Shown here: in pieces, positions 1 to 64,000 of the stretch
How positions within the stretch are numbered: the stretch's first letter is position 1
Layout of the letters: every line of letters begins with the position of its first letter
From: Parcubacteria group bacterium Gr01-1014_30
GTDB taxonomy: Bacteria > Patescibacteriota > Minisyncoccia > Minisyncoccales > 2-12-FULL-40-12
Assembly (NCBI GenBank): GCA_007376185.1
Contig: VMFS01000007.1
Span: 1,390-65,389, forward strand
Reading direction: 5' to 3'
DNA length: 64,000 nt
Made by a program: the position numbers and the translations under genes
The notes under the pieces: model-generated
Told to the model about the DNA's origin: nothing
Seen by the model: the letters and a program-made list of their open reading frames with translations, nothing else
Databases searched by the model: none

Positions 1-77
1 TTAACTATAAGAATCAAACGATTTTAATAAAGAAAATTGGCACCCACAAAGAATACGAGAAATGGGAAATAATTTAG
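1..77 (+). CDS. HigB/RelE-like toxin, C-terminal fragment (gene begins upstream of window)
   Basis: Frame 3 reads NYKNQTILIKKIGTHKEYEKWEII*. The IGTHxEY ending is typical of HigB-type toxins. The stop (75-77) lies just before the HigA-like HTH gene. Confidence 0.45.
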   Translation, partial: NYKNQTILIKKIGTHKEYEKWEII

Positions 78-85
78 CAAATAAT

Positions 86-1303
86 ATGGACAAAATTAAA
101 GTTATCAAAACTGAACAAGATTACCTTGCAGCCCTCAAATTAGTTGAGGAGCTAATGGATCGTGATCCAGGTCCAGATTCTCCCGAAGGAGAACAGCTTA
201 GCCTACTCACCACCCTCATCCAAGACTACGAAGCCCGTGTATTTCCGCAGACTCTTCCTGATCCAATCGAAGCAATTAAATTCAGAATGGAGCAAGCCGA
301 CCTCAAGCCCGCTGATCTTATTCCTTATATCGGCAGCAGAAGCAGAGTATCGGAAATTCTTTCTGGTAAACGACAATTAACTTTGGATATGGTAAGAGCA
401 CTATCCGAAGGTCTCGGTATTCCCGCAAAAGTCCTAATACAAAAACCAGAGTTAGAACAAGATGCTGAGTTGAATGCGTGGGATAACAATCTCGTTAAAG
501 AGATGGGCAAACGAGGTTACTTTGGCGCTACTACTTTCAAAGAGGAAAATAAGATATCACTTCTTAAGAGTTTTTTCTCTGCGACTGGACACAATATGCA
601 GATTGTAGGGATGCTTCGAAAATCTCCGCATTACCGTACTTCGCCTCTTACGGATAAACGAGCGCTTATCGTATGGTCTACACAAATCTTTAAGAAAGCA
701 AAAAAAATAAAAGCCCCTATTAAATATAAGCATGGGGCATTAAACTTAGAATTTCTCAGAGATTTAGCAAAGAAAAGTATTGATAAAAACGGGCCCTTAT
801 TGGCACAAAATCATCTTAGAAAGAATGGGATTATTCTTGTTATTGAACCTCATTTTTCAAAAACCTATTTAGATGGCGTAACCCTCTTGCTTAATAAAGA
901 CAACCCGGTTATAGGGTTAACGCTTCGATACGATCGTCTTGATAACTTTTGGTTTACTCTTATGCATGAACTTGCGCACATCTCTTTACACTACGATAAA
1001 GATATTACTCTTTTCTACGATGAAATCGAAGGCGTGAGAGGGGTTGATATCAACGACATAGAAAATGAGGCCGATCAAATGGCGCGAGAGGCACTAGTAC
1101 CCAATAGCAAATGGGAAAATAGTCCTGCCAAATTAATTCCATCTCCAATGGCTGCTCAAAGTTTAGCCAACGAGCTTGGTGTTCACGTGGCAATTGTTGC
1201 TGGTATTATGCGCTATGAACATAAAAATTTCTATTACTTGAACAAAATTGTTAATAGCTACAAAGTCAAGGATTATTTTAGCAGGCAATTATCTAGCAAA
1301 TAA
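86..1303 (+). CDS. XRE/HigA-type HTH fused to ImmA/IrrE-family zinc metallopeptidase
   Basis: ORF 62-1303; likely start is ATG 86 (MDKIKVIK). N-terminal HTH (SRVSEILSGKRQLTLDMVRALSEGLGI). C-terminal HExxH (FTLMHELAHISLH) followed by ENEADQMA, as in the ImmA/IrrE family. Confidence 0.75.
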   Translation: MDKIKVIKTEQDYLAALKLVEELMDRDPGPDSPEGEQLSLLTTLIQDYEARVFPQTLPDPIEAIKFRMEQADLKPADLIPYIGSRSRVSEILSGKRQLTLDMVRALSEGLGIPAKVLIQKPELEQDAELNAWDNNLVKEMGKRGYFGATTFKEENKISLLKSFFSATGHNMQIVGMLRKSPHYRTSPLTDKRALIVWSTQIFKKAKKIKAPIKYKHGALNLEFLRDLAKKSIDKNGPLLAQNHLRKNGIILVIEPHFSKTYLDGVTLLLNKDNPVIGLTLRYDRLDNFWFTLMHELAHISLHYDKDITLFYDEIEGVRGVDINDIENEADQMAREALVPNSKWENSPAKLIPSPMAAQSLANELGVHVAIVAGIMRYEHKNFYYLNKIVNSYKVKDYFSRQLSSK

Positions 1304-1304
1304 C

Positions 1305-2417
1305 ATGTTTAATCATAAGCATTACGTCCCAATATTACGATGGAGGGCTGCTGAAAAAGGAGCACTTCTTAAATTAAAAGACGAACATAAATCATTGGTA
1401 ACACCCCTAATTGAGTTCATCATGCCTCAACCAAATAGTGACGGCGAGAAAACACCGAAGGAATTGTTACAGGAATCCATAGAAAAATTCTCAGAAAATA
1501 TCCCAGGCATCGCTGATCAAGTCGTAAAATATTGGGGGCGCAATACAGTTTTTGTAGATGTTCAGCTGATTGATGGTTCAATAAGAGCAGAAACATTGAA
1601 AAAAATCTTGGAACATGGAAAGCAGCTCGATATCTTTATGATTCCTGTAATCACTATTATACCCGTAGTTGGTTTTGAGTCAGATTCTCAAACGAGACGT
1701 GTTGCATTAGAGTTTATAAAGCAAAGTGGTCACGGGCTTTGTCTGAGAATTACCGATTCAAACTTCAAAGAAAAAACACTTTCTGGAGATATAGAAAACT
1801 TTTTGAGAGAAAATGGCATAGATACTAAGGATATTGACATGCTCATAGATTTCAAAGTGGTTAATGAGCAGACCTTAGTGGATTCTCTAGTAGAAAAAAT
1901 AAACGTCATTCCAAACTTAGAAGGATGGAGGACTTTTATAGTAGCGGGAGGCGCTTTCCCACAAGACCTTTCACACCTAGAGAAGCATAATCAATACGAC
2001 ATTCCGCGTTCTGATTGGGCGATTTGGAAAAATCTGACTGGTAAGCTAAAAAGACAGCCCTCGTTTGCTGACTACACTGTTCAATATCCAATATACTTAC
2101 AACAAACCTCCGCTTCTAATCCAAGCGCTAGCATTCGATATTCTCTTGAAGAAAAGTGGGTAATTGTAAGAGGCGAAGGTCTGCGAAATCCAAAAGGAGC
2201 TGGATTCAAACAATATCCAGCTCAGGCGCAGATACTCGCTAATCAGAAAAACGTTTTTAAAGGGAAAAACTTCAGTGCTGGAGATGCCTATATTGCCGAG
2301 AAAGCAAAAGATATAAACACAAAAAAGACAGGTAATCCAAAAACTTGGTTAGAAGCTGGCATTAACCACCATGTGTCACTGGTTGCGGATCAGATCTCCA
2401 GCCTACGCGAGAAATAA
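1305..2417 (+). CDS. Beta-protein / sce7725-like family protein (function unknown)
   Basis: ORF 1248-2417; likely start is ATG 1305 (MFNHKHYVPILRWRAAEKGAL). The N-terminal YVPIL+x+xxE signature matches my memory of the Beta_protein/sce7725 family. Not verified by search. Confidence 0.5.
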   Translation: MFNHKHYVPILRWRAAEKGALLKLKDEHKSLVTPLIEFIMPQPNSDGEKTPKELLQESIEKFSENIPGIADQVVKYWGRNTVFVDVQLIDGSIRAETLKKILEHGKQLDIFMIPVITIIPVVGFESDSQTRRVALEFIKQSGHGLCLRITDSNFKEKTLSGDIENFLRENGIDTKDIDMLIDFKVVNEQTLVDSLVEKINVIPNLEGWRTFIVAGGAFPQDLSHLEKHNQYDIPRSDWAIWKNLTGKLKRQPSFADYTVQYPIYLQQTSASNPSASIRYSLEEKWVIVRGEGLRNPKGAGFKQYPAQAQILANQKNVFKGKNFSAGDAYIAEKAKDINTKKTGNPKTWLEAGINHHVSLVADQISSLREK

Positions 2418-2997
2418 GAGTCGAGCTTACGTATTTTTTAAGAGTATCGCGATCTAATATTTCTACCAATCGCCGATACACAAATTCTCTTGGCTTAGAT
2501 CGTATGCCATCTGCCCGATTGCGCTGTTCTAATTTCTTCAATGCTTCTTCTCTCCAAAGTAAACGGGCAATGGAAATATCTTGCTGAAGCTGATTTTGGC
2601 CTGCTTTCCTGATTGTTTGAAAAATAATCTCTCCATTCCCGTTTTCTTTTGCAAGCATAATACCCCACCACTCTTGAATTTCATGAATGGCTTGGTATAG
2701 ATAGCGCTTACCTACGACAAGCGTAAGCTTATCAAAAACTTCGTTGAATTCTTGAACTTGCTCTGGTAGCCGCTCCAATGTGTCGCGATCACTTTTTATT
2801 TCGTACCCACACATTTCACCATTTATAATCGCGTAGTCTATTCTTGCTATGCCGTGCTGAACACCAAGTTCTTCAAAAATTTCAGCCTTTGGTTCTTTTT
2901 TTCGGTACTCTTTCAGTTTCTTTTCTAAAACTTCCCGGAGAGCTAAACGTATGGCCTTATCGTTTGTTGAAAACATTTGATTTTGAATAGTTGCCAT
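2362..2997 (-). CDS. sce7726-like protein, probable PD-(D/E)xK nuclease fold
   Basis: 211-aa ORF, convergent with and overlapping the previous gene by 56 nt. The ARIDYAIINGEMCGYEIKSDRDTLERL core (D...EIK) resembles restriction-endonuclease-like folds and the sce7726 family. Confidence 0.5.
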   Translation of the reverse strand: MATIQNQMFSTNDKAIRLALREVLEKKLKEYRKKEPKAEIFEELGVQHGIARIDYAIINGEMCGYEIKSDRDTLERLPEQVQEFNEVFDKLTLVVGKRYLYQAIHEIQEWWGIMLAKENGNGEIIFQTIRKAGQNQLQQDISIARLLWREEALKKLEQRNRADGIRSKPREFVYRRLVEILDRDTLKKYVSSTLISRVGWRSDPQPVTHGG

Positions 2998-3255
2998 AAA
3001 ATTATTGGAAACACTCTCTTAATATATTTTAGCATTTTTACAAAAAACCAGCCATTTTTAGATAAGGGGATAACTTAAGTAATAGTATTAAGTTCTGACA
3101 GCCGCAGCCCCGCCAAAAAATTCGCCTGCCCAAGCGAGGGTGCGGCGGGCGGGCTGGCTTCCTTAGTCAGGATTCGTTTGATAAAAAGTTCGGATTTCAT
3201 CCAGGAGGGACAGCCGTATTTGACGATAGGAAGCAAGTGGTGTTAATATAAATAT

Positions 3256-3411
3256 ATGGCAAAGCAATTTACCGCAATTTATAAAAAAAGCGGAAAGTGG
3301 TATTTGGGTTGGGTTGAGGAAATTCCTGGAGTTAACACCCAAGGCAAGACCCTTCAAGAGGTTAAAGAAAATTTAAAAGAGGCGCTTTTATTGATTTTGG
3401 GTCGGTCGTAG
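3256..3411 (+). CDS. HicB-like antitoxin (UPF0150-type small protein)
   Basis: 51-aa ORF below the track threshold: MAKQFTAIYKKSGKWYLGWVEEIPGVNTQGKTLQEVKENLKEALLLILGRS. The pattern (W..-V-E-IPG-..-QG-T-EE-..NL+EA) is typical of the HicB N-terminal domain. Confidence 0.55.
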   Translation: MAKQFTAIYKKSGKWYLGWVEEIPGVNTQGKTLQEVKENLKEALLLILGRS

Positions 3412-3439
3412 AAAAATAGATTTATAATTAGTTAATTTT

Positions 3440-3787
3440 ATGGCAAAAGTAATCATAACTAAAGAGTTGAAAGATAAAATAGACGGGGGAGAAGATTTTT
3501 ATCTTATAGACGCTCTTTCTCCCGATAGCTTTGAAGCGCGTCATATCCCAGGCGCAAAAAATGTGCAGAACGGTCAGGAATTTTTGAGTCAGTTTGAAGA
3601 ACAAGTTAAAGCGGCAAAAGACGCGGAAATAGTTATTTACTGTTCATCGGCTACATGTATGGCATCGGTGCAGGCAGCCGCGACGCTCGAGAAAGCTGGC
3701 TACACCAATGTTGCTCATTACAAAGATGGCCTTGCGGGATGGCAGGATGCCGGCTATAAATTTGAGGGGGAAGCCGTTAATCAGTAG
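3440..3787 (+). CDS. rhodanese-like sulfurtransferase domain protein
   Basis: 115 aa with ARHIPGAKN, the active-site loop YCSSATCMAS, and the GYTNVAHYKDGLAGW tail. Confidence 0.8.
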   Translation: MAKVIITKELKDKIDGGEDFYLIDALSPDSFEARHIPGAKNVQNGQEFLSQFEEQVKAAKDAEIVIYCSSATCMASVQAAATLEKAGYTNVAHYKDGLAGWQDAGYKFEGEAVNQ

Positions 3788-3800
3788 GCATTCCTTCAGA

Positions 3801-3836
3801 AAAAACACGGCGCCTTGGCGCCGTGTTTTTTCTTGC
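3801..3836 (+). terminator. rho-independent terminator
   Basis: aaaaacacggcgcc-ttgg-cgccgtgttttttc: GC-rich stem followed by a T tract, directly after the rhodanese stop codon. Confidence 0.65.
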
Positions 3837-3891
3837 TTTGGTTGGTTAAATTGGGTAAAATGATAAAGAAAATCTAGCTCAGTAGCAAACT

Positions 3892-4230
3892 ATGCAAATC
3901 TTGGAGAAGCCAATTGAAAAAGAAGAACTTCAGCAGATGGCCGCAAAAATGTTTGGCAATCTTGTGAAAGCTGTTGTTGATGTGGAGCGCGAAATTGTCG
4001 CCATAGACGGGGAACTGCATTCCGACCTCGCAGAGCTCTTAACCGAAAAGGGTTCGGCGGGCAAAAATCTATGGGGTGTTAATATATATCCCGATGCTCT
4101 CGACGATTGGCTGGAATTTGATTCGGTACTCAACTTAAAACCTCATTTTGGCAATCGTTCAAGGAGCGTTGAAGACCCGATGATGCGTGAACAAATTACC
4201 AAAATCCTTAAAAAATTCATTAGTTTATGA
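3892..4230 (+). CDS. hypothetical protein (possibly DUF5674-like)
   Basis: 112-aa ORF whose stop overlaps the next start. No diagnostic motif. Confidence 0.35.
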   Translation: MQILEKPIEKEELQQMAAKMFGNLVKAVVDVEREIVAIDGELHSDLAELLTEKGSAGKNLWGVNIYPDALDDWLEFDSVLNLKPHFGNRSRSVEDPMMREQITKILKKFISL

Positions 4231-4559
4231 CTTTTCAACACAAGGAGTTGGCTTCGGGCAGGTGGAATAAGTTCTCTTTTTTCTTCCAGATGGCGAACAT
4301 AGGCAGTGAAGTTGGGAGAGCTTTGAAATGGCAGCAAAAAGATGCCAAAAACAGCCGCTTGGCCGCCGAACGGGCGCTTGAGCTTCTTGATTTGACCATC
4401 GAAGACCCCAAGAATCACACGCCGTCGCGACTCAAAGAACTTTGGCGGTTGAGAGAGTTTATGGCCGATTCTTTATTTTTTGGCAATGAGTACAAGACCG
4501 CTGAAAAATCCTGGCGCAGCTATTTTGACGCTTTTGCTTGGGCGTCTGCGCTTGAATAA
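4227..4559 (+). CDS. hypothetical protein
   Basis: 110-aa ORF, translationally coupled on both sides (4227 overlap; the next gene starts at 4560). Confidence 0.35.
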   Translation: MTFQHKELASGRWNKFSFFFQMANIGSEVGRALKWQQKDAKNSRLAAERALELLDLTIEDPKNHTPSRLKELWRLREFMADSLFFGNEYKTAEKSWRSYFDAFAWASALE

Positions 4560-5195
4560 ATGGTCAAGAAACTTTTTTTAGTTAGACATGGAGAAAGTGA
4601 AGCCAACGCCGCCAATGTTCAGCTTGGGGGCGAAGGGCATCTTACCGCCAAAGGCAAAATGGAAGCCAAGAAATTGGCCGGCAGATTCCGGAAAATTCCG
4701 GTTGATTTGATTTTGGCGTCGGATTACGAAAGGTCTTTGGAAACAGCAGAGATAATATGCAGGAAAATCCGCAAAAAACTTTTGGTAACGGAGCTTCTCC
4801 GCGAGCAACGTTCATCCAAAGAGTATTTGGGCAGGAGATATGAGCAGCCAAGAGATCCCGTTATAGCCCGTATAGCGGCCTTGCGCAAAAAATATATGAA
4901 CAAGAAGAACTGGCATTACTCTGACGAAGAAAATTTTTTTGATGCTTTGAAGCGGGCAAAAAAGTTTTTGCGCTTTGTTGAAAGAAGGAAAAAGAAAAAC
5001 ATTGTGGCAGTGGGACACGCCAGGTTCAACCGAGTGATTATCGGCGCCATGGTTTTTGGGAAGGCGTTCACGCCAGAGATATTTTACAAGCTGTACGACA
5101 ACTTCAAAACCGTAAACACGGGAATCACTTTTTGTGAACTTCAAGAAGGCAAATGGCGCATTATTACCTGGAACGACCACGCGCATTTGGGTTAA
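4560..5195 (+). CDS. histidine phosphatase (phosphoglycerate-mutase-like) family protein
   Basis: N-terminal LVRHGESEAN (RHG motif) and a later GHARF histidine. Confidence 0.8.
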   Translation: MVKKLFLVRHGESEANAANVQLGGEGHLTAKGKMEAKKLAGRFRKIPVDLILASDYERSLETAEIICRKIRKKLLVTELLREQRSSKEYLGRRYEQPRDPVIARIAALRKKYMNKKNWHYSDEENFFDALKRAKKFLRFVERRKKKNIVAVGHARFNRVIIGAMVFGKAFTPEIFYKLYDNFKTVNTGITFCELQEGKWRIITWNDHAHLG

Positions 5196-5207
5196 GCGGC
5201 AGTTAAT

Positions 5208-6092
5208 ATGAAAAATAAAATTTTAAGCAAAGCAGATTTATTAGTGTTAGGGTTTATTTTTGTTGTCGTTTTCGCGGGTTTTCTGTCGTATCAGTACTAC
5301 CACTTGGAGCAGTATTCCTTAAACCTTGAAAAAGAGCTTTTGCAGATAAAAGGCAACCTTGAAGCAAAAAGCATGGAACTTCAAAATACAATTTTAGACA
5401 GAGACACTTTAGCTCAAAAACTTGAAGAAGAAAAAAGCAGGATGGATGAGCTTGCCGTTCAAGTTGCGGATATAACCAGCGCTGTCGGATTGATCGAAAA
5501 AATACAGGCTACCGATGAGGAGCTTTTGCAAAAATATTCAAGAGTGTATTTTTTAAACGAAAATTATGTGCCAGAGAGTTTAACTCAAATTGACCAAGCT
5601 TACTTATATAACCCAGATAAGGGGCAATATCTTTACACAAAAGTGATGCAGTTTTTGCAAATTTTACTTCAAGCTGCAGCGGCTGATGGAGTAGACCTTA
5701 AAATTATTTCGGCGTACAGGTCTTTTGGTGAACAAGCCAGCTTAAAATACAGCTACAAGGTGACTTATGGCTCTGGCGCCAACAAGTTTTCTGCAGACCA
5801 AGGGTATTCGGAGCATCAGCTCGGCACAACGGTTGATTTCACCAACTCAGAAATTGGCTCAACCATGGCCGGCTTTGATAAAACAAACACCTATGAGTGG
5901 CTCCGGCAAAATGCTTTCAAATACGGGTTTGCGCTGTCTTATCCTAAAGGCAACACTTATTATTATTTTGAGCCGTGGCACTGGCGTTTTGTCGGCACGC
6001 GATTGGCAGAGAGATTGCACTCAGAAGGGAAATATTTTTACGATTTGGACCAACGCGATATAAACACCTACATTGTTTCACTCTTTGATTAG
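5208..6092 (+). CDS. M15B/VanY-type D-alanyl-D-alanine carboxypeptidase, membrane anchored
   Basis: N-terminal TM segment and coiled coil. SAYRSFGEQ, SEHQLGTTVDF and EPWHWRF zinc-ligand motifs. Confidence 0.8.
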   Translation: MKNKILSKADLLVLGFIFVVVFAGFLSYQYYHLEQYSLNLEKELLQIKGNLEAKSMELQNTILDRDTLAQKLEEEKSRMDELAVQVADITSAVGLIEKIQATDEELLQKYSRVYFLNENYVPESLTQIDQAYLYNPDKGQYLYTKVMQFLQILLQAAAADGVDLKIISAYRSFGEQASLKYSYKVTYGSGANKFSADQGYSEHQLGTTVDFTNSEIGSTMAGFDKTNTYEWLRQNAFKYGFALSYPKGNTYYYFEPWHWRFVGTRLAERLHSEGKYFYDLDQRDINTYIVSLFD

Positions 6093-6104
6093 AAAATTTA
6101 TTAT

Positions 6105-7313
6105 ATGATTGAAAATAGCATTGTTTACAGAAAGATCGGCGTAAAATATGAGTATCTGGCTTTGTCAAAAGCAGAGGGCTCTTTTGTTTGGGATAAAAGC
6201 GGGAAGAGATACATTGATTTTACATCTGTCTGGAATGTTACAAACCTTGGTTGGAATAATCCGGAGGTGACAGAAGCTCTTGTTGAACAAACAAAGAAAA
6301 ATACCCAAGGGCTCCTCTGGGGGTCAGACCCTATTCAGGAAGAATATGCGCGTGCTTTAACTGACACTCTGCCTAAAGAACTAGACGCTTGCATAAAAGA
6401 AACAGGCGGGACAGAATCGGTCGAGGTGTCAATAAAAGTTGCTCGCGCCTATACCGGCAGGAAAAAAATAATCGGCTTCAGGAACTCTTATCACGGCCAG
6501 CTTTTTGCTTCCTTAGCTCTGGGGAACCCTGCAGGTTCGCTAAAAAAAATAGAACCGCTTGTTCCCGAAATAATTTCGCTGGAATTTCCTCACGAAAGCG
6601 TCGGTAAAGATGGCTTTGAGCAGTTTGTTAATGACTTTGAGACAGTTCTCTCGCGCAGAGATGTTGCCGCGGTGGTTACGGAACCCGGAATAATCACAGG
6701 ATGGGGTTCAACGCTTGTCGCTTTTCCAGAGTTTCTCTCTGAAGTTCGCCGGCTTACTGAAAAATATGGGACACTTCTTATCGTTGACGAGGTAGGTACT
6801 GGTTTTTCGCGCACAGGAAAGCTTTTTGGAGTGGAGCATGAGAAAGTGGTCCCTGACATGATTGTCTTGGCCAAGGCAATTTCTAATGGAGCTGCGGCCA
6901 TCGGAACGGTAGTGGGCAAATCCGCGTTGTTTGAGCAAGCTTTAAATGACGCCGTTCTTGTTTCAACTTTTGGCTGGACGCCTCTGGCCTGCGCGGCGGC
7001 CCTAAAAACTCTTCAAATTCACAAGCGAGACAAGGTTTGGGAAATGGCTAAGGTTAAGGGCAATTACATTATGGAAGTTTTGAAAAAGAACATTGGCGGG
7101 AAAGTTATCGCTGTTCGGGGGAAAGGAATGGAGATTGGTCTTGAATTTACAGATGCCAAAACATGTGAGGAAGTTAGGCGAAAAGCTTTTGCCAACGGGC
7201 TACACATAGTCACTGGCAGTCAAAACAATATGCAGCTTATGCCACCCCTTACAATTCCGCAAGAAACACTGGAACAAGGTTTGGACATTTTGGTAAGGGG
7301 CATTCAGGAATAG
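6105..7313 (+). CDS. class III (PLP-dependent) aminotransferase
   Basis: GTESVE, SYHG, LLIVDEVGTGFSRTGKLFG and the PDMIVLAKAISNG Lys motif. Confidence 0.8.
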   Translation: MIENSIVYRKIGVKYEYLALSKAEGSFVWDKSGKRYIDFTSVWNVTNLGWNNPEVTEALVEQTKKNTQGLLWGSDPIQEEYARALTDTLPKELDACIKETGGTESVEVSIKVARAYTGRKKIIGFRNSYHGQLFASLALGNPAGSLKKIEPLVPEIISLEFPHESVGKDGFEQFVNDFETVLSRRDVAAVVTEPGIITGWGSTLVAFPEFLSEVRRLTEKYGTLLIVDEVGTGFSRTGKLFGVEHEKVVPDMIVLAKAISNGAAAIGTVVGKSALFEQALNDAVLVSTFGWTPLACAAALKTLQIHKRDKVWEMAKVKGNYIMEVLKKNIGGKVIAVRGKGMEIGLEFTDAKTCEEVRRKAFANGLHIVTGSQNNMQLMPPLTIPQETLEQGLDILVRGIQE

Positions 7314-7352
7314 TTTTGGAAAACAAATTGAAAGGGGTATAATAAAAACAGT

Positions 7353-8006
7353 ATGAAGGTAGCTAAGTATATTGACCATACAAATATAGCCAAAAAGGCA
7401 AAGGCAGCTGATATTAAGAGGACTTGCGCGGAGGCGAAAAAATACAGCTTTCGCTCCGTTGTGGTCAGGCCAAAGTGGGTCAAATTGTCAAAGTCAGAGC
7501 TGAAAAACACTCCAATAATGGTTGGGGTTTTGATTGACGACCCAATGGGCTTGAGCTCGCACCGGGATAGGGTTAAGTGGTGCCAAAAAGCCAAAAGAGA
7601 TGGCGCTGACGAGCTTGACGTTGTGATGAATATTATTGATTTGAAGTATGAGAGATACGCTAAGGTGCTGTCTGATTTGAAAGCCCTTTGCCGCATTTTG
7701 CCCACCAAAGTTATTATCGGCTCCGGATTTTTGACAGACGATGAAATTCTTAAGGCCTCGCAACTCGTGAAAAAAGCGGGAGCAATTTGCGTTAAAACCG
7801 CCACCGAAAAAGACCCTCTGGAGCATAGAGAGTTAAAGGAAAAAATTCACCACTTAGAGTTGATGAGAAAGGGAGCGCCCGGACTTTTGGTTAAGGCGTC
7901 GGGCCGCATCAACACTTTGTCTGACTTGCGCGCCGCTGTCCGAGCCGGCGCAAACATTGTCGGCACGAGCTCAGGAGTGAAAATTATACAGGAGTTGAAA
8001 AAGTAA
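7353..8006 (+). CDS. deoC: deoxyribose-phosphate aldolase-like
   Basis: IDHTNI start, GADELDVVMN, and VKTAT and VKASGRINT lysine motifs, then GANIVGTSSG. Confidence 0.65.
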   Translation: MKVAKYIDHTNIAKKAKAADIKRTCAEAKKYSFRSVVVRPKWVKLSKSELKNTPIMVGVLIDDPMGLSSHRDRVKWCQKAKRDGADELDVVMNIIDLKYERYAKVLSDLKALCRILPTKVIIGSGFLTDDEILKASQLVKKAGAICVKTATEKDPLEHRELKEKIHHLELMRKGAPGLLVKASGRINTLSDLRAAVRAGANIVGTSSGVKIIQELKK

Positions 8007-8009
8007 AAG

Positions 8010-8939
8010 ATGAAAAAACAAATCGCATTTATCGGATTGGGCAAGATGGGGTTTGGTATGGTGGAGCGGCTTTTGCAAAAAGGATGGGAGGTTGCTGCTT
8101 TTGACTTAGCCAAAGAAGCCGTACAAAAAGTGAGGGAAATAGGCGCCGAAGGCGCCGAATCGCTTAAAGAAGTCGCCGGGTTTTTCGAGCCGCCGCGGCT
8201 TTTTTGGATTATGGTTCCCTCCTTCGCCAAGGCTACGGCGGGCAGGCCGTCTGGCAAACCTGTTGACGACATTCTAGAAGGCATCGCTCCATTTTTGGAA
8301 AAGGGCGACATTGTGATTGACGGCGGCAACTCTTACTTTAAGGACTCGCAAAGAAGAGCTAAAGAGTTAGCCCAAAAAGAAGTTTTTTATCTGGACGTGG
8401 GGGTTTCGGGCGGCCCTGTTTCAATAAGAGAAGGCAAGTTTGCAATTATGGTTGGCGGCAAAAAAGAGGCTTACGATAAAACTGGGCCGGTGTTTGAAGC
8501 TCTGTCTGATACGCCTTCAGGATACATTGGCGAGTCGGGCGCAGGCCATTTCGTGAAAATGATTCACAACGGCATTGAATACGGAATGATGCAGGCCTTG
8601 GCTGAAGGATTCACTTTGTTGAAAGAAGCCCCGCTTGAAATTGGCGTTCAAGACGCCGCCAAAGTTTACAATCAGAACAGCATCATTACTTCTCGCTTGA
8701 CAAAATGGCTGCAGGAAGGATTTGAAAAGTATGGCGAGGAGTTGCCAGAAGCGTCTGGCAGCGTGGCGCACACGGGCGAAGGCGAGTGGACAGTGAAAAC
8801 GGCAAAAGAGATGAAAATACCGGTTCCAGTCATTGAAGCCGCTTTCCGTTTCAGAGTGGAGTCGCAAAAAAAGCCGAGCTACACCGGCAAAATTCTTTCT
8901 ATGTTGAGAGCGGTTTTCGGCGGTCATAGTATGAAGTAG
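8010..8939 (+). CDS. gnd: 6-phosphogluconate dehydrogenase, short (YqeC-like) form
   Basis: IGLGKMG Rossmann start, IDGGNSY and GAGHFVKMIHNGIEYGMMQALAEGF signatures. Confidence 0.8.
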   Translation: MKKQIAFIGLGKMGFGMVERLLQKGWEVAAFDLAKEAVQKVREIGAEGAESLKEVAGFFEPPRLFWIMVPSFAKATAGRPSGKPVDDILEGIAPFLEKGDIVIDGGNSYFKDSQRRAKELAQKEVFYLDVGVSGGPVSIREGKFAIMVGGKKEAYDKTGPVFEALSDTPSGYIGESGAGHFVKMIHNGIEYGMMQALAEGFTLLKEAPLEIGVQDAAKVYNQNSIITSRLTKWLQEGFEKYGEELPEASGSVAHTGEGEWTVKTAKEMKIPVPVIEAAFRFRVESQKKPSYTGKILSMLRAVFGGHSMK

Positions 8940-9291
8940 GCAATAGTCGTTCGGCAACGAATTAAGCGCTCGCCGCATCCGCGCAAGCGAGGCGTAGCCG
9001 AGTGTAGCGCGGGAGAAGAGAATGAAGTTCTCTGCGACCCCATCGGGGAGCTCGCTGAACCTTCGGTTCCTCTCGCCCTTTGTTTCCGCTTCGCGGAAAC
9101 TCGGAGCACGCAGTCGCCGTAAAGGTGTAATATAAACTATATTCACTGGCGCTGCTATCTCTCGCCCCGCCTCAAACTGACAGGTGGTTATACAAAACTC
9201 TCAGTTGGCGGGGCTGCGAGGTGCACCCCTCACGGGAATGCGGCTCGCTCCAATTTCGTAATTTCGTATAATTTTCGTATTTCGTAGCATT

Positions 9292-9819
9292 ATGATTTAT
9301 TTAGCCGCAGACCACAGAGGGTTTGAGCTTAAAGAAAAAATAAAGGAGTGGCTTGAGGGTTGGGGTTATGAGGTCGCAGAAAGCAAGCTTTCTTCTCCCC
9401 CCGTCGCTGGCGCTCGGGAATACGAAGACATGGGCGCTTTTGAGTTAAATCCAACCGACGACTATGTTGACTTTGTTTCAAAAGCCGCCAAAAAGGTTTC
9501 TGAAGACCCAGAAAATTCAAAAGCCATAATTCTTGGGGCATCAGGACAGGGTGAAGCAATGCTGGCAAACAAGTTCAGGAGGGTAAGAGCCGTTGTTTAT
9601 TACGGAGGCGACGAAGAAATAATTTCTCTTTCCCGCGAGCATAACGACGCCAATGTTTTATCTCTGGGCGCGGCTTTGGGCCCGAAGTTTGAAGAGGCAA
9701 GAAAAATGCCGGAGGATTTGGCAAAACGCGTTGTGAAAACCTGGCTAGAAACTCCTTTTTCCGGAGCCGAGAGGCACAAAAGGCGTCTCCAAAAAATAAA
9801 AAAAATTGAAACCCCGTAA
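9292..9819 (+). CDS. rpiB: ribose-5-phosphate isomerase B
   Basis: IYLAADHRGFELKEKI, GQGEAMLANKFRRVRA and HNDANVLSLGA. Compared with E. coli RpiB it carries an extra segment of about 14 aa. Confidence 0.8.
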   Translation: MIYLAADHRGFELKEKIKEWLEGWGYEVAESKLSSPPVAGAREYEDMGAFELNPTDDYVDFVSKAAKKVSEDPENSKAIILGASGQGEAMLANKFRRVRAVVYYGGDEEIISLSREHNDANVLSLGAALGPKFEEARKMPEDLAKRVVKTWLETPFSGAERHKRRLQKIKKIETP

Positions 9820-9898
9820 TACAACTTCGACTCGCTTCGCGATTACAGGATTTTCTAAAAGAAAATCCTGTCGAAGATGATATACGGGGTGAAAAACA

Positions 9899-10054
9899 AT
9901 GGAGCAAAAAAGTATAGAAAAAAAAGAATTGTACCGCTGTCCAGAGTGCGGCTTTGAGTACAGAGAAAAAGAATGGGCTGAGAAATGCGAGGCCTGGTGT
10001 AGAGAGCATAAGAGTTGTAACCTGGAAATAATTCAGCACGCCGTCCAAAAGTAA
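9899..10054 (+). CDS. small CPxCG zinc-ribbon protein
   Basis: 51-aa ORF not in the track: MEQKSIEKKELYRCPECGFEYREKEWAEKCEAWCREHKSCNLEIIQHAVQK. Cys-rich; lies upstream of the metal-ATPase locus. Confidence 0.45.
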   Translation: MEQKSIEKKELYRCPECGFEYREKEWAEKCEAWCREHKSCNLEIIQHAVQK

Positions 10055-10064
10055 GTTTAAGAAA

Positions 10065-10541
10065 ATGAGGCGCTTACTTTCCGGAATAATTGCTATGGCG
10101 GCGGCAGTCGTTATTGTGTTTTCGGTTTTGTACTTTCCAAAAACTTTTTTTTACAGGTCTGTCCCAAAAGCGGAAACACCAGAAAAACCTTCTTACTCTT
10201 TTTTGCTTGCCGACACTCCTGAAAAAAGAATACAAGGCCTTTCCGGAATGGTTTCTTTGCCTCCTAACACGGTTTTACTTTTTTCTTACGACAACAATGA
10301 CAGCTGTGGCATTTGGATGAAAGGTATGAAGTTTTCAATTGACGTGGTGTGGCTGGACAGCAATTTCAGGATAATTGATTTCAAAGAAGGCCTTTCTCTT
10401 TTAAGCTATCCTGGTGTGTTTTCTCCGGTTTCGCCTTGCCGCTATTTTGTTGAGGCACAAGAAGGCTTTATAAAAGCCAACAACATCAGAATCGGCGACA
10501 AGGTATCCATAAACTTTGCCGACTTTCTGCTTAACTTTTGA
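10065..10541 (+). CDS. DUF192-like protein with N-terminal membrane anchor
   Basis: TM segment followed by GLSGM...LLF...WMKGMKFSIDVVWLD, the typical DUF192 pattern. Confidence 0.6.
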   Translation: MRRLLSGIIAMAAAVVIVFSVLYFPKTFFYRSVPKAETPEKPSYSFLLADTPEKRIQGLSGMVSLPPNTVLLFSYDNNDSCGIWMKGMKFSIDVVWLDSNFRIIDFKEGLSLLSYPGVFSPVSPCRYFVEAQEGFIKANNIRIGDKVSINFADFLLNF

Positions 10542-10615
10542 AGTATTTATTTACGGATTTTTGAATGGAGCTAGAATAGACGTGCAAAGGTCAGTGAATA
10601 TTTAACCATGGTTGT

Positions 10616-12784
10616 ATGGCTTATCGTTGGGATTCTGGCGGCGGTATGGTTATGGAAACAAATTCAAAAGAAGTAAAAACATTTTATACCTGCCCAATGC
10701 ATCCCGAAGTCAGGCAGGATATGCCCGGGATGTGCCCTGAGTGCGGAATGCAGCTTGTTAAAATTCGAAATTCGACCACAGCCCATTTCCAATGGGCTGG
10801 GTCGCCCAGCCCTTTAGTAAGGGCTGTGGCGAAATTCGAAATTCGAAATTCCGCGCACGGCGCGGATAAACATGAGGGGCATAAAGCAGAAAGTTTTCTC
10901 AAAAAGTTCTGGGTGAGTTTAGTTTTAACAATTCCAATTGTGGCGTACTCTGAACTGCCGAAGTTGTTTTTCGGCTGGCAAGCGCCTGCTTTTTCCGGCT
11001 CTGAATATCTCCAGCTGATATTTGGTTCAATAGTATTTTTTTACGGCGGCTGGGTGTTTTTGGCTGGAGCTTTGAGAGAACTCCTGGCCAAACTCCCCGG
11101 CATGATGACACTCATTGGTTTAGCCACGACAGCGGCTTATCTGTGGAGCGTTTATGCTGTGTTCGTCGAGCAAGAACCGCTTTTTTGGGAGTTGGCAACT
11201 TTGATTACTGTAATGCTTTTGGGCCACTGGTTTGAGATGAGAGCAGTTCAAGGAGCAAGAGGGGCGTTACGAGAATTAGCAAAGTTGCTGCCAGATGAAG
11301 CTGAAGTAATATTTGAGGGTAAAACAAGAGCTGTACCTATTTCAGAGCTGAAAGTAGGCGACATAGTTTTGATAAAGCCCGGCGCAAAGGTTCCTGCTGA
11401 CGGCAAAGTTATTGAAGGGGAGTCAGACCTTAACGAATCAATCGTAACAGGGGAGTCAAAGCTTGTGCCCAAAAAGTTCTCCGAGGAGGTGATTGCAGGC
11501 AGCATTAACGGCGATGGAAGCTTGAAGGTTGAGGTGACCAAAATAGGCGAGGATACCTTTTTGGCGGGCGTGGCAAGATTGGTGGTTCAAGCGCAGGCGT
11601 CAAAGTCGCGACTGCAGTTGTTGTCTGACAAAGCGGCTTTGTATTTAACTATTATTGCGGTGGTTTCAGGCAGTATTACTTTGGTTGCGTGGCTTCTTTC
11701 CGGTTCTGAAATATCTTTTGCCGTTGCGCGTTTGGTTGCTGTTTTGGTGATTGCCTGCCCTCATGCTTTAGGCCTTGCAGTGCCTCTGGTTGCTTCAATT
11801 TCAACAAATATGGCGGCTTCTTCGGGCTTTTTGGTGAAGCAGCGTCTGGCGCTGGAGGCAGCAAGAAATGTGGACATAGTTCTTTTTGACAAAACCGGCA
11901 CTCTTACTAGGGGAGAGTTTAGCGTTGTCGGGGATTTGGATTCTGAAGTTTTACGTTTGGCCGCCGCCGTGGAAACGCAATCAGAACACCCAATTGCCAG
12001 AGCCATTGTGCAAGAAGCGCGCGAAAAAAAAGTTGCGCTCCCAGAGGTTAAAAACTTCAAAAGAATCCCCGGCGTTGGGGCTGAAGGTCTGGTTCAAGGC
12101 AAGCGCGTTTTTGTTGGGCACAAGGGCGGCGAAATTTTGTTGGAAGTGGACGACAAGGAAATAGGCGCAATCTCTGTTGCCGACGCAGTTAGACCCGAGT
12201 CAAAAGAAGCCGTGGCGGCCTTGCACGAGCAGGGATTAAAGGTTGCCATGATTACGGGCGACTCAAAAGAAGTTGCCAGCCAAGTTGCCAAAGAGCTTGG
12301 AATAGATGTTTATTTTGCTCGTGTGTTGCCGCAAGATAAATCATCTATCGTTAAAAAATTGCAAGAAGGGGATATTGAAGGTTTTGAAAATTGGAAATTG
12401 GAAATTGGAAATTCCAGCCGAAGGCTGGTTGTGGCAATGGTTGGCGACGGAGTCAATGATGCTCCGGCTTTAATGCAAGCAGACATTGGTATTGCGGTGG
12501 GAGCTGGCACCAACGTTGCCATTGAGTCTTCGGGCATTATTCTGGTTAGAAACGACCCGCGCGATATCCCCAAGATTATCCGTTTATCCAAGCTGACTTT
12601 TAACAAAATGCTGCAAAATCTTTTTTGGGCCACAATCTACAACATAGCGGCCCTGCCTCTGGCCGCAGGTGTCCTTTATTCCCGCGGCATTTTAATTGAA
12701 CCCGCCTTTGCAGCCGTGTTTATGTCGGCTTCAACCGTTATTGTGGCGATAAACGCCTTGCTGTTGCGAAGAGCGAAGTTGTAG
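10616..12784 (+). CDS. copA: heavy-metal (Cu-type) P1B ATPase with CPH motif
   Basis: N-terminal YTCPMHPE...MCPECGM metal-binding ribbon, TGES, CPH transmembrane motif (IACPHALGLAVP), DKTGTLT and GDGVNDAPAL. The start may be 10646 (MVMETN). Confidence 0.9.
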   Translation: MAYRWDSGGGMVMETNSKEVKTFYTCPMHPEVRQDMPGMCPECGMQLVKIRNSTTAHFQWAGSPSPLVRAVAKFEIRNSAHGADKHEGHKAESFLKKFWVSLVLTIPIVAYSELPKLFFGWQAPAFSGSEYLQLIFGSIVFFYGGWVFLAGALRELLAKLPGMMTLIGLATTAAYLWSVYAVFVEQEPLFWELATLITVMLLGHWFEMRAVQGARGALRELAKLLPDEAEVIFEGKTRAVPISELKVGDIVLIKPGAKVPADGKVIEGESDLNESIVTGESKLVPKKFSEEVIAGSINGDGSLKVEVTKIGEDTFLAGVARLVVQAQASKSRLQLLSDKAALYLTIIAVVSGSITLVAWLLSGSEISFAVARLVAVLVIACPHALGLAVPLVASISTNMAASSGFLVKQRLALEAARNVDIVLFDKTGTLTRGEFSVVGDLDSEVLRLAAAVETQSEHPIARAIVQEAREKKVALPEVKNFKRIPGVGAEGLVQGKRVFVGHKGGEILLEVDDKEIGAISVADAVRPESKEAVAALHEQGLKVAMITGDSKEVASQVAKELGIDVYFARVLPQDKSSIVKKLQEGDIEGFENWKLEIGNSSRRLVVAMVGDGVNDAPALMQADIGIAVGAGTNVAIESSGIILVRNDPRDIPKIIRLSKLTFNKMLQNLFWATIYNIAALPLAAGVLYSRGILIEPAFAAVFMSASTVIVAINALLLRRAKL
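10761..10850. repeat. in-frame palindromic insertion inside copA (90 nt)
   Basis: gaaattc heptamer copies flank ccacagccc...gggctgtgg. Two inner hairpins (cccatt-tcc-aatggg and ctggg-tcg-cccag). Encodes STTAHFQWAGSPSPLVRAVAKFEIRNS. Confidence 0.6.
12370..12428. repeat. in-frame low-complexity/hairpin insertion inside copA
   Basis: ggaaatt x3 followed by the hairpin ccagcc-gaa-ggctgg. Encodes DIEGFENWKLEIGNSSRRL just before the VAMVGDG motif, where E. coli CopA has no such segment. Confidence 0.55.
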
Positions 12785-12844
12785 AAGAGGGCTTGCCCTT
12801 GTTTGAGGGCTTGACTTCATTTTATGCTTAAATTAAGGTAAAAT

Positions 12845-13029
12845 AAGCGTAGACGGAGAAAGGTCGATTAAAGCGACCCCACATCGGAAGGGGGTCGGGG
12901 AAACCATCCGGTTTCCCCGTGTAGGAAAACAGGTCGCAAAGCGACCGTTAGAAACCGAGGGTTTCTAAAGAGCGAGCCCGAGCGTAGCGAAGCGAGCGAG
13001 GGCGAGCGACCTGATTTAGTATTACCACT
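12845..13029 (+). ncRNA. candidate structured 5' leader RNA, copy 1 (unknown class)
   Basis: About 185 nt between a taaaat -10-like box and the downstream ATG. Homologous to 53568-53776, with a conserved core and a differing central hairpin. Confidence 0.45.
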
Positions 13030-13188
13030 ATGCCTCAAGGTTACTGTGTAAGATGCAAAGCAAAAAGAGAAATGAAAAACGCCAAAGAGATTACCATGAA
13101 AGGAAAGGGCGGCACAACGAGAGCCGCTATGACTGGCGTTTGTGAAAAGTGCGGAACAAAAATGTACAGAATTTTGGGCAAAAAGTAG
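13030..13188 (+). CDS. small zinc-ribbon protein (DUF5679-like)
   Basis: 52-aa ORF not in the track: MPQGYCVRCKAKREMKNAKEITMKGKGGTTRAAMTGVCEKCGTKMYRILGKK (CxxC...CxxC). Confidence 0.55.
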   Translation: MPQGYCVRCKAKREMKNAKEITMKGKGGTTRAAMTGVCEKCGTKMYRILGKK

Positions 13189-13206
13189 ATTTTTAAGCCC
13201 ACATTA

Positions 13207-13285
13207 GCCCCGCCCTCTATACTGTCTGACAATATCTGTAGAGTACTACAACGGCTTAGAGGGCGGGGTTTTGCTTTCTTTTCGC
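13207..13285 (+). terminator. probable terminator (long hairpin plus T-rich tail)
   Basis: ccccgccctcta (13208-13219) pairs perfectly with tagagggcgggg (13257-13268). It is followed by ttttgctttcttttc. Confidence 0.45.
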
Positions 13286-13310
13286 CTTCTAATAAGTTAC
13301 AATTCTGAAT

Positions 13311-13910
13311 ATGGATTACGAAAAAGAAATTGCTCGAGCCCTGTTGCGTATTGGCGCAGTGAAGTTTTGCGTTGAAGAACCAGTTACTTTTGTGTCGGGA
13401 ATAAGGTCGCCGGTTTATTGCGACAACCGCAAATTTCCTTTTCACCCGAAAGAGTGGCATATTCTTATTGACGCCTTCGCGCAAAAGATAAAACAGGAGA
13501 AAGTTTTGTTTGACGTTGTTGCCGGCGTTGAGACATCGGGTATCCCACATTCCTCGGCCCTTGCTTACCTGTTGCAAAAGCCGTCCGTCTTTATAAGAAA
13601 GAAAGCTAAAGAGCACGGCACAAAGAGCAGGATTGAAGGAGGCGATGTGAAAGACAAAACAGTTTTGCTCTTGGAGGACTTGGTAACCACGGGAGCGAGC
13701 AGTTTGGCCGTGGTGCAAGCTCTGCGCGAGGCAGGCGCCAGGGTAAATGACTGCGCAGTAATTGTTACTTATGGATTTGAAGAGGCAAAAAAGGCCTTTG
13801 AATCATCAAAAGTCAACCTTCACGTTTTAACGTCGTTCCCTACAATTTTGCGAGAGGCAAAAATGGTCAGGCAGATGAGCCAAAAGGAAAAAAATTCCGT
13901 GGAAAGCTAG
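13311..13910 (+). CDS. pyrE: orotate phosphoribosyltransferase
   Basis: PRPP-binding loop VLLLEDLVTTGASS, and SGIRSPVYCDNR. Confidence 0.85.
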   Translation: MDYEKEIARALLRIGAVKFCVEEPVTFVSGIRSPVYCDNRKFPFHPKEWHILIDAFAQKIKQEKVLFDVVAGVETSGIPHSSALAYLLQKPSVFIRKKAKEHGTKSRIEGGDVKDKTVLLLEDLVTTGASSLAVVQALREAGARVNDCAVIVTYGFEEAKKAFESSKVNLHVLTSFPTILREAKMVRQMSQKEKNSVES

Positions 13911-13927
13911 CTTAAAAATCCTCGTGA

Positions 13928-14770
13928 GTGGCACGTATGAGTGGCGCCGTTGAGAAATACGACAAAAGGGCTGAAAAAGTTGACTCGCTTGTGTGCGTGG
14001 GGCTTGATTCTGATTTTGACAAGCTTCCGCAACGTTTCAAAAAAGAAGCGGCTCCCCAGTTTGAGTTCAACAAATGGATTATTGACCAAACCCACGAGTT
14101 TGTTTCGGCTTACAAGCCGAACATAGCTTTTTACGAGGCAAGAGGCGATAGGGGTTTGCGAGAGCTGAAAATTACCATGGAGTATCTTAAAGAGCGCTAC
14201 GCCGACATTTTTACCGTCTGCGACGCCAAGAGAGCTGAAGTAAGAAACACGAGCTTGCAGTACGTTAAAGAAATATTTGACTGGTTTGGTTTTGACGCCG
14301 TCACTTTGAATCCGTATCTTGGCAGAGACGCTTTGCAGCCATTCCTTGATTATAAAGACAAGGCCTGCATTATTTTGTGCAAAACGTCAAACCCGGGCGG
14401 TGGAGAGTTTCAAGATTTACTCATTGATGGAAAACCACTTTGGCAGGTGGTGGCGGAAAAAGTAGTTGCGGAGTGGAACGAGAACAAAAACTGCATGCTG
14501 GTTGCAGGAGCCACATATTCGGAAGAGCTAAAAAAAATTCGCCAGATTGCTGGCGATATGACGTTGCTTGTGCCGGGCATTGGAGCTCAAAGCGGAGATT
14601 TGAAATCGGTTGTGCAGGCAGGACTTAATTCGCAAGGCCAAGGCCTGATTCTAAACTCTTCGCGCGGTATTATATTTTCTGAAAACCCCAAAGAGGCCGC
14701 GCGTTCCCTTCGTGACGCAGTCAACTCATTTCGCAAGGGAGGTAGTAGAAGTTCGGCATTTTTCAAATAG
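13928..14770 (+). CDS. pyrF: orotidine-5'-phosphate decarboxylase (type 2)
   Basis: LVCVGLDSD, DAKRAEV, and VPGIGAQSGD near the C-terminus. Confidence 0.85.
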   Translation: MARMSGAVEKYDKRAEKVDSLVCVGLDSDFDKLPQRFKKEAAPQFEFNKWIIDQTHEFVSAYKPNIAFYEARGDRGLRELKITMEYLKERYADIFTVCDAKRAEVRNTSLQYVKEIFDWFGFDAVTLNPYLGRDALQPFLDYKDKACIILCKTSNPGGGEFQDLLIDGKPLWQVVAEKVVAEWNENKNCMLVAGATYSEELKKIRQIAGDMTLLVPGIGAQSGDLKSVVQAGLNSQGQGLILNSSRGIIFSENPKEAARSLRDAVNSFRKGGSRSSAFFK

Positions 14771-14795
14771 TTGCGCGAAGCGAGCCGAACTTTCA

Positions 14796-15677
14796 CTACC
14801 TTCCAAGTAGCGCTTTGGCTAAAAGAGGTGCAACGTCAACGTTCGCCGCTTTTTGATTTAGTGTGTTGACAAGATACAGTTTGGCGTAGAATTTTTCGAC
14901 GCGCTGAATTCCTTTTTGCAAGACGCCGTGAGTAATGAGCGCCAGGCATTTTTTGGCCCCTGCTTTTTGGCATGCCTCGTGAAATTTAACCAACGTGCCT
15001 CCGGTTTCCAGGATATCGTCGGCTACGGCCACTACTTTGCCGCGCAAGAATTTTTTTGCCTTCAACGAGCTTTTGAGGCGCACGTCGTAAGAACTGCGTC
15101 TTTGTTTTTTCAATCCTTTGACTATTTTAACTCCGCTTCTCCTTTTTGCGCCTTTGTCGGGCGAAACAAGAAGAATATCTTTTCCAAAGTCCTTTTTTGC
15201 CGCCTCCAAAAGCAGAGGCAAGGCCGAAACCCTTTTGATAGGATATTTTTTCACCCAGGCCCTTCCCCAAAAATGAGGGTCAACAACGGTGATGCGTTTA
15301 ACTCCGTAGTAAGAAACCAGTTTGTCGGTCAGGTTCTCTGCCACATTCGTTTCGCCTTTGTCAAAGACCTTGTCCTGCATTCCATAGGGGAAATAGGTAA
15401 AAAAAACTTCAACGGGGCGGGCGTCTGCGTCTTTGAGAATTTGCAAAATAAGCTCAAGCTCCACTAAGCCGTCTTGGGGTTCGGGCGCGCCCGAGTGCAA
15501 AACAACAACTCTTTTCCCCTTTAGCTTGCGGTACTCTTCTATTTTTACGTAAAGCTCCTTGTCCGGAAAATAGCGTTTTTGGTCGCGGTTTAGCCCCGGC
15601 AAAACCAACTTAAAACCCGAAAACTTTGCCAATTTCTTGGCAAGATGCATAGCTTGAGTAGTAGGGATGAGAAACAT
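14796..15677 (-). CDS. prs: ribose-phosphate pyrophosphokinase
   Basis: The track ORF is 14796-15890; the likely start is ATG at 15677 (MFLIPTTQAM). VVLHSGAPEP and the PRPP loop VVAVADDILETGGTL. Confidence 0.8.
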   Translation of the reverse strand: MFLIPTTQAMHLAKKLAKFSGFKLVLPGLNRDQKRYFPDKELYVKIEEYRKLKGKRVVVLHSGAPEPQDGLVELELILQILKDADARPVEVFFTYFPYGMQDKVFDKGETNVAENLTDKLVSYYGVKRITVVDPHFWGRAWVKKYPIKRVSALPLLLEAAKKDFGKDILLVSPDKGAKRRSGVKIVKGLKKQRRSSYDVRLKSSLKAKKFLRGKVVAVADDILETGGTLVKFHEACQKAGAKKCLALITHGVLQKGIQRVEKFYAKLYLVNTLNQKAANVDVAPLLAKALLGR

Positions 15678-15721
15678 TGAGTGTTGCCTTATTTTATGAT
15701 AAAAAATGAGAATATACAACC

Positions 15722-16792
15722 ATGTTGCTGGAGCCATTTTTTGACCCGCTAAAGTCATACGAGGAAAACTGGGAAAAAGGTCCTTTTGGCGCTTTTGCCG
15801 ACGGAGAGGTTTTTGCGCCAGAAGGCGCGCCACATTTTGAAATTTTCGGCCGCAAAATACATACGCCCATCGGCATTCCGGCAGGGCCATTGCTCAACGC
15901 TAGGTTTATCAAGGCCGCCTTAGACAAAGGTTTTGATATGCCTATGCAAAAAACCCTCAGAACCAGAGCCAAAAAAGCGCATCCCTGGCCTAATGTTCTG
16001 CCGGTTTGCGTTGACGGGGATTTGACTTTGGAAAAAGCGGCGGGCCAATTGACGTTTAACAAGAGCTTTGCCGAACCCCTTTCAGTCACCAATTCTTTCG
16101 GCAACCCGTCTTACTCTCCCGACTTATGGCAGCCAGATTTGAAAGACGCGGTTGCTTGGGCCAAAGAAGGGCAGATGGTTGTGGCAAGCTGGGAAGGAAC
16201 TGACTGGGACAACAAAGGCGAGGCCGCTCTTATTGAGGACTGGAAGCTTGGCGCGCGGCTCTTGAAAGAAACAGGCGTGGGTATGATGGAAATGAATTTT
16301 AGCTGTCCCAACAAAGGCACCAGTAATTTGCTTTGCTATGACGTTGAAATGAGCCGCAAGATAGCCGAAGCCGTCAAACCGGAAACAAGCGGAATTCCTT
16401 TGGCCATAAAAATATCTTTTATGTCCGAGGATTACCTGCCGGAGTTTATTAAGGCGTTATCAGGCGTGGTTGACGCTTTTTCGGCAATCAACACTATTGC
16501 TGCAGAGGTTGTTGACGAGAATGGAAATCAGGCCCTGCCGGGGCAAGGCCGTTTGAGAAGCGGCATTTGCGGCTCATGCATAAAATGGGCTGGCCTTGAT
16601 ATGACAAAGCGTTTAAAAGAGTTAAGAGACGAGCTCGGAGCCAAATACACGATAATAAGTATGGGCGGAGTTATGACACCGGAGGACTACCAAGAGTACA
16701 GATCAGCCGGCGCCGACGTCGTGATGTCAGCCACCGGAGCAATGTGGAATCCTTACCTTGCTCAAGAGATTAAGCAGGCCGAGGTTGTGTAG
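15722..16792 (+). CDS. pyrD: dihydroorotate dehydrogenase-like flavoenzyme
   Basis: GIPAGPL, MEMNFSCPN and GGVMTPEDY. Clustered with pyrE/pyrF/prs. Confidence 0.7.
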   Translation: MLLEPFFDPLKSYEENWEKGPFGAFADGEVFAPEGAPHFEIFGRKIHTPIGIPAGPLLNARFIKAALDKGFDMPMQKTLRTRAKKAHPWPNVLPVCVDGDLTLEKAAGQLTFNKSFAEPLSVTNSFGNPSYSPDLWQPDLKDAVAWAKEGQMVVASWEGTDWDNKGEAALIEDWKLGARLLKETGVGMMEMNFSCPNKGTSNLLCYDVEMSRKIAEAVKPETSGIPLAIKISFMSEDYLPEFIKALSGVVDAFSAINTIAAEVVDENGNQALPGQGRLRSGICGSCIKWAGLDMTKRLKELRDELGAKYTIISMGGVMTPEDYQEYRSAGADVVMSATGAMWNPYLAQEIKQAEVV

Positions 16793-16819
16793 TTTCCCTC
16801 ATTTTGCTATAATTGAAAT

Positions 16820-17056
16820 ATGACTACTCAGACGGCAGAGAAAATTCAGAAAGCTCGCAGAGATATTGCCCGAGTTCTTGAGCGTTACCGCGTAACTCTT
16901 CCTGAAGTTATTGGTTCTGCTCGTTACTACGACGAAAAAGAAGACGAACGCTTTTGGCGTGAAATAGCGCCAACATATCGTAAGGTAAGAAAAGAAGTAT
17001 TCGCGGAGTTTTACCCTGACTTGGCAAAGAAAAATCGGAAAGGAAAAAACAAGTAG
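16820..17056 (+). CDS. putative antitoxin (MTTQ-type N-terminus)
   Basis: 78-aa ORF 3 nt upstream of the PIN gene. The N-terminus and promoter (ttttgctataat) are homologous to those of ORFs 30868 and 58335. Confidence 0.4.
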   Translation: MTTQTAEKIQKARRDIARVLERYRVTLPEVIGSARYYDEKEDERFWREIAPTYRKVRKEVFAEFYPDLAKKNRKGKNK

Positions 17057-17059
17057 GTC

Positions 17060-17479
17060 ATGCGGGTATTTCTTGATACCAGCTGTATCATTGCCGCCGT
17101 ACTCTCGCAAACTGGCGGTTCATTTCGTATCGTAAGCGAAGCCGAAGTTCGAGGCATTACCATTATCGTTTCAAGATACGTTATTCGTGAGGCAGAAAAG
17201 AACATTCTCTTAAAATATCCGGAGTGCGCAGAATCGTTATTGAATATTGCGTCGTCATTTACATTTGTAAGAGATCCCTCATTGCGTGATGTAAAACGTC
17301 TCAGTGAAGTTGTAGATAAAGACGATGCGCCTGTGCTCGGCGCCGCTCTTTTGTCGCGCGCGGACGCGCTTTTGACGCTTGATCACAGGGATTTCATTCA
17401 GAATATAAAAGTCCAAAAGTCATTCCCGTTACTTAAAATAATGACGCCGGGAGAATTTATCAAAGAATATTTTGTATGA
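17060..17479 (+). CDS. PIN-domain toxin
   Basis: MRVFLDTSCIIAAV N-terminal acidic motif, DAPVLGAAL and LLTLDHRDF. The stop overlaps the start of the Cys-rich paralog (ATGA). Confidence 0.7.
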   Translation: MRVFLDTSCIIAAVLSQTGGSFRIVSEAEVRGITIIVSRYVIREAEKNILLKYPECAESLLNIASSFTFVRDPSLRDVKRLSEVVDKDDAPVLGAALLSRADALLTLDHRDFIQNIKVQKSFPLLKIMTPGEFIKEYFV

Positions 17480-19260
17480 ACTCAGAGGCCAAAACCTGCC
17501 AAAACTGCAAAAACGAGTTCGTCATTGAACCCGAGGACTTTAATTTTTATGAGAAAATCAAAGTCCCGCCGCCCACGTGGTGCTGGAAATGCCGTGCTAT
17601 GCGGCGTATGGCATTTCGTAATATGCGCCACATGTACGTTAGGAACTGCGATGCCACCGGAAAGAAAATATACACTCTAATGCCTCCTGGCAGCCCAATG
17701 CCGGTTTACAGCGACGATTACTGGAGAAGCGACAAGTGGGACCCAATGGACTACGGCCGCGAGTACGATTTCTCACGCCCTTTTTTTGAGCAAATTCGTG
17801 AGCTTTACAATACAGTTCCGTGGGGAACTATGTGGTCGATGGAAAAGGTTAACAGTGATTTTAGCTTTACAGCTTATTCCAAAAACTGCTATTTATGTTT
17901 TGATTCAGGCTATATAGAAGACAGCGCCTACAGCGTGACTTTGCTCTACAGCAAAAATTGTTTTGACATCATAAACGTGAAGGATTGCGAGTTTTGTTAC
18001 TACTGCATAAATACCAGCCAATCTTACAAAACGTTTTTTTCCAGAAACTGCGCTTCATGCGTTGAGGTGTGGTTTAGCCAGGACTGCGTGGGGTGCAACA
18101 ACTGTTTCGGGTGCAGTGGCCTTAGAAACAAAAGCTACTGTATTTTTAACAAACAGTACGATAGAGAAACTTACAAGGCCAAGCTTACGGAAATGAAGCT
18201 TAATACTTGGTCTGGCATTCAGTCTGCCAGAAAGCTGGCTCAGGATTTTTGGAAAAAATCTCCCGTAAAGTACTTCCACGGTGTAAAAGCGCTGAGAAGC
18301 TCCGGTGACTACCTTTATAATTGCACAGAACTTATCAATTGTTTTTTCGCCGGTAATGCGCAAAACATGCGCCATTGCCAGAGTGTTATTTTTCCTCCCA
18401 ACAAAGACAGCATGGATATTACTTCTTGCGAGGGAACCGATCTTGCCTACGAAATTTTGGCTGGCGGCCATGGGGTGCACAAAACGCTTGGCTGTGCGGA
18501 ATGCGCCAATGTAAGCGATAGTGCTTATGCCATAAACTGCAGATTTGTCAGCACCGTATTCGGATGCGTGGCCGTAAAGAGCAAAAGCTACTGCATATTA
18601 AATAAGCAGTATAGCAAGGAAGAATACTTTGAGTTGCTGCCGAAAATTAGAAACCACATGGATGAAATGCCCTATGTTGACGTTAAAGGTCGTGAGTACA
18701 GATATGGAGATTTCTTCCCGTTTGATATGAGTCCTTTCGGGTACAGCCAAACGCAAGCTTTTGAGTATTTTCAGCTCAATGAGGAAGAGGCTAAAAAACA
18801 GGGACTGCGCTGGAGAGAGAAAGAAAAAAGAGATTATACAATAACGAAAAGAGCAAATGAGTTGCCAGATGACATTAACAGCGTTGATGATAAGGTTATG
18901 GAAGGGGTTATTGAATGCGCGCACTCGGCGGACAGTGCTCATATTGCCGGTTGCGACATAGATTGCGCAACAGCTTTTCGTATAACTAAGCAGGAACTGG
19001 ACTTTTATCGTAAGTTTGAGCTTCCTTTGCCAAGATTGTGTTTTAACTGCAGGCATGTTGATAGGGTACAGTGGCGCAACATCCCAGCACTATATCACCG
19101 TCGTTGTATGTGTTTGTCTGGACAAGGGAGCGGCTATAAAAACGTTGCAACCCATTTCCATGGACAAGACCCTTGCCCTAACGAGTTTCAAACGAGTTAT
19201 GCACCCGGCCGCCCCGAAATTGTGTACTGCGAAAAGTGTTACCAAGCCGAAGTAGTTTAA
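17476..19260 (+). CDS. cysteine-rich multi-zinc-ribbon protein, paralog 1 (function unknown)
   Basis: 594 aa with 37 Cys by my count. N-terminus CQNCKNEFVIEPEDFNFYEKIKVPPPTWCWKCR; C-terminus HFHGQDPCPNEFQTSYAPGRPEIVYCEKCYQAEVV. Confidence 0.8.
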   Translation: MNSEAKTCQNCKNEFVIEPEDFNFYEKIKVPPPTWCWKCRAMRRMAFRNMRHMYVRNCDATGKKIYTLMPPGSPMPVYSDDYWRSDKWDPMDYGREYDFSRPFFEQIRELYNTVPWGTMWSMEKVNSDFSFTAYSKNCYLCFDSGYIEDSAYSVTLLYSKNCFDIINVKDCEFCYYCINTSQSYKTFFSRNCASCVEVWFSQDCVGCNNCFGCSGLRNKSYCIFNKQYDRETYKAKLTEMKLNTWSGIQSARKLAQDFWKKSPVKYFHGVKALRSSGDYLYNCTELINCFFAGNAQNMRHCQSVIFPPNKDSMDITSCEGTDLAYEILAGGHGVHKTLGCAECANVSDSAYAINCRFVSTVFGCVAVKSKSYCILNKQYSKEEYFELLPKIRNHMDEMPYVDVKGREYRYGDFFPFDMSPFGYSQTQAFEYFQLNEEEAKKQGLRWREKEKRDYTITKRANELPDDINSVDDKVMEGVIECAHSADSAHIAGCDIDCATAFRITKQELDFYRKFELPLPRLCFNCRHVDRVQWRNIPALYHRRCMCLSGQGSGYKNVATHFHGQDPCPNEFQTSYAPGRPEIVYCEKCYQAEVV

Positions 19261-19285
19261 GATACACGGGTTTCACCCGTGTATC
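19261..19285 (+). terminator. stem-loop after paralog 1
   Basis: gatacacggg-tttca-cccgtgtatc: 10-bp perfect stem directly after the stop codon. The downstream T tract is weak. Confidence 0.45.
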
Positions 19286-19332
19286 TTATGTATCACTATT
19301 TCGCCATGGTATTTTAGCGATATAATTTTAAC

Positions 19333-19373
19333 GGGGGCAGTTGTGCTAAGCCCGGCTTAGCACAACTGCCCCC
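19333..19373 (+). promoter_or_regulatory. 41-nt perfect palindrome in the predicted 5' leader of the MBL/ComEC-like gene
   Basis: gggggcagttgtgctaagcc-c-ggcttagcacaactgccccc, about 7 nt downstream of tataat (19321-19326) and 8 nt before ATG 19381. Confidence 0.45.
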
Positions 19374-19380
19374 GACGAGA

Positions 19381-20247
19381 ATGAGCAAAAGAAAGAATCC
19401 CGTTTTTTTGTTTTTGGCGGTTTTGGTTGGGCTTAACGCGCTGGCGTGGGCGGCGGTTTACGAGTTACGGAGCGGGGGACTGGAAGTTGTTTTTTTTGAC
19501 GTCGGCCAGGGCGACGCCACGCTTATTGAAACTCCCCAGGGCCACCACATTTTGATTGACGGAGGCAGAGATTCAACCATTCTGGAAAAACTGGGAAAAG
19601 AAATGCCTTATTGGAAAAGAAGCGTTGACTTGATTATTCTGACGCACCCCCATTACGACCACATGGCAGGATTTATAGAAGTTTTGAAGCGGTACAAAGT
19701 TAAAAATATTTTGTGGACGGGCGTTCTTTCAAGGGACGTAACTTTCAAAGAATGGCAAAAGTTAATTGCCAAAGAAGAGGGCAAAGTTTACATAGCTAAA
19801 ACCGGTCTGCAAGTTAAATCAGGAAAAGCTGTTTTAAAAGTGTTTTATCCTTTTGAGAGTTTTGAAAACCAAGAAGTTGAAGAAATAAACGACACTTCGG
19901 TTGTCGCCAAACTCATTTTTGGGCATAACACTTTTTTATGGACAGGCGACGCTTTCAAAGATCTTGAACTTGATTTAGTGCGAAAGGGGATTGACGTTGA
20001 TTCTGATGTTTTGCAGGCGGGGCATCACGGTTCCAGAACTTCTTCGGCTCCAGAATTCATAGAAGCGGTTTCCCCGGAAATTTTTGTGGTTTCCTCGGGT
20101 CGTAACAACGTTCACGGCCACCCGCACTCTGAAACATTGGAAACATTGGCAAAATATGATATAAAAGTTTTAAGAACGGATGAACTTGGCGACGTAAAAA
20201 TAATTTCAGATGGCCTCGGGCTGGTTGTAAAGTTTTCTAAAATATAG
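19381..20247 (+). CDS. MBL-fold hydrolase, ComEC/Rec2 C-terminal-domain-like, membrane anchored
   Basis: N-terminal TM segment. VVFFDVGQGDATLIETPQGHHILIDGG, HPHYDH and AGHHGS. Confidence 0.75.
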   Translation: MSKRKNPVFLFLAVLVGLNALAWAAVYELRSGGLEVVFFDVGQGDATLIETPQGHHILIDGGRDSTILEKLGKEMPYWKRSVDLIILTHPHYDHMAGFIEVLKRYKVKNILWTGVLSRDVTFKEWQKLIAKEEGKVYIAKTGLQVKSGKAVLKVFYPFESFENQEVEEINDTSVVAKLIFGHNTFLWTGDAFKDLELDLVRKGIDVDSDVLQAGHHGSRTSSAPEFIEAVSPEIFVVSSGRNNVHGHPHSETLETLAKYDIKVLRTDELGDVKIISDGLGLVVKFSKI

Positions 20248-20268
20248 TATTATCATTTATTATTACCT

Positions 20269-20862
20269 ATGCCAACGAATCTAAAAGCAGAAAAAACGGT
20301 TGTGATAATCAAGCCCGACGGCGTAAAGCGTGGTTTGGTTGGGGAGATATTTTCCCGTATTGAAAGAAGGGGGCTGAAAGTTATCGCCCTGCAAATGATT
20401 TGGGCCACCAAAAACCAGATTGACGGCCACTACCCAAAAGACGACTCTTGGATAAAGCGTCTCGGCGAAAAAACCTTGAATAACTACAAAAACTATGGTT
20501 TGGACGCCAAAAAAGAGCTGGGAACAGGGGATCCTCTAAAGATTGGCCAAATGGTGAGGGGTTGGCTGATTGACTATTTGACTTCGGGGCCGCTTGTGAA
20601 AGCTGTAATAAGCGGAATCCACGCGGTTGACATGGTGCGCAAGATTGCAGGCGCCACTATGCCCGCTCAAGCTGAAATGGGAACTTTAAGAGGCGACTTT
20701 TCAGTTGACGACGCCACTGTGGCCAACAAAGACAAACGCGCCATACACAATATACTTCACGCGTCTGAAACCCCCGAAGAAGCCGAACACGAACTGCAAT
20801 ACTGGTTCGCTCCCGAAGAAATCCACGACTATCGAAGAGCAGAGGAAGATATAATGTTTTAG
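20269..20862 (+). CDS. ndk: nucleoside-diphosphate kinase (long form with insertion)
   Basis: EKTVVIIKPDGVKRGLVGEIFSRIERRGLKV, GTLRGDF and the NILHASE active-site region. Confidence 0.8.
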   Translation: MPTNLKAEKTVVIIKPDGVKRGLVGEIFSRIERRGLKVIALQMIWATKNQIDGHYPKDDSWIKRLGEKTLNNYKNYGLDAKKELGTGDPLKIGQMVRGWLIDYLTSGPLVKAVISGIHAVDMVRKIAGATMPAQAEMGTLRGDFSVDDATVANKDKRAIHNILHASETPEEAEHELQYWFAPEEIHDYRRAEEDIMF

Positions 20863-21090
20863 ATGTTAATAAACTGTGGATTATTCGGTGAATTGTTCTG
20901 GATAGTCACCTTGACCGATACCGCTCGCCTGCGATAAAATAAAATTAGCCCTGGAACTTCCAGTTTAATTCTGGGACAAACACTTATTTAGGGAGTCGGA
21001 TATGCGCCCGGTCCCTGGACCGGGGCTTAGACACCCACCTTAGTTATTCTCCAGAAGAATTTTCTGGAAGACGGGGCTCAACTTGATAAC

Positions 21091-21116
21091 AAAAGCCGCG
21101 AATATACGCGGCTTTT
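21091..21116. terminator. bidirectional terminator hairpin
   Basis: aaaagccgcg-aatata-cgcggctttt, between convergent ndk and the CofE-like gene. A tract on one side, T tract on the other. Confidence 0.6.
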
Positions 21117-21121
21117 TGATT

Positions 21122-21871
21122 TTAAGCCCCTCCTTTTTGCCAGTCAACCGCTGAAAGCAAGGGAGACCATAAGTCGTCTTTTTTTTTGTTTACGCTAAAG
21201 CGGTTCAGCTCCTTTTTTGAGGGATTGGCTTGGCAAAAACGCAGCCGCGGCGTTTCTTGAATTACGGCAAAGGGAGTTTGTTCTGAACCCTCACCCATTT
21301 CCAGGACCGCCGCTGTTGCCAAAGCGTCGGCAACGTTTGCCATGGTCATTTTAAGTTTTCTGCCGAAAATATCTTTTTTCCCGATGTAGTTTTCAAGCGG
21401 CTTGAAGCCGCTGTAGGCGATTGCCACGCCGGTTGTTCCCCAGTGCAAAGGCAGGGTCCTGCTGTCCGTTATAATTACGCCGAGTTTTTTTATTTTGTGT
21501 TTTTTGCGCAAGTGCGCCCTTGCTTTGTTTGCCGTTTCCTGCGGATTTTCAGGCCAGAGAATGTAGTGGCCTTTTGCGTTTGATTCGTCAACACCCGAGG
21601 AAGGCGCCAAAACTCCGTTTTTGATTGTGAGCATAACTCCATATTTGTTGAGCTTTTGGGGCAGGTAGTATTCGGCTTCTTTTTTGATAATTTCTTCCTT
21701 TTTAGCTTTGTCTACTTTTACAAGACGCCCCTCGCAAATTGCGGCCACTTTGGATGTGATAGCAACTATTGAATCTTCTTTTAACTTCGGCAGATATTCG
21801 TCAAGCAGAGCCGTCAGATTTTTATCTCTGCTCGGAACAACCCTCCGCGTTTTAATTGGAATAACTTTCAT
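21122..21871 (-). CDS. CofE-like gamma-glutamyl ligase family protein
   Basis: 249 aa. KVIPIKTRRV...DSIVAITSKVAAICEGR and ITDS..LPLHWGTTGVAIAYSG resemble F420-0:gamma-glutamyl ligase-like proteins. Confidence 0.55.
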   Translation of the reverse strand: MKVIPIKTRRVVPSRDKNLTALLDEYLPKLKEDSIVAITSKVAAICEGRLVKVDKAKKEEIIKKEAEYYLPQKLNKYGVMLTIKNGVLAPSSGVDESNAKGHYILWPENPQETANKARAHLRKKHKIKKLGVIITDSRTLPLHWGTTGVAIAYSGFKPLENYIGKKDIFGRKLKMTMANVADALATAAVLEMGEGSEQTPFAVIQETPRLRFCQANPSKKELNRFSVNKKKDDLWSPLLSAVDWQKGGA

Positions 21872-22065
21872 TGTTTCAACTTTTTCTTTTTCGTCACCGT
21901 AATCGTAGATTACCGTTATTGTAGATTATTTTAGGAGTTTTTCAATAGGAAAAAGCAAGTTAGTTTAGCGCAGTAGCTTACCGTAGTTACCAGTTGTTTA
22001 CTACAGTAATTTACCATGGTATAATTCTGTAGTAAAGTTTGTAGACTAGCAATATGTAAATAACC

Positions 22066-22653
22066 ATGAGGGGTAAAGTAAAGTACTATTTTAGGAAGCC
22101 ACAGGGGGAAATTGCCAAAGACATTTTGCGTTGGCTTGCGGTGGCTGGAATGATGTATATAGCTATGGGCCACCCCCGTTTTATCCGCGCGATTTTAGGC
22201 GAGTGGGATAAGCGCAAGAGATACAAAATGCGAAGCAAGGAAGCGGCGTTTTACCGCATGCGCAAGCGAGGATTGATTACGGTGGAAAAGAAAGGGCATC
22301 AATATAGAGTTTCTCTTACGGAAAAAGGCCGCAAAATGGCAGGTTGGCTTCAGCTTGATTCTTTGCAGGTGAAGAGGCCCAAGAAGTGGAAAGGGGAATG
22401 GTATTTCTTGATGTTTGACGTGGCTCAGATTGTGCGTTGGAAACGCGACATTCTGCGCAGTTTTTTGAAGCGTATGAATTTTATGATGTTTCAGAAAAGC
22501 GTTTGGGCGCACGCGCACGATTGCCGCCCGGAATTGGAAGTTCTTAAAGAATTTTTAGGTTTAAGTGAGAAAGAAATAAAACTCGTCGTTATTTCTGATA
22601 ATGGATTTTCTCGAGAAGACTCAGCCGTGTTGCGGAAATTTTTTAAGGTGTAA
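22066..22653 (+). CDS. PaaX-like winged-helix regulator with Cas2-like C-terminal fold (putative)
   Basis: FYRMRKRGLITVEKKGHQYRVSLTEKGRK (wHTH), then KKWKGEWYFLMFDV...RDILRSFLKRMNFMMFQKSVWAH, the typical PaaX C-terminal pattern. Confidence 0.45.
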   Translation: MRGKVKYYFRKPQGEIAKDILRWLAVAGMMYIAMGHPRFIRAILGEWDKRKRYKMRSKEAAFYRMRKRGLITVEKKGHQYRVSLTEKGRKMAGWLQLDSLQVKRPKKWKGEWYFLMFDVAQIVRWKRDILRSFLKRMNFMMFQKSVWAHAHDCRPELEVLKEFLGLSEKEIKLVVISDNGFSREDSAVLRKFFKV

Positions 22654-23172
22654 CGGTGCTTAGTGAAATAATGATTTACTACATTAAAAAACCATGGGAA
22701 AATACTGTAGTAAAGGTAGTGGTTTAGATTACTTTTTAGCGGGATACAAGAATCGTAAACGTAAAAAATTTTATTTTCATCGTCATATCCCCAAAGTATA
22801 ATCCAGTGGCCTATGAAGTATGCGGTCAAAGAGCTGTATTTCCCGTTTTTAAGAAATCCATTTCCAATCCTAATCATAATCACGTTGTCTTTATTAATGG
22901 TTTTTTTTAGAAACTCCAACCTCTGCTTGTCTGATAAATTTTTGGCATTTCCTCTTTCAGCATTCAACCCATAAGACCTTAAAACTCTTGGCCAAGTGTG
23001 AATTCCTACCAACGATGCATACTTGCCTAAAATTGTTGGATTTATAGTCGCGCGGATGTTTTTTGTCGTCTTTGCCGTAAGCCGAAAGAATTGCTTTAAC
23101 AGAAAAAGCTCCGCATTGAGTAAAACCTTGTTCTAAATATTCTTTTGGAATGCGGGTCAGTATTTTTATCAC
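22491..23172 (-). pseudogene. C39-like cysteine peptidase, frameshifted
   Basis: ORF 22957-23172 carries the QCGAFSVKAILSAYG catalytic Cys region. ORF 22491-23012 carries GHWIILWGYDDENKIFYVYDS (His/Asp). The two frames overlap by 56 nt. The tail runs 163 nt antisense into the neighbouring gene. Confidence 0.45.
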
Positions 23173-23266
23173 ATCCGCATTTTACCTTTTATCGTTGGCA
23201 CGCACAAGTTGAAACAAGAACGAGTAGAGTTGACTGCACCGCAAATTTGAGATACAGTTAAGTGTA

Positions 23267-23743
23267 ATGCCGAATTTTTTGGAAGGTTATTTTTACAATC
23301 CGACAAAGGGCAACATAAATGTTTCTCAAGTGGTTGAGGAGATTTTGGGTTATATTGAGCAAAAGCCAGAAAAACTTTACGACATTGTCGTGGGTTGCGA
23401 TTCTTCATCTGGCGAGGAACCGTACTTCCCGGTGGCGGTGGTTGTTTTAAGGAAAGGGGAAGGTGGCAGGTTTTTTCTTAAAAAAATCGCCTATAAAAAC
23501 AGAAAGTTTTACACCTGGAAAACCAGAATTTTGGAAGAGGTTATGCTTTCTTGCGAGCTGGCCCTTATTTTGCGGGAAAGTTTCGGCGACAGAGTGCGTT
23601 ACATTCACGCCGACATCGGAGAATCGGGTGCCACCAAAGATATGATAAAAGAAGTTACCGGCCTTATTCGCGGCAACGGCTTTGAGCCGAAAATAAAGCC
23701 TGAGAGTTTCGCGGCATCCTCCGTGGCGGACAGGTACAGTTAA
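23267..23743 (+). CDS. RNase H-like YkuK (DUF458)-type protein (putative)
   Basis: 158 aa. YDIVVGCDSSS...FPVAVVVLRKGEGGRFF...HADIGESG pattern. Confidence 0.45.
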   Translation: MPNFLEGYFYNPTKGNINVSQVVEEILGYIEQKPEKLYDIVVGCDSSSGEEPYFPVAVVVLRKGEGGRFFLKKIAYKNRKFYTWKTRILEEVMLSCELALILRESFGDRVRYIHADIGESGATKDMIKEVTGLIRGNGFEPKIKPESFAASSVADRYS

Positions 23744-23744
23744 T

Positions 23745-25517
23745 ATGACCTCACAAGAACTGCGGCAGGAATTTCTAGATTTCTTTGCCAAGAAGGGGCA
23801 CAAGATTGTGCCTTCAAGTTCGCTGATACCCGATGACTCGTCGGTTCTTTTCACGACGGCCGGAATGCAGCAGTTCAAGCCGTATTATTTGGGAACAAAG
23901 TCCCCTTGGGGGCCAAACGTCGCCTCAATTCAGAAGTGTTTTCGCACTTCCGACATTGACGAGGTTGGCGATAGCACGCACAATACTTTTTTGGAAATGT
24001 TGGGTAACTTTTCGTTCGGCGGATATTTCAAAAAAGAGGCGGTTGAGTATGCTTATGAGTTTATCGCTAAAAAATTGGACCTGGAGATTGAGTACGTAAC
24101 TATTTTTGAGGGCGACTCTCAAGTTCCGCGCGACATAGAGTCGCGCGAAATTTGGAAAAAGATTGTCCCCAATATTCAAGTGCGCGAACAGGGCAGAGAA
24201 GATAACTTTTGGGGACCCACGGGTTTGACAGGCCCTTGCGGCCCGACAACGGAAATTTACGTAGCCAACTCAAAAGGCGAGCCCGTTGAGATTTGGAACA
24301 TTGTTTTTAACGAGTTTTACTGCAACGCCGACAAGTCGCTCGCCAAACTCGAAACTCCCGGCGTAGATACCGGCATGGGGCTTGAACGTTTGGCAATGGT
24401 CGCACAAAAAAAGCCGACTATTTTTGAGACGGATTTGTTCCAACCGCTAATAACCAGATTGCCAGCCAGCTTGCCCGAGAGGGATAAAAGAATATTTGCC
24501 GACCACGGCCGAGCGGTTTCTTTTCTTGTGGCCGACGGAGTCAAGCCTTCCAACAAAGAGCAGGGTTATGTTTTGCGTCGACTTTTGAGACGCATAATCG
24601 CTTACGGAACTTACTCGAAGAGAGCTTCGTTCTCTTCTCGACCTTCGCTTTTGCTACACAAAAGCTCGGTAGTAGAGGAAGATATTTTTGTTGAGGTTAT
24701 TAAAAACTATAATCTGTTTTATCCAGAGCTGAATCTTTCCACTATTATGGAGGTTTTTGCGCAAGAAAAAGAAAAGTTCGGCCGCACAATGAAATCCGGC
24801 CTCAAAGAGCTCAACAAAATGGAGTTCGTTGACGCCAAGACGGCTTTCAAGCTTTACGAAAGTTTCGGGCTGCCATACGAAACCATCAAAGATGTCGGTG
24901 GCAAGAAGGCCGAAGGCCTCAGCCGAGAAGGTTTTGATGAGGAGTTCAAAAAGCACCAGGAACTTTCCCGTTCATCTTCTTCGGGAATGTTCAAAGGCGG
25001 CTTAGTGGACCATGAGCCCCAAACAATCAAGCACCACACCGCGCATCATTTGCTCTTGGCGGCGCTGCGTCAGGTTTTGGGTTCTTACGTGGTTCAGCGG
25101 GGCTCAAACGTGAGCTCTGAAAGATTGCGCCTTGACTTTTCGCATCCGGAAAAATTAACCAAAGCGCGACTCGCTGAAATTGAGGAAATAGTCAATCAGA
25201 AAATTTCCGAGAGTTTAGAGGTAAGGAGGGAAGAAATGCCTAAAGCAAAAGCGGAAAAGTTGGGCGCTCTGGCTGAATTTGGGGCAAAGTACGGCGAAAT
25301 AGTGAACGTATATACTATATACAACAAAGACGGAACGGCCTTCTCGCGTGAGTTTTGCGGGGGCCCTCATGTTAAGAACACTTCTGAGCTTGGACGTTTC
25401 AAGATAATCAAAGAAGAAGCGGCGGGCTCTGGCGTCAGACGCATCAAAGCATCGATAGAGCAGTCTAAAGGGCACAGGATTCCGAACTATAATCAGCTTG
25501 AGAAGCGAAAAAAATGA
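23745..25517 (+). CDS. alaS: alanine--tRNA ligase, short form
   Basis: FLDFFAKKGHKIVPSSSLIP...LFTTAGMQQFKPYYLG, WGPTGLTGPCGPTTEIY, HHTAHHLL and CGGPHV. At 590 aa it lacks the usual C-terminal extension. Confidence 0.9.
   Translation: MTSQELRQEFLDFFAKKGHKIVPSSSLIPDDSSVLFTTAGMQQFKPYYLGTKSPWGPNVASIQKCFRTSDIDEVGDSTHNTFLEMLGNFSFGGYFKKEAVEYAYEFIAKKLDLEIEYVTIFEGDSQVPRDIESREIWKKIVPNIQVREQGREDNFWGPTGLTGPCGPTTEIYVANSKGEPVEIWNIVFNEFYCNADKSLAKLETPGVDTGMGLERLAMVAQKKPTIFETDLFQPLITRLPASLPERDKRIFADHGRAVSFLVADGVKPSNKEQGYVLRRLLRRIIAYGTYSKRASFSSRPSLLLHKSSVVEEDIFVEVIKNYNLFYPELNLSTIMEVFAQEKEKFGRTMKSGLKELNKMEFVDAKTAFKLYESFGLPYETIKDVGGKKAEGLSREGFDEEFKKHQELSRSSSSGMFKGGLVDHEPQTIKHHTAHHLLLAALRQVLGSYVVQRGSNVSSERLRLDFSHPEKLTKARLAEIEEIVNQKISESLEVRREEMPKAKAEKLGALAEFGAKYGEIVNVYTIYNKDGTAFSREFCGGPHVKNTSELGRFKIIKEEAAGSGVRRIKASIEQSKGHRIPNYNQLEKRKK
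24616..24665. repeat. in-frame twin-hairpin insertion inside alaS
   Basis: gaagagagc-ttc-gttctcttc and gcttttg-ctaca-caaaagc. Encodes SKRASFSSRPSLLLHKS in a region where E. coli AlaS has no such segment. Confidence 0.5.
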
Positions 25518-25615
25518 GATGATTTCAAGGCGCGACGACGAGACGTATCAGGCGGTCAGCGATACGTCAAGGAGGAGCAACGCAGAAATCAACCATCGAG
25601 CGTTAGCGAAGATAA

Positions 25616-25646
25616 GGAAGAGATTTATCTCTTCCGACATTTTTTC
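25616..25646 (+). terminator. hairpin plus T6 tract
   Basis: ggaagagat-tt-atctcttcc, then gacatttttt. Lies inside the complex inverted-repeat region downstream of alaS. Confidence 0.45.
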
Positions 25647-25806
25647 GCTTCCCCAAGGGCGGGCGAATTAGGGCAATATTCTTCGTTGCTCGTCGCTAGC
25701 GTATCTTGTTCAGATACGCGTCGCTCCTCGCGCCTATAATCTTGCCCTAATTCGCTCCGCTCAAGTGATTCTAGTTCGAATCCTGTACCCTAAAAATAAT
25801 GCTATA

Positions 25807-26958
25807 ATGAAGATGATGTTTAAGTTTGGGCGCAGACGGGAAAAGGAGTTTTATTTTGTTGCGGACATTGGCTCTGAAGCCTTAAAAACAGTTGTTCTAA
25901 GAAAAGAGGGTGCAAAAACGAGCGTTGTTAGCTCGTCTTTGGACTACTTTCATGAACAAGACGCATTTGAAGCCGGCTTGAGCAAGCTTGAAGAATACGT
26001 TAAAATGTTTGACAGAAAGCCGCACCGCTGTATTTTTACTCTGCGGCCGGCTCAACTTCTGGCTAGAGTTGTGAACCGGCAAGTTGAAAGGCCGACCCCG
26101 GGAAAGACAATTGACCAGAAGGAGGCAAGCGCAATTTTTGAGAAGGTTCAAGGCGGTGCGAAAAAGATGGCGGCCGAGAATTTTTTTCAAAACTCCGGGG
26201 TTTTGCCAAGCGATATTCAGTTTACGAACTCGAGGATTTTACAGCAAAAACTAGACGGTTACCCGGTGCCAAAGTTTGAGGGCTACAGCGGGAAAAATTT
26301 AAGTTTCAAGGTTTTAACCGTGTTCGGCCTTAAAAGCTTTTTGCAAAGGACTGAAAATACTTGCAGAAATGCCGGCTTAAGTTCAGTCAAGGTCGTTCAC
26401 GAAGCCGAGGGCTTTTTACCTTTTGTCTCTGGTAAGCCCGACGCGGTTTTCATTGATATTGGCGGAGAGGAAACAGGTGTTTTCTTGGCGAGACGCGGTA
26501 GGATTGAAGCGACTGACCGGTTTGCTTTGGGATCTCAGAGTTTTTCCCAAGCGATTTCAGAAACATTGGGAGTCGGCTTTCAGGACGCCCGAGCGCTGAA
26601 AGAGAGATACGCTGATAGAGCTTTGAGTGAGGGTGTTTCTCAGCGAATGGCAGAGCTTCTTCACCGGCCCTTGAGAGGTTGGTTTGAGAGCTTGCAGCTG
26701 AAATTAAAAGAGATGGCCACTTCAAATCTCCTTCCTTCAAAGATATATATTTTTGGCGGAGGCGCTTTTTTGCCAGACTTCAAAAAAATTTTGCAGGAAG
26801 GAAAATGGCAAAACATTGTTTTTGTGGGAAAGCCGGATGTAAAAACCCTGTTCCCCAAAGACACACTCGGCGCCAGCTTGCAAGATGGGGCAGATATTTT
26901 AAACAACCCTCAATACACTCCAGCTTTACTAACTTATTATGCCGAAAAAAGTAATTGA
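25807..26958 (+). CDS. FtsA/PilM-like actin-fold ATPase
   Basis: Track ORF 25765-26958; likely start is MKMMFKF (25807) or a later ATG, just after gctataat. FVADIGSE, FIDIGGEETGV and IFGGGAF phosphate-binding motifs. Confidence 0.5.
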   Translation: MKMMFKFGRRREKEFYFVADIGSEALKTVVLRKEGAKTSVVSSSLDYFHEQDAFEAGLSKLEEYVKMFDRKPHRCIFTLRPAQLLARVVNRQVERPTPGKTIDQKEASAIFEKVQGGAKKMAAENFFQNSGVLPSDIQFTNSRILQQKLDGYPVPKFEGYSGKNLSFKVLTVFGLKSFLQRTENTCRNAGLSSVKVVHEAEGFLPFVSGKPDAVFIDIGGEETGVFLARRGRIEATDRFALGSQSFSQAISETLGVGFQDARALKERYADRALSEGVSQRMAELLHRPLRGWFESLQLKLKEMATSNLLPSKIYIFGGGAFLPDFKKILQEGKWQNIVFVGKPDVKTLFPKDTLGASLQDGADILNNPQYTPALLTYYAEKSN

Positions 26959-28228
26959 CATTTTCCCGCCAGGAACATTTCCTTCGGGAGACAAAGACCA
27001 AAGGCAAAGAAATGATTCTCCAAAGAGGACTTTTGTTCAGCGAGAGGAGCAAAGCGTCCTAGAGGGTAAAAAAGAGCGCGAAAAACGTTCTTTCTCTTCG
27101 CGGAAAACGCTTATTTTAATAACCGTTCTGCTGTTTCTTACAGGATTTGCTTACTTGCATTTTTTTGCGGCAAAAGCCAAGGTTGAAATATGGTTGGCAA
27201 CGGAAGTTGCCAGCGCCCGCTCTTCAGTTACCGTTGACGCAAACGTTACTGCCCCCAGTTTTGACCAAAGAATTATTCCAGGAAGAATACTTTTGGCGGA
27301 GAGTTCGGTTTCCGGTGATTTTGAGGCAACAGGCAGTGTGTTAAAGAAAGCAGAAGGAGTCGTGCGCCTTTACAACTCTTACACCACCAGGGCCGAAACC
27401 TGGCTGCAAGGTACTAGATTTGTTTCTTCCGAAGGCAAGCTTTTTTTGTCAAAAGACAGAATACAGGTCCCCGGGGCCGCAATCAAGAACGGAAAGCTTA
27501 CGAGTTCTTTTGTTGATGTTCCAGTTGTCGCCGCCGAAGGCGGCGAGGAGTATAACATCGGGCCGTCAAACTTTTCAATAGCGGCTTTTCGGGGCACGGC
27601 AAAGTTCACCAGCTACCACGGAGAGTCGTCGTCTCCGATGACAGGAGGAGGCACTTTTGCGCAGGTAACCAAAGACAACCTTGAGCAAGCAATGAACGCT
27701 CTTCTTGAGAAAGCCAAGGCGGCTTCGGAGTCAGACCTTGCCAAAGGTTTGGCCGAGGGCTCTGATTTTATCAGAGGGTCGCAGCAAGTGGAAATTTTGG
27801 AAACCAATTCTTCTGCTAAAGAAGGGGACACTGTTGAGAACTTTGAGTTTGTAATTAAAACCAAGGCGTCTGTTATGGCTTTTGAGAAGAGAGACGTTGA
27901 AGCGTTAGCGGAGGAGCTTCTTGCCGCCGGCCTTGCGCCGGAAAAGGTGTTGCATCAAGAGAGCATAACTTTTAAGTTAAGCCCTGAAGCCGTCAACTTG
28001 CCAGACGGCAGAATTGTGGCTCAACTGGATGCTTCAGCCAAAGTTTATAGAGAGGTTGACTTGAATGCTTTAAAGACCGCACTGGCTGGCAAGTTCTTGG
28101 AAGAGTCCAGAGTTCTTTTGTCAAGCAAGCCCGGGATTTCTCGCTCTGAAGTTAAGTTGTTCCCGTTTTGGCTCAAGAAAGTTCCAAAACAGGTTGACCG
28201 TCTTGAGGTTGACCTGCGTTTTGAGTAA
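26939..28228 (+). CDS. hypothetical single-pass membrane protein
   Basis: 429 aa. Charged N-terminus, then TM segment LILITVLLFLTGFAYLHFF. Overlaps the FtsA-like gene by 20 nt. Confidence 0.4.
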   Translation: MPKKVIDIFPPGTFPSGDKDQRQRNDSPKRTFVQREEQSVLEGKKEREKRSFSSRKTLILITVLLFLTGFAYLHFFAAKAKVEIWLATEVASARSSVTVDANVTAPSFDQRIIPGRILLAESSVSGDFEATGSVLKKAEGVVRLYNSYTTRAETWLQGTRFVSSEGKLFLSKDRIQVPGAAIKNGKLTSSFVDVPVVAAEGGEEYNIGPSNFSIAAFRGTAKFTSYHGESSSPMTGGGTFAQVTKDNLEQAMNALLEKAKAASESDLAKGLAEGSDFIRGSQQVEILETNSSAKEGDTVENFEFVIKTKASVMAFEKRDVEALAEELLAAGLAPEKVLHQESITFKLSPEAVNLPDGRIVAQLDASAKVYREVDLNALKTALAGKFLEESRVLLSSKPGISRSEVKLFPFWLKKVPKQVDRLEVDLRFE

Positions 28229-28240
28229 GGGTGTTATTCT

Positions 28241-28279
28241 TGGGCCTTTGGGCTAAGCCGGGCTTAGCCCAAAGGCCCA
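28241..28279 (+). promoter_or_regulatory. 39-nt palindrome upstream of paralog 2
   Basis: tgggcctttgggctaagcc-g-ggcttagcccaaaggccca. Shares the apical gctaagcc/ggcttagc core with 19333-19373 but has different outer stems. Confidence 0.45.
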
Positions 28280-28291
28280 CGTACATATTAT

Positions 28292-30121
28292 ATGATGGAA
28301 GAAACAAGGCAATGTCAAAATTGTCATCAGGAGTTCCGGATTGAACCCGACGATTTTGCTTTTTACGAGAAAATAAAGGTTCCGCCGCCGACTTTTTGCC
28401 CGGAATGCAGGATGCAGAGGCGCATGGCTTTTAGAAATGAGCGAACTCTCCACAAACGCAGCTGCGACCTTTGCCAAAAATCAGTTATAAGCGCTTACTC
28501 GGCAGAAGCGACATTTCCGGTGTATTGTTCTGAGTGTTGGTGGTCGGACAAATGGGACCCCTTTGAATATGGGCGTGAGTACGATTTTAACAAATCTTTT
28601 TTTCAGCAGTTCAAAGAACTTCAAGATAAAGTTCCGCGCCAGCACACCAACAACACTTCGCCGGCTACACTCATTAACAGCGAATATACGAACTGCGCGG
28701 GAGATTCAAAGAACTGTTACTTGATGTTCGGCGCCGGTTGGAACGAAGACATTCTTTACGCGCATTACACCAATCACTCCAAAAACTGCGTTGACACTCT
28801 ATATTGCCTAAACAGCGAGCTTTGCTACGAATGTTTTGACGTTGATCAGTGCTATAACGTGCGTTTTTCGCAAACCTGCCTGTGGTGTCGCGATTCAATG
28901 TTTCTATTTGACTGCCGCAACTGTTCAGATTGCATAGGGTGTGTGGGTTTGCGCAACAAAAAATATCATATTTTCAACAAGCCGTACACAAAATCAGAGT
29001 ACTTAAAAGAAAAAGAAAAGTTACAGTTGCACACAAGGCCTGGCCTTGAGCGTTTTCGTAAGGAATTCGAAGATAATCTTTATCTTAAATTGCCCCGGAA
29101 ATACTATCACGGTCAGATGAACCGGAACGTTTCGGGCGATTATATCTCAAATTCCGACAACACTCAAGGCTTTTACACAAAAAACGCCAAGGACTCCAAG
29201 TACTTGTTTTGGTGCATCAACGCCAAGGATGTTTATGACTACTTTGCCTGGGGAGATCTGGAACTATGCTACGAATGCGTTTCCGGCGGTTACAATATGT
29301 ACTTTTGTAAGTTTGTGCATACCGCCTGGGGCGATCTGAGAAACGTTGAATATTGCAGTTTGTGTTTTACATCTTCTGATATTTTGGGATGCATCGGCTT
29401 GCGAAGCAAGCAGTATTGTATTCTTAATAAAAAGTATTCCAAGGCAGAGTACGAAAAGTTGTTGTCGCAAATTAAAAAGCACATGGCAGAAATGCCTTAC
29501 CGAGACAGAAGGGGAATGCTTTACGCTTACGGCGAAAACTTCCCGATCGAACTGTCGCCTTTTCCTTATACTGACACCGTGGCTCAAGAGCACTTTCCAT
29601 TGACCAAATCTGAAATACAGAAAGCAGGATACATTTGGCATGAGCCGGTTCAAAGAAACTATGTTATTACAAAAAAACACGCAGAGTTACCAGATTCTAT
29701 AACTGAAGTTTCAGAGAGCATACTTGACGATGTTACTAGTTGCGAGCACGAAGGCACGTGTAATGAGCAATGTACCTTTGGTTTTAAAATCGTTCCGCAA
29801 GAACTGCAGTTTTATCAAAAAATAAACGTGCCTTTACCAAAACTGTGCCATAACTGTAGGCATTCTGGTCGGGTTAAACAAAGAAACCCTCTTAAGCTAT
29901 GGCACAGAAAGTGCACTTGTGCAGGTCAGACCTCTGCCAATGGCATTTACCAAAACACGGTCCAGCACTTCCACGGACAAGAACCCTGCCCCAACGAGTT
30001 TCAAACGAGTTATGCTCCACAGCGTCCGGAAATAGTATATTGTGAACGATGCTACCAGGCCGACCCCGACCGCCCCGAGATAGTTTACTGTGAAAAGTGC
30101 TACCAGGCAGAGGTGGTATAA
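28292..30121 (+). CDS. cysteine-rich multi-zinc-ribbon protein, paralog 2 (duplicated C-terminal motif)
   Basis: 609 aa. N-terminus CQNCHQEFRIEPDDFAFYEKIKVPPPTFCPECR. C-terminus reads ...RPEIVYCERCYQADPDRPEIVYCEKCYQAEVV, so the terminal motif occurs twice. Confidence 0.8.
   Translation: MMEETRQCQNCHQEFRIEPDDFAFYEKIKVPPPTFCPECRMQRRMAFRNERTLHKRSCDLCQKSVISAYSAEATFPVYCSECWWSDKWDPFEYGREYDFNKSFFQQFKELQDKVPRQHTNNTSPATLINSEYTNCAGDSKNCYLMFGAGWNEDILYAHYTNHSKNCVDTLYCLNSELCYECFDVDQCYNVRFSQTCLWCRDSMFLFDCRNCSDCIGCVGLRNKKYHIFNKPYTKSEYLKEKEKLQLHTRPGLERFRKEFEDNLYLKLPRKYYHGQMNRNVSGDYISNSDNTQGFYTKNAKDSKYLFWCINAKDVYDYFAWGDLELCYECVSGGYNMYFCKFVHTAWGDLRNVEYCSLCFTSSDILGCIGLRSKQYCILNKKYSKAEYEKLLSQIKKHMAEMPYRDRRGMLYAYGENFPIELSPFPYTDTVAQEHFPLTKSEIQKAGYIWHEPVQRNYVITKKHAELPDSITEVSESILDDVTSCEHEGTCNEQCTFGFKIVPQELQFYQKINVPLPKLCHNCRHSGRVKQRNPLKLWHRKCTCAGQTSANGIYQNTVQHFHGQEPCPNEFQTSYAPQRPEIVYCERCYQADPDRPEIVYCEKCYQAEVV
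29965..30063 (+). repeat. 99-nt block identical to 56694-56792
   Basis: gcacttccacggacaagaaccctgccccaacgagtttcaaacgagttatgctccacagcgtccggaaatagtatattgtgaacgatgctaccaggccga reads identically at both loci, while the flanking gene sequence differs. Confidence 0.85.
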
Positions 30122-30126
30122 ACTAC

Positions 30127-30441
30127 ATGAACGTTAAGTTCTTTGACAGTAAAACCGAACGATTTATTAAAATGCTGGACGCGCAAACCGTTGCGCGGAC
30201 ATTGCGTACAATCGATCTTCTGGAAATGTTTGGCCATAAACTCGGATTTCCCCACAGCAAAAAAGTTGAGCCGCGGATTTTTGAACTTCGGGTGCGCGGA
30301 AAACAAGAAGTGCGGATTTTCTACACTTTTCACGACGGCGAGGCGATTCTTTTACACGGTTTTATAAAGAAATCACAACGGCTTCCGAGGAAAGAAATTG
30401 AAGCCGCGCGGCGTACACTGAAAGTACTTGACAGCTCATAA
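30127..30441 (+). CDS. HigB/Gp49-like (RelE-fold) toxin
   Basis: Track ORF 30097-30441; likely start is ATG 30127 (MNVKFFDSKTERF). IFELRVRGKQEVRIFYTFHDGEAILLHGFIKKSQRLPRKEI. Confidence 0.65.
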   Translation: MNVKFFDSKTERFIKMLDAQTVARTLRTIDLLEMFGHKLGFPHSKKVEPRIFELRVRGKQEVRIFYTFHDGEAILLHGFIKKSQRLPRKEIEAARRTLKVLDSS

Positions 30442-30465
30442 CGTATACGTTATACTAACCGTGCT

Positions 30466-30744
30466 ATGAAAAGTTATACACAAGCGAAAAACCGCCTTCT
30501 CAAGAATCGCCGCGTCAAAAAGGCATATGAGGAACTGGGGCCCGAATTTGAAGTTATCGCGCTTCTTATCAAGATGCGGCTTCGCAAAAATATCAGCCAG
30601 AGAGCGCTTGCCGAACGCATGGGCACCAAGCAGTCGGCAATTTCTCGGCTTGAATCTGGGCAGTATAACCCGAGTCTGTCTTTTCTCTATAAAATTGCCC
30701 GCGCATTAAATGCGCAAGTGAAAATTTCCTTAGGCTCGAAGTAA
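30466..30744 (+). CDS. XRE-family HTH antitoxin (HigA-like)
   Basis: ISQRALAERMGTKQSAISRLESGQYNPSLSFLYKIARALN helix-turn-helix. Confidence 0.75.
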   Translation: MKSYTQAKNRLLKNRRVKKAYEELGPEFEVIALLIKMRLRKNISQRALAERMGTKQSAISRLESGQYNPSLSFLYKIARALNAQVKISLGSK

Positions 30745-30750
30745 AAAGTG

Positions 30751-30840
30751 AAATGCCCCAACGAGTTTGAGACCTCCTACGCGCCAGAGCGCCCTGAAAT
30801 CGTCTACTGCGAAAAGTGCTACCAAGCAGAAGTTGTATAG
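30751..30840 (+). pseudogene. 3'-terminal fragment of a Cys-rich family gene
   Basis: Translates to KCPNEFETSYAPERPEIVYCEKCYQAEVV*, with no upstream gene body. Lies directly after the higA-like stop. Confidence 0.75.
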
Positions 30841-30867
30841 TTTTGTTTATTTTGATATACTTTAAGT

Positions 30868-31056
30868 ATGACCACCCAGACCCTTATTAGAAAAATAAAT
30901 CAGCGTCAGAACTTGATTCTGGAAGAAATGCGTCAGCTTCAAACCAAAATAAAAATTCTTGGTTCTTTGAGACGTTTTGAGGACTTGGCTAAAAAAGGAA
31001 GGAAATTTGCCAAAGCAAAAGGCATAAAGCCGAGCGACGTACTCAAGAATGACTAG
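30868..31056 (+). CDS. putative antitoxin (MTTQ-type)
   Basis: MTTQTLIRKINQRQNL is homologous to MTTQMLIRKINREVST (58335). Preceded by tttgatatact. Confidence 0.4.
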   Translation: MTTQTLIRKINQRQNLILEEMRQLQTKIKILGSLRRFEDLAKKGRKFAKAKGIKPSDVLKND

Positions 31057-31273
31057 GGCTGTTTTGGACACTAACATTTTTATTTCGTCTCTCGTTGAAC
31101 TGCAAGAAAGCGTTCGCGCGGTTGCCAAAGACCCATCTGATAGTAAAATTATTGAGTGCGCCCTTGCCGGAAAGGCGTATTTTATTGTTTCCGGCGATAA
31201 ACATCTTCTTGACTTGCGGCAGTATCAAAAGATAAAGATCGTTACCCCAAACCAATTTCTTAAATACTTATGA
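31049..31273 (+). CDS. PIN-domain toxin, apparently internally truncated
   Basis: Only 74 aa. It has a PIN N-terminus (AVLDTNIFISSL) and C-terminus (YFIVSGDKHLL...IVTPNQFL) but lacks the middle part seen in the 139-144 aa PIN genes in this window. Confidence 0.45.
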   Translation: MTRAVLDTNIFISSLVELQESVRAVAKDPSDSKIIECALAGKAYFIVSGDKHLLDLRQYQKIKIVTPNQFLKYL

Positions 31274-31299
31274 ATCGTGAGACACAAAATTGCCAAAAA
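31270..31299 (+). pseudogene. 5'-terminal fragment of a Cys-rich family gene
   Basis: ATGA overlap with the PIN stop, as at 17476. Encodes MNRETQNCQK (compare MNPETRTCQNCK and MRETRNCQNCK); homology is then lost. Confidence 0.5.
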
Positions 31300-31346
31300 G
31301 AGGCAAGGGGATTGACCTTTATGAAACATTTTGCTAAAGTAAAAAA

Positions 31347-31571
31347 TTGCGGATTGTGAAAAAAGATTTTGTCAGAAAGTGGGGTATTGTTACTGAAACT
31401 TTGCCTAACGCCAACTTTAGGGTGCGGCTTGACGAGGGCAAAGAAGTGCTGTGCCATTTGGCGGGCAAGCTGAGGATTTACCGGATTAAGATTTTGCCCG
31501 GGGACAGGGTTCAGGTTGAGATGACCCCTTACGACGAAACAAGAGGAAGAATTGTGTATAGAGGAAAGTAG
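31347..31571 (+). CDS. infA: translation initiation factor IF-1
   Basis: [60 protein letters not shown]. Non-ATG start (ttg 31347 or gtg 31356). Confidence 0.9.
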
Positions 31572-31581
31572 CAAAATATGA

Positions 31582-31699
31582 ACCCCGTTAGTAGTTCTTG
31601 GAAAAAAATTTTTTCCTCTGAACAGACGGGGTCAAACAGAAAAACATATGTTTGTCCGAAATCGGTATCTATCGTATAAGGGCAAACTACTAACGGGGT
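31582..31699 (+). promoter_or_regulatory. 15-bp perfect inverted repeat bracketing the infA-rpmJ spacer
   Basis: accccgttagtagtt (31582-31596) pairs with aactactaacggggt (31685-31699). The right arm overlaps the rpmJ GTG start. Confidence 0.5.
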
Positions 31700-31814
31700 G
31701 AAAGTACGGCCATCCGTAAAAAAAATTTGCAAGAATTGCAAAATCGTGCGCCGCAAAGGGTACGTTTACGTTATTTGCAAAAATCCAAAGCACAAGCAGA
31801 GACAAGGAGCGTAG
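31698..31814 (+). CDS. rpmJ: 50S ribosomal protein L36
   Basis: 38-aa ORF not in the track: [38 protein letters not shown] (GTG start). Confidence 0.85.
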
Positions 31815-31968
31815 TCTTTTGCTGCGCAAAAGAAAATCCGAAGCACGAAATCCCAAGCACGAAACAAATTCAAATACCAAATGACCGAAATTCAAAAAAA
31901 CCGTTTAAAATTTTAGAAATTGTAATTTAGATATTGTTTCGAATTTCGATGTTCGAATTTAAACTATT

Positions 31969-32358
31969 ATGCCTCGTATTGCGGGAGTAAATATTCCCGA
32001 CCAAAAGCCCATACTGATAGCTTTGACATACATATATGGTATAGGACTGCCCTTGAGCAGGCGGCTTTTGCTTGAAAGCAAAATAGAGTTAAAAAAGCGC
32101 GCCAAAGACTTGAGTCAAGAGGAGGTTAATCGTTTGAAAGAAATCGTGGAGAAAAAACACAAGGTTGAAGGCGAGCTCCGCCGGGAAATAATAGTGAATA
32201 TAAGGCGGTTGAAAGAAATCGGCTCCTGGAGAGGACTTCGCCACATTAAAGGACTTCCTGTAAGAGGTCAGCGGACAAAAACCAACACAAGGACGGTTCG
32301 CGGCAACGTTAGGAAAACAGTTGGATCGGGGCGCAAACCGCCTTCAGAACCGACATAA
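31969..32358 (+). CDS. rpsM: 30S ribosomal protein S13
   Basis: [10 protein letters not shown]...ALTYIYGIG...[21 protein letters not shown]. Confidence 0.9.
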
Positions 32359-32363
32359 CGCCG

Positions 32364-32810
32364 ATGGGGAAAAAGAGAGTTATTGCAAAAACTGAAGAAG
32401 TGGAGTTGAAAAAGAGAGAATTAAAAGTTGGCCCTCAAAAGATGGTCGCTGATGCTTCGCATCCTCCCACAGAGGGCAGAGTTTATATTTTTTCTTCTTA
32501 CAACAACACCATCATAACTTTAACGGATGTTCAAGGGAACGTTTTAACTTGGGTGTCCTCGGGCAGTATAGGTTTTAAAGGAACAAAAAAAGCCACTCCT
32601 TTTGCCGCTTCCAAGGCGGCCGAAGCGATTTCCGACCTCTGCCGAAAACTTGGAGTTGAGAAGATTCAAGTTATGGTAAAAGGTGTGGGTTCGGGCCGCG
32701 AGTCCGCTGTTAGATCTTTGGCCGCGAGGGGCTTGGATATTGTTTCAATTAAAGACATAACTCCGGTGCCCCACAACGGCTGCCGGCCGCCAAAAGCAAG
32801 AAGAGTGTAA
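32364..32810 (+). CDS. rpsK: 30S ribosomal protein S11
   Basis: [17 protein letters not shown]...[18 protein letters not shown]...[11 protein letters not shown]...[15 protein letters not shown]. Confidence 0.9.
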
Positions 32811-32818
32811 AATGTAAT

Positions 32819-33433
32819 ATGAAAGCAGTTTCGTGTAAAGTTTGCCGGCGCTTGGGCGTGTCTGTCTGTGGAAAAGAAAAGTGCGCCTTGAAAAGAAGGC
32901 CGACGAGCCCCGGCCAAATTAAGAAAAAAAGGAGAAGAGGTTTTTCCGAGTACGGCCTTCAACTGCGCGAGAAGCAAAAATTGAGGAACTTATACAACTT
33001 AAGAGAAGCGCAGTTTAGGAGTCTCGTTAAAAAGGTTTTGGAAAGTCAGCAGAAAGGCGGCAAGGACGTTTCGCATTCTTTGGTGCAGATGTTGGAGAGT
33101 CGTTTGGACAACGCGATTTTCCGCTTGGGGCTGGCTTCTTCAAGAGCTCAGGCAAGGCAATTGGTTTCGCACGGTCACTTTCAGGTGAACGGGAAGTCAA
33201 TTAACGTGCCGAGCTACCGCCTGAAAAAAGGCGACGTCATCAAACTGAAAGCGGGTTCCGCGGGAAAAAGTTTTTTCAAAAACGTTTTGCCTTCAATCAA
33301 AAAGAAAAAGATTCCGTCTTGGCTGAAGTTGAATCCTGAAACCGTTGAAGCCCAAGTTGTGGCGGAATTGGATGCCCAAGAGGTTGACTTGCCCGTGGAA
33401 ATTCCTGTAATATTTGAATATTACTCAAGATGA
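32819..33433 (+). CDS. rpsD: 30S ribosomal protein S4
   Basis: CKVCRRLG, SEYGLQLREKQKLR, LESRLDNAIFRLGLASSRAQARQLVSHGHFQVNG. Confidence 0.9.
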   Translation: MKAVSCKVCRRLGVSVCGKEKCALKRRPTSPGQIKKKRRRGFSEYGLQLREKQKLRNLYNLREAQFRSLVKKVLESQQKGGKDVSHSLVQMLESRLDNAIFRLGLASSRAQARQLVSHGHFQVNGKSINVPSYRLKKGDVIKLKAGSAGKSFFKNVLPSIKKKKIPSWLKLNPETVEAQVVAELDAQEVDLPVEIPVIFEYYSR

Positions 33434-34236
33434 TCAATATGATCCCATTGCCGCATGCTCCAAAAATAGTAAGCAAAGAAAACCAAAAAGCCGTCTTTGA
33501 AATAGAAGCTCTTTACCCGGGCTACGGCGTTACCTTGGGAAATTCTCTTCGCAGGGTTCTGCTGTCGTCTTTGGAGGGCAACGCCGCGACTCAGGTTAAA
33601 ATTAAAGGGGTTCAGCACGAGTTTTCAACGATACCCGGAGTTTTGGAAGACCTTACCTTAATCACTTTGAACTTGAAACAACTGAGATTTAAGGTTTTTG
33701 GAGATGAGCCGCAAAAAGCAACCTTAAAAGTTAAGGGAGAAAAAGATGTTAAAGGAAAAGACCTTGTACTGCCCCCTCAGGTTGAGCTCATGAACAAAGA
33801 CGTGAAAATCGCCACCTTAACTAGTAAGTCCGCGGAACTTGATTTGGAAATATCTATTGAGAAAGGTTTGGGTTATCGCTCAAGAGAGGCAAGAAAGAAA
33901 CAGGAGAAACTTGAGGTTGGAGCCATACCTTTGGACGCGATTTTCACCCCCGTAAGAAGAGTTGGTTTTCGCGTTGAGAACATGCGCGTGGGCGAAAGAA
34001 CCGACTACGACCGGCTGTTTTTGGAAGTTGAGACCGACGGCACCATCAGTCCTGAACAGGCCTTAGAGAGAGCTTCTGATATTCTTTTGCGCCACTTTTC
34101 ATTGATTGCCGAAACCTACAAGCAGAAGGTTGAAGAGCCAAAGGAACCAAAAGCCGTCAAATCTCCAAAAGGAGCAAAAAAAGCAAAAACCTTAAGGAAA
34201 CATGCGGAAAAGAAAAAAGGGAAGAAGGCTAAGTAG
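33430..34236 (+). CDS. rpoA: RNA polymerase alpha subunit, N-terminal domain only, with Lys-rich tail
   Basis: EALYPGYGVTLGNSLRRVLLSSLEG, IPGVLEDL and RVGERTDYDRLFLEVETDG. At 268 aa it ends in KEPKAVKSPKGAKKAKTLRKHAEKKKGKKAK instead of an alpha-CTD. Confidence 0.85.
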   Translation: MINMIPLPHAPKIVSKENQKAVFEIEALYPGYGVTLGNSLRRVLLSSLEGNAATQVKIKGVQHEFSTIPGVLEDLTLITLNLKQLRFKVFGDEPQKATLKVKGEKDVKGKDLVLPPQVELMNKDVKIATLTSKSAELDLEISIEKGLGYRSREARKKQEKLEVGAIPLDAIFTPVRRVGFRVENMRVGERTDYDRLFLEVETDGTISPEQALERASDILLRHFSLIAETYKQKVEEPKEPKAVKSPKGAKKAKTLRKHAEKKKGKKAK

Positions 34237-34552
34237 AAAAAAGGACCAAAGAAGGGCGCTCTTGAAAAGCTTGGCCCAGGCCTTAACTTTGAGAGAGAAA
34301 ATTAAAACCACCGAGGCAAAAGCCAAAGAGTTGGCTCCTTTTTTTGCCAAACAAGTAACGAGAGCAAAAGCGGGGAGCTTGGCCGCCAAGCGCTCCTTGT
34401 CCGCAATATTTTCTCAGGCAGTCGTCAAAAAACTGGTAGACGAAGTTGCGCCCAGGCACAAAGACAGAAAAGGCGGCTACACGCGCATTATAAAACTGGG
34501 GCAGAGAAAATCGGACGGAGCCCGTTTGGTGATTATAGAGTTAGTTAAGTAA
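34202..34552 (+). CDS. rplQ: 50S ribosomal protein L17
   Basis: MRKRKKGRRLSRKKDQRRALLKSLAQAL and GGYTRIIKLGQRKSDGA. Overlaps rpoA by 35 nt. Confidence 0.85.
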   Translation: MRKRKKGRRLSRKKDQRRALLKSLAQALTLREKIKTTEAKAKELAPFFAKQVTRAKAGSLAAKRSLSAIFSQAVVKKLVDEVAPRHKDRKGGYTRIIKLGQRKSDGARLVIIELVK

Positions 34553-34654
34553 GCGTAAAGCGTAAAGCTAAAAATGCAAAACAAAAACTTAAAAGTCAAA
34601 ATAATTTAAACTTTACGCTGTTGTTTTGCGCTTTGCGCTTTTAGTTTTTAGTTT

Positions 34655-35002
34655 ATGCAAAGAACAATTCATACCATTGACGCCACCGGTAAAGTGCTGG
34701 GCAGATTAGCCAGCCAAATTGCTATATTACTTCGTGGCAAACACAAGCCGAGCTTTGTTCCCCACAAAGACGACGGCGATTTTGTTTTGGTTAAGAACGT
34801 TGATAAAGTGCGCATCAGCGGAAAAAAGTTGGAAAAGAAAAAATACTTCCGCCATTCGGGTTATCTGGGCGGATTGAAAACGACTCCTCTGAAAAAAGTT
34901 TTTCAAGAGAAACCGGCCGAGGTTTTGAGAAAAGCCGTTTTAGGAATGTTGCCCAAAAACCGCTTGCGAAAAGAACAGATAAAGCGGCTAAAGTTTAACT
35001 GA
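34655..35002 (+). CDS. rplM: 50S ribosomal protein L13
   Basis: IDATGKVLGRLASQIAILLRGKHKPSF...YFRHSGYLGGLK...AVLGMLPKN. Confidence 0.85.
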   Translation: MQRTIHTIDATGKVLGRLASQIAILLRGKHKPSFVPHKDDGDFVLVKNVDKVRISGKKLEKKKYFRHSGYLGGLKTTPLKKVFQEKPAEVLRKAVLGMLPKNRLRKEQIKRLKFN

Positions 35003-35084
35003 TGAATAGTAATAAAGCGACAGAAAAAATTATTTCCGCCAGATTCCGGCGGATTTTTTTAGCAAAAAAAGTTATTAACACTTG

Positions 35085-35165
35085 ACCCCGTTAGAAGTTT
35101 CTATAAAATAAAGTAATAAATAATTTTTTTATGATGATTTTGGATAACTTAACTTCTAACGGGGT
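35085..35165 (+). promoter_or_regulatory. second copy of the ACCCCGTTAGNAGTT inverted repeat
   Basis: accccgttagaagtt (35085-35099) pairs with aacttctaacggggt (35151-35165), around an AT-rich loop upstream of pdaD. Confidence 0.5.
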
Positions 35166-35200
35166 TGACAAACTTTCTTGCGGTGAAAAAATAAAATAAA

Positions 35201-35854
35201 ATGCTTGGAACAAAAATTTTTTTCACCAAAGGAGTGGGTAAACACAAAGACTACTTGGCTTCTTTTGAGGTTGCCTTGAGAGACGCTGGCATTGAGCCGC
35301 TAAACATTGTAACCATTTCCAGTATTCTGCCGCCAGGATGTAAAAGAATCTCTCGCGATGAGGGTTTAAAGCTAATGAGGCCCGGACAAATTGCTTTCAC
35401 TGTTATGGCGAGAAACGCTACCAACGAACCCAATCGTCTTATTGCCGCCTCCATTGGTTTGGCTCAGCCGGCCGACACAAATATGTACGGTTACTTGTCC
35501 GAACATCATCCTTTTGGAGAAACCGACGAGGTTGCGGGCGCTTACGCCGAGGATTTGGCCGCCACTATGCTGGCTTCCACTTTGGGAATTGATTTTGACC
35601 CAGACACCGCTTGGGACGAAAGAGAGCAGATATACAAGGCGTCGGGCAAAATAATCAGAACTTCCAACATTACACAATCGGCGCAAGGCGACAAGAATGG
35701 GTTGTGGACAACCGTAGTGGCCTCGGCCGTTTTCTGCGAGTTTGCTTCTGTTGAACAGTTTCAAAGTATGCCGAGTCTATTAGACATGAGGGCGCAAATC
35801 AGCACTTACAAAAATAAACCTGAAAACGGGCAGGACCAGAAGATAGAACAATAG
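35201..35854 (+). CDS. pdaD: pyruvoyl-dependent arginine decarboxylase
   Basis: FFTKGVGKH...[27 protein letters not shown] (self-cleavage Ser-Ser region). Confidence 0.7.
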
Positions 35855-35877
35855 ATAAGCGTTATGATAAATTTGTC

Positions 35878-37185
35878 ATGAATAACAAAAACGGAAATCA
35901 TAAAATAAATTTTTTATTCGTTTCGTGGGAAAGTTTAAGTGGCGACATCGCATGGAAAATTCTTAAGGAAGGCAATTTGGTTAAGGCGTATATTGAGCGC
36001 GCGGAAGATTACGACGTTTATGACGGCATTTTGGACAAGGTAAAAAAATGGGAAGACCATGTGGACTGGGCGGACGTGGTGGTGTTTGACGACGTGGGGT
36101 TTGGGAAATGGGCGGATAATTTGCGCAAAAAAGGTAAGCTGGTGGTGGGGGGCAGCAAATATACCGACATGCTGGAAGACAACCGCGAGGTTGGACAAAC
36201 AGAAATGAAGCGGGTTGGTATGAATGTTCTGCCGCATTGGTATTTTGCGGATTATGATTCTGCTCTTGATTTTTTACAAAAAAGTCCGAGCAGGTACGTC
36301 TTTAAGCCGAGCGGCGAGGCGCAAGATTTTAAAGATTTGCTGTTTATCGGCGAGGAAGAGGATGGGCGAGACATTTTGGAACTTCTGCAATCCAACAAAA
36401 AAGCCTGGAAGAGCAAAATTAAAACGTTTCAGCTGCAAAAATACGCGGCTGGGGTGGAAATTGGGGTTGGCGGATTTTTTAACGGCAAAGAGTTTTTGTA
36501 TCCCATAAACGTAAATTTTGAGCACAAGCGGTTGTTTCCCGGTGATCTGGGTCCCTTAACGGGGGATATGGGGGAATTAATGTTTTGGAGTCAACCCAAT
36601 GGTTTATTTAAAGCCACATTGAATCGCATGGTGCCGGATTTGGCCAAATCCGGTTTTATCGGATATTTAGACATTAATTGCATCGTTAATGCTAGAGGTA
36701 TTTATCCGTTGGAGTTTACTTCACGATTTGGCTATCCAACCATCAGCATTCAATCCGTTGGCATAGAAATGCCGTTTGGAGAATTTTTGCATAAACTGGC
36801 AATGGGCGAAAAATTTGAAATTCCCACCAAGAAAGGATTCCAGTTGGGAGTTTGCTGCGCTGTAGTCTCGTATTTGTCCGATCATCCGGAGGATATCGCC
36901 ACGTATCGGGATCTTTCTATTTTGTTTAAGCGAGAAAATCCAAATTTGGAAGGAATACATATTGGCGATGTAAAAATGGTGGACGGCACTTTGCAGCTTG
37001 CTGGCACTTCCGGCTATGCTTTGGTGGTTTCCGGCTGCGGCAACACGGTGGAAGACGCGCGCAAGCAAGCTTTTAACCGGATTAAAAATATCAGATTGCA
37101 AAACATGTTTTACCGAGTGGATATTGGAGAACGCTGGCTGAATGACAGCGACCTTTTGCAATCATGGGGTTATTTGAATACTTAA
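35878..37185 (+). CDS. ATP-grasp enzyme (PurD-like fold), substrate unknown
   Basis: 435 aa. YVFKPSGEAQDFKDLLF, QKYAAGVEIGVGGFFNG and LEFTSRFGYP resemble ATP-grasp ligases. Confidence 0.45.
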   Translation: MNNKNGNHKINFLFVSWESLSGDIAWKILKEGNLVKAYIERAEDYDVYDGILDKVKKWEDHVDWADVVVFDDVGFGKWADNLRKKGKLVVGGSKYTDMLEDNREVGQTEMKRVGMNVLPHWYFADYDSALDFLQKSPSRYVFKPSGEAQDFKDLLFIGEEEDGRDILELLQSNKKAWKSKIKTFQLQKYAAGVEIGVGGFFNGKEFLYPINVNFEHKRLFPGDLGPLTGDMGELMFWSQPNGLFKATLNRMVPDLAKSGFIGYLDINCIVNARGIYPLEFTSRFGYPTISIQSVGIEMPFGEFLHKLAMGEKFEIPTKKGFQLGVCCAVVSYLSDHPEDIATYRDLSILFKRENPNLEGIHIGDVKMVDGTLQLAGTSGYALVVSGCGNTVEDARKQAFNRIKNIRLQNMFYRVDIGERWLNDSDLLQSWGYLNT

Positions 37186-37200
37186 TAAATATTTTTAAGA

Positions 37201-38295
37201 ATGAATAAAAAAAAGCTCAAAAAACTTTCGCCGGGTCTCCGTAAACTGATTGTTCCTGAAACGGGAGTAGCGAAGGGAGCTTTAGCTTCAAGCATTAAAA
37301 GAAGTTCTCCGGTTAGTCAATACGCTAAAAGAACGTTAAAGCACACCAATGCCGGCTCTACTATGGAGGCGGCTTTGTGGTTGCGAAGGCACTTGAAAAA
37401 AGGCGGCAAACTTGTGGTGACGCTGGCCGGGGCTTTGAGTTCTTTCCAGATAGGCGTGACGCTGGCGGAGTTGATTAGAAAAGATAAAGTGCATTTGGTT
37501 TCCGCCACCGCGGCCAACCACGAAGAGTCATATTATCGTTATGTAGCCCACTCTCATTACGCCTACATTCCCCGTTATACCGAGCTGACTCCTGTGCAGG
37601 AAGCTGAACTGCGCGACGCTGGGCTGCGAAGAATTACCGACACTTTTCTGCCTGAAGACGAGAGCGTACGCATAATGGAGCCCCATCTTTTGAAAATGTG
37701 GCAGCAGGCCCAGAAGCGCCTCGAAAGCTACTTCCCGCACGAATATTTCAGGAGGTTGTTCAAGGAAAAATTAATCAGACCCGACTCTAAAGCGAACCCT
37801 GACGACTGCTGGGTTTTCGCGTCGTATAAAAAAAACATTCCGATTTTGGTACCAGGTTTTGAGGATTCCACCATGGGCAACATTTTCGCCAGCTATGCCT
37901 ACAAGGGTCCTCACAAGAAAAAAGGTGATATTATTATTGACGGCAGGGTTATGAAGAGTGGAGTGGAATACTTTCATTTTTTGTATGACTGGTACATGAA
38001 AGAAACGAGGAACGTATCTATAGCTTTCCTGCAGCTGGGAGGGGGAATAGCCGCCGACTTTCCCATTTGCGTGATCCCGTCGCTTAAGCACGATTTGAAA
38101 TTGCCAAAAGTCAAGCCTTGGGCGGGCTTCATAGAAATCGGTTCTTCTCCAATGTCTTACGGCTCATACTCGGGAGCTGGCGGCAAAGAAAAAATAACCT
38201 GGGACAAACTTGATCCCAAAAGTTACTATCAAATCATCCAAAGCGACGTCAACTTGGCTTTTCCTTGGATAGCGGCCGTACTTCTGGAGCTTTAA
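37201..38295 (+). CDS. deoxyhypusine synthase-like (homospermidine-synthase-type) protein
   Basis: LTLAGALSSFQIG, VSATAANHEES, VPGFEDSTMGNIF and LQLGGGIAADFPI. Confidence 0.65.
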   Translation: MNKKKLKKLSPGLRKLIVPETGVAKGALASSIKRSSPVSQYAKRTLKHTNAGSTMEAALWLRRHLKKGGKLVVTLAGALSSFQIGVTLAELIRKDKVHLVSATAANHEESYYRYVAHSHYAYIPRYTELTPVQEAELRDAGLRRITDTFLPEDESVRIMEPHLLKMWQQAQKRLESYFPHEYFRRLFKEKLIRPDSKANPDDCWVFASYKKNIPILVPGFEDSTMGNIFASYAYKGPHKKKGDIIIDGRVMKSGVEYFHFLYDWYMKETRNVSIAFLQLGGGIAADFPICVIPSLKHDLKLPKVKPWAGFIEIGSSPMSYGSYSGAGGKEKITWDKLDPKSYYQIIQSDVNLAFPWIAAVLLEL

Positions 38296-38301
38296 CTATT
38301 G

Positions 38302-39195
38302 ATGAAGACCTTTTTAGATTTAGCGTCTTTGGGCTTGGTAGACAATGTTAATTTTGAAAACGCCGACGCGGTAGTCGTGCCTTTCGGCTACGAAGGTACC
38401 GTAACTTTCGGCCGCGGCGCGTCCAAGGGCCCGGCCAGCTTAATTGAGGCCTCCTCGCAAGTTGAGACATTTGACGACGAGCTTTTGGACGACATTCAAA
38501 ATCAGATTAAAATTTGGACTTTGAAACAGCCGTCTCTGCCAAAAAAACCCGAAGCCGCCAGCTCACTTTTGCAAAAAATCGTTTCAGAGTTAATTCAAAA
38601 AAACAAGTTGCCGGTTGTTGTGGGCGGCGAACACTCAATCAGCTACGGAGTTGCGCAGGGCCTGAGTGAACATTATCGGGATATTTCCGCGCTGGTTTTT
38701 GACGCTCATTTGGATTTGGGCGACCAGTGGTCTAAAAAACCTTTTACGCACGCGGCTTGGCTGAAATATTCGTTTGGGCTTCCGAGCGTGAAAAACGCGG
38801 CGCTGGTCGGGATTCGCAATTTCAACAAACTGGAGTACGCGTTTTGGCAAAATAATCACGACCGCGTGAAAGTTTTCTTGGCAAAAGACCGCCGCGGCTG
38901 GAGCGCTGACGAGATAGTTTCTTCTTTGGACAGCAACGTTTACGTAAGTTTTGACATTGACGCTTTTGATTCATCGGTAATGCCTTCAACGGGCACGCCG
39001 GAACCCGGAGGCCTGTTTTGGGACGATGTTTTGCCCATTCTGCGCCAGGTTTGCGCGCGAAAAAATGTTGTTGGTATGGATTTGGTGGAGCTGGCTCCAA
39101 TCAGGGGCCTGCGCGCCCCCGATTTCCTGGCCGCCAAGCTTTTGATGAAAATGATTCTGTACAAGTTCTGCGTCACGAAGTTGAAAGTTTACTAA
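38302..39195 (+). CDS. speB: agmatinase/ureohydrolase family protein
   Basis: GGEHSISYG, FDAHLDLGD, SFDIDAFDSSVMPSTGTPEPGGL and MDLVELAP Mn-binding motifs. Confidence 0.8.
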   Translation: MKTFLDLASLGLVDNVNFENADAVVVPFGYEGTVTFGRGASKGPASLIEASSQVETFDDELLDDIQNQIKIWTLKQPSLPKKPEAASSLLQKIVSELIQKNKLPVVVGGEHSISYGVAQGLSEHYRDISALVFDAHLDLGDQWSKKPFTHAAWLKYSFGLPSVKNAALVGIRNFNKLEYAFWQNNHDRVKVFLAKDRRGWSADEIVSSLDSNVYVSFDIDAFDSSVMPSTGTPEPGGLFWDDVLPILRQVCARKNVVGMDLVELAPIRGLRAPDFLAAKLLMKMILYKFCVTKLKVY

Positions 39196-39366
39196 GCGCG
39201 CCAGTCGCTTTCGTTAACCGTATCTCGCCCGCTCCAGCGGCGGGCGGATACTGCGCTCTCGGCAAAATACCCCTTCTGTAAAACAGGCGGGGACCAAGCT
39301 ATTTTGCCTCCGAGAGCTTCCCGAAATGCGACTGGCGCGCTTTATTGATATGATGTATAATTTACT

Positions 39367-39448
39367 CCATGCCAGGTAGTGAAAACTCCGCCACTGCCGA
39401 AGGCAGTGAAATAATTACGATTGGCGGAGTTTTCACTACCTGGCATGG
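39367..39448 (+). promoter_or_regulatory. 26-bp perfect hairpin covering the secA start codon
   Basis: ccatgccaggtagtgaaaactccgcc (39367-39392) pairs perfectly with ggcggagttttcactacctggcatgg (39423-39448). The secA ATG is at 39445-39447. Confidence 0.6.
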
Positions 39449-42081
39449 GGATTTTAACTAAAATTTTCGGCGACGCCAACGAAGCGTATCTCAAAAAACT
39501 TCAGCCCTTTGTTGAAAAGATCAACTCGCTTGAAAAAGAGTACGAGGCTTTTTCCGATGAAAAACTCAAAGAAAAAACCCAAGAACTGAAAAACAAGGTC
39601 AATGGAACGCGGGTCGCTGAGACTTCGTCTAATCTCCCGCCTCGCTCACCGAGCCCGAATAGGGCGAAGGTAAAGACGAAGTTTCAACTTCGTCTGACGG
39701 CTTCGCCGAGTTCGGCGAAAGACGCCGTTTCATTGGAGGGGGTGTTGCCAGAGGCGTTTGCTTTGGTTCGGGAAGCCGCCAAAAGAACTTTGAGGCAGAG
39801 GCATTTTGACGTTCAGCTGATCGGAGGCATTGTTTTGCATCAGGGCAAAATCGCTGAAATGAGAACCGGCGAAGGAAAAACTTTGACCGCCACCCTGCCT
39901 TTGTATTTGAACGCATTGGAAGGCAAGGGCTGTCATTTGGTTACGGTAAACGACTACTTGGCAAAAAGGGACGCAGTGTGGATGGGGCAAATATATCATG
40001 CACTGGGGCTGTCCGTCGGGTGTATTACGCATGAAACGGCCTATTTGTACGACCCAACAGCCAAGCAGGACGCAGAAAGAGACACGCTCGGAGGATTCAA
40101 AGTTATTGAAGATTTTTTGAGACCGGTTTCAAGAAGAGAGGCGTATGAGGCCGACCTTACTTACGGAACTAACAATGAGTTCGGGTTTGACTACTTAAGA
40201 GACAATATGGTTTATGATTTGCCGCAACAGGTTCAGTCCCGATTGCAAAGCGATCGAGGATCCTCGACTTCCTTGGAGTCGGGACGCGGATTTAATTTTG
40301 CTATTGTTGACGAAGTCGACTCAATTTTAATTGACGAGGCGAGAACCCCTTTGATTATTTCCTCTCCGGACGTGGAGAGCTCAAAATGGTATCTTGATTT
40401 TGCTAGAATTATTCCACGATTAGACCCCAAAACCGACTACGAGATTGACGAAAAACTGCGGGCCGTAACCTTGACCGAACAAGGCATCAACAGAGTTGAA
40501 AAAATTTTGGGCTTGGGCAACATTTACGAAGAAAAAGGTATAAAATACTTGCATCATTTGGAACAGGCCTTGAGAGCTGAAGTTCTTTTCAAAAAAGACA
40601 GGCACTATGTGGTTAAACAGGGGCAAGTGATAATTGTTGACGAGTTCACGGGTCGTTTGATGCCCGGGCGCAGGTGGTCAGGCGGTCTGCACCAGGCAGT
40701 GGAAGCGAAAGAAGGTGTTAGAGTACAGCCCGAATCTTTGACCTTGGCCTCAATAACTTTTCAGAATTACTTCAGGATGTACAAAAAACTGTCAGGCATG
40801 ACGGGAACGGCCGTAACTTCTGCCGAAGAGTTTGACAAGGTTTATAACTTGGACGTTACTGTCGTGTCTACCAACAAGCCAATGGTTCGTCAGGACCTGC
40901 AAGACCGCGTTTATAAAAATTCTGAAGGCAAGTTTAGCGCTTTGGTCGGAGAAATCAAAGAAAGACACAAAACGGGCCAGCCGGTTTTGGTAGGGACTAC
41001 TTCAATTGAGAAAAACGAGTACTTGAGCAAGTTATTGACAGCTGAGGGCGTGCCTCACCAAATTTTGAACGCCAAGAACCACGAAGCAGAAGGCGCCATA
41101 ATTGCTCAGGCGGGCAAGCCGGGCGCTGTAACCATTGCCACGAATATGGCGGGCAGGGGAGTGGATATAATCCTGGGGGGCAATCCCCAGGACCCTGAGC
41201 AAAGTCGAAGGGTTTTGGAAGCAGGCGGACTCCATGTTATCGGCACCGAACGCCACGAAGCCAGAAGAATTGACAACCAGTTGCGGGGAAGATCGGGCAG
41301 GCAGGGGGATCCTGGTTCTTCCCAGTTTTTCATTTCGCTTGAAGACGACGTAATGAGAATTTTCGGCGGAGACAGGTTGAAATCCTTAATGACGGCTTTG
41401 AAGATTCCCGAGGACCAGCCCATTGAAGCCGGATTGGTTTCAAAAGCCATTGAAGAAGCTCAGTCAAAAATTGAGGGGTTTAACTTTGACTTGCGCAAGC
41501 ACTTGCTGGATTACGACGACGTTATGAATAAGCATAGAGAAGTTATTTATAAAAGGAGAAGGCAGTTTTTGTCAACTGAGGATTGGAAGACGGAAGTTGG
41601 AAATTGGACGAAAAACGAAGAAGAGAAAAAAATTCTTGAGCAAAAAGAAAAGGAATTGGCAGAAAACTTTAATCAAGTTGCCAAATTCATCGCTCTAAGG
41701 ACTTTAGACATGCTTTGGATGAACCACTTGGAGGAAATGGAGGCACTGCGGGATTCTGTACGTTTGCGGGCTTACGGGCAGAGAGATCCGCTTGTGGAGT
41801 ACAAAAATGAAGGCCACAAAATGTTTCAGAATCTTTTGCGCTTGATTGAAACAAATATAGTTCAGATGCTTTTCAGAGCTCAATTGACAAAAGAACCTAA
41901 GGGACATGTTCACCACCCCGCCGCGGCGCCAGCCGCGGCCAAGGTTGGCAACAAAGTCGGCCGCAACGACCCCTGCCCGTGTGGAGCGATTAACCCTAGT
42001 ACGGGGGAAGTCTATAAATATAAAAAATGCGGGCTTATTAACGCACCTTATCATAAAGAAGGGCAATCCAAGATTTTGTAA
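39445..42081 (+). CDS. secA: preprotein translocase ATPase SecA
   Basis: The track ORF starts at ttg 39421; the canonical start is [10 protein letters not shown] at 39445. [44 protein letters not shown], and the C-terminal CPCG...KKCG zinc motif. Confidence 0.9.
39600..39735. repeat. in-frame palindromic insertion 1 inside secA (about 135 nt)
   Basis: Outer arms caatggaacg / cgtttcattg. Inner gagacttcgtct / agacgaagtttc, and ttcgccga-gt-tcggcgaa. Encodes roughly 40 extra residues between ELKNKV and [11 protein letters not shown] relative to E. coli SecA. Confidence 0.6.
40236..40285. repeat. in-frame palindromic insertion 2 inside secA
   Basis: gtcccga...tcgggac arms around the 14-bp perfect palindrome tcgaggatcctcga. 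Encodes [16 protein letters not shown] directly before FAIVDEVDS. Confidence 0.6.
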
Positions 42082-42634
42082 GTTTTAATAGTTCTTTCCG
42101 TGCTTTTGGTATTTTCGATCGAGCATTCAATTTCAAAAACTCCCTTGTTATAAGTGCATGACAATTAGGACAGACAACCATTAAGTTATCTATTTCATGT
42201 TGACCTCCTTGATGTTTTGGTGTTATGTGGTGGGTGTCAATTGTTAGGTTGTAATTACACAGTTCACACACCTTCCCATATTTTTTAATTGCTTGAGCCC
42301 TAATCCATGCTTTATGTTTTTTGATTTCGCCATATAGATATTTTTTGATACCTAAGTTCCTTCTTCGATACTTCACCGTCCATAACGTAGATCCTTTGTA
42401 ATCTTTTTCTCTTAACGCTTTTGCAATTTCTTTATCGAGCATAGTACCACAATTCTTGCGGATGAAATCATCCACAAATTCATGCGGTAGTCTTTCCAAT
42501 GCTTGATACGCACCCTTTTTTAATTCAGGATATCCATGACGTCTGACTCGTGCCAAATGCATGATACAGTAGATTTGCCTGGTATTCTTATATCGTGTAA
42601 AGTTTTTACACTCTTTTACTCTACATTCCGGCAT
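42038..42634 (-). CDS. HNH endonuclease
   Basis: [40 protein letters not shown], with an N-terminal Cys/His cluster. Its 3' end overlaps the secA 3' end by 44 nt. Lies in AT-rich sequence. Confidence 0.8.
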
Positions 42635-42704
42635 ATTAGTATATTATAACTTTGATAGCGCTAAAACGCAACAAGTTTTATTTTTTATAAGTATAAAAAA
42701 TGTT

Positions 42705-42968
42705 ATGGAAATTGATTTAAAAAAGTACTGGGATTTATTGAAGGGCGGATGGGACGATATGGATAACCATCGGCTCGAGCTGGAAGCGAAAAGGATTCGA
42801 TTGAAAAATTACGCATATAGATATGGACGGAGCGCTGGAGAATTAAATCGCGAGTACGTCATTGAACGTTTACAGAAGCGACGAAAATGGCTTATAGCTA
42901 CAATTGTTCCAATCGTTTTTGGGTTTTTAGCATTATCAGTAAAGATACTCGTTACCCTATATTCATAA
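42705..42968 (+). CDS. hypothetical small membrane protein
   Basis: 87 aa with C-terminal TM segment WLIATIVPIVFGFLALSVKILV. Confidence 0.3.
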   Translation: MEIDLKKYWDLLKGGWDDMDNHRLELEAKRIRLKNYAYRYGRSAGELNREYVIERLQKRRKWLIATIVPIVFGFLALSVKILVTLYS

Positions 42969-43006
42969 GTAGTTTCTGTAATAAGATAACAAATACAAGC
43001 TTTGTC

Positions 43007-43297
43007 ATGGAGGTTGAGGTTACTGAAGTTATAACAACAGTAGTGGGAATTGTAGGTGTGTCGACAATACTCTGGTACATTGTAGGACTGGCAAGAGTAA
43101 TTTTCTATGAACGTAATATCAATAAGACACACGATTTTCTTGAAAGGAGTAGGAAAGAAATTAAAAAAGAAGGACTATCAGTAGATGGTATAAATGCAAG
43201 AATGTCTGAGCTAGAAAGAGAATGGCTTCCGAAGCTAGAAAAAATGAAGAGGAAAAGGAGATTTATACTAGATAAACTCCCCTTTATTAGAAGGTAG
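43007..43297 (+). CDS. hypothetical small membrane protein
   Basis: Track ORF 42887-43297; likely start is ATG 43007 (MEVEVTEVITTVVGIVGVSTILWYIVGLA). One TM segment, then a charged coiled tail. Confidence 0.3.
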   Translation: MEVEVTEVITTVVGIVGVSTILWYIVGLARVIFYERNINKTHDFLERSRKEIKKEGLSVDGINARMSELEREWLPKLEKMKRKRRFILDKLPFIRR

Positions 43298-43329
43298 TCG
43301 TATGGCTGGGTTAAGAAGTATTAAATTAC

Positions 43330-43551
43330 ATGCGAAGTATAAAGAATCAAAAACAAAAGGCAATACTGGACAAAATGTTGCGTATAATCAAAAAGCAGCC
43401 CGGTATCAGGCCGAGCGAGTTGAACCGACTCCTGCATCTTGAACATTCAGCCCATCTTCGCAACGCGCTTATCAAGCGAGGATTGTTGAGAAAAAAGAGA
43501 AAAGGAGCGACAGTGTATTATTATCCTGTACATAGCGCGTCGTTGACTTAA
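43330..43551 (+). CDS. small winged-helix DNA-binding protein (putative)
   Basis: 73 aa. ILDKMLRIIKKQPGIRPSELNRLLHLEHSAHLRNALIKRGLLRKK. Confidence 0.4.
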   Translation: MRSIKNQKQKAILDKMLRIIKKQPGIRPSELNRLLHLEHSAHLRNALIKRGLLRKKRKGATVYYYPVHSASLT

Positions 43552-43577
43552 GAGATATATTAGTTTATTATAAAATT

Positions 43578-43814
43578 ATGAACACCATTACTATCCCTAA
43601 AAAAATGAGCCGGAAAGGCGATTTGGTGGTTGTGCCTAGGATAGATTACGAACATATGCTTAAGATCAGCCAGCGGCTTTTGCGGGAGGAAAAAGACACG
43701 GACGAGGCGATTAGAGTTTTTGAAAGGGAAAGAAAGATCGGGAAGCTGAAGAGGTCTTCAAGCTTTTACGACATTCTCGTCGGAAGAGATAAATCTCTTC
43801 CTTATCTTCGCTAA
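43578..43814 (+). CDS. putative antitoxin
   Basis: 78-aa ORF 10 nt upstream of a RelE/YafQ-like gene remnant. Confidence 0.35.
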   Translation: MNTITIPKKMSRKGDLVVVPRIDYEHMLKISQRLLREEKDTDEAIRVFERERKIGKLKRSSSFYDILVGRDKSLPYLR

Positions 43815-43824
43815 CGCTAGATAG

Positions 43825-44086
43825 ATGAGGCGAATTTTATATTCTTCTAAGTTTAAGAAAAACTTGAAGAAGATGCCTGATTTTGTTAAGGAAGCTTTCC
43901 TTGAAAAGGAAAGTTTGTTTTTAAGCAACCCCTTTCACCCTTCCTTGGAGACGCATAAACTTCACGGGAAGTACAAAGAGTACTGGGCTTTTACGCTCCA
44001 TAGGTCAGTACAGAATTATGTTTAAGTTCATTGGTAAAGGAGATTTTGGTTTTATCAACGTAGGTACTCACGAAATCTATAAGTAA
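43825..44086 (+). pseudogene. RelE/YafQ-like toxin with a frameshift
   Basis: ORF 43825-44025 ends ...HGKYKEYWAFTLHRSVQNYV*. Shifting the frame by one nt near 43997 gives SIGQYRIMFKFIGKGDFGFINVGTHEIYK* (stop 44084-44086), the expected RelE-type C-terminus. Confidence 0.55.
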
Positions 44087-44104
44087 GTGAGAGGCCTCTT
44101 AAAT

Positions 44105-44500
44105 ATGAAACAGTTGACGTTTAGGCTAAAACCAGGGCAGTTTTTGAGGGAGGAGATTGAGAAAAGAGCCAAAAACATTCCGGCAGGAGTTTTGTTGGCG
44201 GTGGTAGGTAATCTTGATTTTGCCGTTTTGCGAATGCCGGGAGCTACACCTAAAAAGCAAGTCGTTAAAAAATTGAAAGGCCCCTTTGAAATAGTGTCGG
44301 GAAATGGCACAATTTCAAAAGGCGGATGCCACATTCACGTATCTTTGTCTGACAAGGCGGGGAAAGTTATCGGCGGACATTTGAAGCACGGGTGCAGGGT
44401 TCGCGCCACGGTTGAGGTCGTTATAGCGGTTTTTGATGAAGTTGTTTATAAAAGAGAACGGGACGAGGATACTGGTTTTGAAGAATTAGTTGTGGAATAA
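44105..44500 (+). CDS. PPC/DUF296 domain protein
   Basis: Likely start is MKQLTFRLKPGQ. GPFEIVSGNGTIS...HIHVSLSDKAGKVIGGHL pattern. Confidence 0.6.
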   Translation: MKQLTFRLKPGQFLREEIEKRAKNIPAGVLLAVVGNLDFAVLRMPGATPKKQVVKKLKGPFEIVSGNGTISKGGCHIHVSLSDKAGKVIGGHLKHGCRVRATVEVVIAVFDEVVYKRERDEDTGFEELVVE

Positions 44501-44506
44501 AATTTT

Positions 44507-44932
44507 ATGGAATATCCGCAAAACGTGCCAAAAGTTGGGGTGGGGGTGTTAATCTTCAAAGAAGGGAAAATTCTGCTCGGCAAGCGCAGAGGGTCTCACG
44601 GCGAGGGAGAATACGCGCCTCCGGGCGGCCACCTTGAGTATATGGAGTCATTTGAGGATTGCGCGAGAAGGGAAACAAAAGAAGAATGTGGGCTTGAGAT
44701 AAAAAACATCAGGTTTCAGTTTGCAGCAAATGTTTTTGAGTATACTCCCAGGCATTACGTTCACATCGGATTGGTCGCCGACTGGAAAGCAGACGAGCCA
44801 GAATTGCTGGCGCCTGAAGAGGTTGAGGGGTGGGATTGGTACGATTTAGACAAACTTCCAGAGCCCTTGTTTGAGATACAAAAATTGGCAATGGAGGCGT
44901 TAAGAACAGGAAAGAATTACTTTGATGCGTAA
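44507..44932 (+). CDS. NUDIX hydrolase
   Basis: Nudix box GGHLEYMESFEDCARRETKEECGL. Confidence 0.85.
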   Translation: MEYPQNVPKVGVGVLIFKEGKILLGKRRGSHGEGEYAPPGGHLEYMESFEDCARRETKEECGLEIKNIRFQFAANVFEYTPRHYVHIGLVADWKADEPELLAPEEVEGWDWYDLDKLPEPLFEIQKLAMEALRTGKNYFDA

Positions 44933-45260
44933 GAGTCAAAATTCAAAAGTCAAGATAGTCGTGTTTGCGCCGGCCTCAAAAACGGCCAAAATTAGAGAAG
45001 TGATGGGCGAAGCCGGCGCGGGGAGAATTGGAAAATATACTTTTTGCAGTTTTTCGGCAAAAGGCATTGGCAGATTTAAGGCAGTAAACGGCGCGCGGCC
45101 CGCGATTGGCAAAATTGGAAAGTTAGAAGAAGTTTTGGAAGAGAGAATTGAAATGGTGTGCGAAGGGGAAAAGTTAAAAAAGGTGCTGGCCGCAATAAAA
45201 AAAGCCCACCCTTACGAGGAACCTGCCATTGACGTTTACCCGCTGGAGGAAATAAGATAG
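44922..45260 (+). CDS. small protein resembling the NIF3/YqfO PII-like insert domain (putative)
   Basis: KIVVFAP...IREVMGEAGAGRIGKYTFCSF...GRFKAVNGARPAIG...AHPYEEPAIDVYPL. Confidence 0.4.
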   Translation: MMRKSQNSKVKIVVFAPASKTAKIREVMGEAGAGRIGKYTFCSFSAKGIGRFKAVNGARPAIGKIGKLEEVLEERIEMVCEGEKLKKVLAAIKKAHPYEEPAIDVYPLEEIR

Positions 45261-45264
45261 CTTT

Positions 45265-46533
45265 ATGGAAAAAACTGGCGTTTACGTTATTGTAATTGGC
45301 ATCATTGTTTTGGCTTTTTTTGCCGGGAATTTTGCTTGGCCTCAATTGTTAAACTTGGGATTCGTGCCAAACGTTCCTTACAAGCTCGGTCTGGACTTGC
45401 AGGGTGGAGTTCATTTGGTTTACGAGGCCGGTTTGTCGCAGATAGCGCAAGCAGACAGAGCCGACGCTATGGAAGGACTAAGAGACGTAATTGAAAGAAG
45501 AGTCAACCTTTTTGGCGTCAGGGAGCCGGTTGTTCACGTGCAGAGAAACCGGCTCGTGGTTGAGTTAGCCGGTGTGCTTGAGCCAGCAAAAGCCATTAGG
45601 TTGATAGGGGAGACGCCTTTTTTGGAGTTCCGCGAGCTTTCGCAGGAAGCAGAAAGACAAGAAGAAGAACTTATTGAGTTCACACCCACTCCTTTGACCG
45701 GAAGATATCTTCAGAAGGCCGAAGTCGTGTTTGAGCAGTTGGCTTACCGCCCCACAATTTCTCTTCAGTTTAACCAAGAGGGCGCCAAAATCTTTGAAGA
45801 AATAACCGCTCAGAATGTGGGTAAGCCCGTGGCGATTTACATTGACGGAGTTTTAATTTCAGCTCCGGTTGTGCAAGAACCCATTTCAGGAGGCAAGGCC
45901 CAAATCACGGGGCAGTTTACCATTGCCCAAGCGCAGGAGCTGGCAAGGAACCTTAATGCTGGAGCTTTGCCTTTGCCCATTACTTTGATATCGGAGCAGT
46001 CCGTGGGGCCAACGCTGGGGGCAGTTTCTTTGGCGCAGTCCTTGAGAGCTGGAATTTTGGGTTTTTTGGCCATACTACTATTTATGATTGGTTTTTATAG
46101 AATTCCTGGCCTTCTTTCTTCAATTTCCCTGCTCATTTACGTGGTTTTACTTTTAGCTCTTTTTAAGTTAATTTCAGTGACCTTAACTTTGGCTGGCATT
46201 GCCGGTCTCCTTCTTTCTATGGGCATGGCGGTTGATGCCAACGTTTTAATATTCTCCAGAGTGCGGGAAGAATTAAAACAGGGGAAAAACTATCTGCACG
46301 CTCTGGAAGAAGGGATAAAAAGAGCTTGGCCAGCCATTCGCGACGGAAACCTGACCACTATTTTGGTCGGCTTGATTCTATTTGGTTTTGGGACAAGTTT
46401 TGTCAAAGGTTTTGCTTTTACCTTAGTGATTGGTAACTTGGTTGGTATGTTCACGGCGATTGTTGTCACCAATAATCTTTTAAGACTCTTCCCGAAGGAT
46501 AAAAACCTTAAATGGTTTTGGCTGTGGTTCTAA
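45265..46533 (+). CDS. secD: protein translocase subunit SecD
   Basis: LGLDLQGGVHLVYEA, GETPFLEFRE, GPTLG, LTLAGIAGLLLSMGMAVDANVLIFSR. Confidence 0.85.
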   Translation: MEKTGVYVIVIGIIVLAFFAGNFAWPQLLNLGFVPNVPYKLGLDLQGGVHLVYEAGLSQIAQADRADAMEGLRDVIERRVNLFGVREPVVHVQRNRLVVELAGVLEPAKAIRLIGETPFLEFRELSQEAERQEEELIEFTPTPLTGRYLQKAEVVFEQLAYRPTISLQFNQEGAKIFEEITAQNVGKPVAIYIDGVLISAPVVQEPISGGKAQITGQFTIAQAQELARNLNAGALPLPITLISEQSVGPTLGAVSLAQSLRAGILGFLAILLFMIGFYRIPGLLSSISLLIYVVLLLALFKLISVTLTLAGIAGLLLSMGMAVDANVLIFSRVREELKQGKNYLHALEEGIKRAWPAIRDGNLTTILVGLILFGFGTSFVKGFAFTLVIGNLVGMFTAIVVTNNLLRLFPKDKNLKWFWLWF

Positions 46534-46542
46534 GAAATTTTT

Positions 46543-47430
46543 ATGAACATTCCTTTTCTAAAATACTCCAAAGTTTATTATATCTTTTCCGGCCTTTTAG
46601 CCGGGTCATCAATTATTGTCCTGTTTATTTTTGGTTTGAGGTTGGGGATAGATTTTACAGGCGGCAGTATTTTGGAAGCCGAGTTTGAACTGCGGCCGGA
46701 AAATATGGTAATTAGCGAAAAATTAAAAAACCTAAATTTGGGAGAAATTACTATTCAGCCAACAGGGGAACAAGGAGTGATTTTGAGGATCAAAGATATT
46801 GACGAACCTCTTCACCAAGAAATTCTGAAAAATCTCAGAGAAATATCAGGTCTTAAAGAGGTTCGCTTTGAAAACACTGGTCCTACCGTAGGCAAAGAAC
46901 TCCGTCAGAAAACCATAGTTTTAATAATCATTTCTTTATTTTCCCTGTTGATTTATATGGCTTTTTCTTTCAGGAAAGTAAAATATCCTCTTTCAGGTTG
47001 GCAATTTGGCATTGTGGCAATTGTCGTGCTTTTCTTCGATGTTTTAGTGCCAATTGGTATTTTTGCTTTTTTGGGGAAATTTTACAACACACAATTTAAC
47101 ATTCCGATCACCACCGCTTTGTTGACTATTTTGGGTTACACAATTAATGATAAGGTAATTGTTTTTGATAGGGTGAGGGAAAATATTTTAAGAATGCGAG
47201 GAGCAGATTTTAATGCGGTGGTTAACCAGAGCTTGAACGAAGTACTTCTGAGATCTTTGAGTACTGGAACTTGCACCCTGTTAGTTTTATTTTTTATATT
47301 TTTACTGGGCGGAGAGACCTTGAGATATTTTGCCTTAACTCTAATCTTGGGAATTGTAGCTGGAACATACTCTTCAATTTTTCTGGGGGGTCCATTGTTG
47401 GTTACCTGGGAAAAGTGGAGGAGGAAGTGA
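46543..47430 (+). CDS. secF: protein translocase subunit SecF
   Basis: LGIDFTGGS, GPTVGKELR, LLTILGYTINDKVIVFDRVREN. Confidence 0.85.
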   Translation: MNIPFLKYSKVYYIFSGLLAGSSIIVLFIFGLRLGIDFTGGSILEAEFELRPENMVISEKLKNLNLGEITIQPTGEQGVILRIKDIDEPLHQEILKNLREISGLKEVRFENTGPTVGKELRQKTIVLIIISLFSLLIYMAFSFRKVKYPLSGWQFGIVAIVVLFFDVLVPIGIFAFLGKFYNTQFNIPITTALLTILGYTINDKVIVFDRVRENILRMRGADFNAVVNQSLNEVLLRSLSTGTCTLLVLFFIFLLGGETLRYFALTLILGIVAGTYSSIFLGGPLLVTWEKWRRK

Positions 47431-47470
47431 AGGTTGACAAGAGCGCTTGTATATGATATAAAAATATAAT

Positions 47471-48481
47471 ATGCTATTTGATTATCAAAAAATTTGCGCA
47501 GGGCTCTTGAGCGAATTGCCTTCAAGGCAGAAAGAAACTCTCATCAGGCGTTTTGGGCTTGCCCCCACACTAAAATTTGGTGTGGGGGTTGGACAAGGCG
47601 CAGAACCTGAAACCTTGGAATCCATAGGCCGCTCTTTTGGAATTACCAGAGAGCGCGTCAGACAAATTGAAAAAGACGGCATCGGCAAAATAAGGTTAAA
47701 GCTCGGAAAACACGAAAAGGTCTTTCAATATTTTAAAGAGCTGTTAGACACCACAGGCGGGCTAAGAAAAGAAGACGTTTTGCTGTCAGAGCTCGGCGGC
47801 CAAAAGTGCTCCAGACACACCTTCTTTTTACTGACGCTTGAAGAACCCTTTCATAGATTTCCCGAAACAGAAGAGTTTCATTCTTTGTGGACATTAAGTC
47901 CGAAAGTTTTTGAAACGGCTAAAAACGTTGTCAATTCTTTTCGCCAAAAGCTCGCAAGAGCCAAGAAACTTTTGAATTTATCCGACTTTGGGGCTTCTTC
48001 GGGCGCTTCTTCCCGATTTTTGGAGTACTATCTGGAGATTTCAAAGACAGTGCAAAGAAACCAGGAAGGCCTTTTTGGTTTGAGCGACTGGCCCGAGATA
48101 AACCCGCGCAGCATTAAAGATAAGTCGTTTTTGGCGCTAAGGAAAGCTGGGAAACCTCTTCACTTCCGAGACGTGGCTCAAAACATCGGGCCTGACGCTT
48201 TGCCTCAAACCGTTCACAACGAGCTGATTCGCGACCCCAGGTTTGTTTTGGTTGGCAGGGGGCTTTACGCGCTGCGCGAGTGGGGGTTTAAAGACGGACA
48301 GGTTAAAGACATAATTCACGACCTTTTGGCGCAGTCAAGCGTCCCAATGTCCAGGCAGGAGATTTTGGAGAAAGTCCTGCAGCAAAGACTGGTTAAAGAA
48401 AGCACGGTTTTGCTTAACCTGAACAACAAAAAGTACTTTGTCAAGGATTCCCAAGAAAAGTACCAGATTAAAGAGGCGTAA
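47471..48481 (+). CDS. sigma-70 region-4-like HTH plus HARE-HTH domain protein
   Basis: TLESIGRSFGITRERVRQIEKDGIGKIR (sigma region 4-like). C-terminal ALRKAGKPLHFRDVAQNI...VLVGRGLYALREWG (HARE-HTH-like). 3 nt upstream of the ATPase operon. Confidence 0.5.
   Translation: MLFDYQKICAGLLSELPSRQKETLIRRFGLAPTLKFGVGVGQGAEPETLESIGRSFGITRERVRQIEKDGIGKIRLKLGKHEKVFQYFKELLDTTGGLRKEDVLLSELGGQKCSRHTFFLLTLEEPFHRFPETEEFHSLWTLSPKVFETAKNVVNSFRQKLARAKKLLNLSDFGASSGASSRFLEYYLEISKTVQRNQEGLFGLSDWPEINPRSIKDKSFLALRKAGKPLHFRDVAQNIGPDALPQTVHNELIRDPRFVLVGRGLYALREWGFKDGQVKDIIHDLLAQSSVPMSRQEILEKVLQQRLVKESTVLLNLNNKKYFVKDSQEKYQIKEA
47562..47588. repeat. in-frame hairpin insertion in the sigma-like gene
   Basis: cccccacac-taaaatttg-gtgtggggg, a 9-bp perfect stem. 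Encodes PTLKFGVGV between RFGL and the TLESIG HTH. Confidence 0.5.
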
Positions 48482-48484
48482 TTT

Positions 48485-48733
48485 ATGTCTTTTTTAGACA
48501 TAGGTGCAATTGTTGTGTTTTCGCTCGCCGCGGTATTTTTTGTGGTTTTCTTTTGGCTTTGTCGCGGCTGGGCAAAGCCAATGCATCCTGAAAGGCGCAC
48601 CGTGATAGGGCTGATGGTTAGCTCTCTTTATACTTTTTGGTTCATTGTTATCGGTATGTTAATTTTAATAGTGATTTGGCTGATTTGGCAATTTTTGCCG
48701 AATTTGTCTAACTTACGAACTTTTTCTTTCTAA
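48485..48733 (+). CDS. small two-TM membrane protein
   Basis: 82 aa with two hydrophobic segments (IVVFSLAAVFFVVFFWL and FWFIVIGMLILIVIWLIW). Confidence 0.4.
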   Translation: MSFLDIGAIVVFSLAAVFFVVFFWLCRGWAKPMHPERRTVIGLMVSSLYTFWFIVIGMLILIVIWLIWQFLPNLSNLRTFSF

Positions 48734-48736
48734 CAT

Positions 48737-50086
48737 ATGTTTCACCAAGAAATCGTTGACATACTCTTGCAGGTTGCGACCAATTGGTGGTGGCTCATTT
48801 TGCCGCTTATTCTTTGGTTTCCCGCCGCCTTTTTTTACCTTTGGTGGCTGAGCTGGGAAGTTTGGTACCCCAAGTATAAATGGGTTGTTTTGGAAATAAA
48901 GCCGCCCAAAGAGATTCTAAAACCCTTCAGGGCTATGGAGGACATTTACTCGGGGCTTTGGGGCGTAATAGACACTCCAAACTGGCGGGAAAAGTGGTGC
49001 GAAGGGGAGGTTGAATTGGGCGGAGGCCTTTGGTTTTCTTTTGAGGTTGTTTCCCTTGGCGGAAACATCCACTTTTATCTAAGAATAAAAGAGGAGTTTC
49101 GCGATACAGCCGAGTCCGTGATTTACGCTCAGTATCCGGACGCGGAAATCACCGAAGTTGAGGACTACGCCAAAAACGTTCCCCAGGACCTGCCTAATAA
49201 AGACTGGAATTTGTACGCAGAAGATTATCAGTTCAGCAAGGAAGATCCTTACCCCATCAAGACCTACAGCAAGTTTTTTGAAGAAAGGCCTGAAGTCGCC
49301 AAAGAAGAAAAAAGGATTGATCCAATGGACGCCCTCTTGGAAGGCTTGAGCAAGGTAACTCCAGACGAACAGCTTTGGCTTCAAATCGGATGCATTCCGC
49401 TGCTTGACAGACTTATGCCGAAGCGTTGGATAACAAGGGGCAAAGAAATAAGGGATGAACTTGCCAAAAGACCAAAGGCCAAGAAGCCAAAACCAATGAT
49501 TGAAGAGGCCGTTGACGTTTTGCTTGTCGGTCCCTCAACAGAAAAGGAAGTTAAGGATCCCTTTGCGTCCGCGGTAGAGTTTCGTTTGACTCCCGGGGAA
49601 AAAGATACTTTGGCGGCAATTGAAAATAAAATATCAAAGCATGGTTACAGCTGCTGGATAAGAATGGTGCACATTTTTAAAGCCGACAAACCGCACTTGA
49701 GAGGCAGACAATACACAATGAGAAGCTACTTCCAGCAATTTATGACCGAGAGTTTGAATTCAATTAACTATCTTGGCGTTACAAGAACCAGAATACATTA
49801 CGTATTTCCTAAAAGGCGCCTTTTTATGAGAAAGCGAAGGCAGTTTAGAAATTACATTAAAAGGGTGCCCCCTTACTACCCTAAAATGACAGGAGAACCT
49901 TCTTCTTTTCTCAAGCTGGAACTGCTCGGCGAGTCAAAAGGCCCCGGTCTAGGAAAGGGCACAATGGTGCTGAACATTGAGGAACTTGCCACCATTTTTC
50001 ATTTTCCGACGAAAATCATTGTTCCCGGCGTTCCTTACGTTGAAGCTAAAAAAGCGGGTCCTCCTCAAGACTTGCCAACAGAATGA
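48737..50086 (+). CDS. membrane protein partner of the P-loop ATPase (unknown family)
   Basis: 449 aa. W-rich N-terminal TM hairpin (NWWWLILPLILWFPAAFFYLWWLSW), then a soluble domain. Its stop overlaps the ATPase start (ATGA). Confidence 0.5.
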   Translation: MFHQEIVDILLQVATNWWWLILPLILWFPAAFFYLWWLSWEVWYPKYKWVVLEIKPPKEILKPFRAMEDIYSGLWGVIDTPNWREKWCEGEVELGGGLWFSFEVVSLGGNIHFYLRIKEEFRDTAESVIYAQYPDAEITEVEDYAKNVPQDLPNKDWNLYAEDYQFSKEDPYPIKTYSKFFEERPEVAKEEKRIDPMDALLEGLSKVTPDEQLWLQIGCIPLLDRLMPKRWITRGKEIRDELAKRPKAKKPKPMIEEAVDVLLVGPSTEKEVKDPFASAVEFRLTPGEKDTLAAIENKISKHGYSCWIRMVHIFKADKPHLRGRQYTMRSYFQQFMTESLNSINYLGVTRTRIHYVFPKRRLFMRKRRQFRNYIKRVPPYYPKMTGEPSSFLKLELLGESKGPGLGKGTMVLNIEELATIFHFPTKIIVPGVPYVEAKKAGPPQDLPTE

Positions 50087-51846
50087 GCGAAATAACTTTT
50101 CTCGCCAAAACTAGTTTTAGGAAAAAGAACCAAAAGTTCGGCATCAAAAAATCCGACAGGCGCCAGCATGCTTACATTATCGGTAAAACCGGTGTGGGCA
50201 AAACCGCTCTTTTGAAAAACATGGCTTTGCAAGACATTCAAAGGGGCGAGGGAATTGCCATTATTGATCCTCACGGCGAGTTTGTTGAAGAAGTTCTGGA
50301 TTCAATACCTTCCAACAGGATAAACGACGTGGTCTACTTCAATCCGGCCGACCAGGAATACCCTGTCAGTTTTAACATTCTTGAGGTTCAAGAACCCGAG
50401 TATAAGCATTTGGTGGCTTCTGGTTTAATCGGCATTTTCACCAAGATTTGGGCAAATGTTTGGTCTGCTCGTATGGAGTATATTCTGTCAAACTGCATTT
50501 TGGCGCTCTTGGACACGCCGGGCACGACTCTGTTGGGAATACCGCGCATTCTGGTGGACCGCGACTACCGCCAGAGAATAATCAATAACTTGAAAGACCC
50601 GGTTGTAAAATCGTTTTGGGTTAACGAATACGAAGAATGGACCCCATCTTACCGCAACGAGGCTATAGCTCCGCTGCAAAATAAAGTCGGCCAATTTCTC
50701 AACGTTTCCTTAATAAGGAACATTGTGGGCCAGGCAAAAAGCACTATTGACATCCCAAAAATAATGAACGAGGGGAAAATCCTGCTGGTCAATGTTTCCA
50801 AAGGAAGGGTGGGGGAGGATAACTCTGCCATCTTGGGAGCTATGATCATCACCAAAGTACAGCTGGCCACCATGGAAAGAGTCAGGATTCCCGAAGAAAA
50901 GCGAAGAGATTTTTATCTTTACGTTGACGAGTTCCAGAATTTTGCCACCGACGCTTTTGTTAATATTCTGTCTGAAGCCAGAAAATATCGCTTAAACTTA
51001 ATCGTCGCCCACCAGTACATCGGCCAGTTAATCACCAGCAGTACCACGCACACCACGACAACGGTTAGGGATGCTGTTTTCGGCAACGTGGGAACGATGA
51101 TATGTTTTCGCGTGGGAGCGGCTGATGCCGAGTTTTTGGAACAGGAGTTTTTTCCCGAGTTCACGCAAAAAGACTTGGTCAATCTGCCAAACTACAATGT
51201 TTATCTAAAACTTATGATAGAGGGCGTTACTTCGAGGCCTTTTTCCGCTCAAACTCTTCCTCCTCCCAGCGTTGATAGCACAAAAAGCAGCCGCGAAAAA
51301 ATTATCAGGGTTTCCAGAGAACAGTATTCCAAAAAAAGAGCAGAGGTTGAGTCAAAAATCGCCACGTGGTCTGGAATCTTGGAGAAAACGCCCGAAGAAT
51401 CGCTTTTTTCAACGGCCGCCCAACCCGGAGTTTTATACGACGCCAAATGTTCTTCTTGCGGCAAATGGACGAAAACTGTTTTTAAACCGCAGGAAGGAAA
51501 ACCTGTTTATTGCAAGTCCTGCCTTAGGAAAATGGCGGCCGCAAAAGCCGGCGCTAAGGCTTCTGGTGCCACTCTGCCCGAAACAACTTTGGCGCAACCT
51601 TCGGCTTTGGGCGCTTTAGGAATTGAGTTTGGCACTTCACAGGCAGCTCCAAGGCCCACTTTTCAGCGTCAAGAAAAGAAAGTTGAGGAAAAAGAAATTT
51701 CCTATATTCCGCCCATGCCTACACCAAAGAAAAAAGAGAGAAAAGTTGTTAACCTGGAAGCGCTTCAAAAAACCTTGACCGAGGCCTTGGGAAAGTTCAA
51801 GAAGGAGCCGGAGCAAGAAGCTGACGCGGAAGAAAAAAGTAAATGA
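50083..51846 (+). CDS. TraD/VirD4- or HerA/FtsK-like P-loop ATPase with C-terminal zinc ribbon
   Basis: Walker A GKTGVGKT, Walker B LYVDEFQNF, RKYRLNLIVAHQYIGQL. C-terminal CSSCGKWTKTVFKPQEGKPVYCKSC and a low-complexity A/K/E tail. Confidence 0.7.
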   Translation: MSEITFLAKTSFRKKNQKFGIKKSDRRQHAYIIGKTGVGKTALLKNMALQDIQRGEGIAIIDPHGEFVEEVLDSIPSNRINDVVYFNPADQEYPVSFNILEVQEPEYKHLVASGLIGIFTKIWANVWSARMEYILSNCILALLDTPGTTLLGIPRILVDRDYRQRIINNLKDPVVKSFWVNEYEEWTPSYRNEAIAPLQNKVGQFLNVSLIRNIVGQAKSTIDIPKIMNEGKILLVNVSKGRVGEDNSAILGAMIITKVQLATMERVRIPEEKRRDFYLYVDEFQNFATDAFVNILSEARKYRLNLIVAHQYIGQLITSSTTHTTTTVRDAVFGNVGTMICFRVGAADAEFLEQEFFPEFTQKDLVNLPNYNVYLKLMIEGVTSRPFSAQTLPPPSVDSTKSSREKIIRVSREQYSKKRAEVESKIATWSGILEKTPEESLFSTAAQPGVLYDAKCSSCGKWTKTVFKPQEGKPVYCKSCLRKMAAAKAGAKASGATLPETTLAQPSALGALGIEFGTSQAAPRPTFQRQEKKVEEKEISYIPPMPTPKKKERKVVNLEALQKTLTEALGKFKKEPEQEADAEEKSK

Positions 51847-53546
51847 GCTCTGAAATCAAACTCTGCCAGAATTGTAAGAACGAGTTCACGATTGCACTGG
51901 AGGACTTTAACTTTTACGAGAAAATCAAGGTCCCGCCGCCTACCTTTTGTCCGAAATGCCGTTTTCAAAGACGGCTAGCGTTTTTCAACATTTTTAACCT
52001 TTATCAGCGAAAATGCGATTTTTGTAAAAACGAGATGATTTCAATATTTCCTGCCAACTCTCCTTATAAAATTTTTTGTCAAAAATGTTGGTGGTCTGAT
52101 AAATGGAGTTCTTTAGATTACGGTCGCGAGTACGATTTCTCGCAGCCGTTTTTTAAACAATTTAATGAGCTCTTACACGAGGTACCACTTATTGGTTTGG
52201 CGAATGACGCCACGAACGTAAATTCGCCATACAATAATATGTCCGGCCATCTCAAAAATTGTTATCTACTTTTCCATGCCGATTTTTCAGAGAATTCGGC
52301 TTACGGATTTCATATTAATCGCATGAATGATTGCCTGGACTCGTCAATTATGACTTCCTGTGAGTTATGTTACGACTCAATGCACGCTTATAAGTGTAGC
52401 CGTTGCGTAGGTTCAAGAAGTCAAGTTGTTAACTCTGTAGATTGTGCGTTTTTAAGAGACTCTTTTAATTGCCAGAGTTGTTTTGCTTCTGCAAATCTCC
52501 GGAATAAAAAATATTATATTTTCAACAAACCTCACAAAAAAGAAGATTATCTTGAAGAGATTAAAAAGTGGAACTTGGGTTCTTATAAAACTTATAAGGA
52601 AATTCAAAGATTGGCGGAAGAACATTGGAAAAAGTTTCCACCTAAACCTAATCAAGATGATTTTTCCGTAAACTCGATTGGAAGTTATGTGAACCAGGCT
52701 AAAAACTGTAAGCAGTGTTTTGAAGTTGTTGGGGCAGAAGATTCAAAATACCTCTTGATGTTATACGTCCCTCCGATTAAAGACTGTTATGATGTTTCGA
52801 GTTGGGGTAATAATATTTCTTTGTTTTATGAATGTTGCAATTGCGGAGAAAATTCATCCAGTCTGCGCTTTAGTTACGGTTCTGGGATAGATCTTTACGA
52901 CGCTGATTACTGTTACCAATCGCTCGGAGGCTCCAATCAATTTGGTTGCGTTTCAACGAGGAAGGGTGAGTATATGATTTTCAACAAACGCTATTCTAAA
53001 GAGGATTATGAGAAGTTAAGAGAAAAAATTATCGCTCATATGCAAGAAATGCCTTATACAGACAAGAAAGGCAGGGTGTATAAATACGGCGAGTTTTTTC
53101 CGCCGGAATTATCTCCTTTTGCTTACAACGAAACGCTGGCGCAAAACTTTTTTACCCTGAGCGAAGCCGAAGCTGAGTCGAAGGGTTTCCGCTGGCGAGA
53201 GCTGGAGAAAAAAGAATATCAGATTACTATGAAGGCCGCGGACTTGCCAGACCATATAAAGGATATCGGAGACGATATTTTGAAAGAGGTTATTTCCTGC
53301 CAAAAATGCGGCAGGGGTTACAAAATTATTCAAATGGAGCTTGATTTCTTGCGCAAAATGAATCTGCCTTTGTCGCGGGAGTGTCCTTTTTGCCGCATCA
53401 ACGATAAACTGGAGCTGTGGGTCAAAAACCTGCGGGTTTTTGACCGAGTTTGTTCAAAATGCGGCGCCCGTTTCCAAACGCACTATCCAAAAGAAGAGGT
53501 CTCGTATATTCTCTGCAAAAAGTGCTGGCTGGCAGAGTTTGTTTAG
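51843..53546 (+). CDS. cysteine-rich multi-zinc-ribbon protein, paralog 3 (divergent C-terminus)
   Basis: 567 aa. CQNCKNEFTIALEDFNFYEKIKVPPPTFCPKCR. Ends ...YILCKKCWLAEFV. The start overlaps the ATPase stop (ATGA). Confidence 0.8.
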   Translation: MSSEIKLCQNCKNEFTIALEDFNFYEKIKVPPPTFCPKCRFQRRLAFFNIFNLYQRKCDFCKNEMISIFPANSPYKIFCQKCWWSDKWSSLDYGREYDFSQPFFKQFNELLHEVPLIGLANDATNVNSPYNNMSGHLKNCYLLFHADFSENSAYGFHINRMNDCLDSSIMTSCELCYDSMHAYKCSRCVGSRSQVVNSVDCAFLRDSFNCQSCFASANLRNKKYYIFNKPHKKEDYLEEIKKWNLGSYKTYKEIQRLAEEHWKKFPPKPNQDDFSVNSIGSYVNQAKNCKQCFEVVGAEDSKYLLMLYVPPIKDCYDVSSWGNNISLFYECCNCGENSSSLRFSYGSGIDLYDADYCYQSLGGSNQFGCVSTRKGEYMIFNKRYSKEDYEKLREKIIAHMQEMPYTDKKGRVYKYGEFFPPELSPFAYNETLAQNFFTLSEAEAESKGFRWRELEKKEYQITMKAADLPDHIKDIGDDILKEVISCQKCGRGYKIIQMELDFLRKMNLPLSRECPFCRINDKLELWVKNLRVFDRVCSKCGARFQTHYPKEEVSYILCKKCWLAEFV

Positions 53547-53567
53547 TCGCTGTGGTATAATGAAGTA

Positions 53568-53776
53568 GCAGGAATGAAGAGAAAGGTCGAGTTAGTCAAT
53601 ATAACACCAAAATACCCCACTTCGGAAGGGGGTCGGGGAAACCCACAGGTTTCCCCGTATAGGAAAACAGGCTTTCGCCGGAGGCGAAAACGCCAGAAAC
53701 CGAGGGTTTCTGGAGAGCGAGCCCGAGCGTAGCGAAGTGAGCGAGGGCGAGCGACCTAATTTGGTGTTACCACAAG
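53568..53776 (+). ncRNA. candidate structured 5' leader RNA, copy 2
   Basis: Preceded by the extended -10 tggtataat (53553-53561). Shares ccccacNtcggaagggggtcggggaaacc-NNNN-ggtttccccgtNtaggaaaacagg and agaaaccgagggtttct...gagcgagcccgagcgtagcgaagNgagcgagggcgagcgacct with 12845-13029. Confidence 0.5.
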
Positions 53777-54082
53777 ATGATTTTTCTTTACGTATTTTGT
53801 AAAGACGTCAACGAGGCCAAAACAATCGGAACTTTGTTGGTAACACAGAGGATTGCCGGCAAAGTGGATATAATACCAGTTCAATCAATTTTTCGAGAAA
53901 GAGAAGGGATTCAAGAGCGAGAAGGAGCGGCAATGATTGTAAAGACCATTGATAAGAAAATTCAAGACGTAGAAGATGTTGTTCGGCAGCATCAGCTTAA
54001 CAGGACTTCCTGCATTGCGTCTTTTGCGCTTTATCGCTTGAACCGCGAATTCAAAGAGTGGCTGGTGGCTTCCACCGCCTAA
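53777..54082 (+). CDS. cutA: CutA1-like divalent-cation-tolerance protein (putative)
   Basis: 101 aa. AKTIGTLLVTQRIAGKVDIIPVQSIF...MIVKT...REFKEWL matches the CutA pattern loosely. Confidence 0.5.
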   Translation: MIFLYVFCKDVNEAKTIGTLLVTQRIAGKVDIIPVQSIFREREGIQEREGAAMIVKTIDKKIQDVEDVVRQHQLNRTSCIASFALYRLNREFKEWLVASTA

Positions 54083-54175
54083 CGTTTCTATGTCGTTAGA
54101 AATTGTTTATTGCGAGGCCTGTTATAACGCGGAGGTTGTTTGACTTCGGCATTATATTTTGGTAATATTTAGTAT

Positions 54176-54379
54176 ATGGCAAACAACAAGAAACAATTTG
54201 TCCATTACGACCCTGAAGCCGATGCGGTATCTATTTATATCGGCAAGGGGCGTGAAGAAGAGTTTATTGAGGTTGTTCCCAATGTTTCGCTTGAAATGGA
54301 CAAAAAAGGTGCAGTAATAGGGGTTGAGATATTAAATGCCTCAAAGGTGTTGCGGCCTTTTTTGCGCTCTTTCGGTTAA
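54176..54379 (+). CDS. DUF2283-like small protein
   Basis: YDPEADAVSIYIGKG...DKKGAVIGVEILNASK. Confidence 0.55.
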   Translation: MANNKKQFVHYDPEADAVSIYIGKGREEEFIEVVPNVSLEMDKKGAVIGVEILNASKVLRPFLRSFG

Positions 54380-54390
54380 AAATAAGATAT

Positions 54391-54591
54391 ATGGCGACAA
54401 TCACTTTACCTAAAACTGAATATGAAATCCTTGAGAGAAAAGCCGAACTTTATTCTCAACTTTTAGAAAAAGAAGAGAAAAGTTTTCCTGTTGAGATTTA
54501 CTCCCTACAAAGGATAAGGGAGTTTTTAAAGGGAGACAATTTGAGCATTAAGGATAAGAATAAAGTTAAAAGGATTCTCAAAAACAGGTGA
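54391..54591 (+). CDS. putative antitoxin
   Basis: 66-aa ORF whose stop overlaps the PIN start (4-nt overlap). Confidence 0.4.
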   Translation: MATITLPKTEYEILERKAELYSQLLEKEEKSFPVEIYSLQRIREFLKGDNLSIKDKNKVKRILKNR

Positions 54592-55022
54592 GATTACATC
54601 GCCTCTTTTTAGACGCTAATGTTTTCTTCGCCGCGGTAAAGTCGCAAAAAGGAGGCTCGCGGCTGATTTTAGATTTGGCCCAGCATGGAAAAATGAAAAT
54701 TGTAACAGTCAGGCACGCCCTGCGCGAGGCGGAAAGGAACATTGAGGATAAACTTGGCGAAAAGTATCTTTTGGAATATTATCGGATTATTAAAGAAAGC
54801 CGCGTTTCCGTTCAAGCCGTTGACAAGCTGAGTGAGGGAGCAATTTTAGAGTTAAAGAAAGTTATCGTGGAAAAAGATATTCCTATTATTGTCGGTGCGT
54901 TCCAGTCAGGATGTGAGTTTTTGATAACTCTGGACAGAAAACATCTGTTGGACAACGAAAGTTTAAGAAATTTTCCGTTCAAAGTGTTGACGCCAGGAGA
55001 ATTTATCCAAACTTATCTTTGA
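54588..55022 (+). CDS. PIN-domain toxin
   Basis: LFLDANVFFAAV, DIPIIVGAF, LITLDRKHL. Shares GGS+ and LTPGEFI motifs with the PIN at 17060. Its stop lies 1 nt before the paralog 4 ATG. Confidence 0.7.
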   Translation: MRLHRLFLDANVFFAAVKSQKGGSRLILDLAQHGKMKIVTVRHALREAERNIEDKLGEKYLLEYYRIIKESRVSVQAVDKLSEGAILELKKVIVEKDIPIIVGAFQSGCEFLITLDRKHLLDNESLRNFPFKVLTPGEFIQTYL

Positions 55023-55023
55023 T

Positions 55024-56856
55024 ATGAGAGAAACAAGAAACTGCCAAAATTGCAAACAAAACTTCGTTATAGAAGCCGAGGACTTTACTTTCTACGAAAA
55101 AATCAAGGTGCCGCCGCCGACGTGGTGCCCGGAGTGCCGGTTTAAGCGCAGAATGAGCTGGCGGAATGCTTGGCATTTGTTCAAGAAAACCGACGCTCTG
55201 ACAGGAGAAAAGATATTTTCTTTGTTTCCCGAAGAAAGTCCTATAAAAATTTACGAGCGCGATTATTGGTGGTCTGATAAATGGAACGCTGAGCAATACG
55301 GTCGTGATTTTGATTTTAGGAGAACTTTTTTTGAACAGTTTAGGGATTTGATGCATGAAGTTCCTTTTCCTGCGCACTCCGTGATAGATCTTTCAAATTG
55401 CCAGTATTGCACAAACGCGAATAACATGAAAAACTGTTATCTTGTCCGCGCCGCCGCTAACACGGAGGATTCAGCTTATCTCATATGGGATAACGGTTCA
55501 AAACGATGCATGGACAGTCATATGACCGAGCAATGCGAGATGAGTTACGGTAATGTAAATGCGACGCGGTGCTTCAAGACGCTTTTTTGCTCTGACTGCG
55601 AGGACTGCGTAGAGACAATACTTTGTAAAGATTGCGTAGGTTGCTCAAATTGTTTTGGCTGCGTTGGTTTGCGAAACAAATCCTATCATTTTTTCAACGA
55701 GCGGTTGTCAAAAGAGGATTACGTCAGAAAACTTACAGAGCTAAATCTTGGCTCTGCGCAATCATTCAGCAAAGCAGAAATAAGGGCACGCGATTTTTGG
55801 CTTAAGTTCCCTAGAAAGTACCTTCACGGCAGGCAAAATGTTGATGTTAGCGGTGACTACATATACGAATCAAAAAACGCCAAGCAGTGTTATCGCGTTT
55901 TTCGGTGCGAGGACGTCAAGTTCTGCCAGAACATTCTGGATGGGCCAGTCAAGGACTGTTATGACTACTCCAACTGGGGCGACAACAACGAGCTGCTGTA
56001 CGAATGCCTTATATGCGGAAAAGGAAGTTCAAGAGTTAAATTTTGCGCTCAATGCTATTTGAACGATCGAGATTTGGAATACTGCATTTTCTGCCATGAT
56101 TCGTCAGATCTTTTCGGCTGCGTTGGTTTGCGAAACAAGCAGTATTGTATTTTAAACAAACAATATAGCAAAAATGATTATAGAGAGTTGGTATCAAAAA
56201 TCAAAAAACACATGACCGATTTGCCTTACCGCGACCGCGCTGGAAATGTGTTCGCTTATGGGGAATTTTTCCCACCCGAATTATCGCCGTTTCCTTATCA
56301 AGTGACCGAGGCCTACGAGCCTTTTCCGATGACTAATGAAGATGCAGCACAAAGAGGATTCAGTGCTTACGATGTCAAAAGAGAGGAGCATAATTTCACA
56401 CTGCCGGCCGCAGACATACCAGACCACATTCGCGAAGCTCAAGATACAATCACCGATGGAGTTATCGGCTGCCAGCATGATGGGAAATGCGCTCAAGAGT
56501 GTACAAAAGCATTTCGCATCATCAAAGAAGAGTTGGAGTTCTGCAGACGGCTTAGCATACCTCTGCCCCGCCTCTGCCCCAATTGTCGGCATTATGAGCG
56601 TTTGGCTTTCAGGAATTCTCCGAGGTTCTTCAACCGCGTGTGCGGCTGCGCCGGTAAAGAATCCCAAAACGGCGTATATCAGAACACCGCTTCGCACTTC
56701 CACGGACAAGAACCCTGCCCCAACGAGTTTCAAACGAGTTATGCTCCACAGCGTCCGGAAATAGTATATTGTGAACGATGCTACCAGGCCGAGCCGAGGT
56801 TGCGTAAAAAATGTAGGATGAAATATGGCTCCGCAAGTAAGAATTCGCAGATTTAA
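55024..56856 (+). CDS. cysteine-rich multi-zinc-ribbon protein, paralog 4 (C-terminal end replaced)
   Basis: 610 aa. CQNCKQNFVIEAEDFTFYEKIKVPPPTWCPECR. The C-terminus ...RPEIVYCERCYQAE then runs on as PRLRKKCRMKYGSASKNSQI instead of ending with VV-stop. Confidence 0.8.
   Translation: MRETRNCQNCKQNFVIEAEDFTFYEKIKVPPPTWCPECRFKRRMSWRNAWHLFKKTDALTGEKIFSLFPEESPIKIYERDYWWSDKWNAEQYGRDFDFRRTFFEQFRDLMHEVPFPAHSVIDLSNCQYCTNANNMKNCYLVRAAANTEDSAYLIWDNGSKRCMDSHMTEQCEMSYGNVNATRCFKTLFCSDCEDCVETILCKDCVGCSNCFGCVGLRNKSYHFFNERLSKEDYVRKLTELNLGSAQSFSKAEIRARDFWLKFPRKYLHGRQNVDVSGDYIYESKNAKQCYRVFRCEDVKFCQNILDGPVKDCYDYSNWGDNNELLYECLICGKGSSRVKFCAQCYLNDRDLEYCIFCHDSSDLFGCVGLRNKQYCILNKQYSKNDYRELVSKIKKHMTDLPYRDRAGNVFAYGEFFPPELSPFPYQVTEAYEPFPMTNEDAAQRGFSAYDVKREEHNFTLPAADIPDHIREAQDTITDGVIGCQHDGKCAQECTKAFRIIKEELEFCRRLSIPLPRLCPNCRHYERLAFRNSPRFFNRVCGCAGKESQNGVYQNTASHFHGQEPCPNEFQTSYAPQRPEIVYCERCYQAEPRLRKKCRMKYGSASKNSQI
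56694..56792 (+). repeat. 99-nt block identical to 29965-30063
   Basis: Same sequence as at 29965-30063. Identity ends at the CYQA codons, exactly where both loci show rearrangement junctions. Confidence 0.85.
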
Positions 56857-58300
56857 GCTGGCGGCTCCGCCGCCAGAACTGCCGATTTGGGGTAAGCTTC
56901 ATCCCGAAGAGTGCTCTTTTATCGGTCGCACCAACTACGAGGCGGCCCTTGAAGAGAAAAAGTTTATTTTCGGCATAAAAAGAGTGGACAGGCGCCGCCA
57001 CGTTTACATCGTAGGCAAGAGCGGAGTTGGCAAGTCAAAACTGCTTGAACTTTTTTTGCGGCAAGACATCGCTTACGGCCACGGCATTTGTTTTATAGAC
57101 CCTCACGGCGACGTCATTGAGGAGATTTTGCATTTTATTCCCGAAGAACGCATCAACGACGTGGTTTTGATTGACCCTTCAGACGCCAGCTACCCCATTT
57201 CCTTCAACCCTCTGGCAAACATTGATCCTGGTTTCAAGCACCAATTAACGCAAGGCTTGATTGAGGTTATGGAAAAGCAGTTTGGCGCAAACTGGACACC
57301 CCGTTTGGAGCACGTTTTCCGTTTCACTTGTTTGGCTCTTTTGGATTACCCGCACGGCACAATGCGGGGAATGATTTCAATGCTTACAGACCGCAACTAC
57401 CGCCAGCTGGTGGTTGACTACATTGAAGACGACATGGTCAAGCGTTTCTGGGCTATTGAGTTTGCCGACTGGTCGGAAAAATACGACACAGAAGCCATAA
57501 TACCCTTGGTCAACAAACTGGCGCAGTTTTTATCCGACCCGATGCTCCGCAGTATTTTCGGCCAAAAAGAAAACAAGGTTGACTTGGAGGAGTTGATGAA
57601 CGGCGGAAAAATTATTTTAATCAACCTTTCCAAGGGCAAACTGGGCGAGGAAAACTCAAGTTTTTTCGGCTCAATGTTTATAACCAAAATAAAGCAGGCG
57701 GGTATGGCAAGGGCGGCTCTGCCGGAAGCGGAAAGAACTGATTTTTACCTGTATGTTGACGAGTTTCACAACTTGGTTACTGAAACCTTTGAAAACCTTT
57801 TGTCAGAGGCCAGAAAATACGGGCTTTGCTTAACCATTGCCCACCAGTATATGGGCCAGCTTATTCCAAGGGTTCAGCAGGCGGTTCTTGGAAACACGGG
57901 CACGACCGTTGTTTTCAGAGTCGGCGGAGAAGACGCGGTCAAGCTGGAGCCGGAGTTAGCTCCCGTGTTCGGCATCAAAGATATGGTTAACCTCGGGGTG
58001 CAGAATTTTTACATAAAAGAAACTATTGACGGCGAGGCATACGACCCTTTTTCCGCAGAAACCCTAAAAGTTCTGCCTCCGGCCCACACCTCTTTTAAGG
58101 AACGAATAGTCAAGCAGTCGCGCGAAAAGTACACCATTTCCGTGGAGGCGGCCAAAAAACTGATGGAAGAAGAAGAGTCAAAAATTATGAGAAGCGCGCA
58201 AGAAAAAGCAATAATTGAAGGCGGAAAGAAGGGCAAGGCAGCGGCAGGGGGCTCGGAGGCCGAAGCCAAGGAAGAAAAGGGAGCTGAACCGCTGATATAG
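56825..58300 (+). CDS. TraD/HerA-like P-loop ATPase, second copy (no zinc ribbon, no membrane partner)
   Basis: Walker A GKSGVGKS, Walker B LYVDEFHNL, RKYGLCLTIAHQYMGQL. The first ~20 codons (FKLAAPPPELPIW) resemble the C-terminus of the 449-aa membrane protein (AKKAGPPQDLPTE). Overlaps paralog 4 by 32 nt. Confidence 0.7.
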   Translation: MAPQVRIRRFKLAAPPPELPIWGKLHPEECSFIGRTNYEAALEEKKFIFGIKRVDRRRHVYIVGKSGVGKSKLLELFLRQDIAYGHGICFIDPHGDVIEEILHFIPEERINDVVLIDPSDASYPISFNPLANIDPGFKHQLTQGLIEVMEKQFGANWTPRLEHVFRFTCLALLDYPHGTMRGMISMLTDRNYRQLVVDYIEDDMVKRFWAIEFADWSEKYDTEAIIPLVNKLAQFLSDPMLRSIFGQKENKVDLEELMNGGKIILINLSKGKLGEENSSFFGSMFITKIKQAGMARAALPEAERTDFYLYVDEFHNLVTETFENLLSEARKYGLCLTIAHQYMGQLIPRVQQAVLGNTGTTVVFRVGGEDAVKLEPELAPVFGIKDMVNLGVQNFYIKETIDGEAYDPFSAETLKVLPPAHTSFKERIVKQSREKYTISVEAAKKLMEEEESKIMRSAQEKAIIEGGKKGKAAAGGSEAEAKEEKGAEPLI

Positions 58301-58334
58301 TTGCATAGCAGTTATTATTTTGCTATACTAAAAT

Positions 58335-58559
58335 ATGACTACTCAAATGCTTATCAGAAAAATAAATAGGGAAGTATCAACGCTGCGACGGGATATGGCG
58401 ATGATAAAAATGATGCTCACCTCCACCCCACGCGATCCGGAAGGAGAATACCGGCCAGCTTTCGTAAATAAAATGCTAAAACGCATGGCGTTCAAAAGGC
58501 CTGTTTATCGTTTTACGAGCAAAAAGGAATTCCTTCGTCATGTCAGGTCAGCCAAATGA
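58335..58559 (+). CDS. putative antitoxin (MTTQ-type)
   Basis: MTTQMLIRKINREVSTLRRDM. Preceded by ttttgctatact. Overlaps the RelE-like gene by 20 nt. Confidence 0.4.
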   Translation: MTTQMLIRKINREVSTLRRDMAMIKMMLTSTPRDPEGEYRPAFVNKMLKRMAFKRPVYRFTSKKEFLRHVRSAK

Positions 58560-58833
58560 GATAACTTACGACGACGATTTCTGGAAAGACGCCAAATACT
58601 TGCCTAAAAAGGCGCAAGATAAACTCGGTTTTCTTATAGAGCTTATGAGAAAGGACGCTTTTGACCCTCGTCTTCACACCAAGCGTTTAGGGGTTCCGCT
58701 CCAGGACGCTTTTTCGTTTAGAATAACTCGCGATTACCGGGTTGGTTTTATATTCCTCGCGCCGCGCGTTATTAAACTGCTCGCAGTTGACAGCAGAGAT
58801 AAAATCTACAAGCGTTTGTCAAGAAAAATATGA
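58540..58833 (+). CDS. RelE/ParE-family toxin
   Basis: FDPRLHTKRLGVPLQDAFSFRITRDYRVGFIF...IKLLAVDSRDKIYK. The stop overlaps the paralog 5 start (ATGA). Confidence 0.6.
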   Translation: MSGQPNEITYDDDFWKDAKYLPKKAQDKLGFLIELMRKDAFDPRLHTKRLGVPLQDAFSFRITRDYRVGFIFLAPRVIKLLAVDSRDKIYKRLSRKI

Positions 58834-60587
58834 ATCCTGAAACAAGAACTTGTCAGAACTGTAAAAACGAGTTCACGATTGAGCCGGAGGATTTTAATTT
58901 TTACGAAAAAATCAAGGTGCCTGCTCCGACTTTTTGTCCCACTTGCCGTATGCAGAGAAGATTCGCTTGGCGGAACGAAAGAAATCTCTATCGTGGAAAA
59001 GATAGAGCAACGGGAAAAGAAGTTTTTACCGGGATTCCGCCTCATTCGCCACTCATGATTTATGAAATTGAGTACTGGCGTTCCGATGCCTGGGATTCAT
59101 TACAATACGGCAGGTCCTACGATTTCTCTCGTCATTTTTTTGAACAATTAAAGGAACTCATCTATGCGGTGCCTTGGCCGTCCCGGAGCGTGTATAATAT
59201 AAAGAACTCCGACTACTCCGACCAAGCCGGGCACCTGAAAAATTGCTATCTTTGTTTCAACCTTGATTACACCGAGGATTCGGTTTACAGCGTGAAAGCC
59301 CCGAACTGCAAGCACGTTATTGACGTTTTTGAAGTGCATCACAGCGAGCTATGTTATGACAGCGTAAACATAACGGAGTGTTCCCGCACTTTTTACTCGG
59401 CTGATTGCGATTCATGCCTTGATGTTTGGTTTTCAAAAAACCTTGTGGGTTGCAACAATTGCGTGGGCTGCGTGAATCTTCGGAACAAGTCCTATCACAT
59501 CTTTAATGCGCCTTACTCAAAGGAAGACTATAAGAAAAAACTTGAAGCGATGAACTTTCGTTCAAGGCAAGGAGTGGAAGAAATTAAAAAACAGGTGTAC
59601 GACTTTTGGTTGCAGTACCCGGTAAAGTTTATGCGCGGCTTGCGGAATTTGAATTCAACAGGCGAGGCATTGCGTAACACAAAAAACGCCAGGGATTGCT
59701 ACATGGTTCAGGATGCCGAAAACGTCAAATACGTACAAATGACATATATTGGCACTACCGATTCGTGGGATTACTCGGTGTGGGGCAATAAATCGGCTAG
59801 GATGTATGAGACGCTTGTATGCGGTGATGAGTGCGACAGTTTGCGTTTTTCTTTCGACTGCTGGCCGGCCTGCCGTAATCTTGAATATTGCGTGGCGTGC
59901 CGTTCTTCAGCTGATTGTTTTGGTTGCGTTGGGCTAAAGAAAAAGCAGTATTGCATTTTCAATAAGCAATACTCAAAGGAGGAATACGAAGCCCTCCGTG
60001 AAAAAATCATCTCCCACATGAACGAAATGCCCTATGTGGATAGTAAAGGCATAGTTTATAAATACGGCGAGTTTTTGCCTACGGAATTTTCACCATTTGC
60101 ATTCAACGAAACAATGCTTGCTGACTATTTCCCGCTATCCAAAGACGAGGCGATTGCCAAAGGATATAAATGGAAGGATCCCGAGCTGCGTGAGTATCAA
60201 ATTACAATGAGCGCAGAAAAAATACCCGACTCGATTGACGAAACAACAGATGAAATTCTAAAAGAGATTTTGCAGTGCGCCTCCTGCAAACGTGCGTTCC
60301 GCATCGTGCGCCAGGAACTTGACTTTTACCGTCGGATCGGCATACCGCTCCCGAACCTTTGTCATAACTGCCGTTATCTAGCGCGATTTGGACTTATAAA
60401 CAGACCGAAGTTTTATACTCGTTCTTGCCACTGCGGAGGCCAAAAGTCGCAAAGCGGCATATATCAAAATACCGCTAAGCACTTCCACGGCCAAGACCCC
60501 TGTCCCAACGAGTTTGAAACGAGCTATGCCCCTGAGCGTCCGGAAATAGTTTACTGTGAGAAATGTTATCAGTCAGAAGTGGTATGA
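58830..60587 (+). CDS. cysteine-rich multi-zinc-ribbon protein, paralog 5
   Basis: 585 aa. CQNCKNEFTIEPEDFNFYEKIKVPAPTFCPTCR. C-terminus HFHGQDPCPNEFETSYAPERPEIVYCEKCYQSEVV. Confidence 0.8.
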   Translation: MNPETRTCQNCKNEFTIEPEDFNFYEKIKVPAPTFCPTCRMQRRFAWRNERNLYRGKDRATGKEVFTGIPPHSPLMIYEIEYWRSDAWDSLQYGRSYDFSRHFFEQLKELIYAVPWPSRSVYNIKNSDYSDQAGHLKNCYLCFNLDYTEDSVYSVKAPNCKHVIDVFEVHHSELCYDSVNITECSRTFYSADCDSCLDVWFSKNLVGCNNCVGCVNLRNKSYHIFNAPYSKEDYKKKLEAMNFRSRQGVEEIKKQVYDFWLQYPVKFMRGLRNLNSTGEALRNTKNARDCYMVQDAENVKYVQMTYIGTTDSWDYSVWGNKSARMYETLVCGDECDSLRFSFDCWPACRNLEYCVACRSSADCFGCVGLKKKQYCIFNKQYSKEEYEALREKIISHMNEMPYVDSKGIVYKYGEFLPTEFSPFAFNETMLADYFPLSKDEAIAKGYKWKDPELREYQITMSAEKIPDSIDETTDEILKEILQCASCKRAFRIVRQELDFYRRIGIPLPNLCHNCRYLARFGLINRPKFYTRSCHCGGQKSQSGIYQNTAKHFHGQDPCPNEFETSYAPERPEIVYCEKCYQSEVV

Positions 60588-60739
60588 AGACGAGGCAAAG
60601 AATCTAGAATTCAGAGTATAGAATCTAGAAGGGGAATACGGGGTATAGAATAAAGGAAACGCTCCTGAATTCTCTATTCTAAATTCCCATTCTATATTCA
60701 AGATTCCAAATTCTAAAAATTGATGTATAATACGGTATT
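60588..60739. repeat. AT-rich imperfect palindromic element upstream of pgk
   Basis: Arms built from tagaat/attcta-type units. The right half (tattctaaattcccattctatattc) is homologous to the right half of 61907-62037. Confidence 0.5.
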
Positions 60740-61906
60740 ATGTTCAAGACGCTAAAGGATTTTGACTTTAAAGGCAAAGCAGCTTTGGTTAGGTGCGATT
60801 TTAACGTGCCTTTGGACGAAAAAGGCGGCATTTTGAACGATTTTCGGATAAAGCAGAGCTTGCCGACAATTGACTACTTGCTCAAACAAAAGGCGAAAAT
60901 AGTTTTAATGAGCCACTTGAGAAGGCCCAAAGGCAAGGTCGTGGAGGGTTTGCGGTTGGATAAAGTTCGTGATAGATTGGCGAAATATCTTGGCGTCTCT
61001 GTAGATAAGGCAGACGACTGCGTGAGTGAGGAAGTTAAAGACCGCGCCGCTAAAATGCGACAAGGCGACGTTTTGCTTTTGGAGAACTTGCGCTTTCACA
61101 GGGAAGAAGAGTTAAACGACGATAGATTTGCCAAGCAACTCGCCGAGCTTGGCGACGTTTACGTTAACGACGCTTTTGGAATGTGCCACAGGGCTCACGC
61201 TTCAATAGTGGGGCCTCCAAAATACTTGCCTTCTTGCGCAGGCCTTTTGCTCGAAAGAGAAGTTAAGGTGCTTTCCCGTGTATTGGACAAACCTTGGCGC
61301 CCGTTGGTGGTTGTTGTGGGCGGGGCCAAAATTGACAGCAAAACCGACGTTCTTGAAAGGTTCTTGAAAAGCGCAGACCACGTGCTCGTTGGCGGCCAGG
61401 TGGCCAACGTGATGATGCAAGCAAAGGGAATAATTGTGGGTAGGCCTTCTCTTGAACCTGAACTTGCAAAAAAAATTGAAAAAATTGATTTAACCTCACC
61501 CAAACTGCATTTGCCCGTTGACGGCGTAATAACGCTGGAAAGCAGGCAGGAAAATTACTCCAGAATCGGAGGCATAGGAGATGTTCGCAAAGAAGAGTCG
61601 GTGTTTGACATAGGACCTGAAACGATTAAAGTTTTTGCAGAAATCATCAAGGAGGCCAAAATGATTCTTTGGGCTGGTCCTCTGGGAATGTTTGAGGAAA
61701 AGCAGTTTGAAAAAGGAACCAAGGAAGTTGGCCAGAGCATTGCCAGAAATCACTCGGCTTTCAAAGTGGCTGGCGGAGGCGACACGCATGAGGCCTTGAT
61801 CAAGTTTAATTTGGCCGACAAGTTTGACCACGTTTCAACAGGAGGGGGCGCGATGCTGGAGTTTGTGTCGGGGAAAAAACTGCCCGGGCTGGAAGCGTTA
61901 AAGTAA
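60740..61906 (+). CDS. pgk: phosphoglycerate kinase
   Basis: VRCDFNVPL, MSHLRRPKG, NLRFH.EE, VNDAFGMCHRAHAS and STGGGAMLEF. Confidence 0.9.
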   Translation: MFKTLKDFDFKGKAALVRCDFNVPLDEKGGILNDFRIKQSLPTIDYLLKQKAKIVLMSHLRRPKGKVVEGLRLDKVRDRLAKYLGVSVDKADDCVSEEVKDRAAKMRQGDVLLLENLRFHREEELNDDRFAKQLAELGDVYVNDAFGMCHRAHASIVGPPKYLPSCAGLLLEREVKVLSRVLDKPWRPLVVVVGGAKIDSKTDVLERFLKSADHVLVGGQVANVMMQAKGIIVGRPSLEPELAKKIEKIDLTSPKLHLPVDGVITLESRQENYSRIGGIGDVRKEESVFDIGPETIKVFAEIIKEAKMILWAGPLGMFEEKQFEKGTKEVGQSIARNHSAFKVAGGGDTHEALIKFNLADKFDHVSTGGGAMLEFVSGKKLPGLEALK

Positions 61907-62037
61907 TTCGAGAATAAAGAATACTGAATAAAGAATTAAGGGTAAGAATGCAGGGTTCAGAATAAAGGGTTCCCTGTATTCTATATTCTAAATCCCCATT
62001 CTGTATTCTGAATTCTTTATTCTTAATTCTAAATAAA
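61907..62037. repeat. AT-rich imperfect palindromic element downstream of pgk
   Basis: gaataaagaat...agggttccct...attctttattc. Shares tattctaaatccccattctgtattc with the element at 60588-60739, in the same orientation. Confidence 0.5.
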
Positions 62038-63210
62038 ATGGAGATTAAGAACTTAAAACGAGCGGCTCAACGGATTTCCAAGGCAATTAAAAACAAGGAG
62101 CGTATTATTTTATACGGCGATGCCGATTTGGACGGCACCGCCTCGGTTATTATTTTGAAAGAAACCATAGCCAATCTCGGCGGCGAGGTTGCGGCTGTTT
62201 ACTTTCCTGACAGGGAAAAAGAGGGCTATGGTTTGAATTCTTCGGCACTCGAGCACTTACGCAAGTTTTCTCCGGCGCTTTTAATACTTCTTGATTGCGG
62301 CATAAGCAATTTTGAAGAAACCGAGGCGGCAAAGAAGTTGGGTTTTGAAGTGGCGATTATTGACCACCACGTGCCTCTGGAAAAACTGCCCAAAGCAAAA
62401 ATTGTGGTTGACCCGAAACAGAAAGGGGACAAGGGTTTTAAGGATTACGCCGCGGCGGGATTAGCTTTCAAACTCTCTGAAGCATTGCTTAAGGAAAAAC
62501 TGGGTGACTCGTTAAAAGGAAACTTTTTGGAACTTGCGGCTTTAGCTACCATTGCTGATATGATGCCAGAAACTGACGAAAATAAGCTGATAGTGGATGA
62601 AGGGATTTTTCACTTGGAGCAAACTTTCAGACCCGGTTTAAGAGTTTTTTTAGATGCAGATGAAATTAAAAATATGGGTGATGTCCGCCAAAGGACTCAG
62701 GAGATTATTTCATTTTTAAACATAGTTGATCCGACACAAGATCACTTAAACGGGACTTATCTTATTTTGTCGGCCTCATCGGTTGACGAGGCAAGAAGTT
62801 TGCTTTCGGGCCTTGCGGCAAAACGCGAAGAAAAGCGCGCCCAAGTCAGAGAAGTAACTTCTCAAGTCCAGGAAAAAGTTGTTCAAAAGCCGGAACAGAA
62901 AATCGTTTTTGAAGGAGGTTCTTTTTGGCCCGTGGCGCTTTTGGGCTCTGTTGCTTCAAGGATTTGCAGTTCTCAGGGCAAGCCGACTTTCATATTCAGC
63001 CAAAAATCACAAGAGAGCAGGGGAGCGGTTAGGACAGGTTCGGATGTTGACGCGGTTGAGCTTATGAAAAAATGCGCAAAGCATCTTTTGGGCTTTGGCG
63101 GTCATCCCCGCGCCGCCGGTTTCCTTGTGAAAAACGAAAACTTGGAAGAATTCAAGCAATGCCTCCTACGAAACTACGAAATTTTTACGAAAGTACGAAA
63201 AAATAAATAG
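62038..63210 (+). CDS. recJ: DHH/DHHA1 phosphoesterase, RecJ-like (short form)
   Basis: ILYGDADLDGTASVIIL, LLILLDCG, IIDHHVP, TIADMMP and GGHPRAAG. Confidence 0.75.
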   Translation: MEIKNLKRAAQRISKAIKNKERIILYGDADLDGTASVIILKETIANLGGEVAAVYFPDREKEGYGLNSSALEHLRKFSPALLILLDCGISNFEETEAAKKLGFEVAIIDHHVPLEKLPKAKIVVDPKQKGDKGFKDYAAAGLAFKLSEALLKEKLGDSLKGNFLELAALATIADMMPETDENKLIVDEGIFHLEQTFRPGLRVFLDADEIKNMGDVRQRTQEIISFLNIVDPTQDHLNGTYLILSASSVDEARSLLSGLAAKREEKRAQVREVTSQVQEKVVQKPEQKIVFEGGSFWPVALLGSVASRICSSQGKPTFIFSQKSQESRGAVRTGSDVDAVELMKKCAKHLLGFGGHPRAAGFLVKNENLEEFKQCLLRNYEIFTKVRKNK

Positions 63211-63262
63211 TTGAATAATCACACTTTCGTATTTTCGTATTTTTTTCGTAATTTCGTAGACC

Positions 63263-63706
63263 ATGAAAAAGATAATTATCTACACGGATGGAGGGTCTCG
63301 CGGCAACCCCGGGCCTTCAGCCATAGGAGTTGTTTTTTGCAACGAAAGGGGACAGGTTATTAAAAAATACGGAGAGTATTTGGGCGAGGCCACCAACAAC
63401 GAAGCCGAATACCAAGCCGTGATTTTTGCTTTGAAAAAGTTTAAAGCGCTTTTTGGCGGAAAGCTTGCCAAAAGCAGCGAAATTGAATTGCGAGTCGACT
63501 CGGAGCTGTTGATTAAGCAGTTAAATGGAGAGTATAAAATTTTGGAGCCGAAAATCCAGCAACTTTTTATTGCGGTCTGGAACTTAAAACTGGATTTCAA
63601 GAGAGTTAAGTTCAAATACGTGTCGCGCGAGAACAACAAAGAAGCCGATAAACTGGTTAACGAAGCGCTTGACAGCCAAGGTAAAAATCTGCTACTATTA
63701 CCTTAG
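63263..63706 (+). CDS. rnhA: ribonuclease HI
   Basis: IYTDGGSRGNPGPSAIG, TNNEAEYQAVIFAL, DSELLIKQLNGEYK and RENNKEADKLVNEA. Confidence 0.8.
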   Translation: MKKIIIYTDGGSRGNPGPSAIGVVFCNERGQVIKKYGEYLGEATNNEAEYQAVIFALKKFKALFGGKLAKSSEIELRVDSELLIKQLNGEYKILEPKIQQLFIAVWNLKLDFKRVKFKYVSRENNKEADKLVNEALDSQGKNLLLLP

Positions 63707-63708
63707 CT

Positions 63709-64000
63709 CAAGTAGGCAAGGCAATCGCCCCCATACCAGAATTTGGTGTAGGGGAGGAAAGTCCGAACTTCTATTTTCGTTCTCTGAACGAATCTAAAAG
63801 GGTAGCGGGTAACGCCCGTCCGTAGCGATGCGCGAGATGCGAACAGAGACGCTGGAGCCCGAAAAGGCCAGGATCCGAGTTTATCTCGGATAGTCCTCGA
63901 ATAAACTTGGGGCTTGCCCCGAGCGAAGCGAGGAGTGAAACGGCTAAACTCTTACCCGGAAGCAAGAACAAGTCAGAAGTTCTGGTTTCATCTGGAGCTT
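63709..64000 (+). ncRNA. rnpB: RNase P RNA (bacterial type), 3' end beyond window
   Basis: ggcaaggcaatcgccccc...gggGAGGAAAGTCCGaac (the P4 strand) and agggtagcgggtaacgcccgtc (the P10-P12 region). Truncated by the window edge. Confidence 0.8.

Follow-up and report, generated by a model that had tools for sequence, protein, structure and literature searches.

The copA gene in the window (the whole 64-kb stretch of DNA analysed here) carries two in-frame insertions, and we assume, with a probability of roughly 60%, that they are small repetitive DNA in coding sequence, made up of heptanucleotide arrays with associated short hairpins and palindromes (Table 1). The encoded protein (P0001) is 100% identical to an entry of Parcubacteria group bacterium Gr01-1014_30, which has one member on one contig, and the NCBI protein has 710 amino acid residues, placing its start by arithmetic at 10652. 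The reading frame is open across both inserts, and insert 1 begins where the HMBD domain ends. The five closest CopA homologs (74–75% identity by BLASTP, 76–79% over aligned columns) have neither insert 1 nor insert 2; thus, judged by the ortholog alignment, both segments are in-frame insertions relative to orthologs, as the first-pass annotation had proposed. Moreover, insert 2 is present in only three of the best 120 CopA matches and is missing from the Legionella and Archaeoglobus CopA structures among the PDB homologs. In the AlphaFold2 model, residues 52–89 have a pLDDT below 50, and residues 585–605 form coil and a short helix between a helix (572–584) and a strand (606–610). According to this model, insert 1 is located in a low-confidence, disordered linker and insert 2 in a surface loop of the P-domain. 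It could be argued that both segments are ancestral variable loops, that is, old lineage-specific linker or loop sequence with repeats as incidental low complexity. The N-terminal linker does vary in length in all homologs, and heptamer-coded peptides occur there in P0050, P0102, P0040 and P0052. However, the closest orthologs lack both segments, the core of insert 1 recurs at unrelated loci, synonymous-site identity is raised only inside the module formed by the array and hairpin of insert 2, and the carriers of this module are polyphyletic. This explanation is largely refuted and very improbable.

Table 1. Features in the copA region, elsewhere in the window and at other loci (positions refer to the window unless a locus is named)
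Feature	Position	Strand	Remarks
copA-type P1B heavy-metal ATPase ORF	10616–12784	+	722 codons; domains HMBD, E1-E2_ATPase, Hydrolase
N-terminal HMBD, zinc-ribbon-like metal-binding domain	10682–10762	+	PF19335; aa 23–49; aligns with 3RFU residues 34–63
Insert 1, array left part	10760–10775	+	AAAATTC GAAATTC GA
CGA direct repeat, left copy	10773–10775	+	putative target-site duplication, read from sequence
Insert 1 core, nested palindrome	10776–10829	+	54 nt, 18 codons, TTAHFQWAGSPSPLVRAV
CGA direct repeat, right copy	10830–10832	+	read from sequence
Insert 1, array right part	10830–10851	+	C GAAATTC GAAATTC GAAATTC (CGAAATT x 3.1)
7-bp hairpin TCCGCGC-acg-GCGCGGA	10850–10866	+	directly 3' of array; not listed in the first-pass annotation
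Insert 2	12365–12415	+	17 codons, EGDIEGFENWKLEIGNS, aa 584–600; P-domain loop just before VAMVGDGxNDAP
Insert 2 heptamer array	12384–12413	+	TTGAAAA TTGGAAA TTGGAAA TTGGAAA TT; 4.3 units TTGGAAA
Hairpin CCAGCC-gaa-GGCTGG, 6-bp GC stem	12414–12428	+	last insert bases and codons S601–V605
Intergenic array, TTCGAAA-type (insert unit)	31937–31960	-	directly 5' of rpsM (ribosomal protein S13) start codon
SecA nested palindrome, 61 nt	39655–39715	+	within 35-codon private insertion; -34.6 kcal/mol, z = -6.6
SecA palindrome TCCCGA...TCGGGA, 48 nt	40237–40284	+	equals exactly a 16-codon insertion; z = -3.9
SecA degenerate GGAAATT-type array	41581–41610	+	homologs retain WKLEIGNW
Core copy	L136 200–253		TsaD/ArgRS-like contig, 616 nt
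Core copy	L137 2427–2480 (L137–139)		clpP-nusA spacer

Insert 1 is a heptamer array split by a palindromic core; GAAATTC heptamers flanking an inverted repeat with small hairpins had been described there before, and this make-up is confirmed in the sequence with refined boundaries. The core begins with CCACAGCCC and closes with GGGCTGTGG, giving terminal inverted repeats (TIRs) of 9 bp that are complementary at 9/9 positions and identical in all copies. Its inner stem is GGGCTGGG-tcg-CCCAGCCC, and three alternative small hairpins lie within it (10779–10799, 10794–10812 and 10807–10826). When the core and one CGA are removed in silico, a perfect 5-unit array, AAAATTC(GAAATTC)4, is obtained and the frame is kept. 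The motif GAAATTCGAAATTC, allowing at most one mismatch, has 4 matches versus 0.11 expected (0/100 shuffles), and the additional hairpin 3' of the array fits a layout of array plus 3' hairpin that is enriched at other loci. The RNA fold of 10755–10856 (-49.7 kcal/mol, z = -6.9; equally stable shuffles 0/200) is the strongest folding outlier of any coding region in the window. Multiple-displacement amplification is known to produce palindromic chimeras, and insert 1 within copA is known from one contig only, which would suit an assembly or amplification artefact in which an inverted chimera made the palindrome in this MAG. Against this, insert 1 is stop-free and in frame across 30 codons, the core is present in independent assemblies of other samples, and the arrays are found in a finished genome and also in long-read MAGs; we consider such an artefact extremely improbable.

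Two unrelated loci of other assemblies contain copies of the core, which are 49/54 and 48/54 identical (89–91%) and score 81–86 bits with a covariance model of the core (R1). P0126, which marks the core found in independent assemblies of other samples, is indexed in 41 blocks of the collection, and 24 contigs that contain it were examined. Each of the three copies is located inside a heptamer array and is flanked by a 3-nt repeat (CGA in copA, CGA in L136 and CAA in L137), although these repeats sit in repetitive arrays, where chance short identities come easier, and the array phase is restored at all three loci once the core and one 3-nt repeat are deleted. L136 and copA have not only the core but also nearly identical GAAATTC flanks in common, while the L137 core sits between arrays of unlike units (AATGCAA / CAAAATT). 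The covariance model and blastn-short found no further copy in ~1 Mb of other array-bearing loci, and the 64-kb window holds one; the earlier picture of a proliferating small element therefore stands as regards dispersal to two loci in other assemblies, but not as regards copy number in the 64 kb of this genome. A scan of viral contigs for the inverted repeats of the core gave 10 matches, all of them unrelated GC-rich hairpins. In addition, neither the 60 main window ORFs that were scanned nor one overlapping ORF contains a transposase domain, and no Y1/HUH transposase (the enzyme class of RAYT, the REP-associated tyrosine transposase) was found in the 64-kb window. From the like anatomy of the three copies we infer that the 54-bp palindrome entered a pre-existing 5-unit array and made a 3-bp duplication. 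This putative transposition is drawn from three contexts only, and for L136 (616 nt), one of them, a chimeric assembly is possible. The core is a dispersed element, and in its behaviour it would resemble a very small MITE or a REPIN.

Insert 2 had been placed at 12370–12428, where an array and a hairpin are indeed present, but the insert itself is better set at 12365–12415. Its array consists of 4 units TTGRAAA, and GGAAATTGGAAATT has 4 matches versus 0.10 expected. Since the segment folds no better than shuffles (z = 0.11), the term 'palindromic' fits insert 1 only; of the proposal that both inserts are one palindromic element, the part concerning insert 1 and its dispersed core is retained, but insert 2 is an array with a 15-nt hairpin. 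This module occurs at the identical codon in at least 11 other P-type ATPase genes (L001, L002 and L126–L134), some of which are only ~40% identical in protein. In a neighbour-joining tree, which is without support values, the carriers are intermixed with insert-free genes and thus polyphyletic. The window copA, L001 and L127/L132 are each clearly nearer to an insert-free relative than to any distinct insert-bearing one, and L129/130/134 are only ~40% identical to any CopA of the insert-free set, which was drawn from the best matches to the window copA. Across ten compared full-length loci with an intact module, the module DNA is 43–48/54 identical (80–89%), with 38/54 (70%) in the degenerate copy of L002, and the flanking DNA shows 61–79% identity. 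Third-codon identity is 0.75–0.80 within the module versus a background of ~0.35–0.40. Because the raised synonymous identity between the window copA and L001 is confined to ~50 nt, a long recombination tract at insert 2 is rejected. The 9-mer GGTTTGAAA is found both in the insert-free sequence cga GGT TTG AAA gtg and at the left array edge of most other carriers (cGG TTT GAA Aat, for example in L129), where the window copA has GGTTTTGAAA. The common 9-mer suggests a seed or microhomology for the array, and both de novo origin and transfer would be compatible with it. A search with the 64-aa stretch around insert 2 against a set of 5.8 billion proteins returned 12 candidates and missed the source protein, and is uninformative.

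The heptamers are not restricted to ATPase genes. A scan for GAAATTSGAAATTSGAAATT in species-representative genomes revealed (GAAATTS)n arrays both in CPR and in other phyla, at 120 loci or more, where by our own estimate ~4 are expected by chance. About half of the arrays (68/125) lie in reading frames that stay open for 40 codons or more to either side and encode the peptides KLEIGNW, KFEIRNS or ISNFQFP; one array in the complete genome CP012155 is within a likely MetRS gene (methionyl-tRNA synthetase), as read from the translation. The first-pass annotation had spoken of a small element tolerated inside genes; the heptamer unit is in fact widespread and often in frame, but insert 2 is not private to this copA, as polyphyletic ATPases have the module too. 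Among perfect arrays of at least 3 copies in these loci, period 7 is represented by 151, period 4 by 19 and period 8 by 8, and any other period from 5 to 12 by at most 3. Of the AT-rich heptamers, just 15% contain no stop in any of the six frames, and both GAAATTC and GAAATTG are among them. A 3' hairpin adjoins 15/125 arrays versus 65/2500 controls, and for stems of at least 9 bp the counts are 7/125 versus 2/2500. Slippage alone leaves unexplained the recurrence of the unit across phyla and the hairpins on one side of the array.

Within the window, relatives of the inserts had been claimed in intergenic DNA. Heptamer and octamer arrays do exist there, but most have other units, and only that at 31937–31960, on the opposite strand, has the insert unit. 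SecA, with two private palindromic insertions and an array segment common to homologs, is an observation of generality within this genome: the insertion around 39655–39715 has an occupancy of 0–2% among 119 homologs, the 16-codon insertion is absent in 119/119 homologs, with L151 showing the empty site, and the array-derived segment is kept by at least 72/120 homologs, with a perfect 4-unit array in L150. No sequence is common to the SecA palindromes and the copA core. These data bear on the possibility that both inserts and the intergenic heptamer and hairpin sequences belong to a single RPE-like family, a proliferating palindromic element with heptamer ends. The near-identical GAAATTC flanks and core in copA and L136 mean that array, core and array could move together, both inserts end with GAAATTCC followed by a GC hairpin, and SecA too has in-frame palindromic insertions. 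However, insert 2 is without the core and without a significant fold, the L137 core has different units on its two sides, more than 120 arrays are core-free, the hairpins adjoining arrays differ in sequence at all 13 surveyed loci with one, and the copA core and SecA palindromes are unrelated, which makes a single family quite unlikely.

Another explanation is that array and hairpin are selected at the DNA or RNA level as a functional nucleic-acid element, for which candidate roles are a phase-variation (contingency) switch, in which gain or loss of a single 7-nt unit disrupts the frame, or a signal within the gene for pausing, termination or stability. No other DNA stretch of the ATPase genes is as well conserved as the module, even at 40% protein identity. 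Its hairpin is 88% paired across the ATPase loci and shows an A-T to C-G compensation, a covariation based on 2 variable pairs in 10 sequences, while the peptide beneath is not conserved and drifts (SRRL, RQRR, RPWR, RQKR). The wide retention of the SecA array-derived segment, perfect as an array in one homolog, is also on this side. Moreover, L133 has one unit fewer, so that the GDG motif beyond it is no longer in frame, and in L128 the array is duplicated; L133 is however a 1.3-kb contig end and possibly an error, and the near-constant number of 4 units in the ATPase carriers is little sign of active switching. Most close homologs work without the module. A consensus scan of 10500–13100 found no promoter- or terminator-like site at either insert, so the ideas of an antisense terminator and an internal promoter are unsupported, and Rfam, at gathering and permissive thresholds, gave only generic hairpin matches of 17–24 bits versus gathering scores of 50–95. 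We regard a functional element as a doubtful alternative; nevertheless, the insert 2 hairpin is conserved in its nucleotides and changes in a compensatory way, which suggests some constraint or function and would not be expected of 'tolerated junk'.

Compared with known systems, the copA case appears to be a variant that joins two known kinds of sequence, heptanucleotide repeats and MITE-like palindromes, and not an RPE. Rickettsia palindromic elements (RPE) reportedly form consensus families of ~100–150 bp with many copies per Rickettsia genome, and the kinship with them that had been claimed for the inserts is not borne out. What they have in common is the general idea of a hairpin-forming palindrome in frame in protein genes, adding a peptide at a tolerated surface region: both inserts are in frame, and insert 1 has a stable hairpin whereas insert 2 has none. 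The copA core is only 54 bp, lies within a heptamer array, has one copy in the 64 kb of the window and resides in a CPR bacterium; this comparison is based on the description of RPE (size, copy number and host). Among MITEs are the Correia elements of Neisseria and other bacterial examples. Like these, the core has TIRs, a 3-bp flanking repeat in 3/3 copies as a putative target-site duplication (the flanks being themselves repetitive), no coding capacity and dispersed copies (in only three contexts), but it is much smaller, its target is seemingly a tandem heptamer array, and the window ORFs scanned contain no related transposase or autonomous element. The small dispersed repeats (SDR) of Nostoc are said to be tens of nucleotides long, hairpin-forming and mobile, with precise insertion sites; the core resembles them as a very small hairpin-forming repeat, but organisms and sequences are different. 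In E. coli, programmed -1 frameshifting in copA reportedly yields the CopA(Z) chaperone, and insert 1 is similar to that site in that, just past the metal-binding domain, strong RNA structure follows a sequence with a heptamer in it. Frameshifting at insert 1 is rejected, as there is no in-frame X XXY YYZ at 10755–10780 and the structure is missing from the closest orthologs.

The core also resembles a REPIN in that an imperfect palindrome of ~26 nt (CCACAGCCC-loop-GGGCTGGG) is present twice in inverted orientation and can form one long or two short hairpins: its left half is CCACAGCCC-ATTTCCAAT-GGGCTGGG, and its right half is the reverse complement of CCACAGCCC-TTACTAAA-GGGCTGGG. However, REPINs (Bertels & Rainey 2011, PMC3116915) lie outside genes, measure ~100 nt, number tens to hundreds of copies and are RAYT-linked, whereas the copA core is intragenic and single-copy in the window, which has no RAYT-class transposase. 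For the arrays, the closest precedents are the cyanobacterial STRR (short tandemly repeated repetitive) sequences, which are heptanucleotide repeats (cited in PMC4692102), the TAACTGA repeats in Beggiatoaceae (PMC4679880) and the GGGAATC repeats in Xanthomonas (PMC4692102), and heptamers are over-represented among long simple sequence repeats in general (PMC4679880, PMC4692102). The arrays described here are likewise few-unit and of period 7, far commoner than other periods, often adjoin start or stop codons and occur in inverted pairs; they have at least 3 head-to-tail 7-nt units above chance, with the unit at 120 loci or more. On the other hand, the unit is GAAATTS and the described cases are mainly intergenic, while about half of the GAAATTS arrays lie within ORFs, where they lengthen housekeeping proteins by a peptide. 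Translation cannot pass TAACTGA in the forward direction, but GAAATTS is open in all six frames. Furthermore, the occurrence of one array at one codon in divergent orthologs and of a hairpin on one side of the array distinguishes the present case.

If the inserts are such small repetitive DNA, the arrays (GAAATTC / GAAATTG) would lengthen and shorten by slipped-strand mispairing. They could persist in genes because the unit lacks a stop in all six frames, because 21 nt, the length of three units, leaves the frame intact, and because in copA the positions are a disordered linker and a surface loop. The insert 2 module may have passed horizontally from one divergent P-type ATPase gene to another, probably through short-patch recombination with conserved GDGxNDxP-coding DNA as the anchor, or its nucleotide sequence may have been kept constant. 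By default we read the inserts as tolerated DNA of selfish or slippage origin. As a more speculative proposal, which we consider rather doubtful, an undescribed, enzyme-driven process might write GAAATTS arrays and hairpins or palindromes into the DNA of many bacterial phyla, homing-like into the loop before GDGxNDxP in P-type ATPases and the SecA site. The modules would be kept at the nucleotide level for their role as switches sensitive to the frame or as regulatory hairpins within genes; candidates for the enzyme would be a small-element transposase or HUH nuclease, or a templated repeat-adding activity.

CPR bacteria have very small genomes, yet in this one arrays and palindromes are tolerated within essential genes, copA and secA among them. 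The 7-nt arrays form a cross-phylum class that is readable in any frame and lies in frame in housekeeping proteins, seems to attract or accompany small palindromic elements, and can be located at one and the same codon in proteins with only ~40% identity. Lineage-specific protein insertions with peptides like KLEIGNW, KFEIRNS and ISNFQFP would then be traces of events at the DNA level rather than of selection at the protein level. For CPR annotation and alignment, such repeats can lead to false 'motifs' and, if read in this way, perhaps also to chimeric contigs. With regard to the dominance of heptamers among long bacterial microsatellites, the polarity of array and hairpin and the 3-bp duplications offer testable handles. 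As a minor observation in the same window, NDK, whose extra segment has no obvious palindrome, and RpiB also seem longer than their Pfam models.

The ORF at 10616-12784 of this CPR/Patescibacteria metagenome-assembled genome (MAG), Parcubacteria group bacterium Gr01-1014_30, is 100% identical to the annotated heavy-metal P-type ATPase of that genome, and in its product, CopA, Pfam detects an HMBD zinc ribbon at the N-terminus (aa 23-49), an E1-E2_ATPase domain and a HAD hydrolase domain. Two segments of copA have the sequence described in the first-pass annotation: insert 1, a heptamer array holding a 54-nt palindromic core, and insert 2, a module of array plus small hairpin just before the GDGxNDxP motif. 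The ortholog alignment proposed there as a check (32 CopA homologs) showed that both are missing from the five closest homologs (P0002-P0006; 74-75% BLASTP identity, 76-79% over aligned columns), and in the DNA of these five the sites are cleanly empty, as in locus L004 (cag / ttg cga ggt ttg aaa gtg gcg atg). Opposite EGDIEGFENWKLEIGNS of insert 2, the CopA proteins of Legionella (3RFU) and Archaeoglobus (3J08) have a gap of 17-18 residues, so that insert 2 falls after the last helix and before the strand running into GDGxNDxP. Insert 1 follows the HMBD and precedes the first membrane helix. In the AlphaFold2 model of CopA (mean pLDDT 69.9), residues 52-89 in the insert 1 region are below pLDDT 50, and residues 585-605 at insert 2 are a coil that includes a short helix (pLDDT 64-79). 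Because of these positions in the homolog structures and the model, the view that the inserts are tolerated in loops holds.

The 102-nt stretch of insert 1 has a folding energy of -49.7 kcal/mol (z = -6.9) as RNA and of -32.4 kcal/mol (z = -7.6) as DNA, and a sliding scan across the full window ranks it as the top folding outlier within coding regions. Insert 2 is no more stable than its shuffles (z = 0.11), and the palindromic character is confined to insert 1. One heptamer doublet occurs 4 times in the window against 0.11 expected by chance, and a second one 4 times against 0.10. As an inverted doublet of a hairpin unit of ~26 nt, the core can fold into a single long hairpin or into two to three short ones. 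When the core is deleted together with one flanking CGA, AAAATTC(GAAATTC)4 C remains, a stretch of 36 nt (12 codons, KIRNSKFEIRNS) with the frame kept; thus, insert 1 reads as a palindrome that would have landed in a 5-unit array already in place, duplicating 3 bp. The copA of the window is not alone in having the array part: heptamer-coded peptides are also found at its site, right after CPECGMxLV, in other CopA homologs (see table). In the actuator-domain region (about aa 205-230) of the copA at locus L001, encoding homolog P0014, there is a second heptamer-derived insertion, NAKIKNQNDTSKFKIQTKTT, with the units AATGCAA/AAATCAA/AAAATTC.

Features in the window, and heptamer-coded sites in homologous copA genes
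Feature	Position	Sequence or folding	Remark
Insert 1 (core)	10776-10829	AAAATTC GAAATTC GA, then 54-nt core CCACAGCCC...GGGCTGTGG, then C GAAATTC GAAATTC GAAATTC
7-bp hairpin	10850-10866	TCCGCGC-acg-GCGCGGA	directly after insert 1 array
P0050/L135 copA		AAAATTA AAAATTC AAAGTTA AAAATTC AAAATTT	at insert 1 array site; encodes VKIKNSKLKIQN
P0102/L005, P0040, P0052			heptamer-coded peptides directly after CPECGMxLV
Insert 2 array	12384-12413	TTGGAAA, 4.3 units
Insert 2 hairpin	12414-12428	CCAGCC-gaa-GGCTGG	directly after array
SecA-start hairpin	39370-39445	near-perfect 23-bp hairpin with inner 6-bp stem	immediately upstream of and overlapping likely SecA start (ATG 39445)
SecA 61-nt nested palindrome	39655-39715	-34.6 kcal/mol, z = -6.6	inside 35-codon private insertion
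SecA 48-nt palindrome	40237-40284	z = -3.9	exactly a 16-codon insertion
SecA array	41581-41610		degenerate
Leader, first copy	12850-13029		ends at start codon of DUF5679 zinc-ribbon ORF (13030-13188)
Leader, second copy	53575-53776		ends at start codon of CutA1 gene (53777-54082)
Hairpin spacers	60599-60717, 61911-62031, 63166-63254, 34551-34654, 9252-9286
Toxin-antitoxin/addiction-like small ORFs	30097-31280, 42635-44090, 54083-55022, 58301-58829		Gp49/HTH, PIN_3, others
HNH endonuclease ORF	42038-42634
TrwB/VirD4-like ATPase genes	50083-51846, 56825-58300

A full HMMER search of the 39-aa insert peptide against 1.84 billion representative proteins found the core peptide in two proteins, and the DNA of both contains the 54-nt element, with inverted repeats identical to those of the copA core. 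One copy (49/54 identical) is on the 616-nt contig L136, and the other (48/54) is in the clpP-nusA spacer of loci L137-139, under a small ORF that is indexed in 41 blocks of the collection; the analysis covered 24 contigs with this ORF. Moreover, both copies are surrounded by heptamer arrays (GAAATTC in L136, AATGCAA/CAAAATT in L137) and flanked by 3-nt direct repeats (CGA and CAA, respectively), and deletion of the core with the repeat brings the array phase back. Dispersed copies within arrays, 3-nt repeats and phase restoration are together characteristic of a very small MITE-like element, which may be targeting heptamer arrays or be retained in them. The window encodes no transposase, and blastn-short and a covariance model found no further core copies there or in ~1 Mb of other loci; both results speak against the suggested proliferation of the element in this genome. 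For the core, the nearest concepts are Rickettsia palindromic elements (RPEs), MITEs and REPINs. The core has the features of a MITE, the transposase excepted, but differs from RPEs in size and from REPINs in location, copy number and the REP-associated tyrosine transposase (RAYT). The proposed likeness to the Rickettsia elements is conceptual only. In the ENA contig of L136, ORF 124-540 fuses a TsaD-like N-terminus (MYILGIDTSCDDTCIAV), via array and core, with the DALR C-terminal domain of an ArgRS; this ORF may be an assembly chimera across the repeat, in which case that genome would have at least two core copies. Precomputed Pfam matches indicate a LAGLIDADG-domain intein in the polyprenyl synthase gene beside the clpP-nusA core copy (L139, 3962-5032).

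For insert 2, only P0014 and P0120 are carriers among the 120 best homologs, and a metagenome scan anchored on the array plus ATGGTNGGNGAYGG located the module at the identical codon in nine more loci. The carriers are intermixed with insert-free genes in a neighbour-joining tree: the query copA of the window is 75% identical to insert-free P0003 versus 64% to the nearest carrier, and locus L127 is 80% identical to insert-free P0105, and L129, L130 and L134 are no more than ~40% identical to any CopA in the insert-free comparison set, a selection from the best matches to the query. The 54-nt module matches the query at 43-48 of 54 positions in the ten compared full-length loci with an intact module and at 38 in the degenerate one of L002, its 90-nt flanks being 61-79% identical; third-codon identity between query and L001 is 0.75-0.80 in the module and about 0.35-0.40 elsewhere. 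In addition, the hairpin varies in sequence yet pairs (CCAGCC/GGCTGG, CCCGCC/GGCGGG, CCCGC/GCGGG), with one pair compensated from A-T to C-G, and is 88% paired versus 30-53% for slid controls, a score reached by 1 of 500 shuffles. The peptide coded by it is not conserved (SRRL, NQRL, RPWR, RQKR, RQRR). One unit fewer in L133 puts the GDG motif out of frame, and the array is duplicated in L128. Together, these observations on insert 2 rule out a simple ancestral loop and favour either horizontal spread of the module by short-patch recombination or its maintenance at the nucleotide level.

Scanning one genome per species (596 Gb) with GAAATTSGAAATTSGAAATT gave at least 120 matching loci, where ~4 are estimated by chance under uniform composition. 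The hosts among the listed loci are mostly CPR lineages, the others being Acidobacteriota, Verrucomicrobiota, Planctomycetota, Bacteroidota, Proteobacteria-labelled MAGs and a Nitrosopumilus MAG; one host is a complete genome (CP012155). Sixty-eight of the 125 listed arrays are in reading frames that stay open for 40 codons or more on either side, in genes that look like MurC, TsaD, MetRS, ValRS, transketolase and RecJ as judged from translations, and the in-frame arrays code for KLEIGNW, KFEIRNS or ISNFQFP. Of the perfect arrays with at least three copies in the 839 kb of these loci, 151 have period 7 (45 of them with other units), 19 have period 4, 8 have period 8, 3 have period 6 and a single one has period 5; periods 9-12 are absent. 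Both copA units are stop-free in six frames, which is true of only 15% of AT-rich heptamers. The layout of array then hairpin is common to both copA inserts, and at the array 3' end, defined on the GAAATTS (GAAATTC/GAAATTG) strand, a hairpin starts within -2 to +4 nt in 15/125 arrays versus 65/2500 controls (stems of at least 9 bp: 7/125 versus 2/2500), with 2/125 at the 5' side. Locus L050 is a second example of a hairpin within an array, with a 2-nt flanking repeat. Described so far are an excess of heptamers among long bacterial microsatellites, the cyanobacterial STRR sequences, the TAACTGA repeats of Beggiatoaceae and the GGGAATC repeats of Xanthomonas, and the origin and role of these repeats are still open (PMC4679880, PMC4692102). 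A literature search of partial coverage found nothing that ties heptamer repeats to Patescibacteria and nothing about the units seen here.

The secA gene of the window also has in-frame insertions. The 16-codon one is missing in 119/119 homologs, the closest of which is 78% identical, and its site is cleanly empty in L151. Around residue 716, [WFL][KRQ]x[EK]I[GEK][ND]W is present in at least 72 of 120 homologs; it is the peptide of a GGAAATT array, which still exists as four perfect units in L150. The SecA palindromes have no sequence in common with the copA core. These insertions and the SecA array show that in-frame insertion of repeats and palindromes is recurrent in these genomes. The observation is genuine and has a wider reach than the first-pass annotation supposed. 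We infer that slippage, small-element insertion and recombinational spread would jointly have produced the inserts. The hairpin at the SecA start is the top folding outlier of the window (39370-39470, -56.1 kcal/mol, z = -10.5). RpiB (9292-9819) and NDK (20269-20862) exceed their Pfam models by about 30-45 residues; RpiB contains AESKLSSPPVAGAREYEDMG with the small palindrome agaaagc-aa-gctttct, and the extra segment of NDK has no obvious palindrome.

Hairpins also occur between genes. A hairpin-rich leader of ~170 nt is present in two copies (86% identical), whose stems vary by compensatory change (for example TTAGAAACC-gag-GGTTTCTAA versus CCAGAAACC-gag-GGTTTCTGG); it has no match in Rfam and is a candidate structured cis-regulatory RNA. 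Five spacers are long imperfect hairpins with arms of tandem 7-8-nt units, each with its own unit (AGAATCT/ATTCTAA, AGAATAA/TATTCTA, CTACGAAA/TTTCGTAT, AAGCGTA...TTTGCGC/TTTTAGT); the T-rich arm stops just before the next start codon, and in the spacer at 63166 the left arm overlaps C-terminal codons of the gene before it. Furthermore, the toxin-antitoxin-like ORFs, the HNH endonuclease ORF and the two TrwB/VirD4-like genes suggest that the second half of the window is a mobile or conjugative region.

Follow-up and report, generated by a model that had tools for sequence, protein, structure and literature searches.

The two copies and the genes that they precede

The window, the whole 64-kb stretch of DNA that was analysed, contains two related segments that each lie directly upstream of a small gene. 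The sequence-only reading had placed the first between a Cu-type ATPase gene and a DUF5679-like gene and the second ahead of a CutA-like gene, and this was confirmed by Pfam matches to an E1-E2/HMBD ATPase (10616-12784), DUF5679 (13030-13188) and CutA1 (53777-54082). The two stretches are homologous, as had been claimed: 12877-13029 and 53602-53776 align over 193 columns with a mean identity of 86%, and long identical blocks have between them segments that are unrelated yet self-complementary. Two of the blocks, of 20-23 nt, are restricted within the window to the two copies (shuffles expect 0). Each copy had been described as ending about 20 nt before an ATG, and the conserved 3' end GCGAC does indeed lie 19 nt from the start codon in copy 1 and 21 nt in copy 2.

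Both copies fold much better than their shuffles (z = -5.4 for copy 1 and -4.7 for copy 2) and score 95.9 and 96.2 bits with a covariance model built on 67 relatives. Run with its filters off, this model found no third copy in the window, the next match having only 13 bits. The order of the core is GGGGGUC, P3, G-NNNAG-GAAAACAG, a variable P4, an invariant P5 hairpin, GAGCG and a variable, GA-rich P6. The window copies are a mosaic: their P6 segments are only one base apart, yet P4, the loops and the base of P5 differ. The P5 basal pairs are CC/GG in copy 2 and UU/AA in copy 1, a compensatory change inside the window. The features are as follows.

12839..12844, + strand: TAAAAT, a -10-like box for the transcription unit of copy 1, belonging to the host promoter and not to the element; read from the sequence, in a region near-identical in the element-free locus L138; the consensus scan made no call
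12859..12866, + strand: native leader motif AAAGGTCG, the 5' strand of P1 in the sequence-only reading; it follows -10 boxes in element-free leaders
12877..12889, + strand: copy 1 leader-class 5' motif CCCCACAUCGGAA, whose CCCC can pair with the G-run; (A)CAUCCCAnAUCGGAR is common to 55 family copies
12883-12887, + strand: AUCGG, 5' strand of the short closing helix AUCGG/CUGAU of copy 1 (partner 13011-15)
12890..12896, + strand: copy 1 G-run junction strand GGGGGUC, columns 8-14 of alignment A3, nearly invariant
12897..12918, + strand: copy 1 P3 hairpin, in which five pairs covary (columns 18/36, for example, are GC in 41 and AU in 24)
12919..12931, + strand: junction strand of copy 1, G-UGUAG-GAAAACA, conserved more strongly than any other single strand; GGAAAACA is invariant in 67 distinct cores
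12932..12947, + strand: copy 1 variable hairpin P4, GGUCGC AAA GCGACC; of 64 distinct P4 in the family, 52 fold to at least 4 bp
12948..12968, + strand: copy 1 P5 hairpin UUAGAAACC-GAG-GGUUUCUAA, both basal pairs of which covary (UA/CG/AU)
12970..13010, + strand: copy 1 P6, GA-rich GAGC...GCGA plus C, a predicted fold and the conserved 3' boundary of the element; this boundary adjoins tRNA +1 in three lineages
13011..13029, + strand: copy 1 tail CUGAUUUAGUAUUACCACU, up to the DUF5679 ATG; the tail motif is common in the family and core-less in L138
53556..53561, + strand: TATAAT, the host's -10 box for the transcription unit of copy 2 (cutA); matched by TAGAAT in the element-free L001
53582..53589, + strand: native leader motif AAAGGTCG of copy 2, on the same basis as 12859-12866
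53602..53611, + strand: 5' strand of the copy 2 closing helix (partner 53760-53769), from minimum-free-energy folds
53615..53634, + strand: copy 2 5' motif CCCCACUUCGGAA followed by the G-run GGGGGUC, from alignment with the family
53635..53656, + strand: copy 2 P3 hairpin, from covariation and fold
53657..53669, + strand: copy 2 junction strand G-UAUAG-GAAAACA, from alignment and fold
53670..53692, + strand: copy 2 variable hairpin P4 (GCUUUCGCC GGA GGCGAAAAC), of a type frequent in the family, from the P4 survey and fold
53693..53713, + strand: copy 2 P5 hairpin CCAGAAACC-GAG-GGUUUCUGG, with compensatory basal pairs relative to copy 1
53715..53755, + strand: copy 2 P6 plus C, one base off copy 1 P6, from alignment and fold
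53756..53776, + strand: copy 2 tail, up to the cutA ATG; 53760-53769 pair with 53602-53611 in the predicted fold

A large family with a covarying fold

The window pair is not a private duplication: it belongs to a large family. The sequence-only reading had proposed looking for further instances with covariation, and the translated-ORF route together with one metagenome scan gave, among the matches listed, at least 120 relatives on Parcubacteria (CPR) contigs; covariance-model matches numbered 100 in the first source set and 34 in the second. The ERZ1292xxx contigs stem from the Hainich aquifer. In P3 and P5 taken together, 99.3% of cells are paired and there are 111 double-change cells against 32±4 in shuffles (0/500), and the pairing collapses once the partners are slid. 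The sequence invariance of P5 is in part an artefact of the search pattern used; the divergent relative L035 has a compensatory GAGGAC/GUCCUU in this helix. It had been noticed earlier that the hairpins between the conserved blocks vary and stay self-complementary, and the P4 sequences of the family bear this out, since most of the 64 variants fold into a hairpin of at least 4 bp. The purine-rich tail of the earlier description is likewise a real segment, but it is the P6 hairpin with tandem G.A mismatches rather than a tail, and its length ranges from 16 to 93 nt across the family. The closing helices are all different, all complementary and 8-14 bp long. P2 (CCCAC with the G-run) was excluded from the model because its register is inconsistent between members. 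Pairing of the tail with P5, J5/6 or the 5' motif followed no consistent pattern among members, and tail variants were not associated with the type of P5 base.

The element is a conserved, structured RNA on the + strand and forms part of the 5' leader ahead of the downstream gene. An inert DNA repeat like a MITE or REP sequence, whose hairpins would matter only as DNA or have no role and whose RNA fold would be incidental, is a poor candidate on these data: helices are kept by compensatory changes as the sequences drift, G.U pairs are found on one strand only (six closing helices contain them, and the other strand would have A.C there), and the junction strands hardly vary between lineages that have only 58% identity in L15.

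Comparison with catalogued RNAs

The Rfam check that had been suggested was run, and the copies match none of the 4227 families: Rfam 15 (4227 models) gave 0 matches at gathering scores over the whole window, and at E<=10 both copies gave noise only (best 15.3 bits vs a gathering score of 88). The earlier description, a structured leader RNA of no known class, is upheld by this result and by folds that beat shuffles. On 58 related loci Rfam called tRNA, tmRNA, RNase P and 16S rRNA only, and the sole call to overlap the element was RNase P in L120, into which the element is inserted. There was no Rfam match to the known self-cleaving ribozymes (hammerhead, twister, twister-sister, pistol, hatchet, hairpin, HDV-like and glmS). 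A likeness of GUAUUAC / AGAAAC to loop B of the hairpin ribozyme is superficial and has no model score behind it, and on inspection by eye none of the HDV-like, hammerhead, hairpin-ribozyme, K-turn and sarcin-ricin-like motifs fits. ARAGORN and Rfam never called a tRNA, a tmRNA or a tRNA-like domain in the element, only genuine neighbouring tRNAs.

A GTDB scan with GGAAAACAGG..GAGCGAGNNNNGAGCG yielded 6 matches (Verrucomicrobiota, Acidobacteria and Gammaproteobacteria), all of them chance matches with no wider similarity in nhmmer; the pattern was too specific to the P6 of this genome. The element was not found in a viral contig scan or by phage BLAST, nor was a description of it found in the literature, sequence strings included. 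The RNA family is uncatalogued and Parcubacteria-wide.

Gene contexts across the family

About 30 housekeeping families and tRNAs lie downstream of the element. They include at least 9 different r-protein genes (among them rplN, rplO, rpmA, rpmG, rpsG, rpsK, rpsN and rpsR) as well as tuf, fusA, nusA, nusG, sigma factor genes, proS, adk, mreB, mraZ and ppa. Leader copies are all in the orientation of the downstream gene, which speaks against an inert repeat. The only metal-flavoured genes are the two in the window plus copA, and the gene set is not a metal regulon. The idea of a metal- or ligand-responsive leader is not supported for this family, whose members precede unrelated housekeeping genes and tRNAs, with one inside RNase P RNA.

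In a more general riboswitch scheme, the purine-rich junction would bind a small molecule or ion (metal, (p)ppGpp, NTPs or Mg2+) and so switch the pairings of the leader. In its favour, the leaders share a conserved junction of several helices whose peripheral stems vary, and there are pairings that might switch: if the copy 2 tail (53760-69) pairs with a segment further upstream, as it can, just 7 nt are left ahead of the AUG; in copy 1, GCGACC segments compete; and the inverted segment of stand-alone copies could pair with either direct-repeat copy. Nevertheless, we regard a riboswitch as improbable. No single metabolite or metal pathway fits the genes and no one ligand-related pathway lies downstream, while copA, itself metal-flavoured, has no element. 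A conserved expression platform was not found, neither a terminator following P6 nor a sequestering helix, and pairing between tail and core does not covary as judged by eye. Circular permutation, tRNA leaders and an RNase P insertion are atypical of riboswitches, and presence or absence varies between close relatives.

The other contexts are equally diverse. The 3' end GCGA(C/U) adjoins tRNA +1 in L042/L118, L098 and L054/L069, and some copies are isolated between terminators. Copies in L027, L062, L073, L084, L085 and L120 are circularly permuted; that in L120 sits at the tip of P19 in a genuine RNase P RNA (117.8 bits), and in L085 the tail exits from another helix. Exact abutment to tRNA +1 means that RNase P would release the element with a defined 3' end, and this brings to mind a stable small RNA that acts in trans, for example as a scaffold or decoy, made from many copies on strong promoters and released by RNase P, RNase Z or another nuclease. 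L032, L034 and L035 have terminators of their own, and the closing helices in L021, L032 and L033 copy the acceptor/T-arm strand of the neighbouring tRNA. Against this, copies of the leader class show no processing site or 3' end signal besides GCGAC, the copy embedded in RNase P RNA is not releasable and there is no known partner, and we attach little probability to a trans-acting role.

A host cis-regulatory leader has more in its favour, though we still think it unlikely. Here a trans-acting protein or the ribosome would recognise the junction and P5 and co-ordinate the translation or stability of highly expressed housekeeping genes without Shine-Dalgarno pairing. Genes for ribosomal proteins, EF-Tu/G, NusA/G and sigma factors are enriched downstream, the distance from the end of the element to the ATG is fixed and the tail is conserved and unstructured. 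The genes of the window have almost no Shine-Dalgarno sequences and have -10 boxes near the ATG, and the related 16S rRNA 3' end, GGAUCAUUUUUUU, lacks CCUCC. The element has been kept before the same gene in diverged lineages (rplO, 58% protein identity; DUF5679, 76%), and the invariance of P5, although partly due to the search pattern, would suit a protein site. However, the same core occurs before tRNAs, alone between terminators and within RNase P RNA, and the permuted L085, with its displaced tail, implies that there is no fixed geometry to the start codon. Both window genes have close relatives without the element, target duplications are unexpected for a regulator and no candidate protein has been identified. 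Autoregulation by an r-protein would call for a mimic of that protein's rRNA site, restricted to its one operon, and the same core is found ahead of at least 9 different r-protein genes and of many genes unrelated to the ribosome.

Element-free relatives and insertion signatures

The motif AAAGGTCG directly follows the -10 box in element-free leaders of cutA (L001, L003, L012, L013) and DUF5679 (L138, L139) and is also present in the leader of the window copA (10586-10593). The shared block gagaaaggtcg exists as the sequence-only reading had it, but it is not part of the repeated RNA, since element-free relatives have it too. Closure of cgacct onto aggtcg is possible in both copies; it overlaps the base of the family P6, however, and is not seen in the family. 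The closing helix and alternative fold that had been put forward are not supported as defining features; the closing helices of the family type are 12883-12887/13011-15 in copy 1 and 53602-11/53760-69 in copy 2.

The cutA relative in L001 (82% identical) has the same promoter and AAAGGTCG without the element. In L138, the locus of a DUF5679 relative (92% identical), the promoter, AAAGGTCG and the 16 nt that immediately precede the ATG are shared with the window, and about 140 nt are missing. The element was absent upstream of the cutA homologues examined, and these element-free regions became evidence for insertion. The copies had also been called promoter-equipped. There are -10-like boxes by eye, and the copy 1 region is conserved in a relative, but a consensus scan made no call; a -10 box at a fixed distance upstream of the 5' motif was not enriched (8/33 vs 5-6/33 in control windows), and a promoter is therefore not a property of the family. 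The tail motif occurs 35 times in 842 kb, with the core upstream in 30 cases, and is present without a core in L138. As a -10 promoter of a leaderless mRNA the tail was rejected: it is mostly TGTATT/TGTAAT, without the critical A at -11, and its spacing to the ATG is too short. It is possible that the tail is a relic of a -10 promoter.

Direct repeats of host sequence, 12-88 nt long, flank 24 of 118 copies (median longest shared substring, 9). In 10 of 23 cases the closing helix has as its 5' strand an inverted copy, 9-17 nt long, that starts from the first base of the downstream repeat. Long direct repeats on short contigs (L016, L052, L121) may be assembly effects; in L121 the 3' end of rplR is duplicated ahead of rpsE. 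The direct-repeat copies in L038, L058, L096, L019 and L021 are internal to longer contigs. Duplication of the DGR (TR/VR), retron (a1/a2), integrase att or CRISPR-like type was considered and rejected, as the repeats are identical and not A-mutated, their length is variable and there are many targets. A non-systematic look at the neighbourhoods of direct-repeat copies showed no adjacent reverse transcriptase or integrase.

Several of these properties would suit an inert repeat: the family is multi-copy (the 64-kb window has 2 and the 9-kb locus L020 has 3), intergenic and polymorphic for presence or absence, with tandem units (L016, L027), nested insertions and core-deleted relics (L042, L026). 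A known repeat or MITE had been named in advance as an outcome that would tell against a new RNA. The family does not have the shared terminal inverted repeats of MITE and REP elements (it has CCCAC... at one end and ...GCGAC at the other, with a different closing helix in every copy), nor is there a short target duplication of fixed length, and together with the covariation this leaves inert DNA a slim chance. Because of the core-less close relatives, the permuted copies and the target-duplication signatures, the signs point to an insertion element and not to a dedicated regulator of DUF5679 and cutA. Mobility is probably an ongoing process.

A proposed insertion-prone element with a self-folding RNA

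The explanation that we prefer, tentatively and at somewhat less than even confidence, is an insertion-prone element encoding an RNA that folds autonomously and probably processes itself. Both stretches would then be copies of a Parcubacteria-wide family of small (~130-200 nt) insertion-prone elements whose RNA would fold alone into a multi-helix junction made of the G-run, P3, GNNNAG-GAAAACAG, P4, P5, GAGCG and P6. The element would lie within a host leader, directly ahead of either a start codon or the 5' end of a tRNA, and the host promoter would transcribe both. The peripheral helices P4 and P6 and the closing helix would be free to vary, the last even being built from an inverted copy of flanking host sequence, and the conserved junction would serve the element and its transcript, not metal sensing. 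A self-processing module, either self-cleaving or RNase-recruiting, would most likely detach the element RNA and set the 5' end of the downstream RNA, much as ribozymes do in certain co-transcribed retroelements. Self-processing taken by itself is possible but doubtful, and self-cleavage is suggested by analogy with permuted, context-independent ribozyme families. Some observations run against this explanation: no known ribozyme model resembles the element, no transposase, integrase or reverse transcriptase was linked to it in unscreened neighbourhoods, and self-cleavage of the copy inside RNase P RNA would sever an essential molecule. Retention before rplO and DUF5679 and the translation-leaning genes agree at least equally well, and perhaps better, with a role for the host than with selfishness.

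In a bolder version, which we consider rather unlikely, the family would be a novel type of mobile RNA element, non-autonomous, with the junction as a new class of self-cleaving or priming ribozyme and an RNA or cDNA intermediate. New copies would be made via that intermediate and joined upstream of the 5' ends of cellular RNAs (mature tRNA +1, mRNA leaders and start codons). Snap-back or template-switch synthesis would yield the inverted target copy, the 12-88 nt duplication, the permutations and the tandem units.

Self-cleaving families such as the hammerhead (types I-III) and twister (P1, P3 and P5) ribozymes are small and have circularly permuted forms. Like them, the element has a compact multi-helix junction with few near-invariant junction strands and variable peripheral stems; any helix can be open, and there are several copies per genome in unrelated gene contexts. 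Unlike them, it has no Rfam ribozyme match, a larger core (~90 nt), a conserved tail to the start codon and target duplications. In R2 and other non-LTR retrotransposons that are co-transcribed with host RNA, HDV-like ribozymes occupy the 5' junction. These too are insertion-borne structured RNAs, transcribed from a host promoter and placed at the boundary of a host RNA, but the element contains no reverse transcriptase or any ORF, its host is a bacterial CPR lineage, and by eye it has no nested double pseudoknot and no pairing partners for the G-run.

Correia/NEMIS elements, the RPE of Rickettsia and REP/BIME sequences are bounded by conserved terminal inverted repeats and produce target duplications that are short and of fixed length. 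The element resembles them in being small, intergenic, strain-variable and present in many copies, and in landing in RNA genes or leaders and becoming co-transcribed. It differs in that its termini are not inverted repeats, its duplications span 12-88 nt, its closing helix comes from an inverted target copy and its covariation at the RNA level is strong. Riboswitches and r-protein leaders share with it the 5' leader position, the conserved junction and the variable stems, but the element shows no coherent regulon or single-operon specificity, no conserved expression platform was found, and it also occurs before tRNAs and in RNase P RNA.

Members of the Candidate Phyla Radiation have tiny genomes, yet a structured RNA of ~150 nt is kept in many copies ahead of tRNAs and of core genes for translation and transcription. 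As a ribozyme or mobile RNA it would found a new class of such RNAs and reveal a new mode of DNA insertion, in which the target is duplicated and also copied in inverted form; as a host device it would show how a lineage apparently without Shine-Dalgarno pairing organises the expression of key genes. The element is a compact natural RNA fold suited to structural study and, whichever reading holds, a covariance model would better the annotation of thousands of CPR genomes. The element is sometimes annotated as a spurious ORF (P0026-P0029).

Two copies of one element in the window

The leaders of the DUF5679 gene (copy 1, 12877-13029) and of cutA (copy 2, 53602-53776) belong to a large, previously uncatalogued RNA family that has a conserved junction fold. 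The homology of the two stretches, claimed in the sequence-only reading, is borne out by a mean column identity of 86% and by identical long blocks that are separated, in the alignment, by unrelated, self-complementary segments. Two of the identical blocks are unique to copies 1 and 2 within the 64-kb window, where none is expected by chance, and the folds of the copies have z-scores of -5.4 and -4.7 for stability against shuffled sequence. A covariance model found exactly these two copies (95.9 and 96.2 bits) and, with filters off, gave no more than 13 bits in the rest of the window, so there is no third copy there. The host is a Parcubacteria (CPR) bacterium, and a CutA fragment with 99% identity is annotated in Parcubacteria group bacterium Gr01-1014_30. 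Pfam confirms the gene context that had been described:

10616-12784, E1-E2 ATPase with a heavy-metal-binding domain
13030-13188, DUF5679 gene
53777-54082, CutA1 gene

At the two window genes the element adds 135-175 nt of structured sequence to a leader that would otherwise measure 40-50 nt. Its limits and pairings differ from those first drawn. The motif GAGAAAGGTCG was included in the repeated RNA, but lies outside it: the same motif lies shortly after the -10 box in element-free leaders of relatives (cutA in L001, L003, L012 and L013; DUF5679 in L138 and L139), and it is carried too by the element-free copA leader of the window (10586-10593) and by many other genes. Pairing of AGGUCG with CGACCU, proposed as the closure, consumes the CGA with which P6 is closed throughout the family, and is therefore at best a local alternative to the family closing helix. 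Closure of the family type consists of AUCGG/CUGAU in copy 1 (12883-87 with 13011-15) and of a 10-bp helix in copy 2 (53602-11 with 53760-69). What was taken for a purine-rich tail is the hairpin P6, which is 40 nt long in both copies with one base different, and for which the scan of GTDB genomes gave no match. P4, the P3 loop and the base of P5 are completely different between the copies, and this mosaic make-up suggests that sequence has been exchanged between them.

Relatives of the element

The window has no match to an Rfam 15 family at that family's threshold, in keeping with the earlier impression that the RNA matches no known class, and both copies return only noise at E<=10 with permissive filters. 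Phage records and viral contigs hold no similar sequence, a literature search whose terms included conserved sequence strings found no description of the element, and the upstream regions of cutA homologues are without it. A first DNA pattern proved too specific and gave only chance matches in GTDB genomes. The open frame of copy 1, used as a fake protein query in an exhaustive search of protein representatives, returned four spurious "proteins" whose contigs bear clear RNA homologues. Positions common to these homologues gave the search pattern GAAAACAG-N(10-40)-GAAACCGNGGGTTTC, which matched at least 120 metagenome loci. Exact-sequence look-up assigned three relative contigs to Candidatus Nealsonbacteria, Parcubacteria DG_74_2 and Wildermuth-/Yanofskybacteria. 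Divergent branches are under-sampled because all relatives come from this one pattern-based scan, in which part of J3/4 and P5 was fixed.

The following protein entries are spurious calls across the element in public metagenome assemblies and could be flagged as non-coding:

P0026, L014 83-250
P0027, L015 145-357
P0028, L016 1200-1646
P0029, L017 1088-1444

A conserved junction fold

The core consensus, derived from 124 distinct instances among the matches listed, is (R)RA-GGGGGUC / P3 hairpin / G-NNNAG-GAAAACAG / P4 / G / P5 / R-GAGCG...P6...GCGA-C, and P5 conforms to (NN)AGAAACC-GWG-GGUUUCU(NN). RNAalifold predicts both P3 and P5 from an alignment of 67 distinct cores. The conserved RNA structure that had been surmised from two copies holds across the family: 99.3% of P3/P5 cells are paired, and both-side changes are seen in 111 cells against 32+-4 in shuffles (0 of 500). 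Sliding the partners lowers pairing to 32-67%. Upper P5 is invariant in the 67 cores, being a region fixed by the search pattern; L035, a weaker model match without that pattern, has a compensatory GAGGAC/GUCCUU there.

The other helices are freer. P4 has 64 different sequences, 52 of which form a hairpin of at least 4 bp, often with G-C, C-G and tandem G.A/A.G at its base; its reduction to a two-pair stub in six members marks it as peripheral. P6 is a GA-rich hairpin of 16-93 nt. The closing helix, where present, has 8-14 bp and differs in sequence in each copy with complementarity kept, and in six cases it includes a G.U pair that would be A.C on the opposite strand, which fixes the transcribed strand. 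Covariation at the RNA level contradicts the view that the element is inert repeat DNA, which we consider improbable, and we infer that the fold is kept because the element or its transcript needs it.

Genomic settings

The suggestion of a metal-responsive leader is not supported by the wider gene set, since copies precede ribosomal, elongation, transcription and many other unrelated genes. Pfam identifies downstream genes for ribosomal proteins L14, L15, L27, L33, S7, S11, S14 and S18 (L32 and S21 were added by eye), EF-Tu, EF-G, NusA, NusG, two sigma-70 family proteins, ProRS, adenylate kinase, DNA polymerase III delta and delta', MreB, MraZ, DivIC, pyrophosphatase, M48 and M50 proteases, CarS and a PD-(D/E)XK nuclease. 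At least two copies are intercistronic, within ribosomal-protein operons (L30 to L15 and S17 to L14, with the genes upstream recognised by eye). About 40 copies have in common a 5' motif, (A)CAUCCCAnAUCGGAR, and a 3' tail, ...GCGAC-(C)URAYUUNGUAUUACCAC-U-AUG, which leads into the start codon; there are 35 tail motifs in 842 kb, 30 of them downstream of a core. Two lineages with L15 proteins of 58% identity both have the element before rplO, and a lineage at 76% identity likewise has it before DUF5679 and shows compensatory differences. Enrichment of such downstream genes, the fixed tail, retention at orthologous sites and a lineage seemingly without SD pairing would all suit a leader of highly expressed genes that is recognised by a protein or the ribosome, an explanation that we hold to be unlikely.

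In three lineages GCGA(C/U) directly adjoins the +1 of a tRNA with no spacer:

L042/L118, tRNA-Ala
L098, tRNA-Thr
L054/L069, probably an intron-containing tRNA

The last assignment concerns sequence at about 3050-3140 (minus strand) of L054 and about 6810-6900 (plus strand) of L069, which has a tRNA-like start (GCCAATGTAGCTCAGTTGGTAGAGCA...), is broken off after the anticodon region and is uncalled by ARAGORN. The tRNA-Ala (L042 11588-11659 and L118 4992-5062, both minus strand) stands between the element and a protein gene whose ATG is 2 nt past the discriminator base (…GGUCCA-CU-AUG), so that tRNA 3' processing would give an almost leaderless mRNA.

Elsewhere, copies lie 20-80 nt downstream of a tRNA (L016, L021, L032, L033), with a closing helix that is a copy of the T-arm/acceptor 3' strand of that tRNA. 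Stand-alone copies flanked by intrinsic terminators are found in L032, L034 and L035, and L107 has one copy between a tRNA and the 16S rRNA promoter. Six copies (L027, L062, L073, L084, L085, L120) are circularly permuted, with P3 open and the P6 side closed. The permuted module of L120 is the tip of helix P19 in an RNase P RNA that scores above the Rfam threshold and whose P4 and P1 3' strands align downstream of the insert:

L120 4518-4976, class A bacterial RNase P RNA (117.8 bits), P19 tip replaced by the permuted module at about 4866-4965

These arrangements show the element in a predicted common transcript with the downstream gene or tRNA, and they show a family tied neither to gene function nor to chain connectivity. 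A riboswitch would be expected in a leader and could exploit the copy-specific alternative pairings, but neither the gene set nor the permutations, tRNA and RNase P settings fit one; we think it very unlikely, and a metal-specific riboswitch far more so.

Insertion, loss and duplication

Over short evolutionary spans the element has been gained, lost and duplicated, and the target duplications that accompany it are unusual. The cutA relative L001 (82% identical protein) has its promoter, then GGGGGAAAGGTCG, 20 nt and the ATG, with no element. The DUF5679 relative L138, 92% identical and from the same aquifer project, matches the copy 1 locus in 55 nt of promoter, in AGAAAGGTCG, in the 16 nt that immediately precede the ATG (TTTTGTATTACCACT) and in the coding sequence; some 140 nt of core are missing and the covariance model finds no match. 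A more distant relative, L139, is without both core and tail.

Direct repeats of host sequence, 12-88 nt long, surround the element in 24 of 118 copies among the matches listed, the median longest shared flank substring being 9. In order, an upstream repeat and a spacer come first, then an inverted copy of the initial 9-17 nt of the repeat, (C)AGA, the core, GCGAC and the second repeat. In 10 of 23 cases, pairing by the inverted copy begins at base 1 of the downstream repeat. L121 is one example: the terminal 67 nt of rplR, stop codon included, are duplicated 3' of the element, directly before rpsE. Other direct repeats are:

L038, 50 nt plus 19 nt
L096, 16 nt of leader
L021, L032 and L071, tRNA 3' end
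L019, dnaK 5' end, copy diverged

Some long repeats are on short contigs and could be assembly effects; those of L019, L021, L038, L058 and L096 are internal to longer contigs. L016 and L027 have head-to-tail tandem units of about 210 nt with one element each, both on short contigs (in L027 at the contig end) where an assembly effect is possible. Each tandem unit in L016 (1200-1620) ends in a duplicate of the 3' end of the tRNA-Leu before it, and the duplicated T-loop holds a small hairpin insertion. An insertion in L015 is nested, and two loci hold core-deleted relics:

L042, minus strand, around 11062, 5' motif and G-run fused to the P6 3' strand, then tail before ATG
L026, plus strand, around 5674, minimal P6 hairpin and tail before ATG

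We judge from these patterns that the element is probably mobile. Its size and behaviour recall those of MITEs, but it has neither the terminal inverted repeats nor the short duplications of fixed length that mark them, and no described mechanism matched its long variable target duplication with an inverted target copy as closing helix.

A possible self-processing module

Our tentative proposal is that an insertion-prone element encodes a self-processing RNA module. A compact junction with few invariant strands, free peripheral helices, natural circular permutation, multiple copies per genome and unrelated contexts are the profile of small self-cleaving ribozymes, and the sharp 3' boundary GCGAC, coinciding with the tRNA +1, fits a processing role. 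Known co-transcribed mobile elements do place ribozymes at their junction with the host. Self-processing taken by itself is a doubtful though serious candidate, and release of a trans-acting small RNA has only a slim chance of being correct. The closest working likenesses are permuted self-cleaving ribozyme families and ribozyme-bearing co-transcribed mobile elements; the element is a member of neither, and every test of membership in known systems that gave a clear outcome was negative. The proposed function and mobility mechanism are both read from sequence.

Leader motif and other observations

In several Parcubacteria, leaders of cutA, DUF5679, copA, groEL and other genes carry the motif AAAGGTC(G/A), whether or not the element is present. 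It follows a -10-like box at a distance of 5-25 nt, close to where the transcript probably starts. It occurs 93 times in 825 kb against about 50 expected, and its sites include:

window 10586-10593 (copA), 12859-12866 (DUF5679), 53582-53589 (cutA)
L001 46-53; L003 about 2968; L012 about 1023; L013 1024-1031; L068 about 8740
L070; L092 6284; L138 494-501; L139 about 697

It marks copA, cutA and DUF5679 in the window, so a connection with metals or stress, if there is one, may lie with this motif and not with the structured RNA.

Shine-Dalgarno sequences are almost never present at window genes, many of which have a -10-like box 5-12 nt before the ATG (e.g. starts 3440, 7353, 16820, 58335, 60740), which suggests leaderless transcripts or very short leaders. 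The 16S rRNA of L107 (4620-4650) has the 3' end ...GGAUCAUUUUUUU, with no CCUCC anti-SD. The tail segment GUAUUACC (13018-13027, 53764-53773) is the reverse complement of GGUAAUAC, a sequence of the 16S rRNA 530-loop region that is generally regarded as universal and is present in the L107 gene at 3657-3664; the complementarity could be a coincidence.

A second repeat family consists of a hairpin with arms CCCCGCCCTCTA...TAGAGGGCGGGG:

window 13208-13268, followed by TTTTGCTTT, resembling a terminator of the DUF5679 gene
L055 2119-2163
L076 14076-14124, arms inserted in the P6 loop of an element
L124 5610-5708

A large cysteine-rich protein with many CxxC pairs, which ends ...CKKCWLAEFV and has no real Pfam domain, is encoded before cutA in the window, and a similar gene end lies upstream of cutA in L013, suggesting conserved synteny:

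window 51843-53546
L002 1-1551
L012 3-989
L013 2-1012

The public CutA1 annotation P0004 (72 aa, 99% identical) begins 29 codons inside the 101-aa ORF at 53777-54082, whose length is common to all homologues.

Follow-up and report, generated by a model that had tools for sequence, protein, structure and literature searches.

Cysteine-rich, predicted zinc-binding paralogs beside VirD4/HerA-like ATPase and toxin–antitoxin genes in a Parcubacteria genome

A census of VirD4-like type IV coupling proteins (T4CPs) counted 5,713 of them in 2,918 Patescibacteria genomes, mostly encoded far from virB4, and the T4CP was not essential in Saccharibacteria strain ML1 (PMC12102498). Related hexameric ATPases also act elsewhere, as in archaeal HerA–NurA complexes, which process DNA ends, and in HerA-associated defence, where, as at the locus described here, the gene of a soluble HerA-like ATPase adjoins, and is translationally coupled to, that of a large partner. 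Three-gene arrangements such as toxin–antitoxin–chaperone (TAC) systems and HigBA with a chaperone offer another parallel, since a third gene is transcribed and translated together with a type II toxin–antitoxin (TA) pair, in the present genome through ATGA overlaps. The window analysed here, a 64,000-nt stretch of DNA from Parcubacteria group bacterium Gr01-1014_30, combines both arrangements around genes for large cysteine-rich proteins. The genome was rightly described as streamlined, at 769 kb and 97% completeness.

Paralogs, fragments and family distribution

Five full-length genes and two fragments of the family lie in the window, and a whole-genome search added a sixth full-length copy on contig C8 and a further tail fragment, in another frame, on contig C11.

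17476..19260, +, Cys-rich, putative multi-zinc protein, copy 1 (P0001, 594 aa); ATGA-coupled to the PIN toxin gene upstream
28292..30121, +, copy 2 (P0002, 609 aa); its tail is repeated in frame at the 3' end (30064-30121), which runs into the gene of the HigB-like toxin
30745..30840, +, isolated remnant of the 3' tail of a family gene (KVKCPNEFETSYAPERPEIVYCEKCYQAEVV*), directly after the HigBA pair
31270..31359, +, 5' stub of a family gene, beginning MNRETQNCQK; its start codon overlaps the stop codon of a short gene for a PIN-domain toxin
51843..53546, +, copy 3 (P0003, 567 aa), with divergent C-terminus; ATGA-coupled to a VirD4/HerA-like ATPase gene upstream
55024..56856, +, copy 4 (P0004, 610 aa); separated by 1 nt from the preceding PIN toxin gene, and overlapping at its 3' end with the gene of the second VirD4/HerA-like ATPase
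58830..60587, +, copy 5 (P0005, 585 aa); ATGA-coupled to the RelE-family toxin gene upstream
contig C8 (G000:C8) 35898-37715, -, sixth full-length copy

The five ORFs on the + strand stand where a preliminary description had placed them and translate to P0001–P0005. Their paralogy was borne out by sequence comparison between the copies (E 1e-118 to 1e-183) and by protein alignment, in which P0002–P0005 are 45–49% identical to P0001. Identity between paralogs is 42–49% over all six copies of the genome, which makes them distinct genes and rules out assembly duplicates. The alignment also reproduced the motifs reported earlier, namely the N-terminal block CQNC...FYEKIKVPPPTxCPxCR, the W[WR]SDxW and YGRxxDF motifs, two Cys modules ending GCxGLRNK.Y.IFNK.Y.K..Y that constitute an internal duplication, a second ribbon (xPLP..CxxCR) and the C-terminal tail HFHGQxPCPNEFQTSYAP.RPEIVYCExCYQ, which is present in four of the five window copies and divergent in P0003. 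P0001–P0005 contain 33–42 Cys, and a count for P0001 returned the expected 37. Signal peptide and transmembrane (TM) segment are absent, as had been stated (maximal 19-residue Kyte-Doolittle score 0.69–1.33), which gives the proteins a cytoplasmic appearance.

Both window fragments proved genuine, and the C11 tail makes three. The 3'-tail remnant (31 codons) is 78% identical at the DNA level to the 3' end of P0001, the tail of P0002 is duplicated in frame within the gene itself, and the rearranged stretch at 30064-31632 is supported as a single piece by contigs of the source sample.

Profile searches recognised no function, in agreement with the preliminary description: the best Pfam match was only zf_Tbcl below cutoff (E 0.0015–0.0025), no NCBIfam match reached cutoff, PADLOC returned no match, phrog_15341 (unknown function) of PHROGs matched over a Cys module at E 8e-8, short of family assignment, and no relative was present in the PDB. 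Nevertheless, the family is not obscure, contrary to the earlier impression, with >7,000 matches in public data at 90% clustering and 3,663 clusters at 50% identity; it is large, unannotated and so far restricted to Patescibacteria. Its distribution is patchy (21 of 401 Patescibacteria genomes, ~5%), and 61 of the 80 family loci are multi-copy arrays. Each copy is 52–72% identical to homologs of other Patescibacteria versus 42–49% to its own paralogs, and in the tree every one of the six copies falls in a different clade, interspersed with sequences of Saccharimonadota, Nomuraibacteriota, Minisyncoccota and other lineages. While paralogy, internal duplication and the lack of a function recognisable by profiles all stood, the reading of an 'expanded family' as a lineage-specific expansion therefore did not; the grouping of the copies with homologs of other lineages points to separate horizontal gains, with copies probably acquired one at a time and then kept in arrays. 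The earlier description had also overlooked the duplicated ribbon and the recurrent neighbours considered below.

Predicted architecture and fold

The AlphaFold model contains two homologous zinc-ribbon units and two Cys-laddered, putative β-solenoid modules. In the predicted order, an N-terminal zinc ribbon, a helical segment, the first Cys-laddered β-solenoid module and a variable helix with a long β-hairpin are followed by the second β-solenoid module, another helical segment, the second zinc ribbon and a C-terminal Cys/His zinc site, and the protein probably binds several Zn ions. Taking two CxxC knuckles ~20–30 residues apart on β-hairpins as defining a zinc ribbon and assessing conservation across 60 homologs, we found C8, C11, C36 and C39 invariant in all 60 and placed on predicted β-hairpins. 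The C-terminal ribbon (C493/C497/C522/C525) is homologous to this one. Conserved basic residues (R40, R43 and R44) follow the N-terminal ribbon in the pattern CxxCRxxRR, and the invariant tail residues C567, C585 and C588 look structural. The CxxC pairs are invariant, but many Cys of the central region are not, and the homologs as a whole have conserved termini and a diversified centre.

Predicted secondary structure consists of runs of 3–4-residue strands with a period of ~6, and the central-module Cys recur every ~12 residues. The top structural matches are all β-helices or rolls (LβH acyltransferases, pentapeptide repeats, adhesin heads and antifreeze proteins (AFPs)) and are weak and general, with Z ≤ 8.2 and Foldseek E ≥ 1e-3; the central modules weakly resemble the β-helical binding domains of adhesins and AFPs (VIA Z 6–8). 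Pfam yielded no toxin domain. Structurally, and only so, the central modules align with the AFPs of Tenebrio molitor (1ezg) and spruce budworm (1m8n) at Z 6.3–7.2, and the Tenebrio coils share the Cys spacing of ~12 residues. Unlike the Cys-laddered AFPs, the Cys proteins look cytoplasmic, lack ice-binding TxT arrays and have their modules flanked by zinc ribbons. A β-helical antifreeze or ice-binding identity was rejected on the absent signal peptide, the weak fold similarity (Z 6–7) and the lack of any visible regular TxT array. Since the proteins look cytoplasmic and have no signal peptide, the Cys residues probably stay reduced and ligate metal rather than being joined in disulfides.

Neighbouring ATPase and toxin–antitoxin genes

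The genes that adjoin the family in the window are as follows.

16820..17056, +, antitoxin, MTTQ-type, DUF2683-like family; pairs with the PIN toxin encoded just ahead of copy 1
17060..17479, +, PIN-domain (VapC-like) toxin (PIN_3 E 4e-11, TIGR00305); ATGA-coupled to copy 1
30097..30441, +, Gp49/HigB-like toxin (PF05973 E 4e-22); overlaps the end of copy 2
30466..30744, +, HigA-like HTH_3 antitoxin (HTH_3 E 2.5e-16)
30868..31056, +, antitoxin, MTTQ-type, a homolog of those at 16820-17056 and 58335-58559
31049..31273, +, short PIN-like toxin with VLDTN motif, assigned from sequence only; precedes the 5' stub
50083..51846, +, VirD4/HerA-like ATPase 1, soluble, coupling-type (TrwB_AAD_bind, DUF87 and zf_Tbcl_2); ATGA-coupled to copy 3
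54391..54591, +, putative antitoxin upstream of the second PIN toxin, assigned by position, with no Pfam match
54588..55022, +, PIN-domain toxin (PIN_3 E 5.5e-7), directly upstream of copy 4
56825..58300, +, VirD4/HerA-like ATPase 2, sharing 47% identity with ATPase 1; preceded by copy 4 and followed by copy 5
58335..58559, +, antitoxin, DUF2683 (MTTQ-type); pairs with the RelE toxin before copy 5
58540..58833, +, RelE/ParE-superfamily toxin, 98 aa (assigned by sequence motif and by a blast match to the ParE beside the C8 copy); ATGA-coupled to copy 5

At 32 of 80 loci (~40%), a VirD4/HerA-like ATPase gene and a Cys-family gene are no more than about 5 genes apart, where ~2% would be expected from about 2 ATPase copies in a genome of ~800 genes. 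The gap is <50 nt in 15 of these 32 loci, and both gene orders occur. Only two such ATPases are encoded in the present genome, and both flank Cys genes. Databases list the ATPase as a 'type IV secretion system DNA-binding domain-containing protein', and it is matched by two coupling-protein models, VirD4-like CD1115 and TraD, as well as by the HerA central domain (DUF87); unlike canonical VirD4, it has no N-terminal TM domain, with Walker A at residue ~33. ATPase and VirB4 occur in 398 and 388 of 401 Patescibacteria genomes, respectively, and this near-universality clearly implies roles independent of the Cys proteins.

Four loci and the stub in this genome have the Cys gene directly downstream of a type II TA pair (PIN, PIN, RelE and PIN, with ParDE on C8), the toxin stop overlapping or abutting the Cys-gene start, and copy 2 has HigBA at its 3' end. 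In other genomes, toxins of the HicA, PemK, Fic and RelE-like kinds are repeatedly encoded ahead of Cys genes; nevertheless, toxins make up only ~10% of upstream neighbours outside this genome, so that the TA link is not a defining feature of the family. Consistent co-occurrence with one TA family was not found across genomes, the upstream toxins being PIN, RelE, ParE, HigB, HicA, PemK and Fic. Cys-gene neighbourhoods further contain TA modules together with an ImmA/IrrE-like protein; CutA1 directly follows copy 3 and recurs in other family loci, ArsR/SmtB metalloregulators stand upstream of Cys genes in some loci, and a heavy-metal P-type ATPase is encoded within the window.

Possible roles and comparison with known systems

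Being patchy, multi-copy, horizontally spread, diversified in the centre between conserved termini, and scarred, the family has the look of a repertoire of effectors or defence proteins; the orphan tails and the stub, which look like recombination scars, were counted towards this impression. As the best-supported account, though a possible rather than a probable one, we tentatively propose that the Cys proteins are cargo or partners of the hexameric VirD4/HerA-like coupling ATPase, most plausibly a diversified substrate repertoire exported through the type IV secretion (T4SS) machinery of Patescibacteria, perhaps into host cells. The termini would then serve recognition and the variable β-solenoid/hairpin core target binding, while the TA modules may tie Cys-gene expression to stress and make the loss of accessory copies costly. 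Genetic association with a coupling protein, as found at 32 of 80 loci and for both ATPase copies here, suits a T4SS substrate. T4SS substrates need no signal peptide, so that its absence from the Cys proteins is compatible with such export. A T4SS is indicated in the genome by a monoderm VirB4 (CD1110 family, over cutoff, contig C6), but this is uninformative given its presence in 388 of 401 genomes. Searches of the Cys protein for a secretion signal, effector domain or toxin activity found none, which counts against cargo, as do the solubility of the ATPase, the near-universal ATPase and VirB4, the dispensability of the T4CP in strain ML1, the weak structural matches and the rarity of the TA link elsewhere; the conserved C-terminal tail, also present as orphan copies, matches no known translocation motif.

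A soluble ATPase with a HerA central domain would also suit an intracellular role, in which, by analogy with HerA–NurA or HerA-based defence against mobile genetic elements, the Cys protein would partner the ATPase ring in a nucleic-acid-handling complex; the Cys protein would bind DNA or RNA through its zinc ribbons, which have Arg/Lys-rich flanks, and receive nucleic acid translocated by the ATPase. The adjacent, translationally coupled genes, the conserved R40, R43 and R44, and the TA modules and ImmA/IrrE-like protein nearby, as often in defence islands, are consistent with this. It nevertheless seems rather unlikely, as no nuclease (NurA, RNase H-like), SIR2 or other catalytic domain was found by Pfam or structure search, the β-solenoid modules are unlike NurA, and a near-universal ATPase contrasts with a rare Cys family. 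An effector of an undescribed type of anti-phage or anti-plasmid defence would likewise accord with the defence-island signs (patchy, horizontally moved, multi-copy genes beside TA modules and HerA ATPases), but is improbable given the lack of a PADLOC match and of a catalytic domain.

The four copies and the stub directly behind complete TA pairs, HigBA at the end of copy 2 and the HicA, PemK, Fic and RelE-like toxins upstream elsewhere raise the question of whether the Cys gene could be the third component of type II TA cassettes, sharing transcript and translation with the toxin (ATGA overlap) and modulating it, or a cargo stabilised by TA addiction without specific relation to the toxin. 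This is unlikely, since the toxin families are unrelated and a single Cys protein cannot specifically serve every one of them, the antitoxins are all there and intact, and toxins are rare upstream outside this genome. Zinc storage or buffering for a cell with minimal metal-handling genes would draw on the 37 Cys, the several predicted Zn sites, the Cys ladder and the invariant CxxC pairs, with metal genes (CutA1, ArsR/SmtB, heavy-metal P-type ATPase) nearby at some loci. However, most loci lack metal genes, many central Cys are not invariant, unlike in a conserved metal cluster, and such a role needs neither horizontal spread, nor diversified copies, nor a coupling-ATPase link, which leaves it quite doubtful.

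Compared with the polymorphic toxin/effector repertoires that FtsK/HerA-family ATPases traffic, as in type VII secretion (Zhang et al. 2012, PMC3482391), the family is similarly accessory, diversified, multi-copy, ATPase-linked and accompanied by fragment 'scars', but it has neither an N-terminal trafficking domain nor a variable C-terminal toxin domain, its termini being conserved and its middle variable, and the ATPase is soluble instead of a membrane EccC/EssC. With no toxin domain and no consistent small immunity-like partner downstream of the Cys genes at the loci either, a polymorphic toxin system was ruled out. The partner in HerA–NurA and HerA defence differs from the Cys protein, which carries zinc ribbons and β-solenoid modules instead of a nuclease or SIR2 domain; in contrast to TAC systems, the Cys gene follows the toxin, is large and without chaperone or regulator domain, and has unrelated toxin partners in a link that is frequent only in this genome. 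Like the VirD4-like T4CPs of Patescibacteria (PMC12102498), the ATPase beside the Cys genes, and not the Cys protein itself, matches VirD4/TraD models, is nearly universal and is often away from virB4; it differs from them in lacking the N-terminal membrane domain, and the Cys family would be its candidate substrate.

Gene copies, fragments and domain plan

The source genome, a Patescibacteria genome of 769 kb and 97% completeness assembled from a groundwater metagenome, encodes a family of cysteine-rich zinc proteins (here the Cys family). The five open reading frames of the preliminary description are present on the + strand with exact coordinates, are paralogous, and contain in their alignment all the shared motifs it had listed; its count of 37 Cys in P0001, and the lack of a signal peptide or TM segment in that protein, were reproduced as well. 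At the scale of the whole genome, a sixth full-length copy could be found on contig C8.

17476-19260, + strand: Cys gene P0001 (594 aa)
28292-30121, + strand: Cys gene P0002 (609 aa)
51843-53546, + strand: Cys gene P0003 (567 aa)
55024-56856, + strand: Cys gene P0004 (610 aa)
58830-60587, + strand: Cys gene P0005 (585 aa)

Both gene fragments reported earlier are genuine, and a further orphan tail lies on contig C11 of the same genome.

30745-30840: 3′-tail remnant of a Cys gene, 31 codons, just past a HigBA toxin–antitoxin pair
31270-31359: 5′ stub of a Cys gene (MNRETQNCQK…), its start overlapping the stop of a PIN toxin gene
G000:C11:140583-140657 (L091:8584-8658): orphan conserved 3′ tail of a Cys gene, in a non-coding (different) frame, directly after a gene for a 121-aa membrane protein

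At the 3′ end of P0002 (30064-30121), the conserved tail is duplicated in frame (…YQADPDRPEIVYCEKCYQAEVV). A single 99-bp contig from the source sample, in which the first P0002 tail runs to a plain QAEVV stop without the duplication, hints at a strain variant of this tail or at reads from another copy. The 356-aa gene upstream of P0001 (15722-16792) ends in …AQEIKQAEVV, like the …CYQAEVV of the Cys family, probably by coincidence. The window corresponds to G000:C7:1390-65389, and its remaining genes are core housekeeping genes (SecA, AlaRS, SecDF, ribosomal proteins S11/S13/L13/L17, RNAP α and PGK). The alanyl-tRNA synthetase frame (23745-25517) is just 590 aa long and represents the catalytic/N-terminal part, and the C-terminal editing region, normally present, may be split off or missing.

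The full-length AlphaFold2 model of the Cys protein, built on a 60-sequence alignment, is confident (pLDDT 87, pTM 0.88) and gives the following domain plan.

Residues 1-120: N-terminal zinc ribbon, then helices
Residues 121-235: β-rich Cys module 1
Residues 236-300: helices and a long variable β-hairpin
Residues 301-380: Cys module 2, homologous to module 1 (C204/C213/C222 align with C355/C364/C373)
Residues 381-480: helical segment
Following the helical segment: C-terminal ribbon, homologous to the N-terminal ribbon (E 3e-12)
C-terminal Cys/His site: C544, C567, C585 and C588 invariant, H560/H562 in 53/60

In 60 diverse homologs, the N-terminal zinc ribbon does not vary in its CxxC…CxxC pattern (C8/C11/C36/C39); conservation peaks at both termini and is lowest in the helix/hairpin segment 236-300. 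At least four Zn sites are predicted, in the two ribbons, in the C-terminal Cys/His site and in clusters within the putative solenoids. Small stand-alone proteins (~95-105 aa; L030:3-320 and L073:17-298), homologous to the C-terminal ribbon segment, are encoded upstream of Cys genes at two loci of other genomes. Modelled alone, the central region forms runs of short strands with a ~6-residue period. The structures that it matches best, all of them β-helices or β-rolls, reach VIA Z scores ≤8.2, a range that unrelated models attain, so that the likeness is a general one. Among them are antigen 43 (Z 8.2), TibA (Z 7.7) and the Tenebrio Cys-laddered antifreeze protein (Z 7.2), as well as YadA/UspA1 heads, LβH acyltransferases and pentapeptide repeats. 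The ~12-residue Cys spacing in module 1 (C171, S/C183, C195, C207; C192/C204; C210/C222) is consistent with Cys ladders along a solenoid, and since the protein lacks export signals, these Cys are predicted to be metal ligands rather than disulfides. The function had been described as not recognisable, and this agrees with profile searches of Pfam, NCBIfam, PADLOC and PHROGs, which gave nothing at cutoff, and with Foldseek against the PDB, which retrieved no structure at E ≤ 1e-3 with either the full model or the central region. A PDB sequence search yielded nothing useful, and the ESM Atlas returned family members alone.

Distribution and history of the Cys family

The Cys family comprises >7,000 matches among 90%-clusters and 3,663 clusters at 50% identity, including Saccharibacteria, Nomurabacteria, Paceibacterota, Liptonbacteria, Sungbacteria and others. 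All named matches and the 80 best-located matches belong to Patescibacteria, to which the family is so far confined. Its distribution is patchy: it was present in 21 of the 401 sampled Patescibacteria genomes and in 0/40 close relatives of the source genome. Carriers are mostly multi-copy, with arrays reaching 7 copies in 13 kb. In other genomes, P0277 and P0278 join 3 and 2 tandem copies in frame (1,727 and 1,114 aa), where the missing stop codons between copies could reflect either true read-through or assembly/frameshift artefacts.

Each of the six copies shares 52-72% identity with a homolog in another genome, compared with 42-49% with its own paralogs, which rules out one gene duplicated by assembly. 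In a tree of 116 proteins, the six copies fall into six separate clades, each mixed with distantly related Patescibacteria. The term "expanded family", read as local expansion, was therefore not borne out, and the separate clades rule out lineage-specific expansion. Together with the higher outside identity, they point to repeated horizontal acquisition or, alternatively, to very old paralogy with heavy loss. A phage or prophage origin was ruled out, given that tblastn against 50,697 phage genomes gave no Cys-family match and IMG/VR a single weak, partial viral contig.

Neighbouring ATPase, toxin–antitoxin and metal genes

The Cys genes are accompanied by a VirD4/HerA-like ATPase, of which the source genome encodes just two, 47% identical to each other.

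50083-51846, + strand: VirD4/HerA-like ATPase, ATGA-coupled to P0003
56825-58300, + strand: VirD4/HerA-like ATPase, between P0004 and P0005

This ATPase combines TrwB_AAD_bind, DUF87 and a CxxC-x17-CxxC zinc finger, has its Walker A at residue ~33, and is soluble without TM segments. Among 80 loci of other genomes, 32 have this ATPase next to a Cys gene, often with gaps <50 nt. Since it occurs in 398/401 Patescibacteria genomes at ~2 per genome, chance adjacency to a Cys gene would be ~2%, as against the ~40% observed; the association is strong, its size being unquantified since array loci are partly non-independent. The predicted complex of the ATPase (1-430) with P0003 scored 0.00 against a mark of 0.32, a result that counts neither way.

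The ATPase matches type IV coupling-protein (T4CP) models and belongs to the Patescibacteria "orphan T4CP" class, of which 5,713 members in 2,918 genomes lie mostly away from virB4, with unresolved function (PMC12102498). These orphan VirD4-like coupling ATPases number in the thousands, their substrates are not known, and a T4CP is dispensable in Saccharibacteria ML1 (PMC12102498). A monoderm VirB4 (NCBIfam CD1110 family, above cutoff) lies on contig C6 (G000:C6:81605-83242), and the type IV secretion core is present in the source genome; with VirB4 in 388/401 genomes and the ATPase in nearly all, the presence of such a system is uninformative as a discriminator.

Type II toxin–antitoxin (TA) operons form a further link, with toxin genes overlapping or abutting the Cys-gene start.

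16820-17056: MTTQ-type antitoxin, with PIN toxin ATGA-coupled to P0001
30868-31056: MTTQ-type antitoxin, with short PIN toxin ATGA-coupled to the 5′ stub
54391-54591: antitoxin, with PIN toxin abutting P0004
58335-58559: DUF2683 MTTQ-type antitoxin, with RelE toxin ATGA-coupled to P0005
3′ end of P0002: HigB/HigA
Contig C8: ParD/ParE, immediately upstream of the C8 Cys copy

The three MTTQ-start antitoxins (DUF2683-like) are homologous and their toxins differ (PIN, PIN and RelE), and the arrangement looks like a modular TA cassette recombining with Cys genes. At some loci of other genomes, CutA1 or ArsR/SmtB metalloregulators adjoin Cys genes in place of TA. Within the window, a CutA1 divalent-cation tolerance gene (53777-54082) lies directly 3′ of P0003, and 10616-12784 encodes a P1B-type heavy-metal ATPase that carries an HMA motif at its N-terminus. 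An HTH_3 + Peptidase_M78 (ImmA/IrrE-like) protein, a module that frequently accompanies mobile elements and stress responses, is found at the start of the window (62-1303).

Proposed role and relation to known systems

A large fraction of microbial diversity belongs to the Patescibacteria, which grow on other microbes as epibionts or parasites; to our knowledge, their interaction with hosts is mostly not understood. Adjacency, coupling and co-expansion with the VirD4/HerA-like coupling ATPase make it probable that the Cys protein serves this ATPase as a zinc-scaffolded partner or is its cargo. Our leading model, a tentative one, is that the family constitutes an exported effector repertoire, because the ATPase matches T4CP models and falls into the orphan class of PMC12102498, the genome contains VirB4, and the family resembles an effector arsenal in being patchy, horizontally spread and diversified in the middle between conserved termini, with multi-copy arrays and recombination scars. 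The fuller scheme, that diversified, horizontally shared zinc-scaffolded β-solenoid effectors are delivered into host bacteria by type IV machinery, is rather doubtful in its entirety. In it, the orphan ATPase beside each copy would recruit type IV machinery for effector delivery. Judging from the orphan tails and the stub that follow TA modules, TA cassettes and new copies appear to insert at, or recombine through, conserved Cys-gene ends, which would explain why the 5′ stub is decayed and why 3′ tails occur as orphans.

A complex of HerA and a partner that handles nucleic acid in the cytoplasm would suit a soluble ATPase and is nonetheless unlikely; its HerA–NurA-type form, with a nuclease as partner, is ruled out by the lack of a nuclease domain in the Cys protein. 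That the proteins are cargo of TA cassettes or act as a third TA component, as the coupled operons might suggest, is quite improbable: upstream toxins (HicA, PemK, RelE/ParE and Fic) occur in just ~10% of loci in other genomes, and a dedicated role as third component within a single TA family is ruled out by toxins that are mutually unrelated. Metal buffering, with the many predicted Cys ligands and occasional metalloregulator neighbours on its side and the ATPase link on the other, is very unlikely, and we give equally little credence to a defence effector of an uncharacterised type, for which PADLOC gave no match.

The Cys family is a concrete candidate for orphan coupling ATPase cargo, possibly deployed towards hosts, and makes the question of T4CP cargo in Patescibacteria directly testable. 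If effector delivery is true, these widespread orphan T4CPs would gain their first defined class of substrates, and host manipulation by epibionts a molecular handle; should the family instead be cytoplasmic zinc proteins that act together with HerA, it would still be a new partner class for HerA/FtsK ATPases. Already in public data, the family is unnamed, and no description was found in the literature searched. Its architecture of twin zinc ribbons and Cys-laddered β-solenoids, together with the orphan T4CP link, appears to be new, and we regard its members as ATPase-linked, horizontally mobile accessory proteins of unprecedented domain plan. Their resemblance to the Cys-laddered β-helical domains of antifreeze proteins or adhesins is one of fold alone, and the sole trait in common with HerA–NurA is the layout of a soluble ATPase and a partner. 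Although they lack the toxin C-terminus, trafficking domain and immunity gene of polymorphic effector repertoires and are not members of these, the Cys proteins could, by analogy, work similarly to such ATPase-linked repertoires, as in type VII secretion with its FtsK/HerA-family EccC (PMC3482391).
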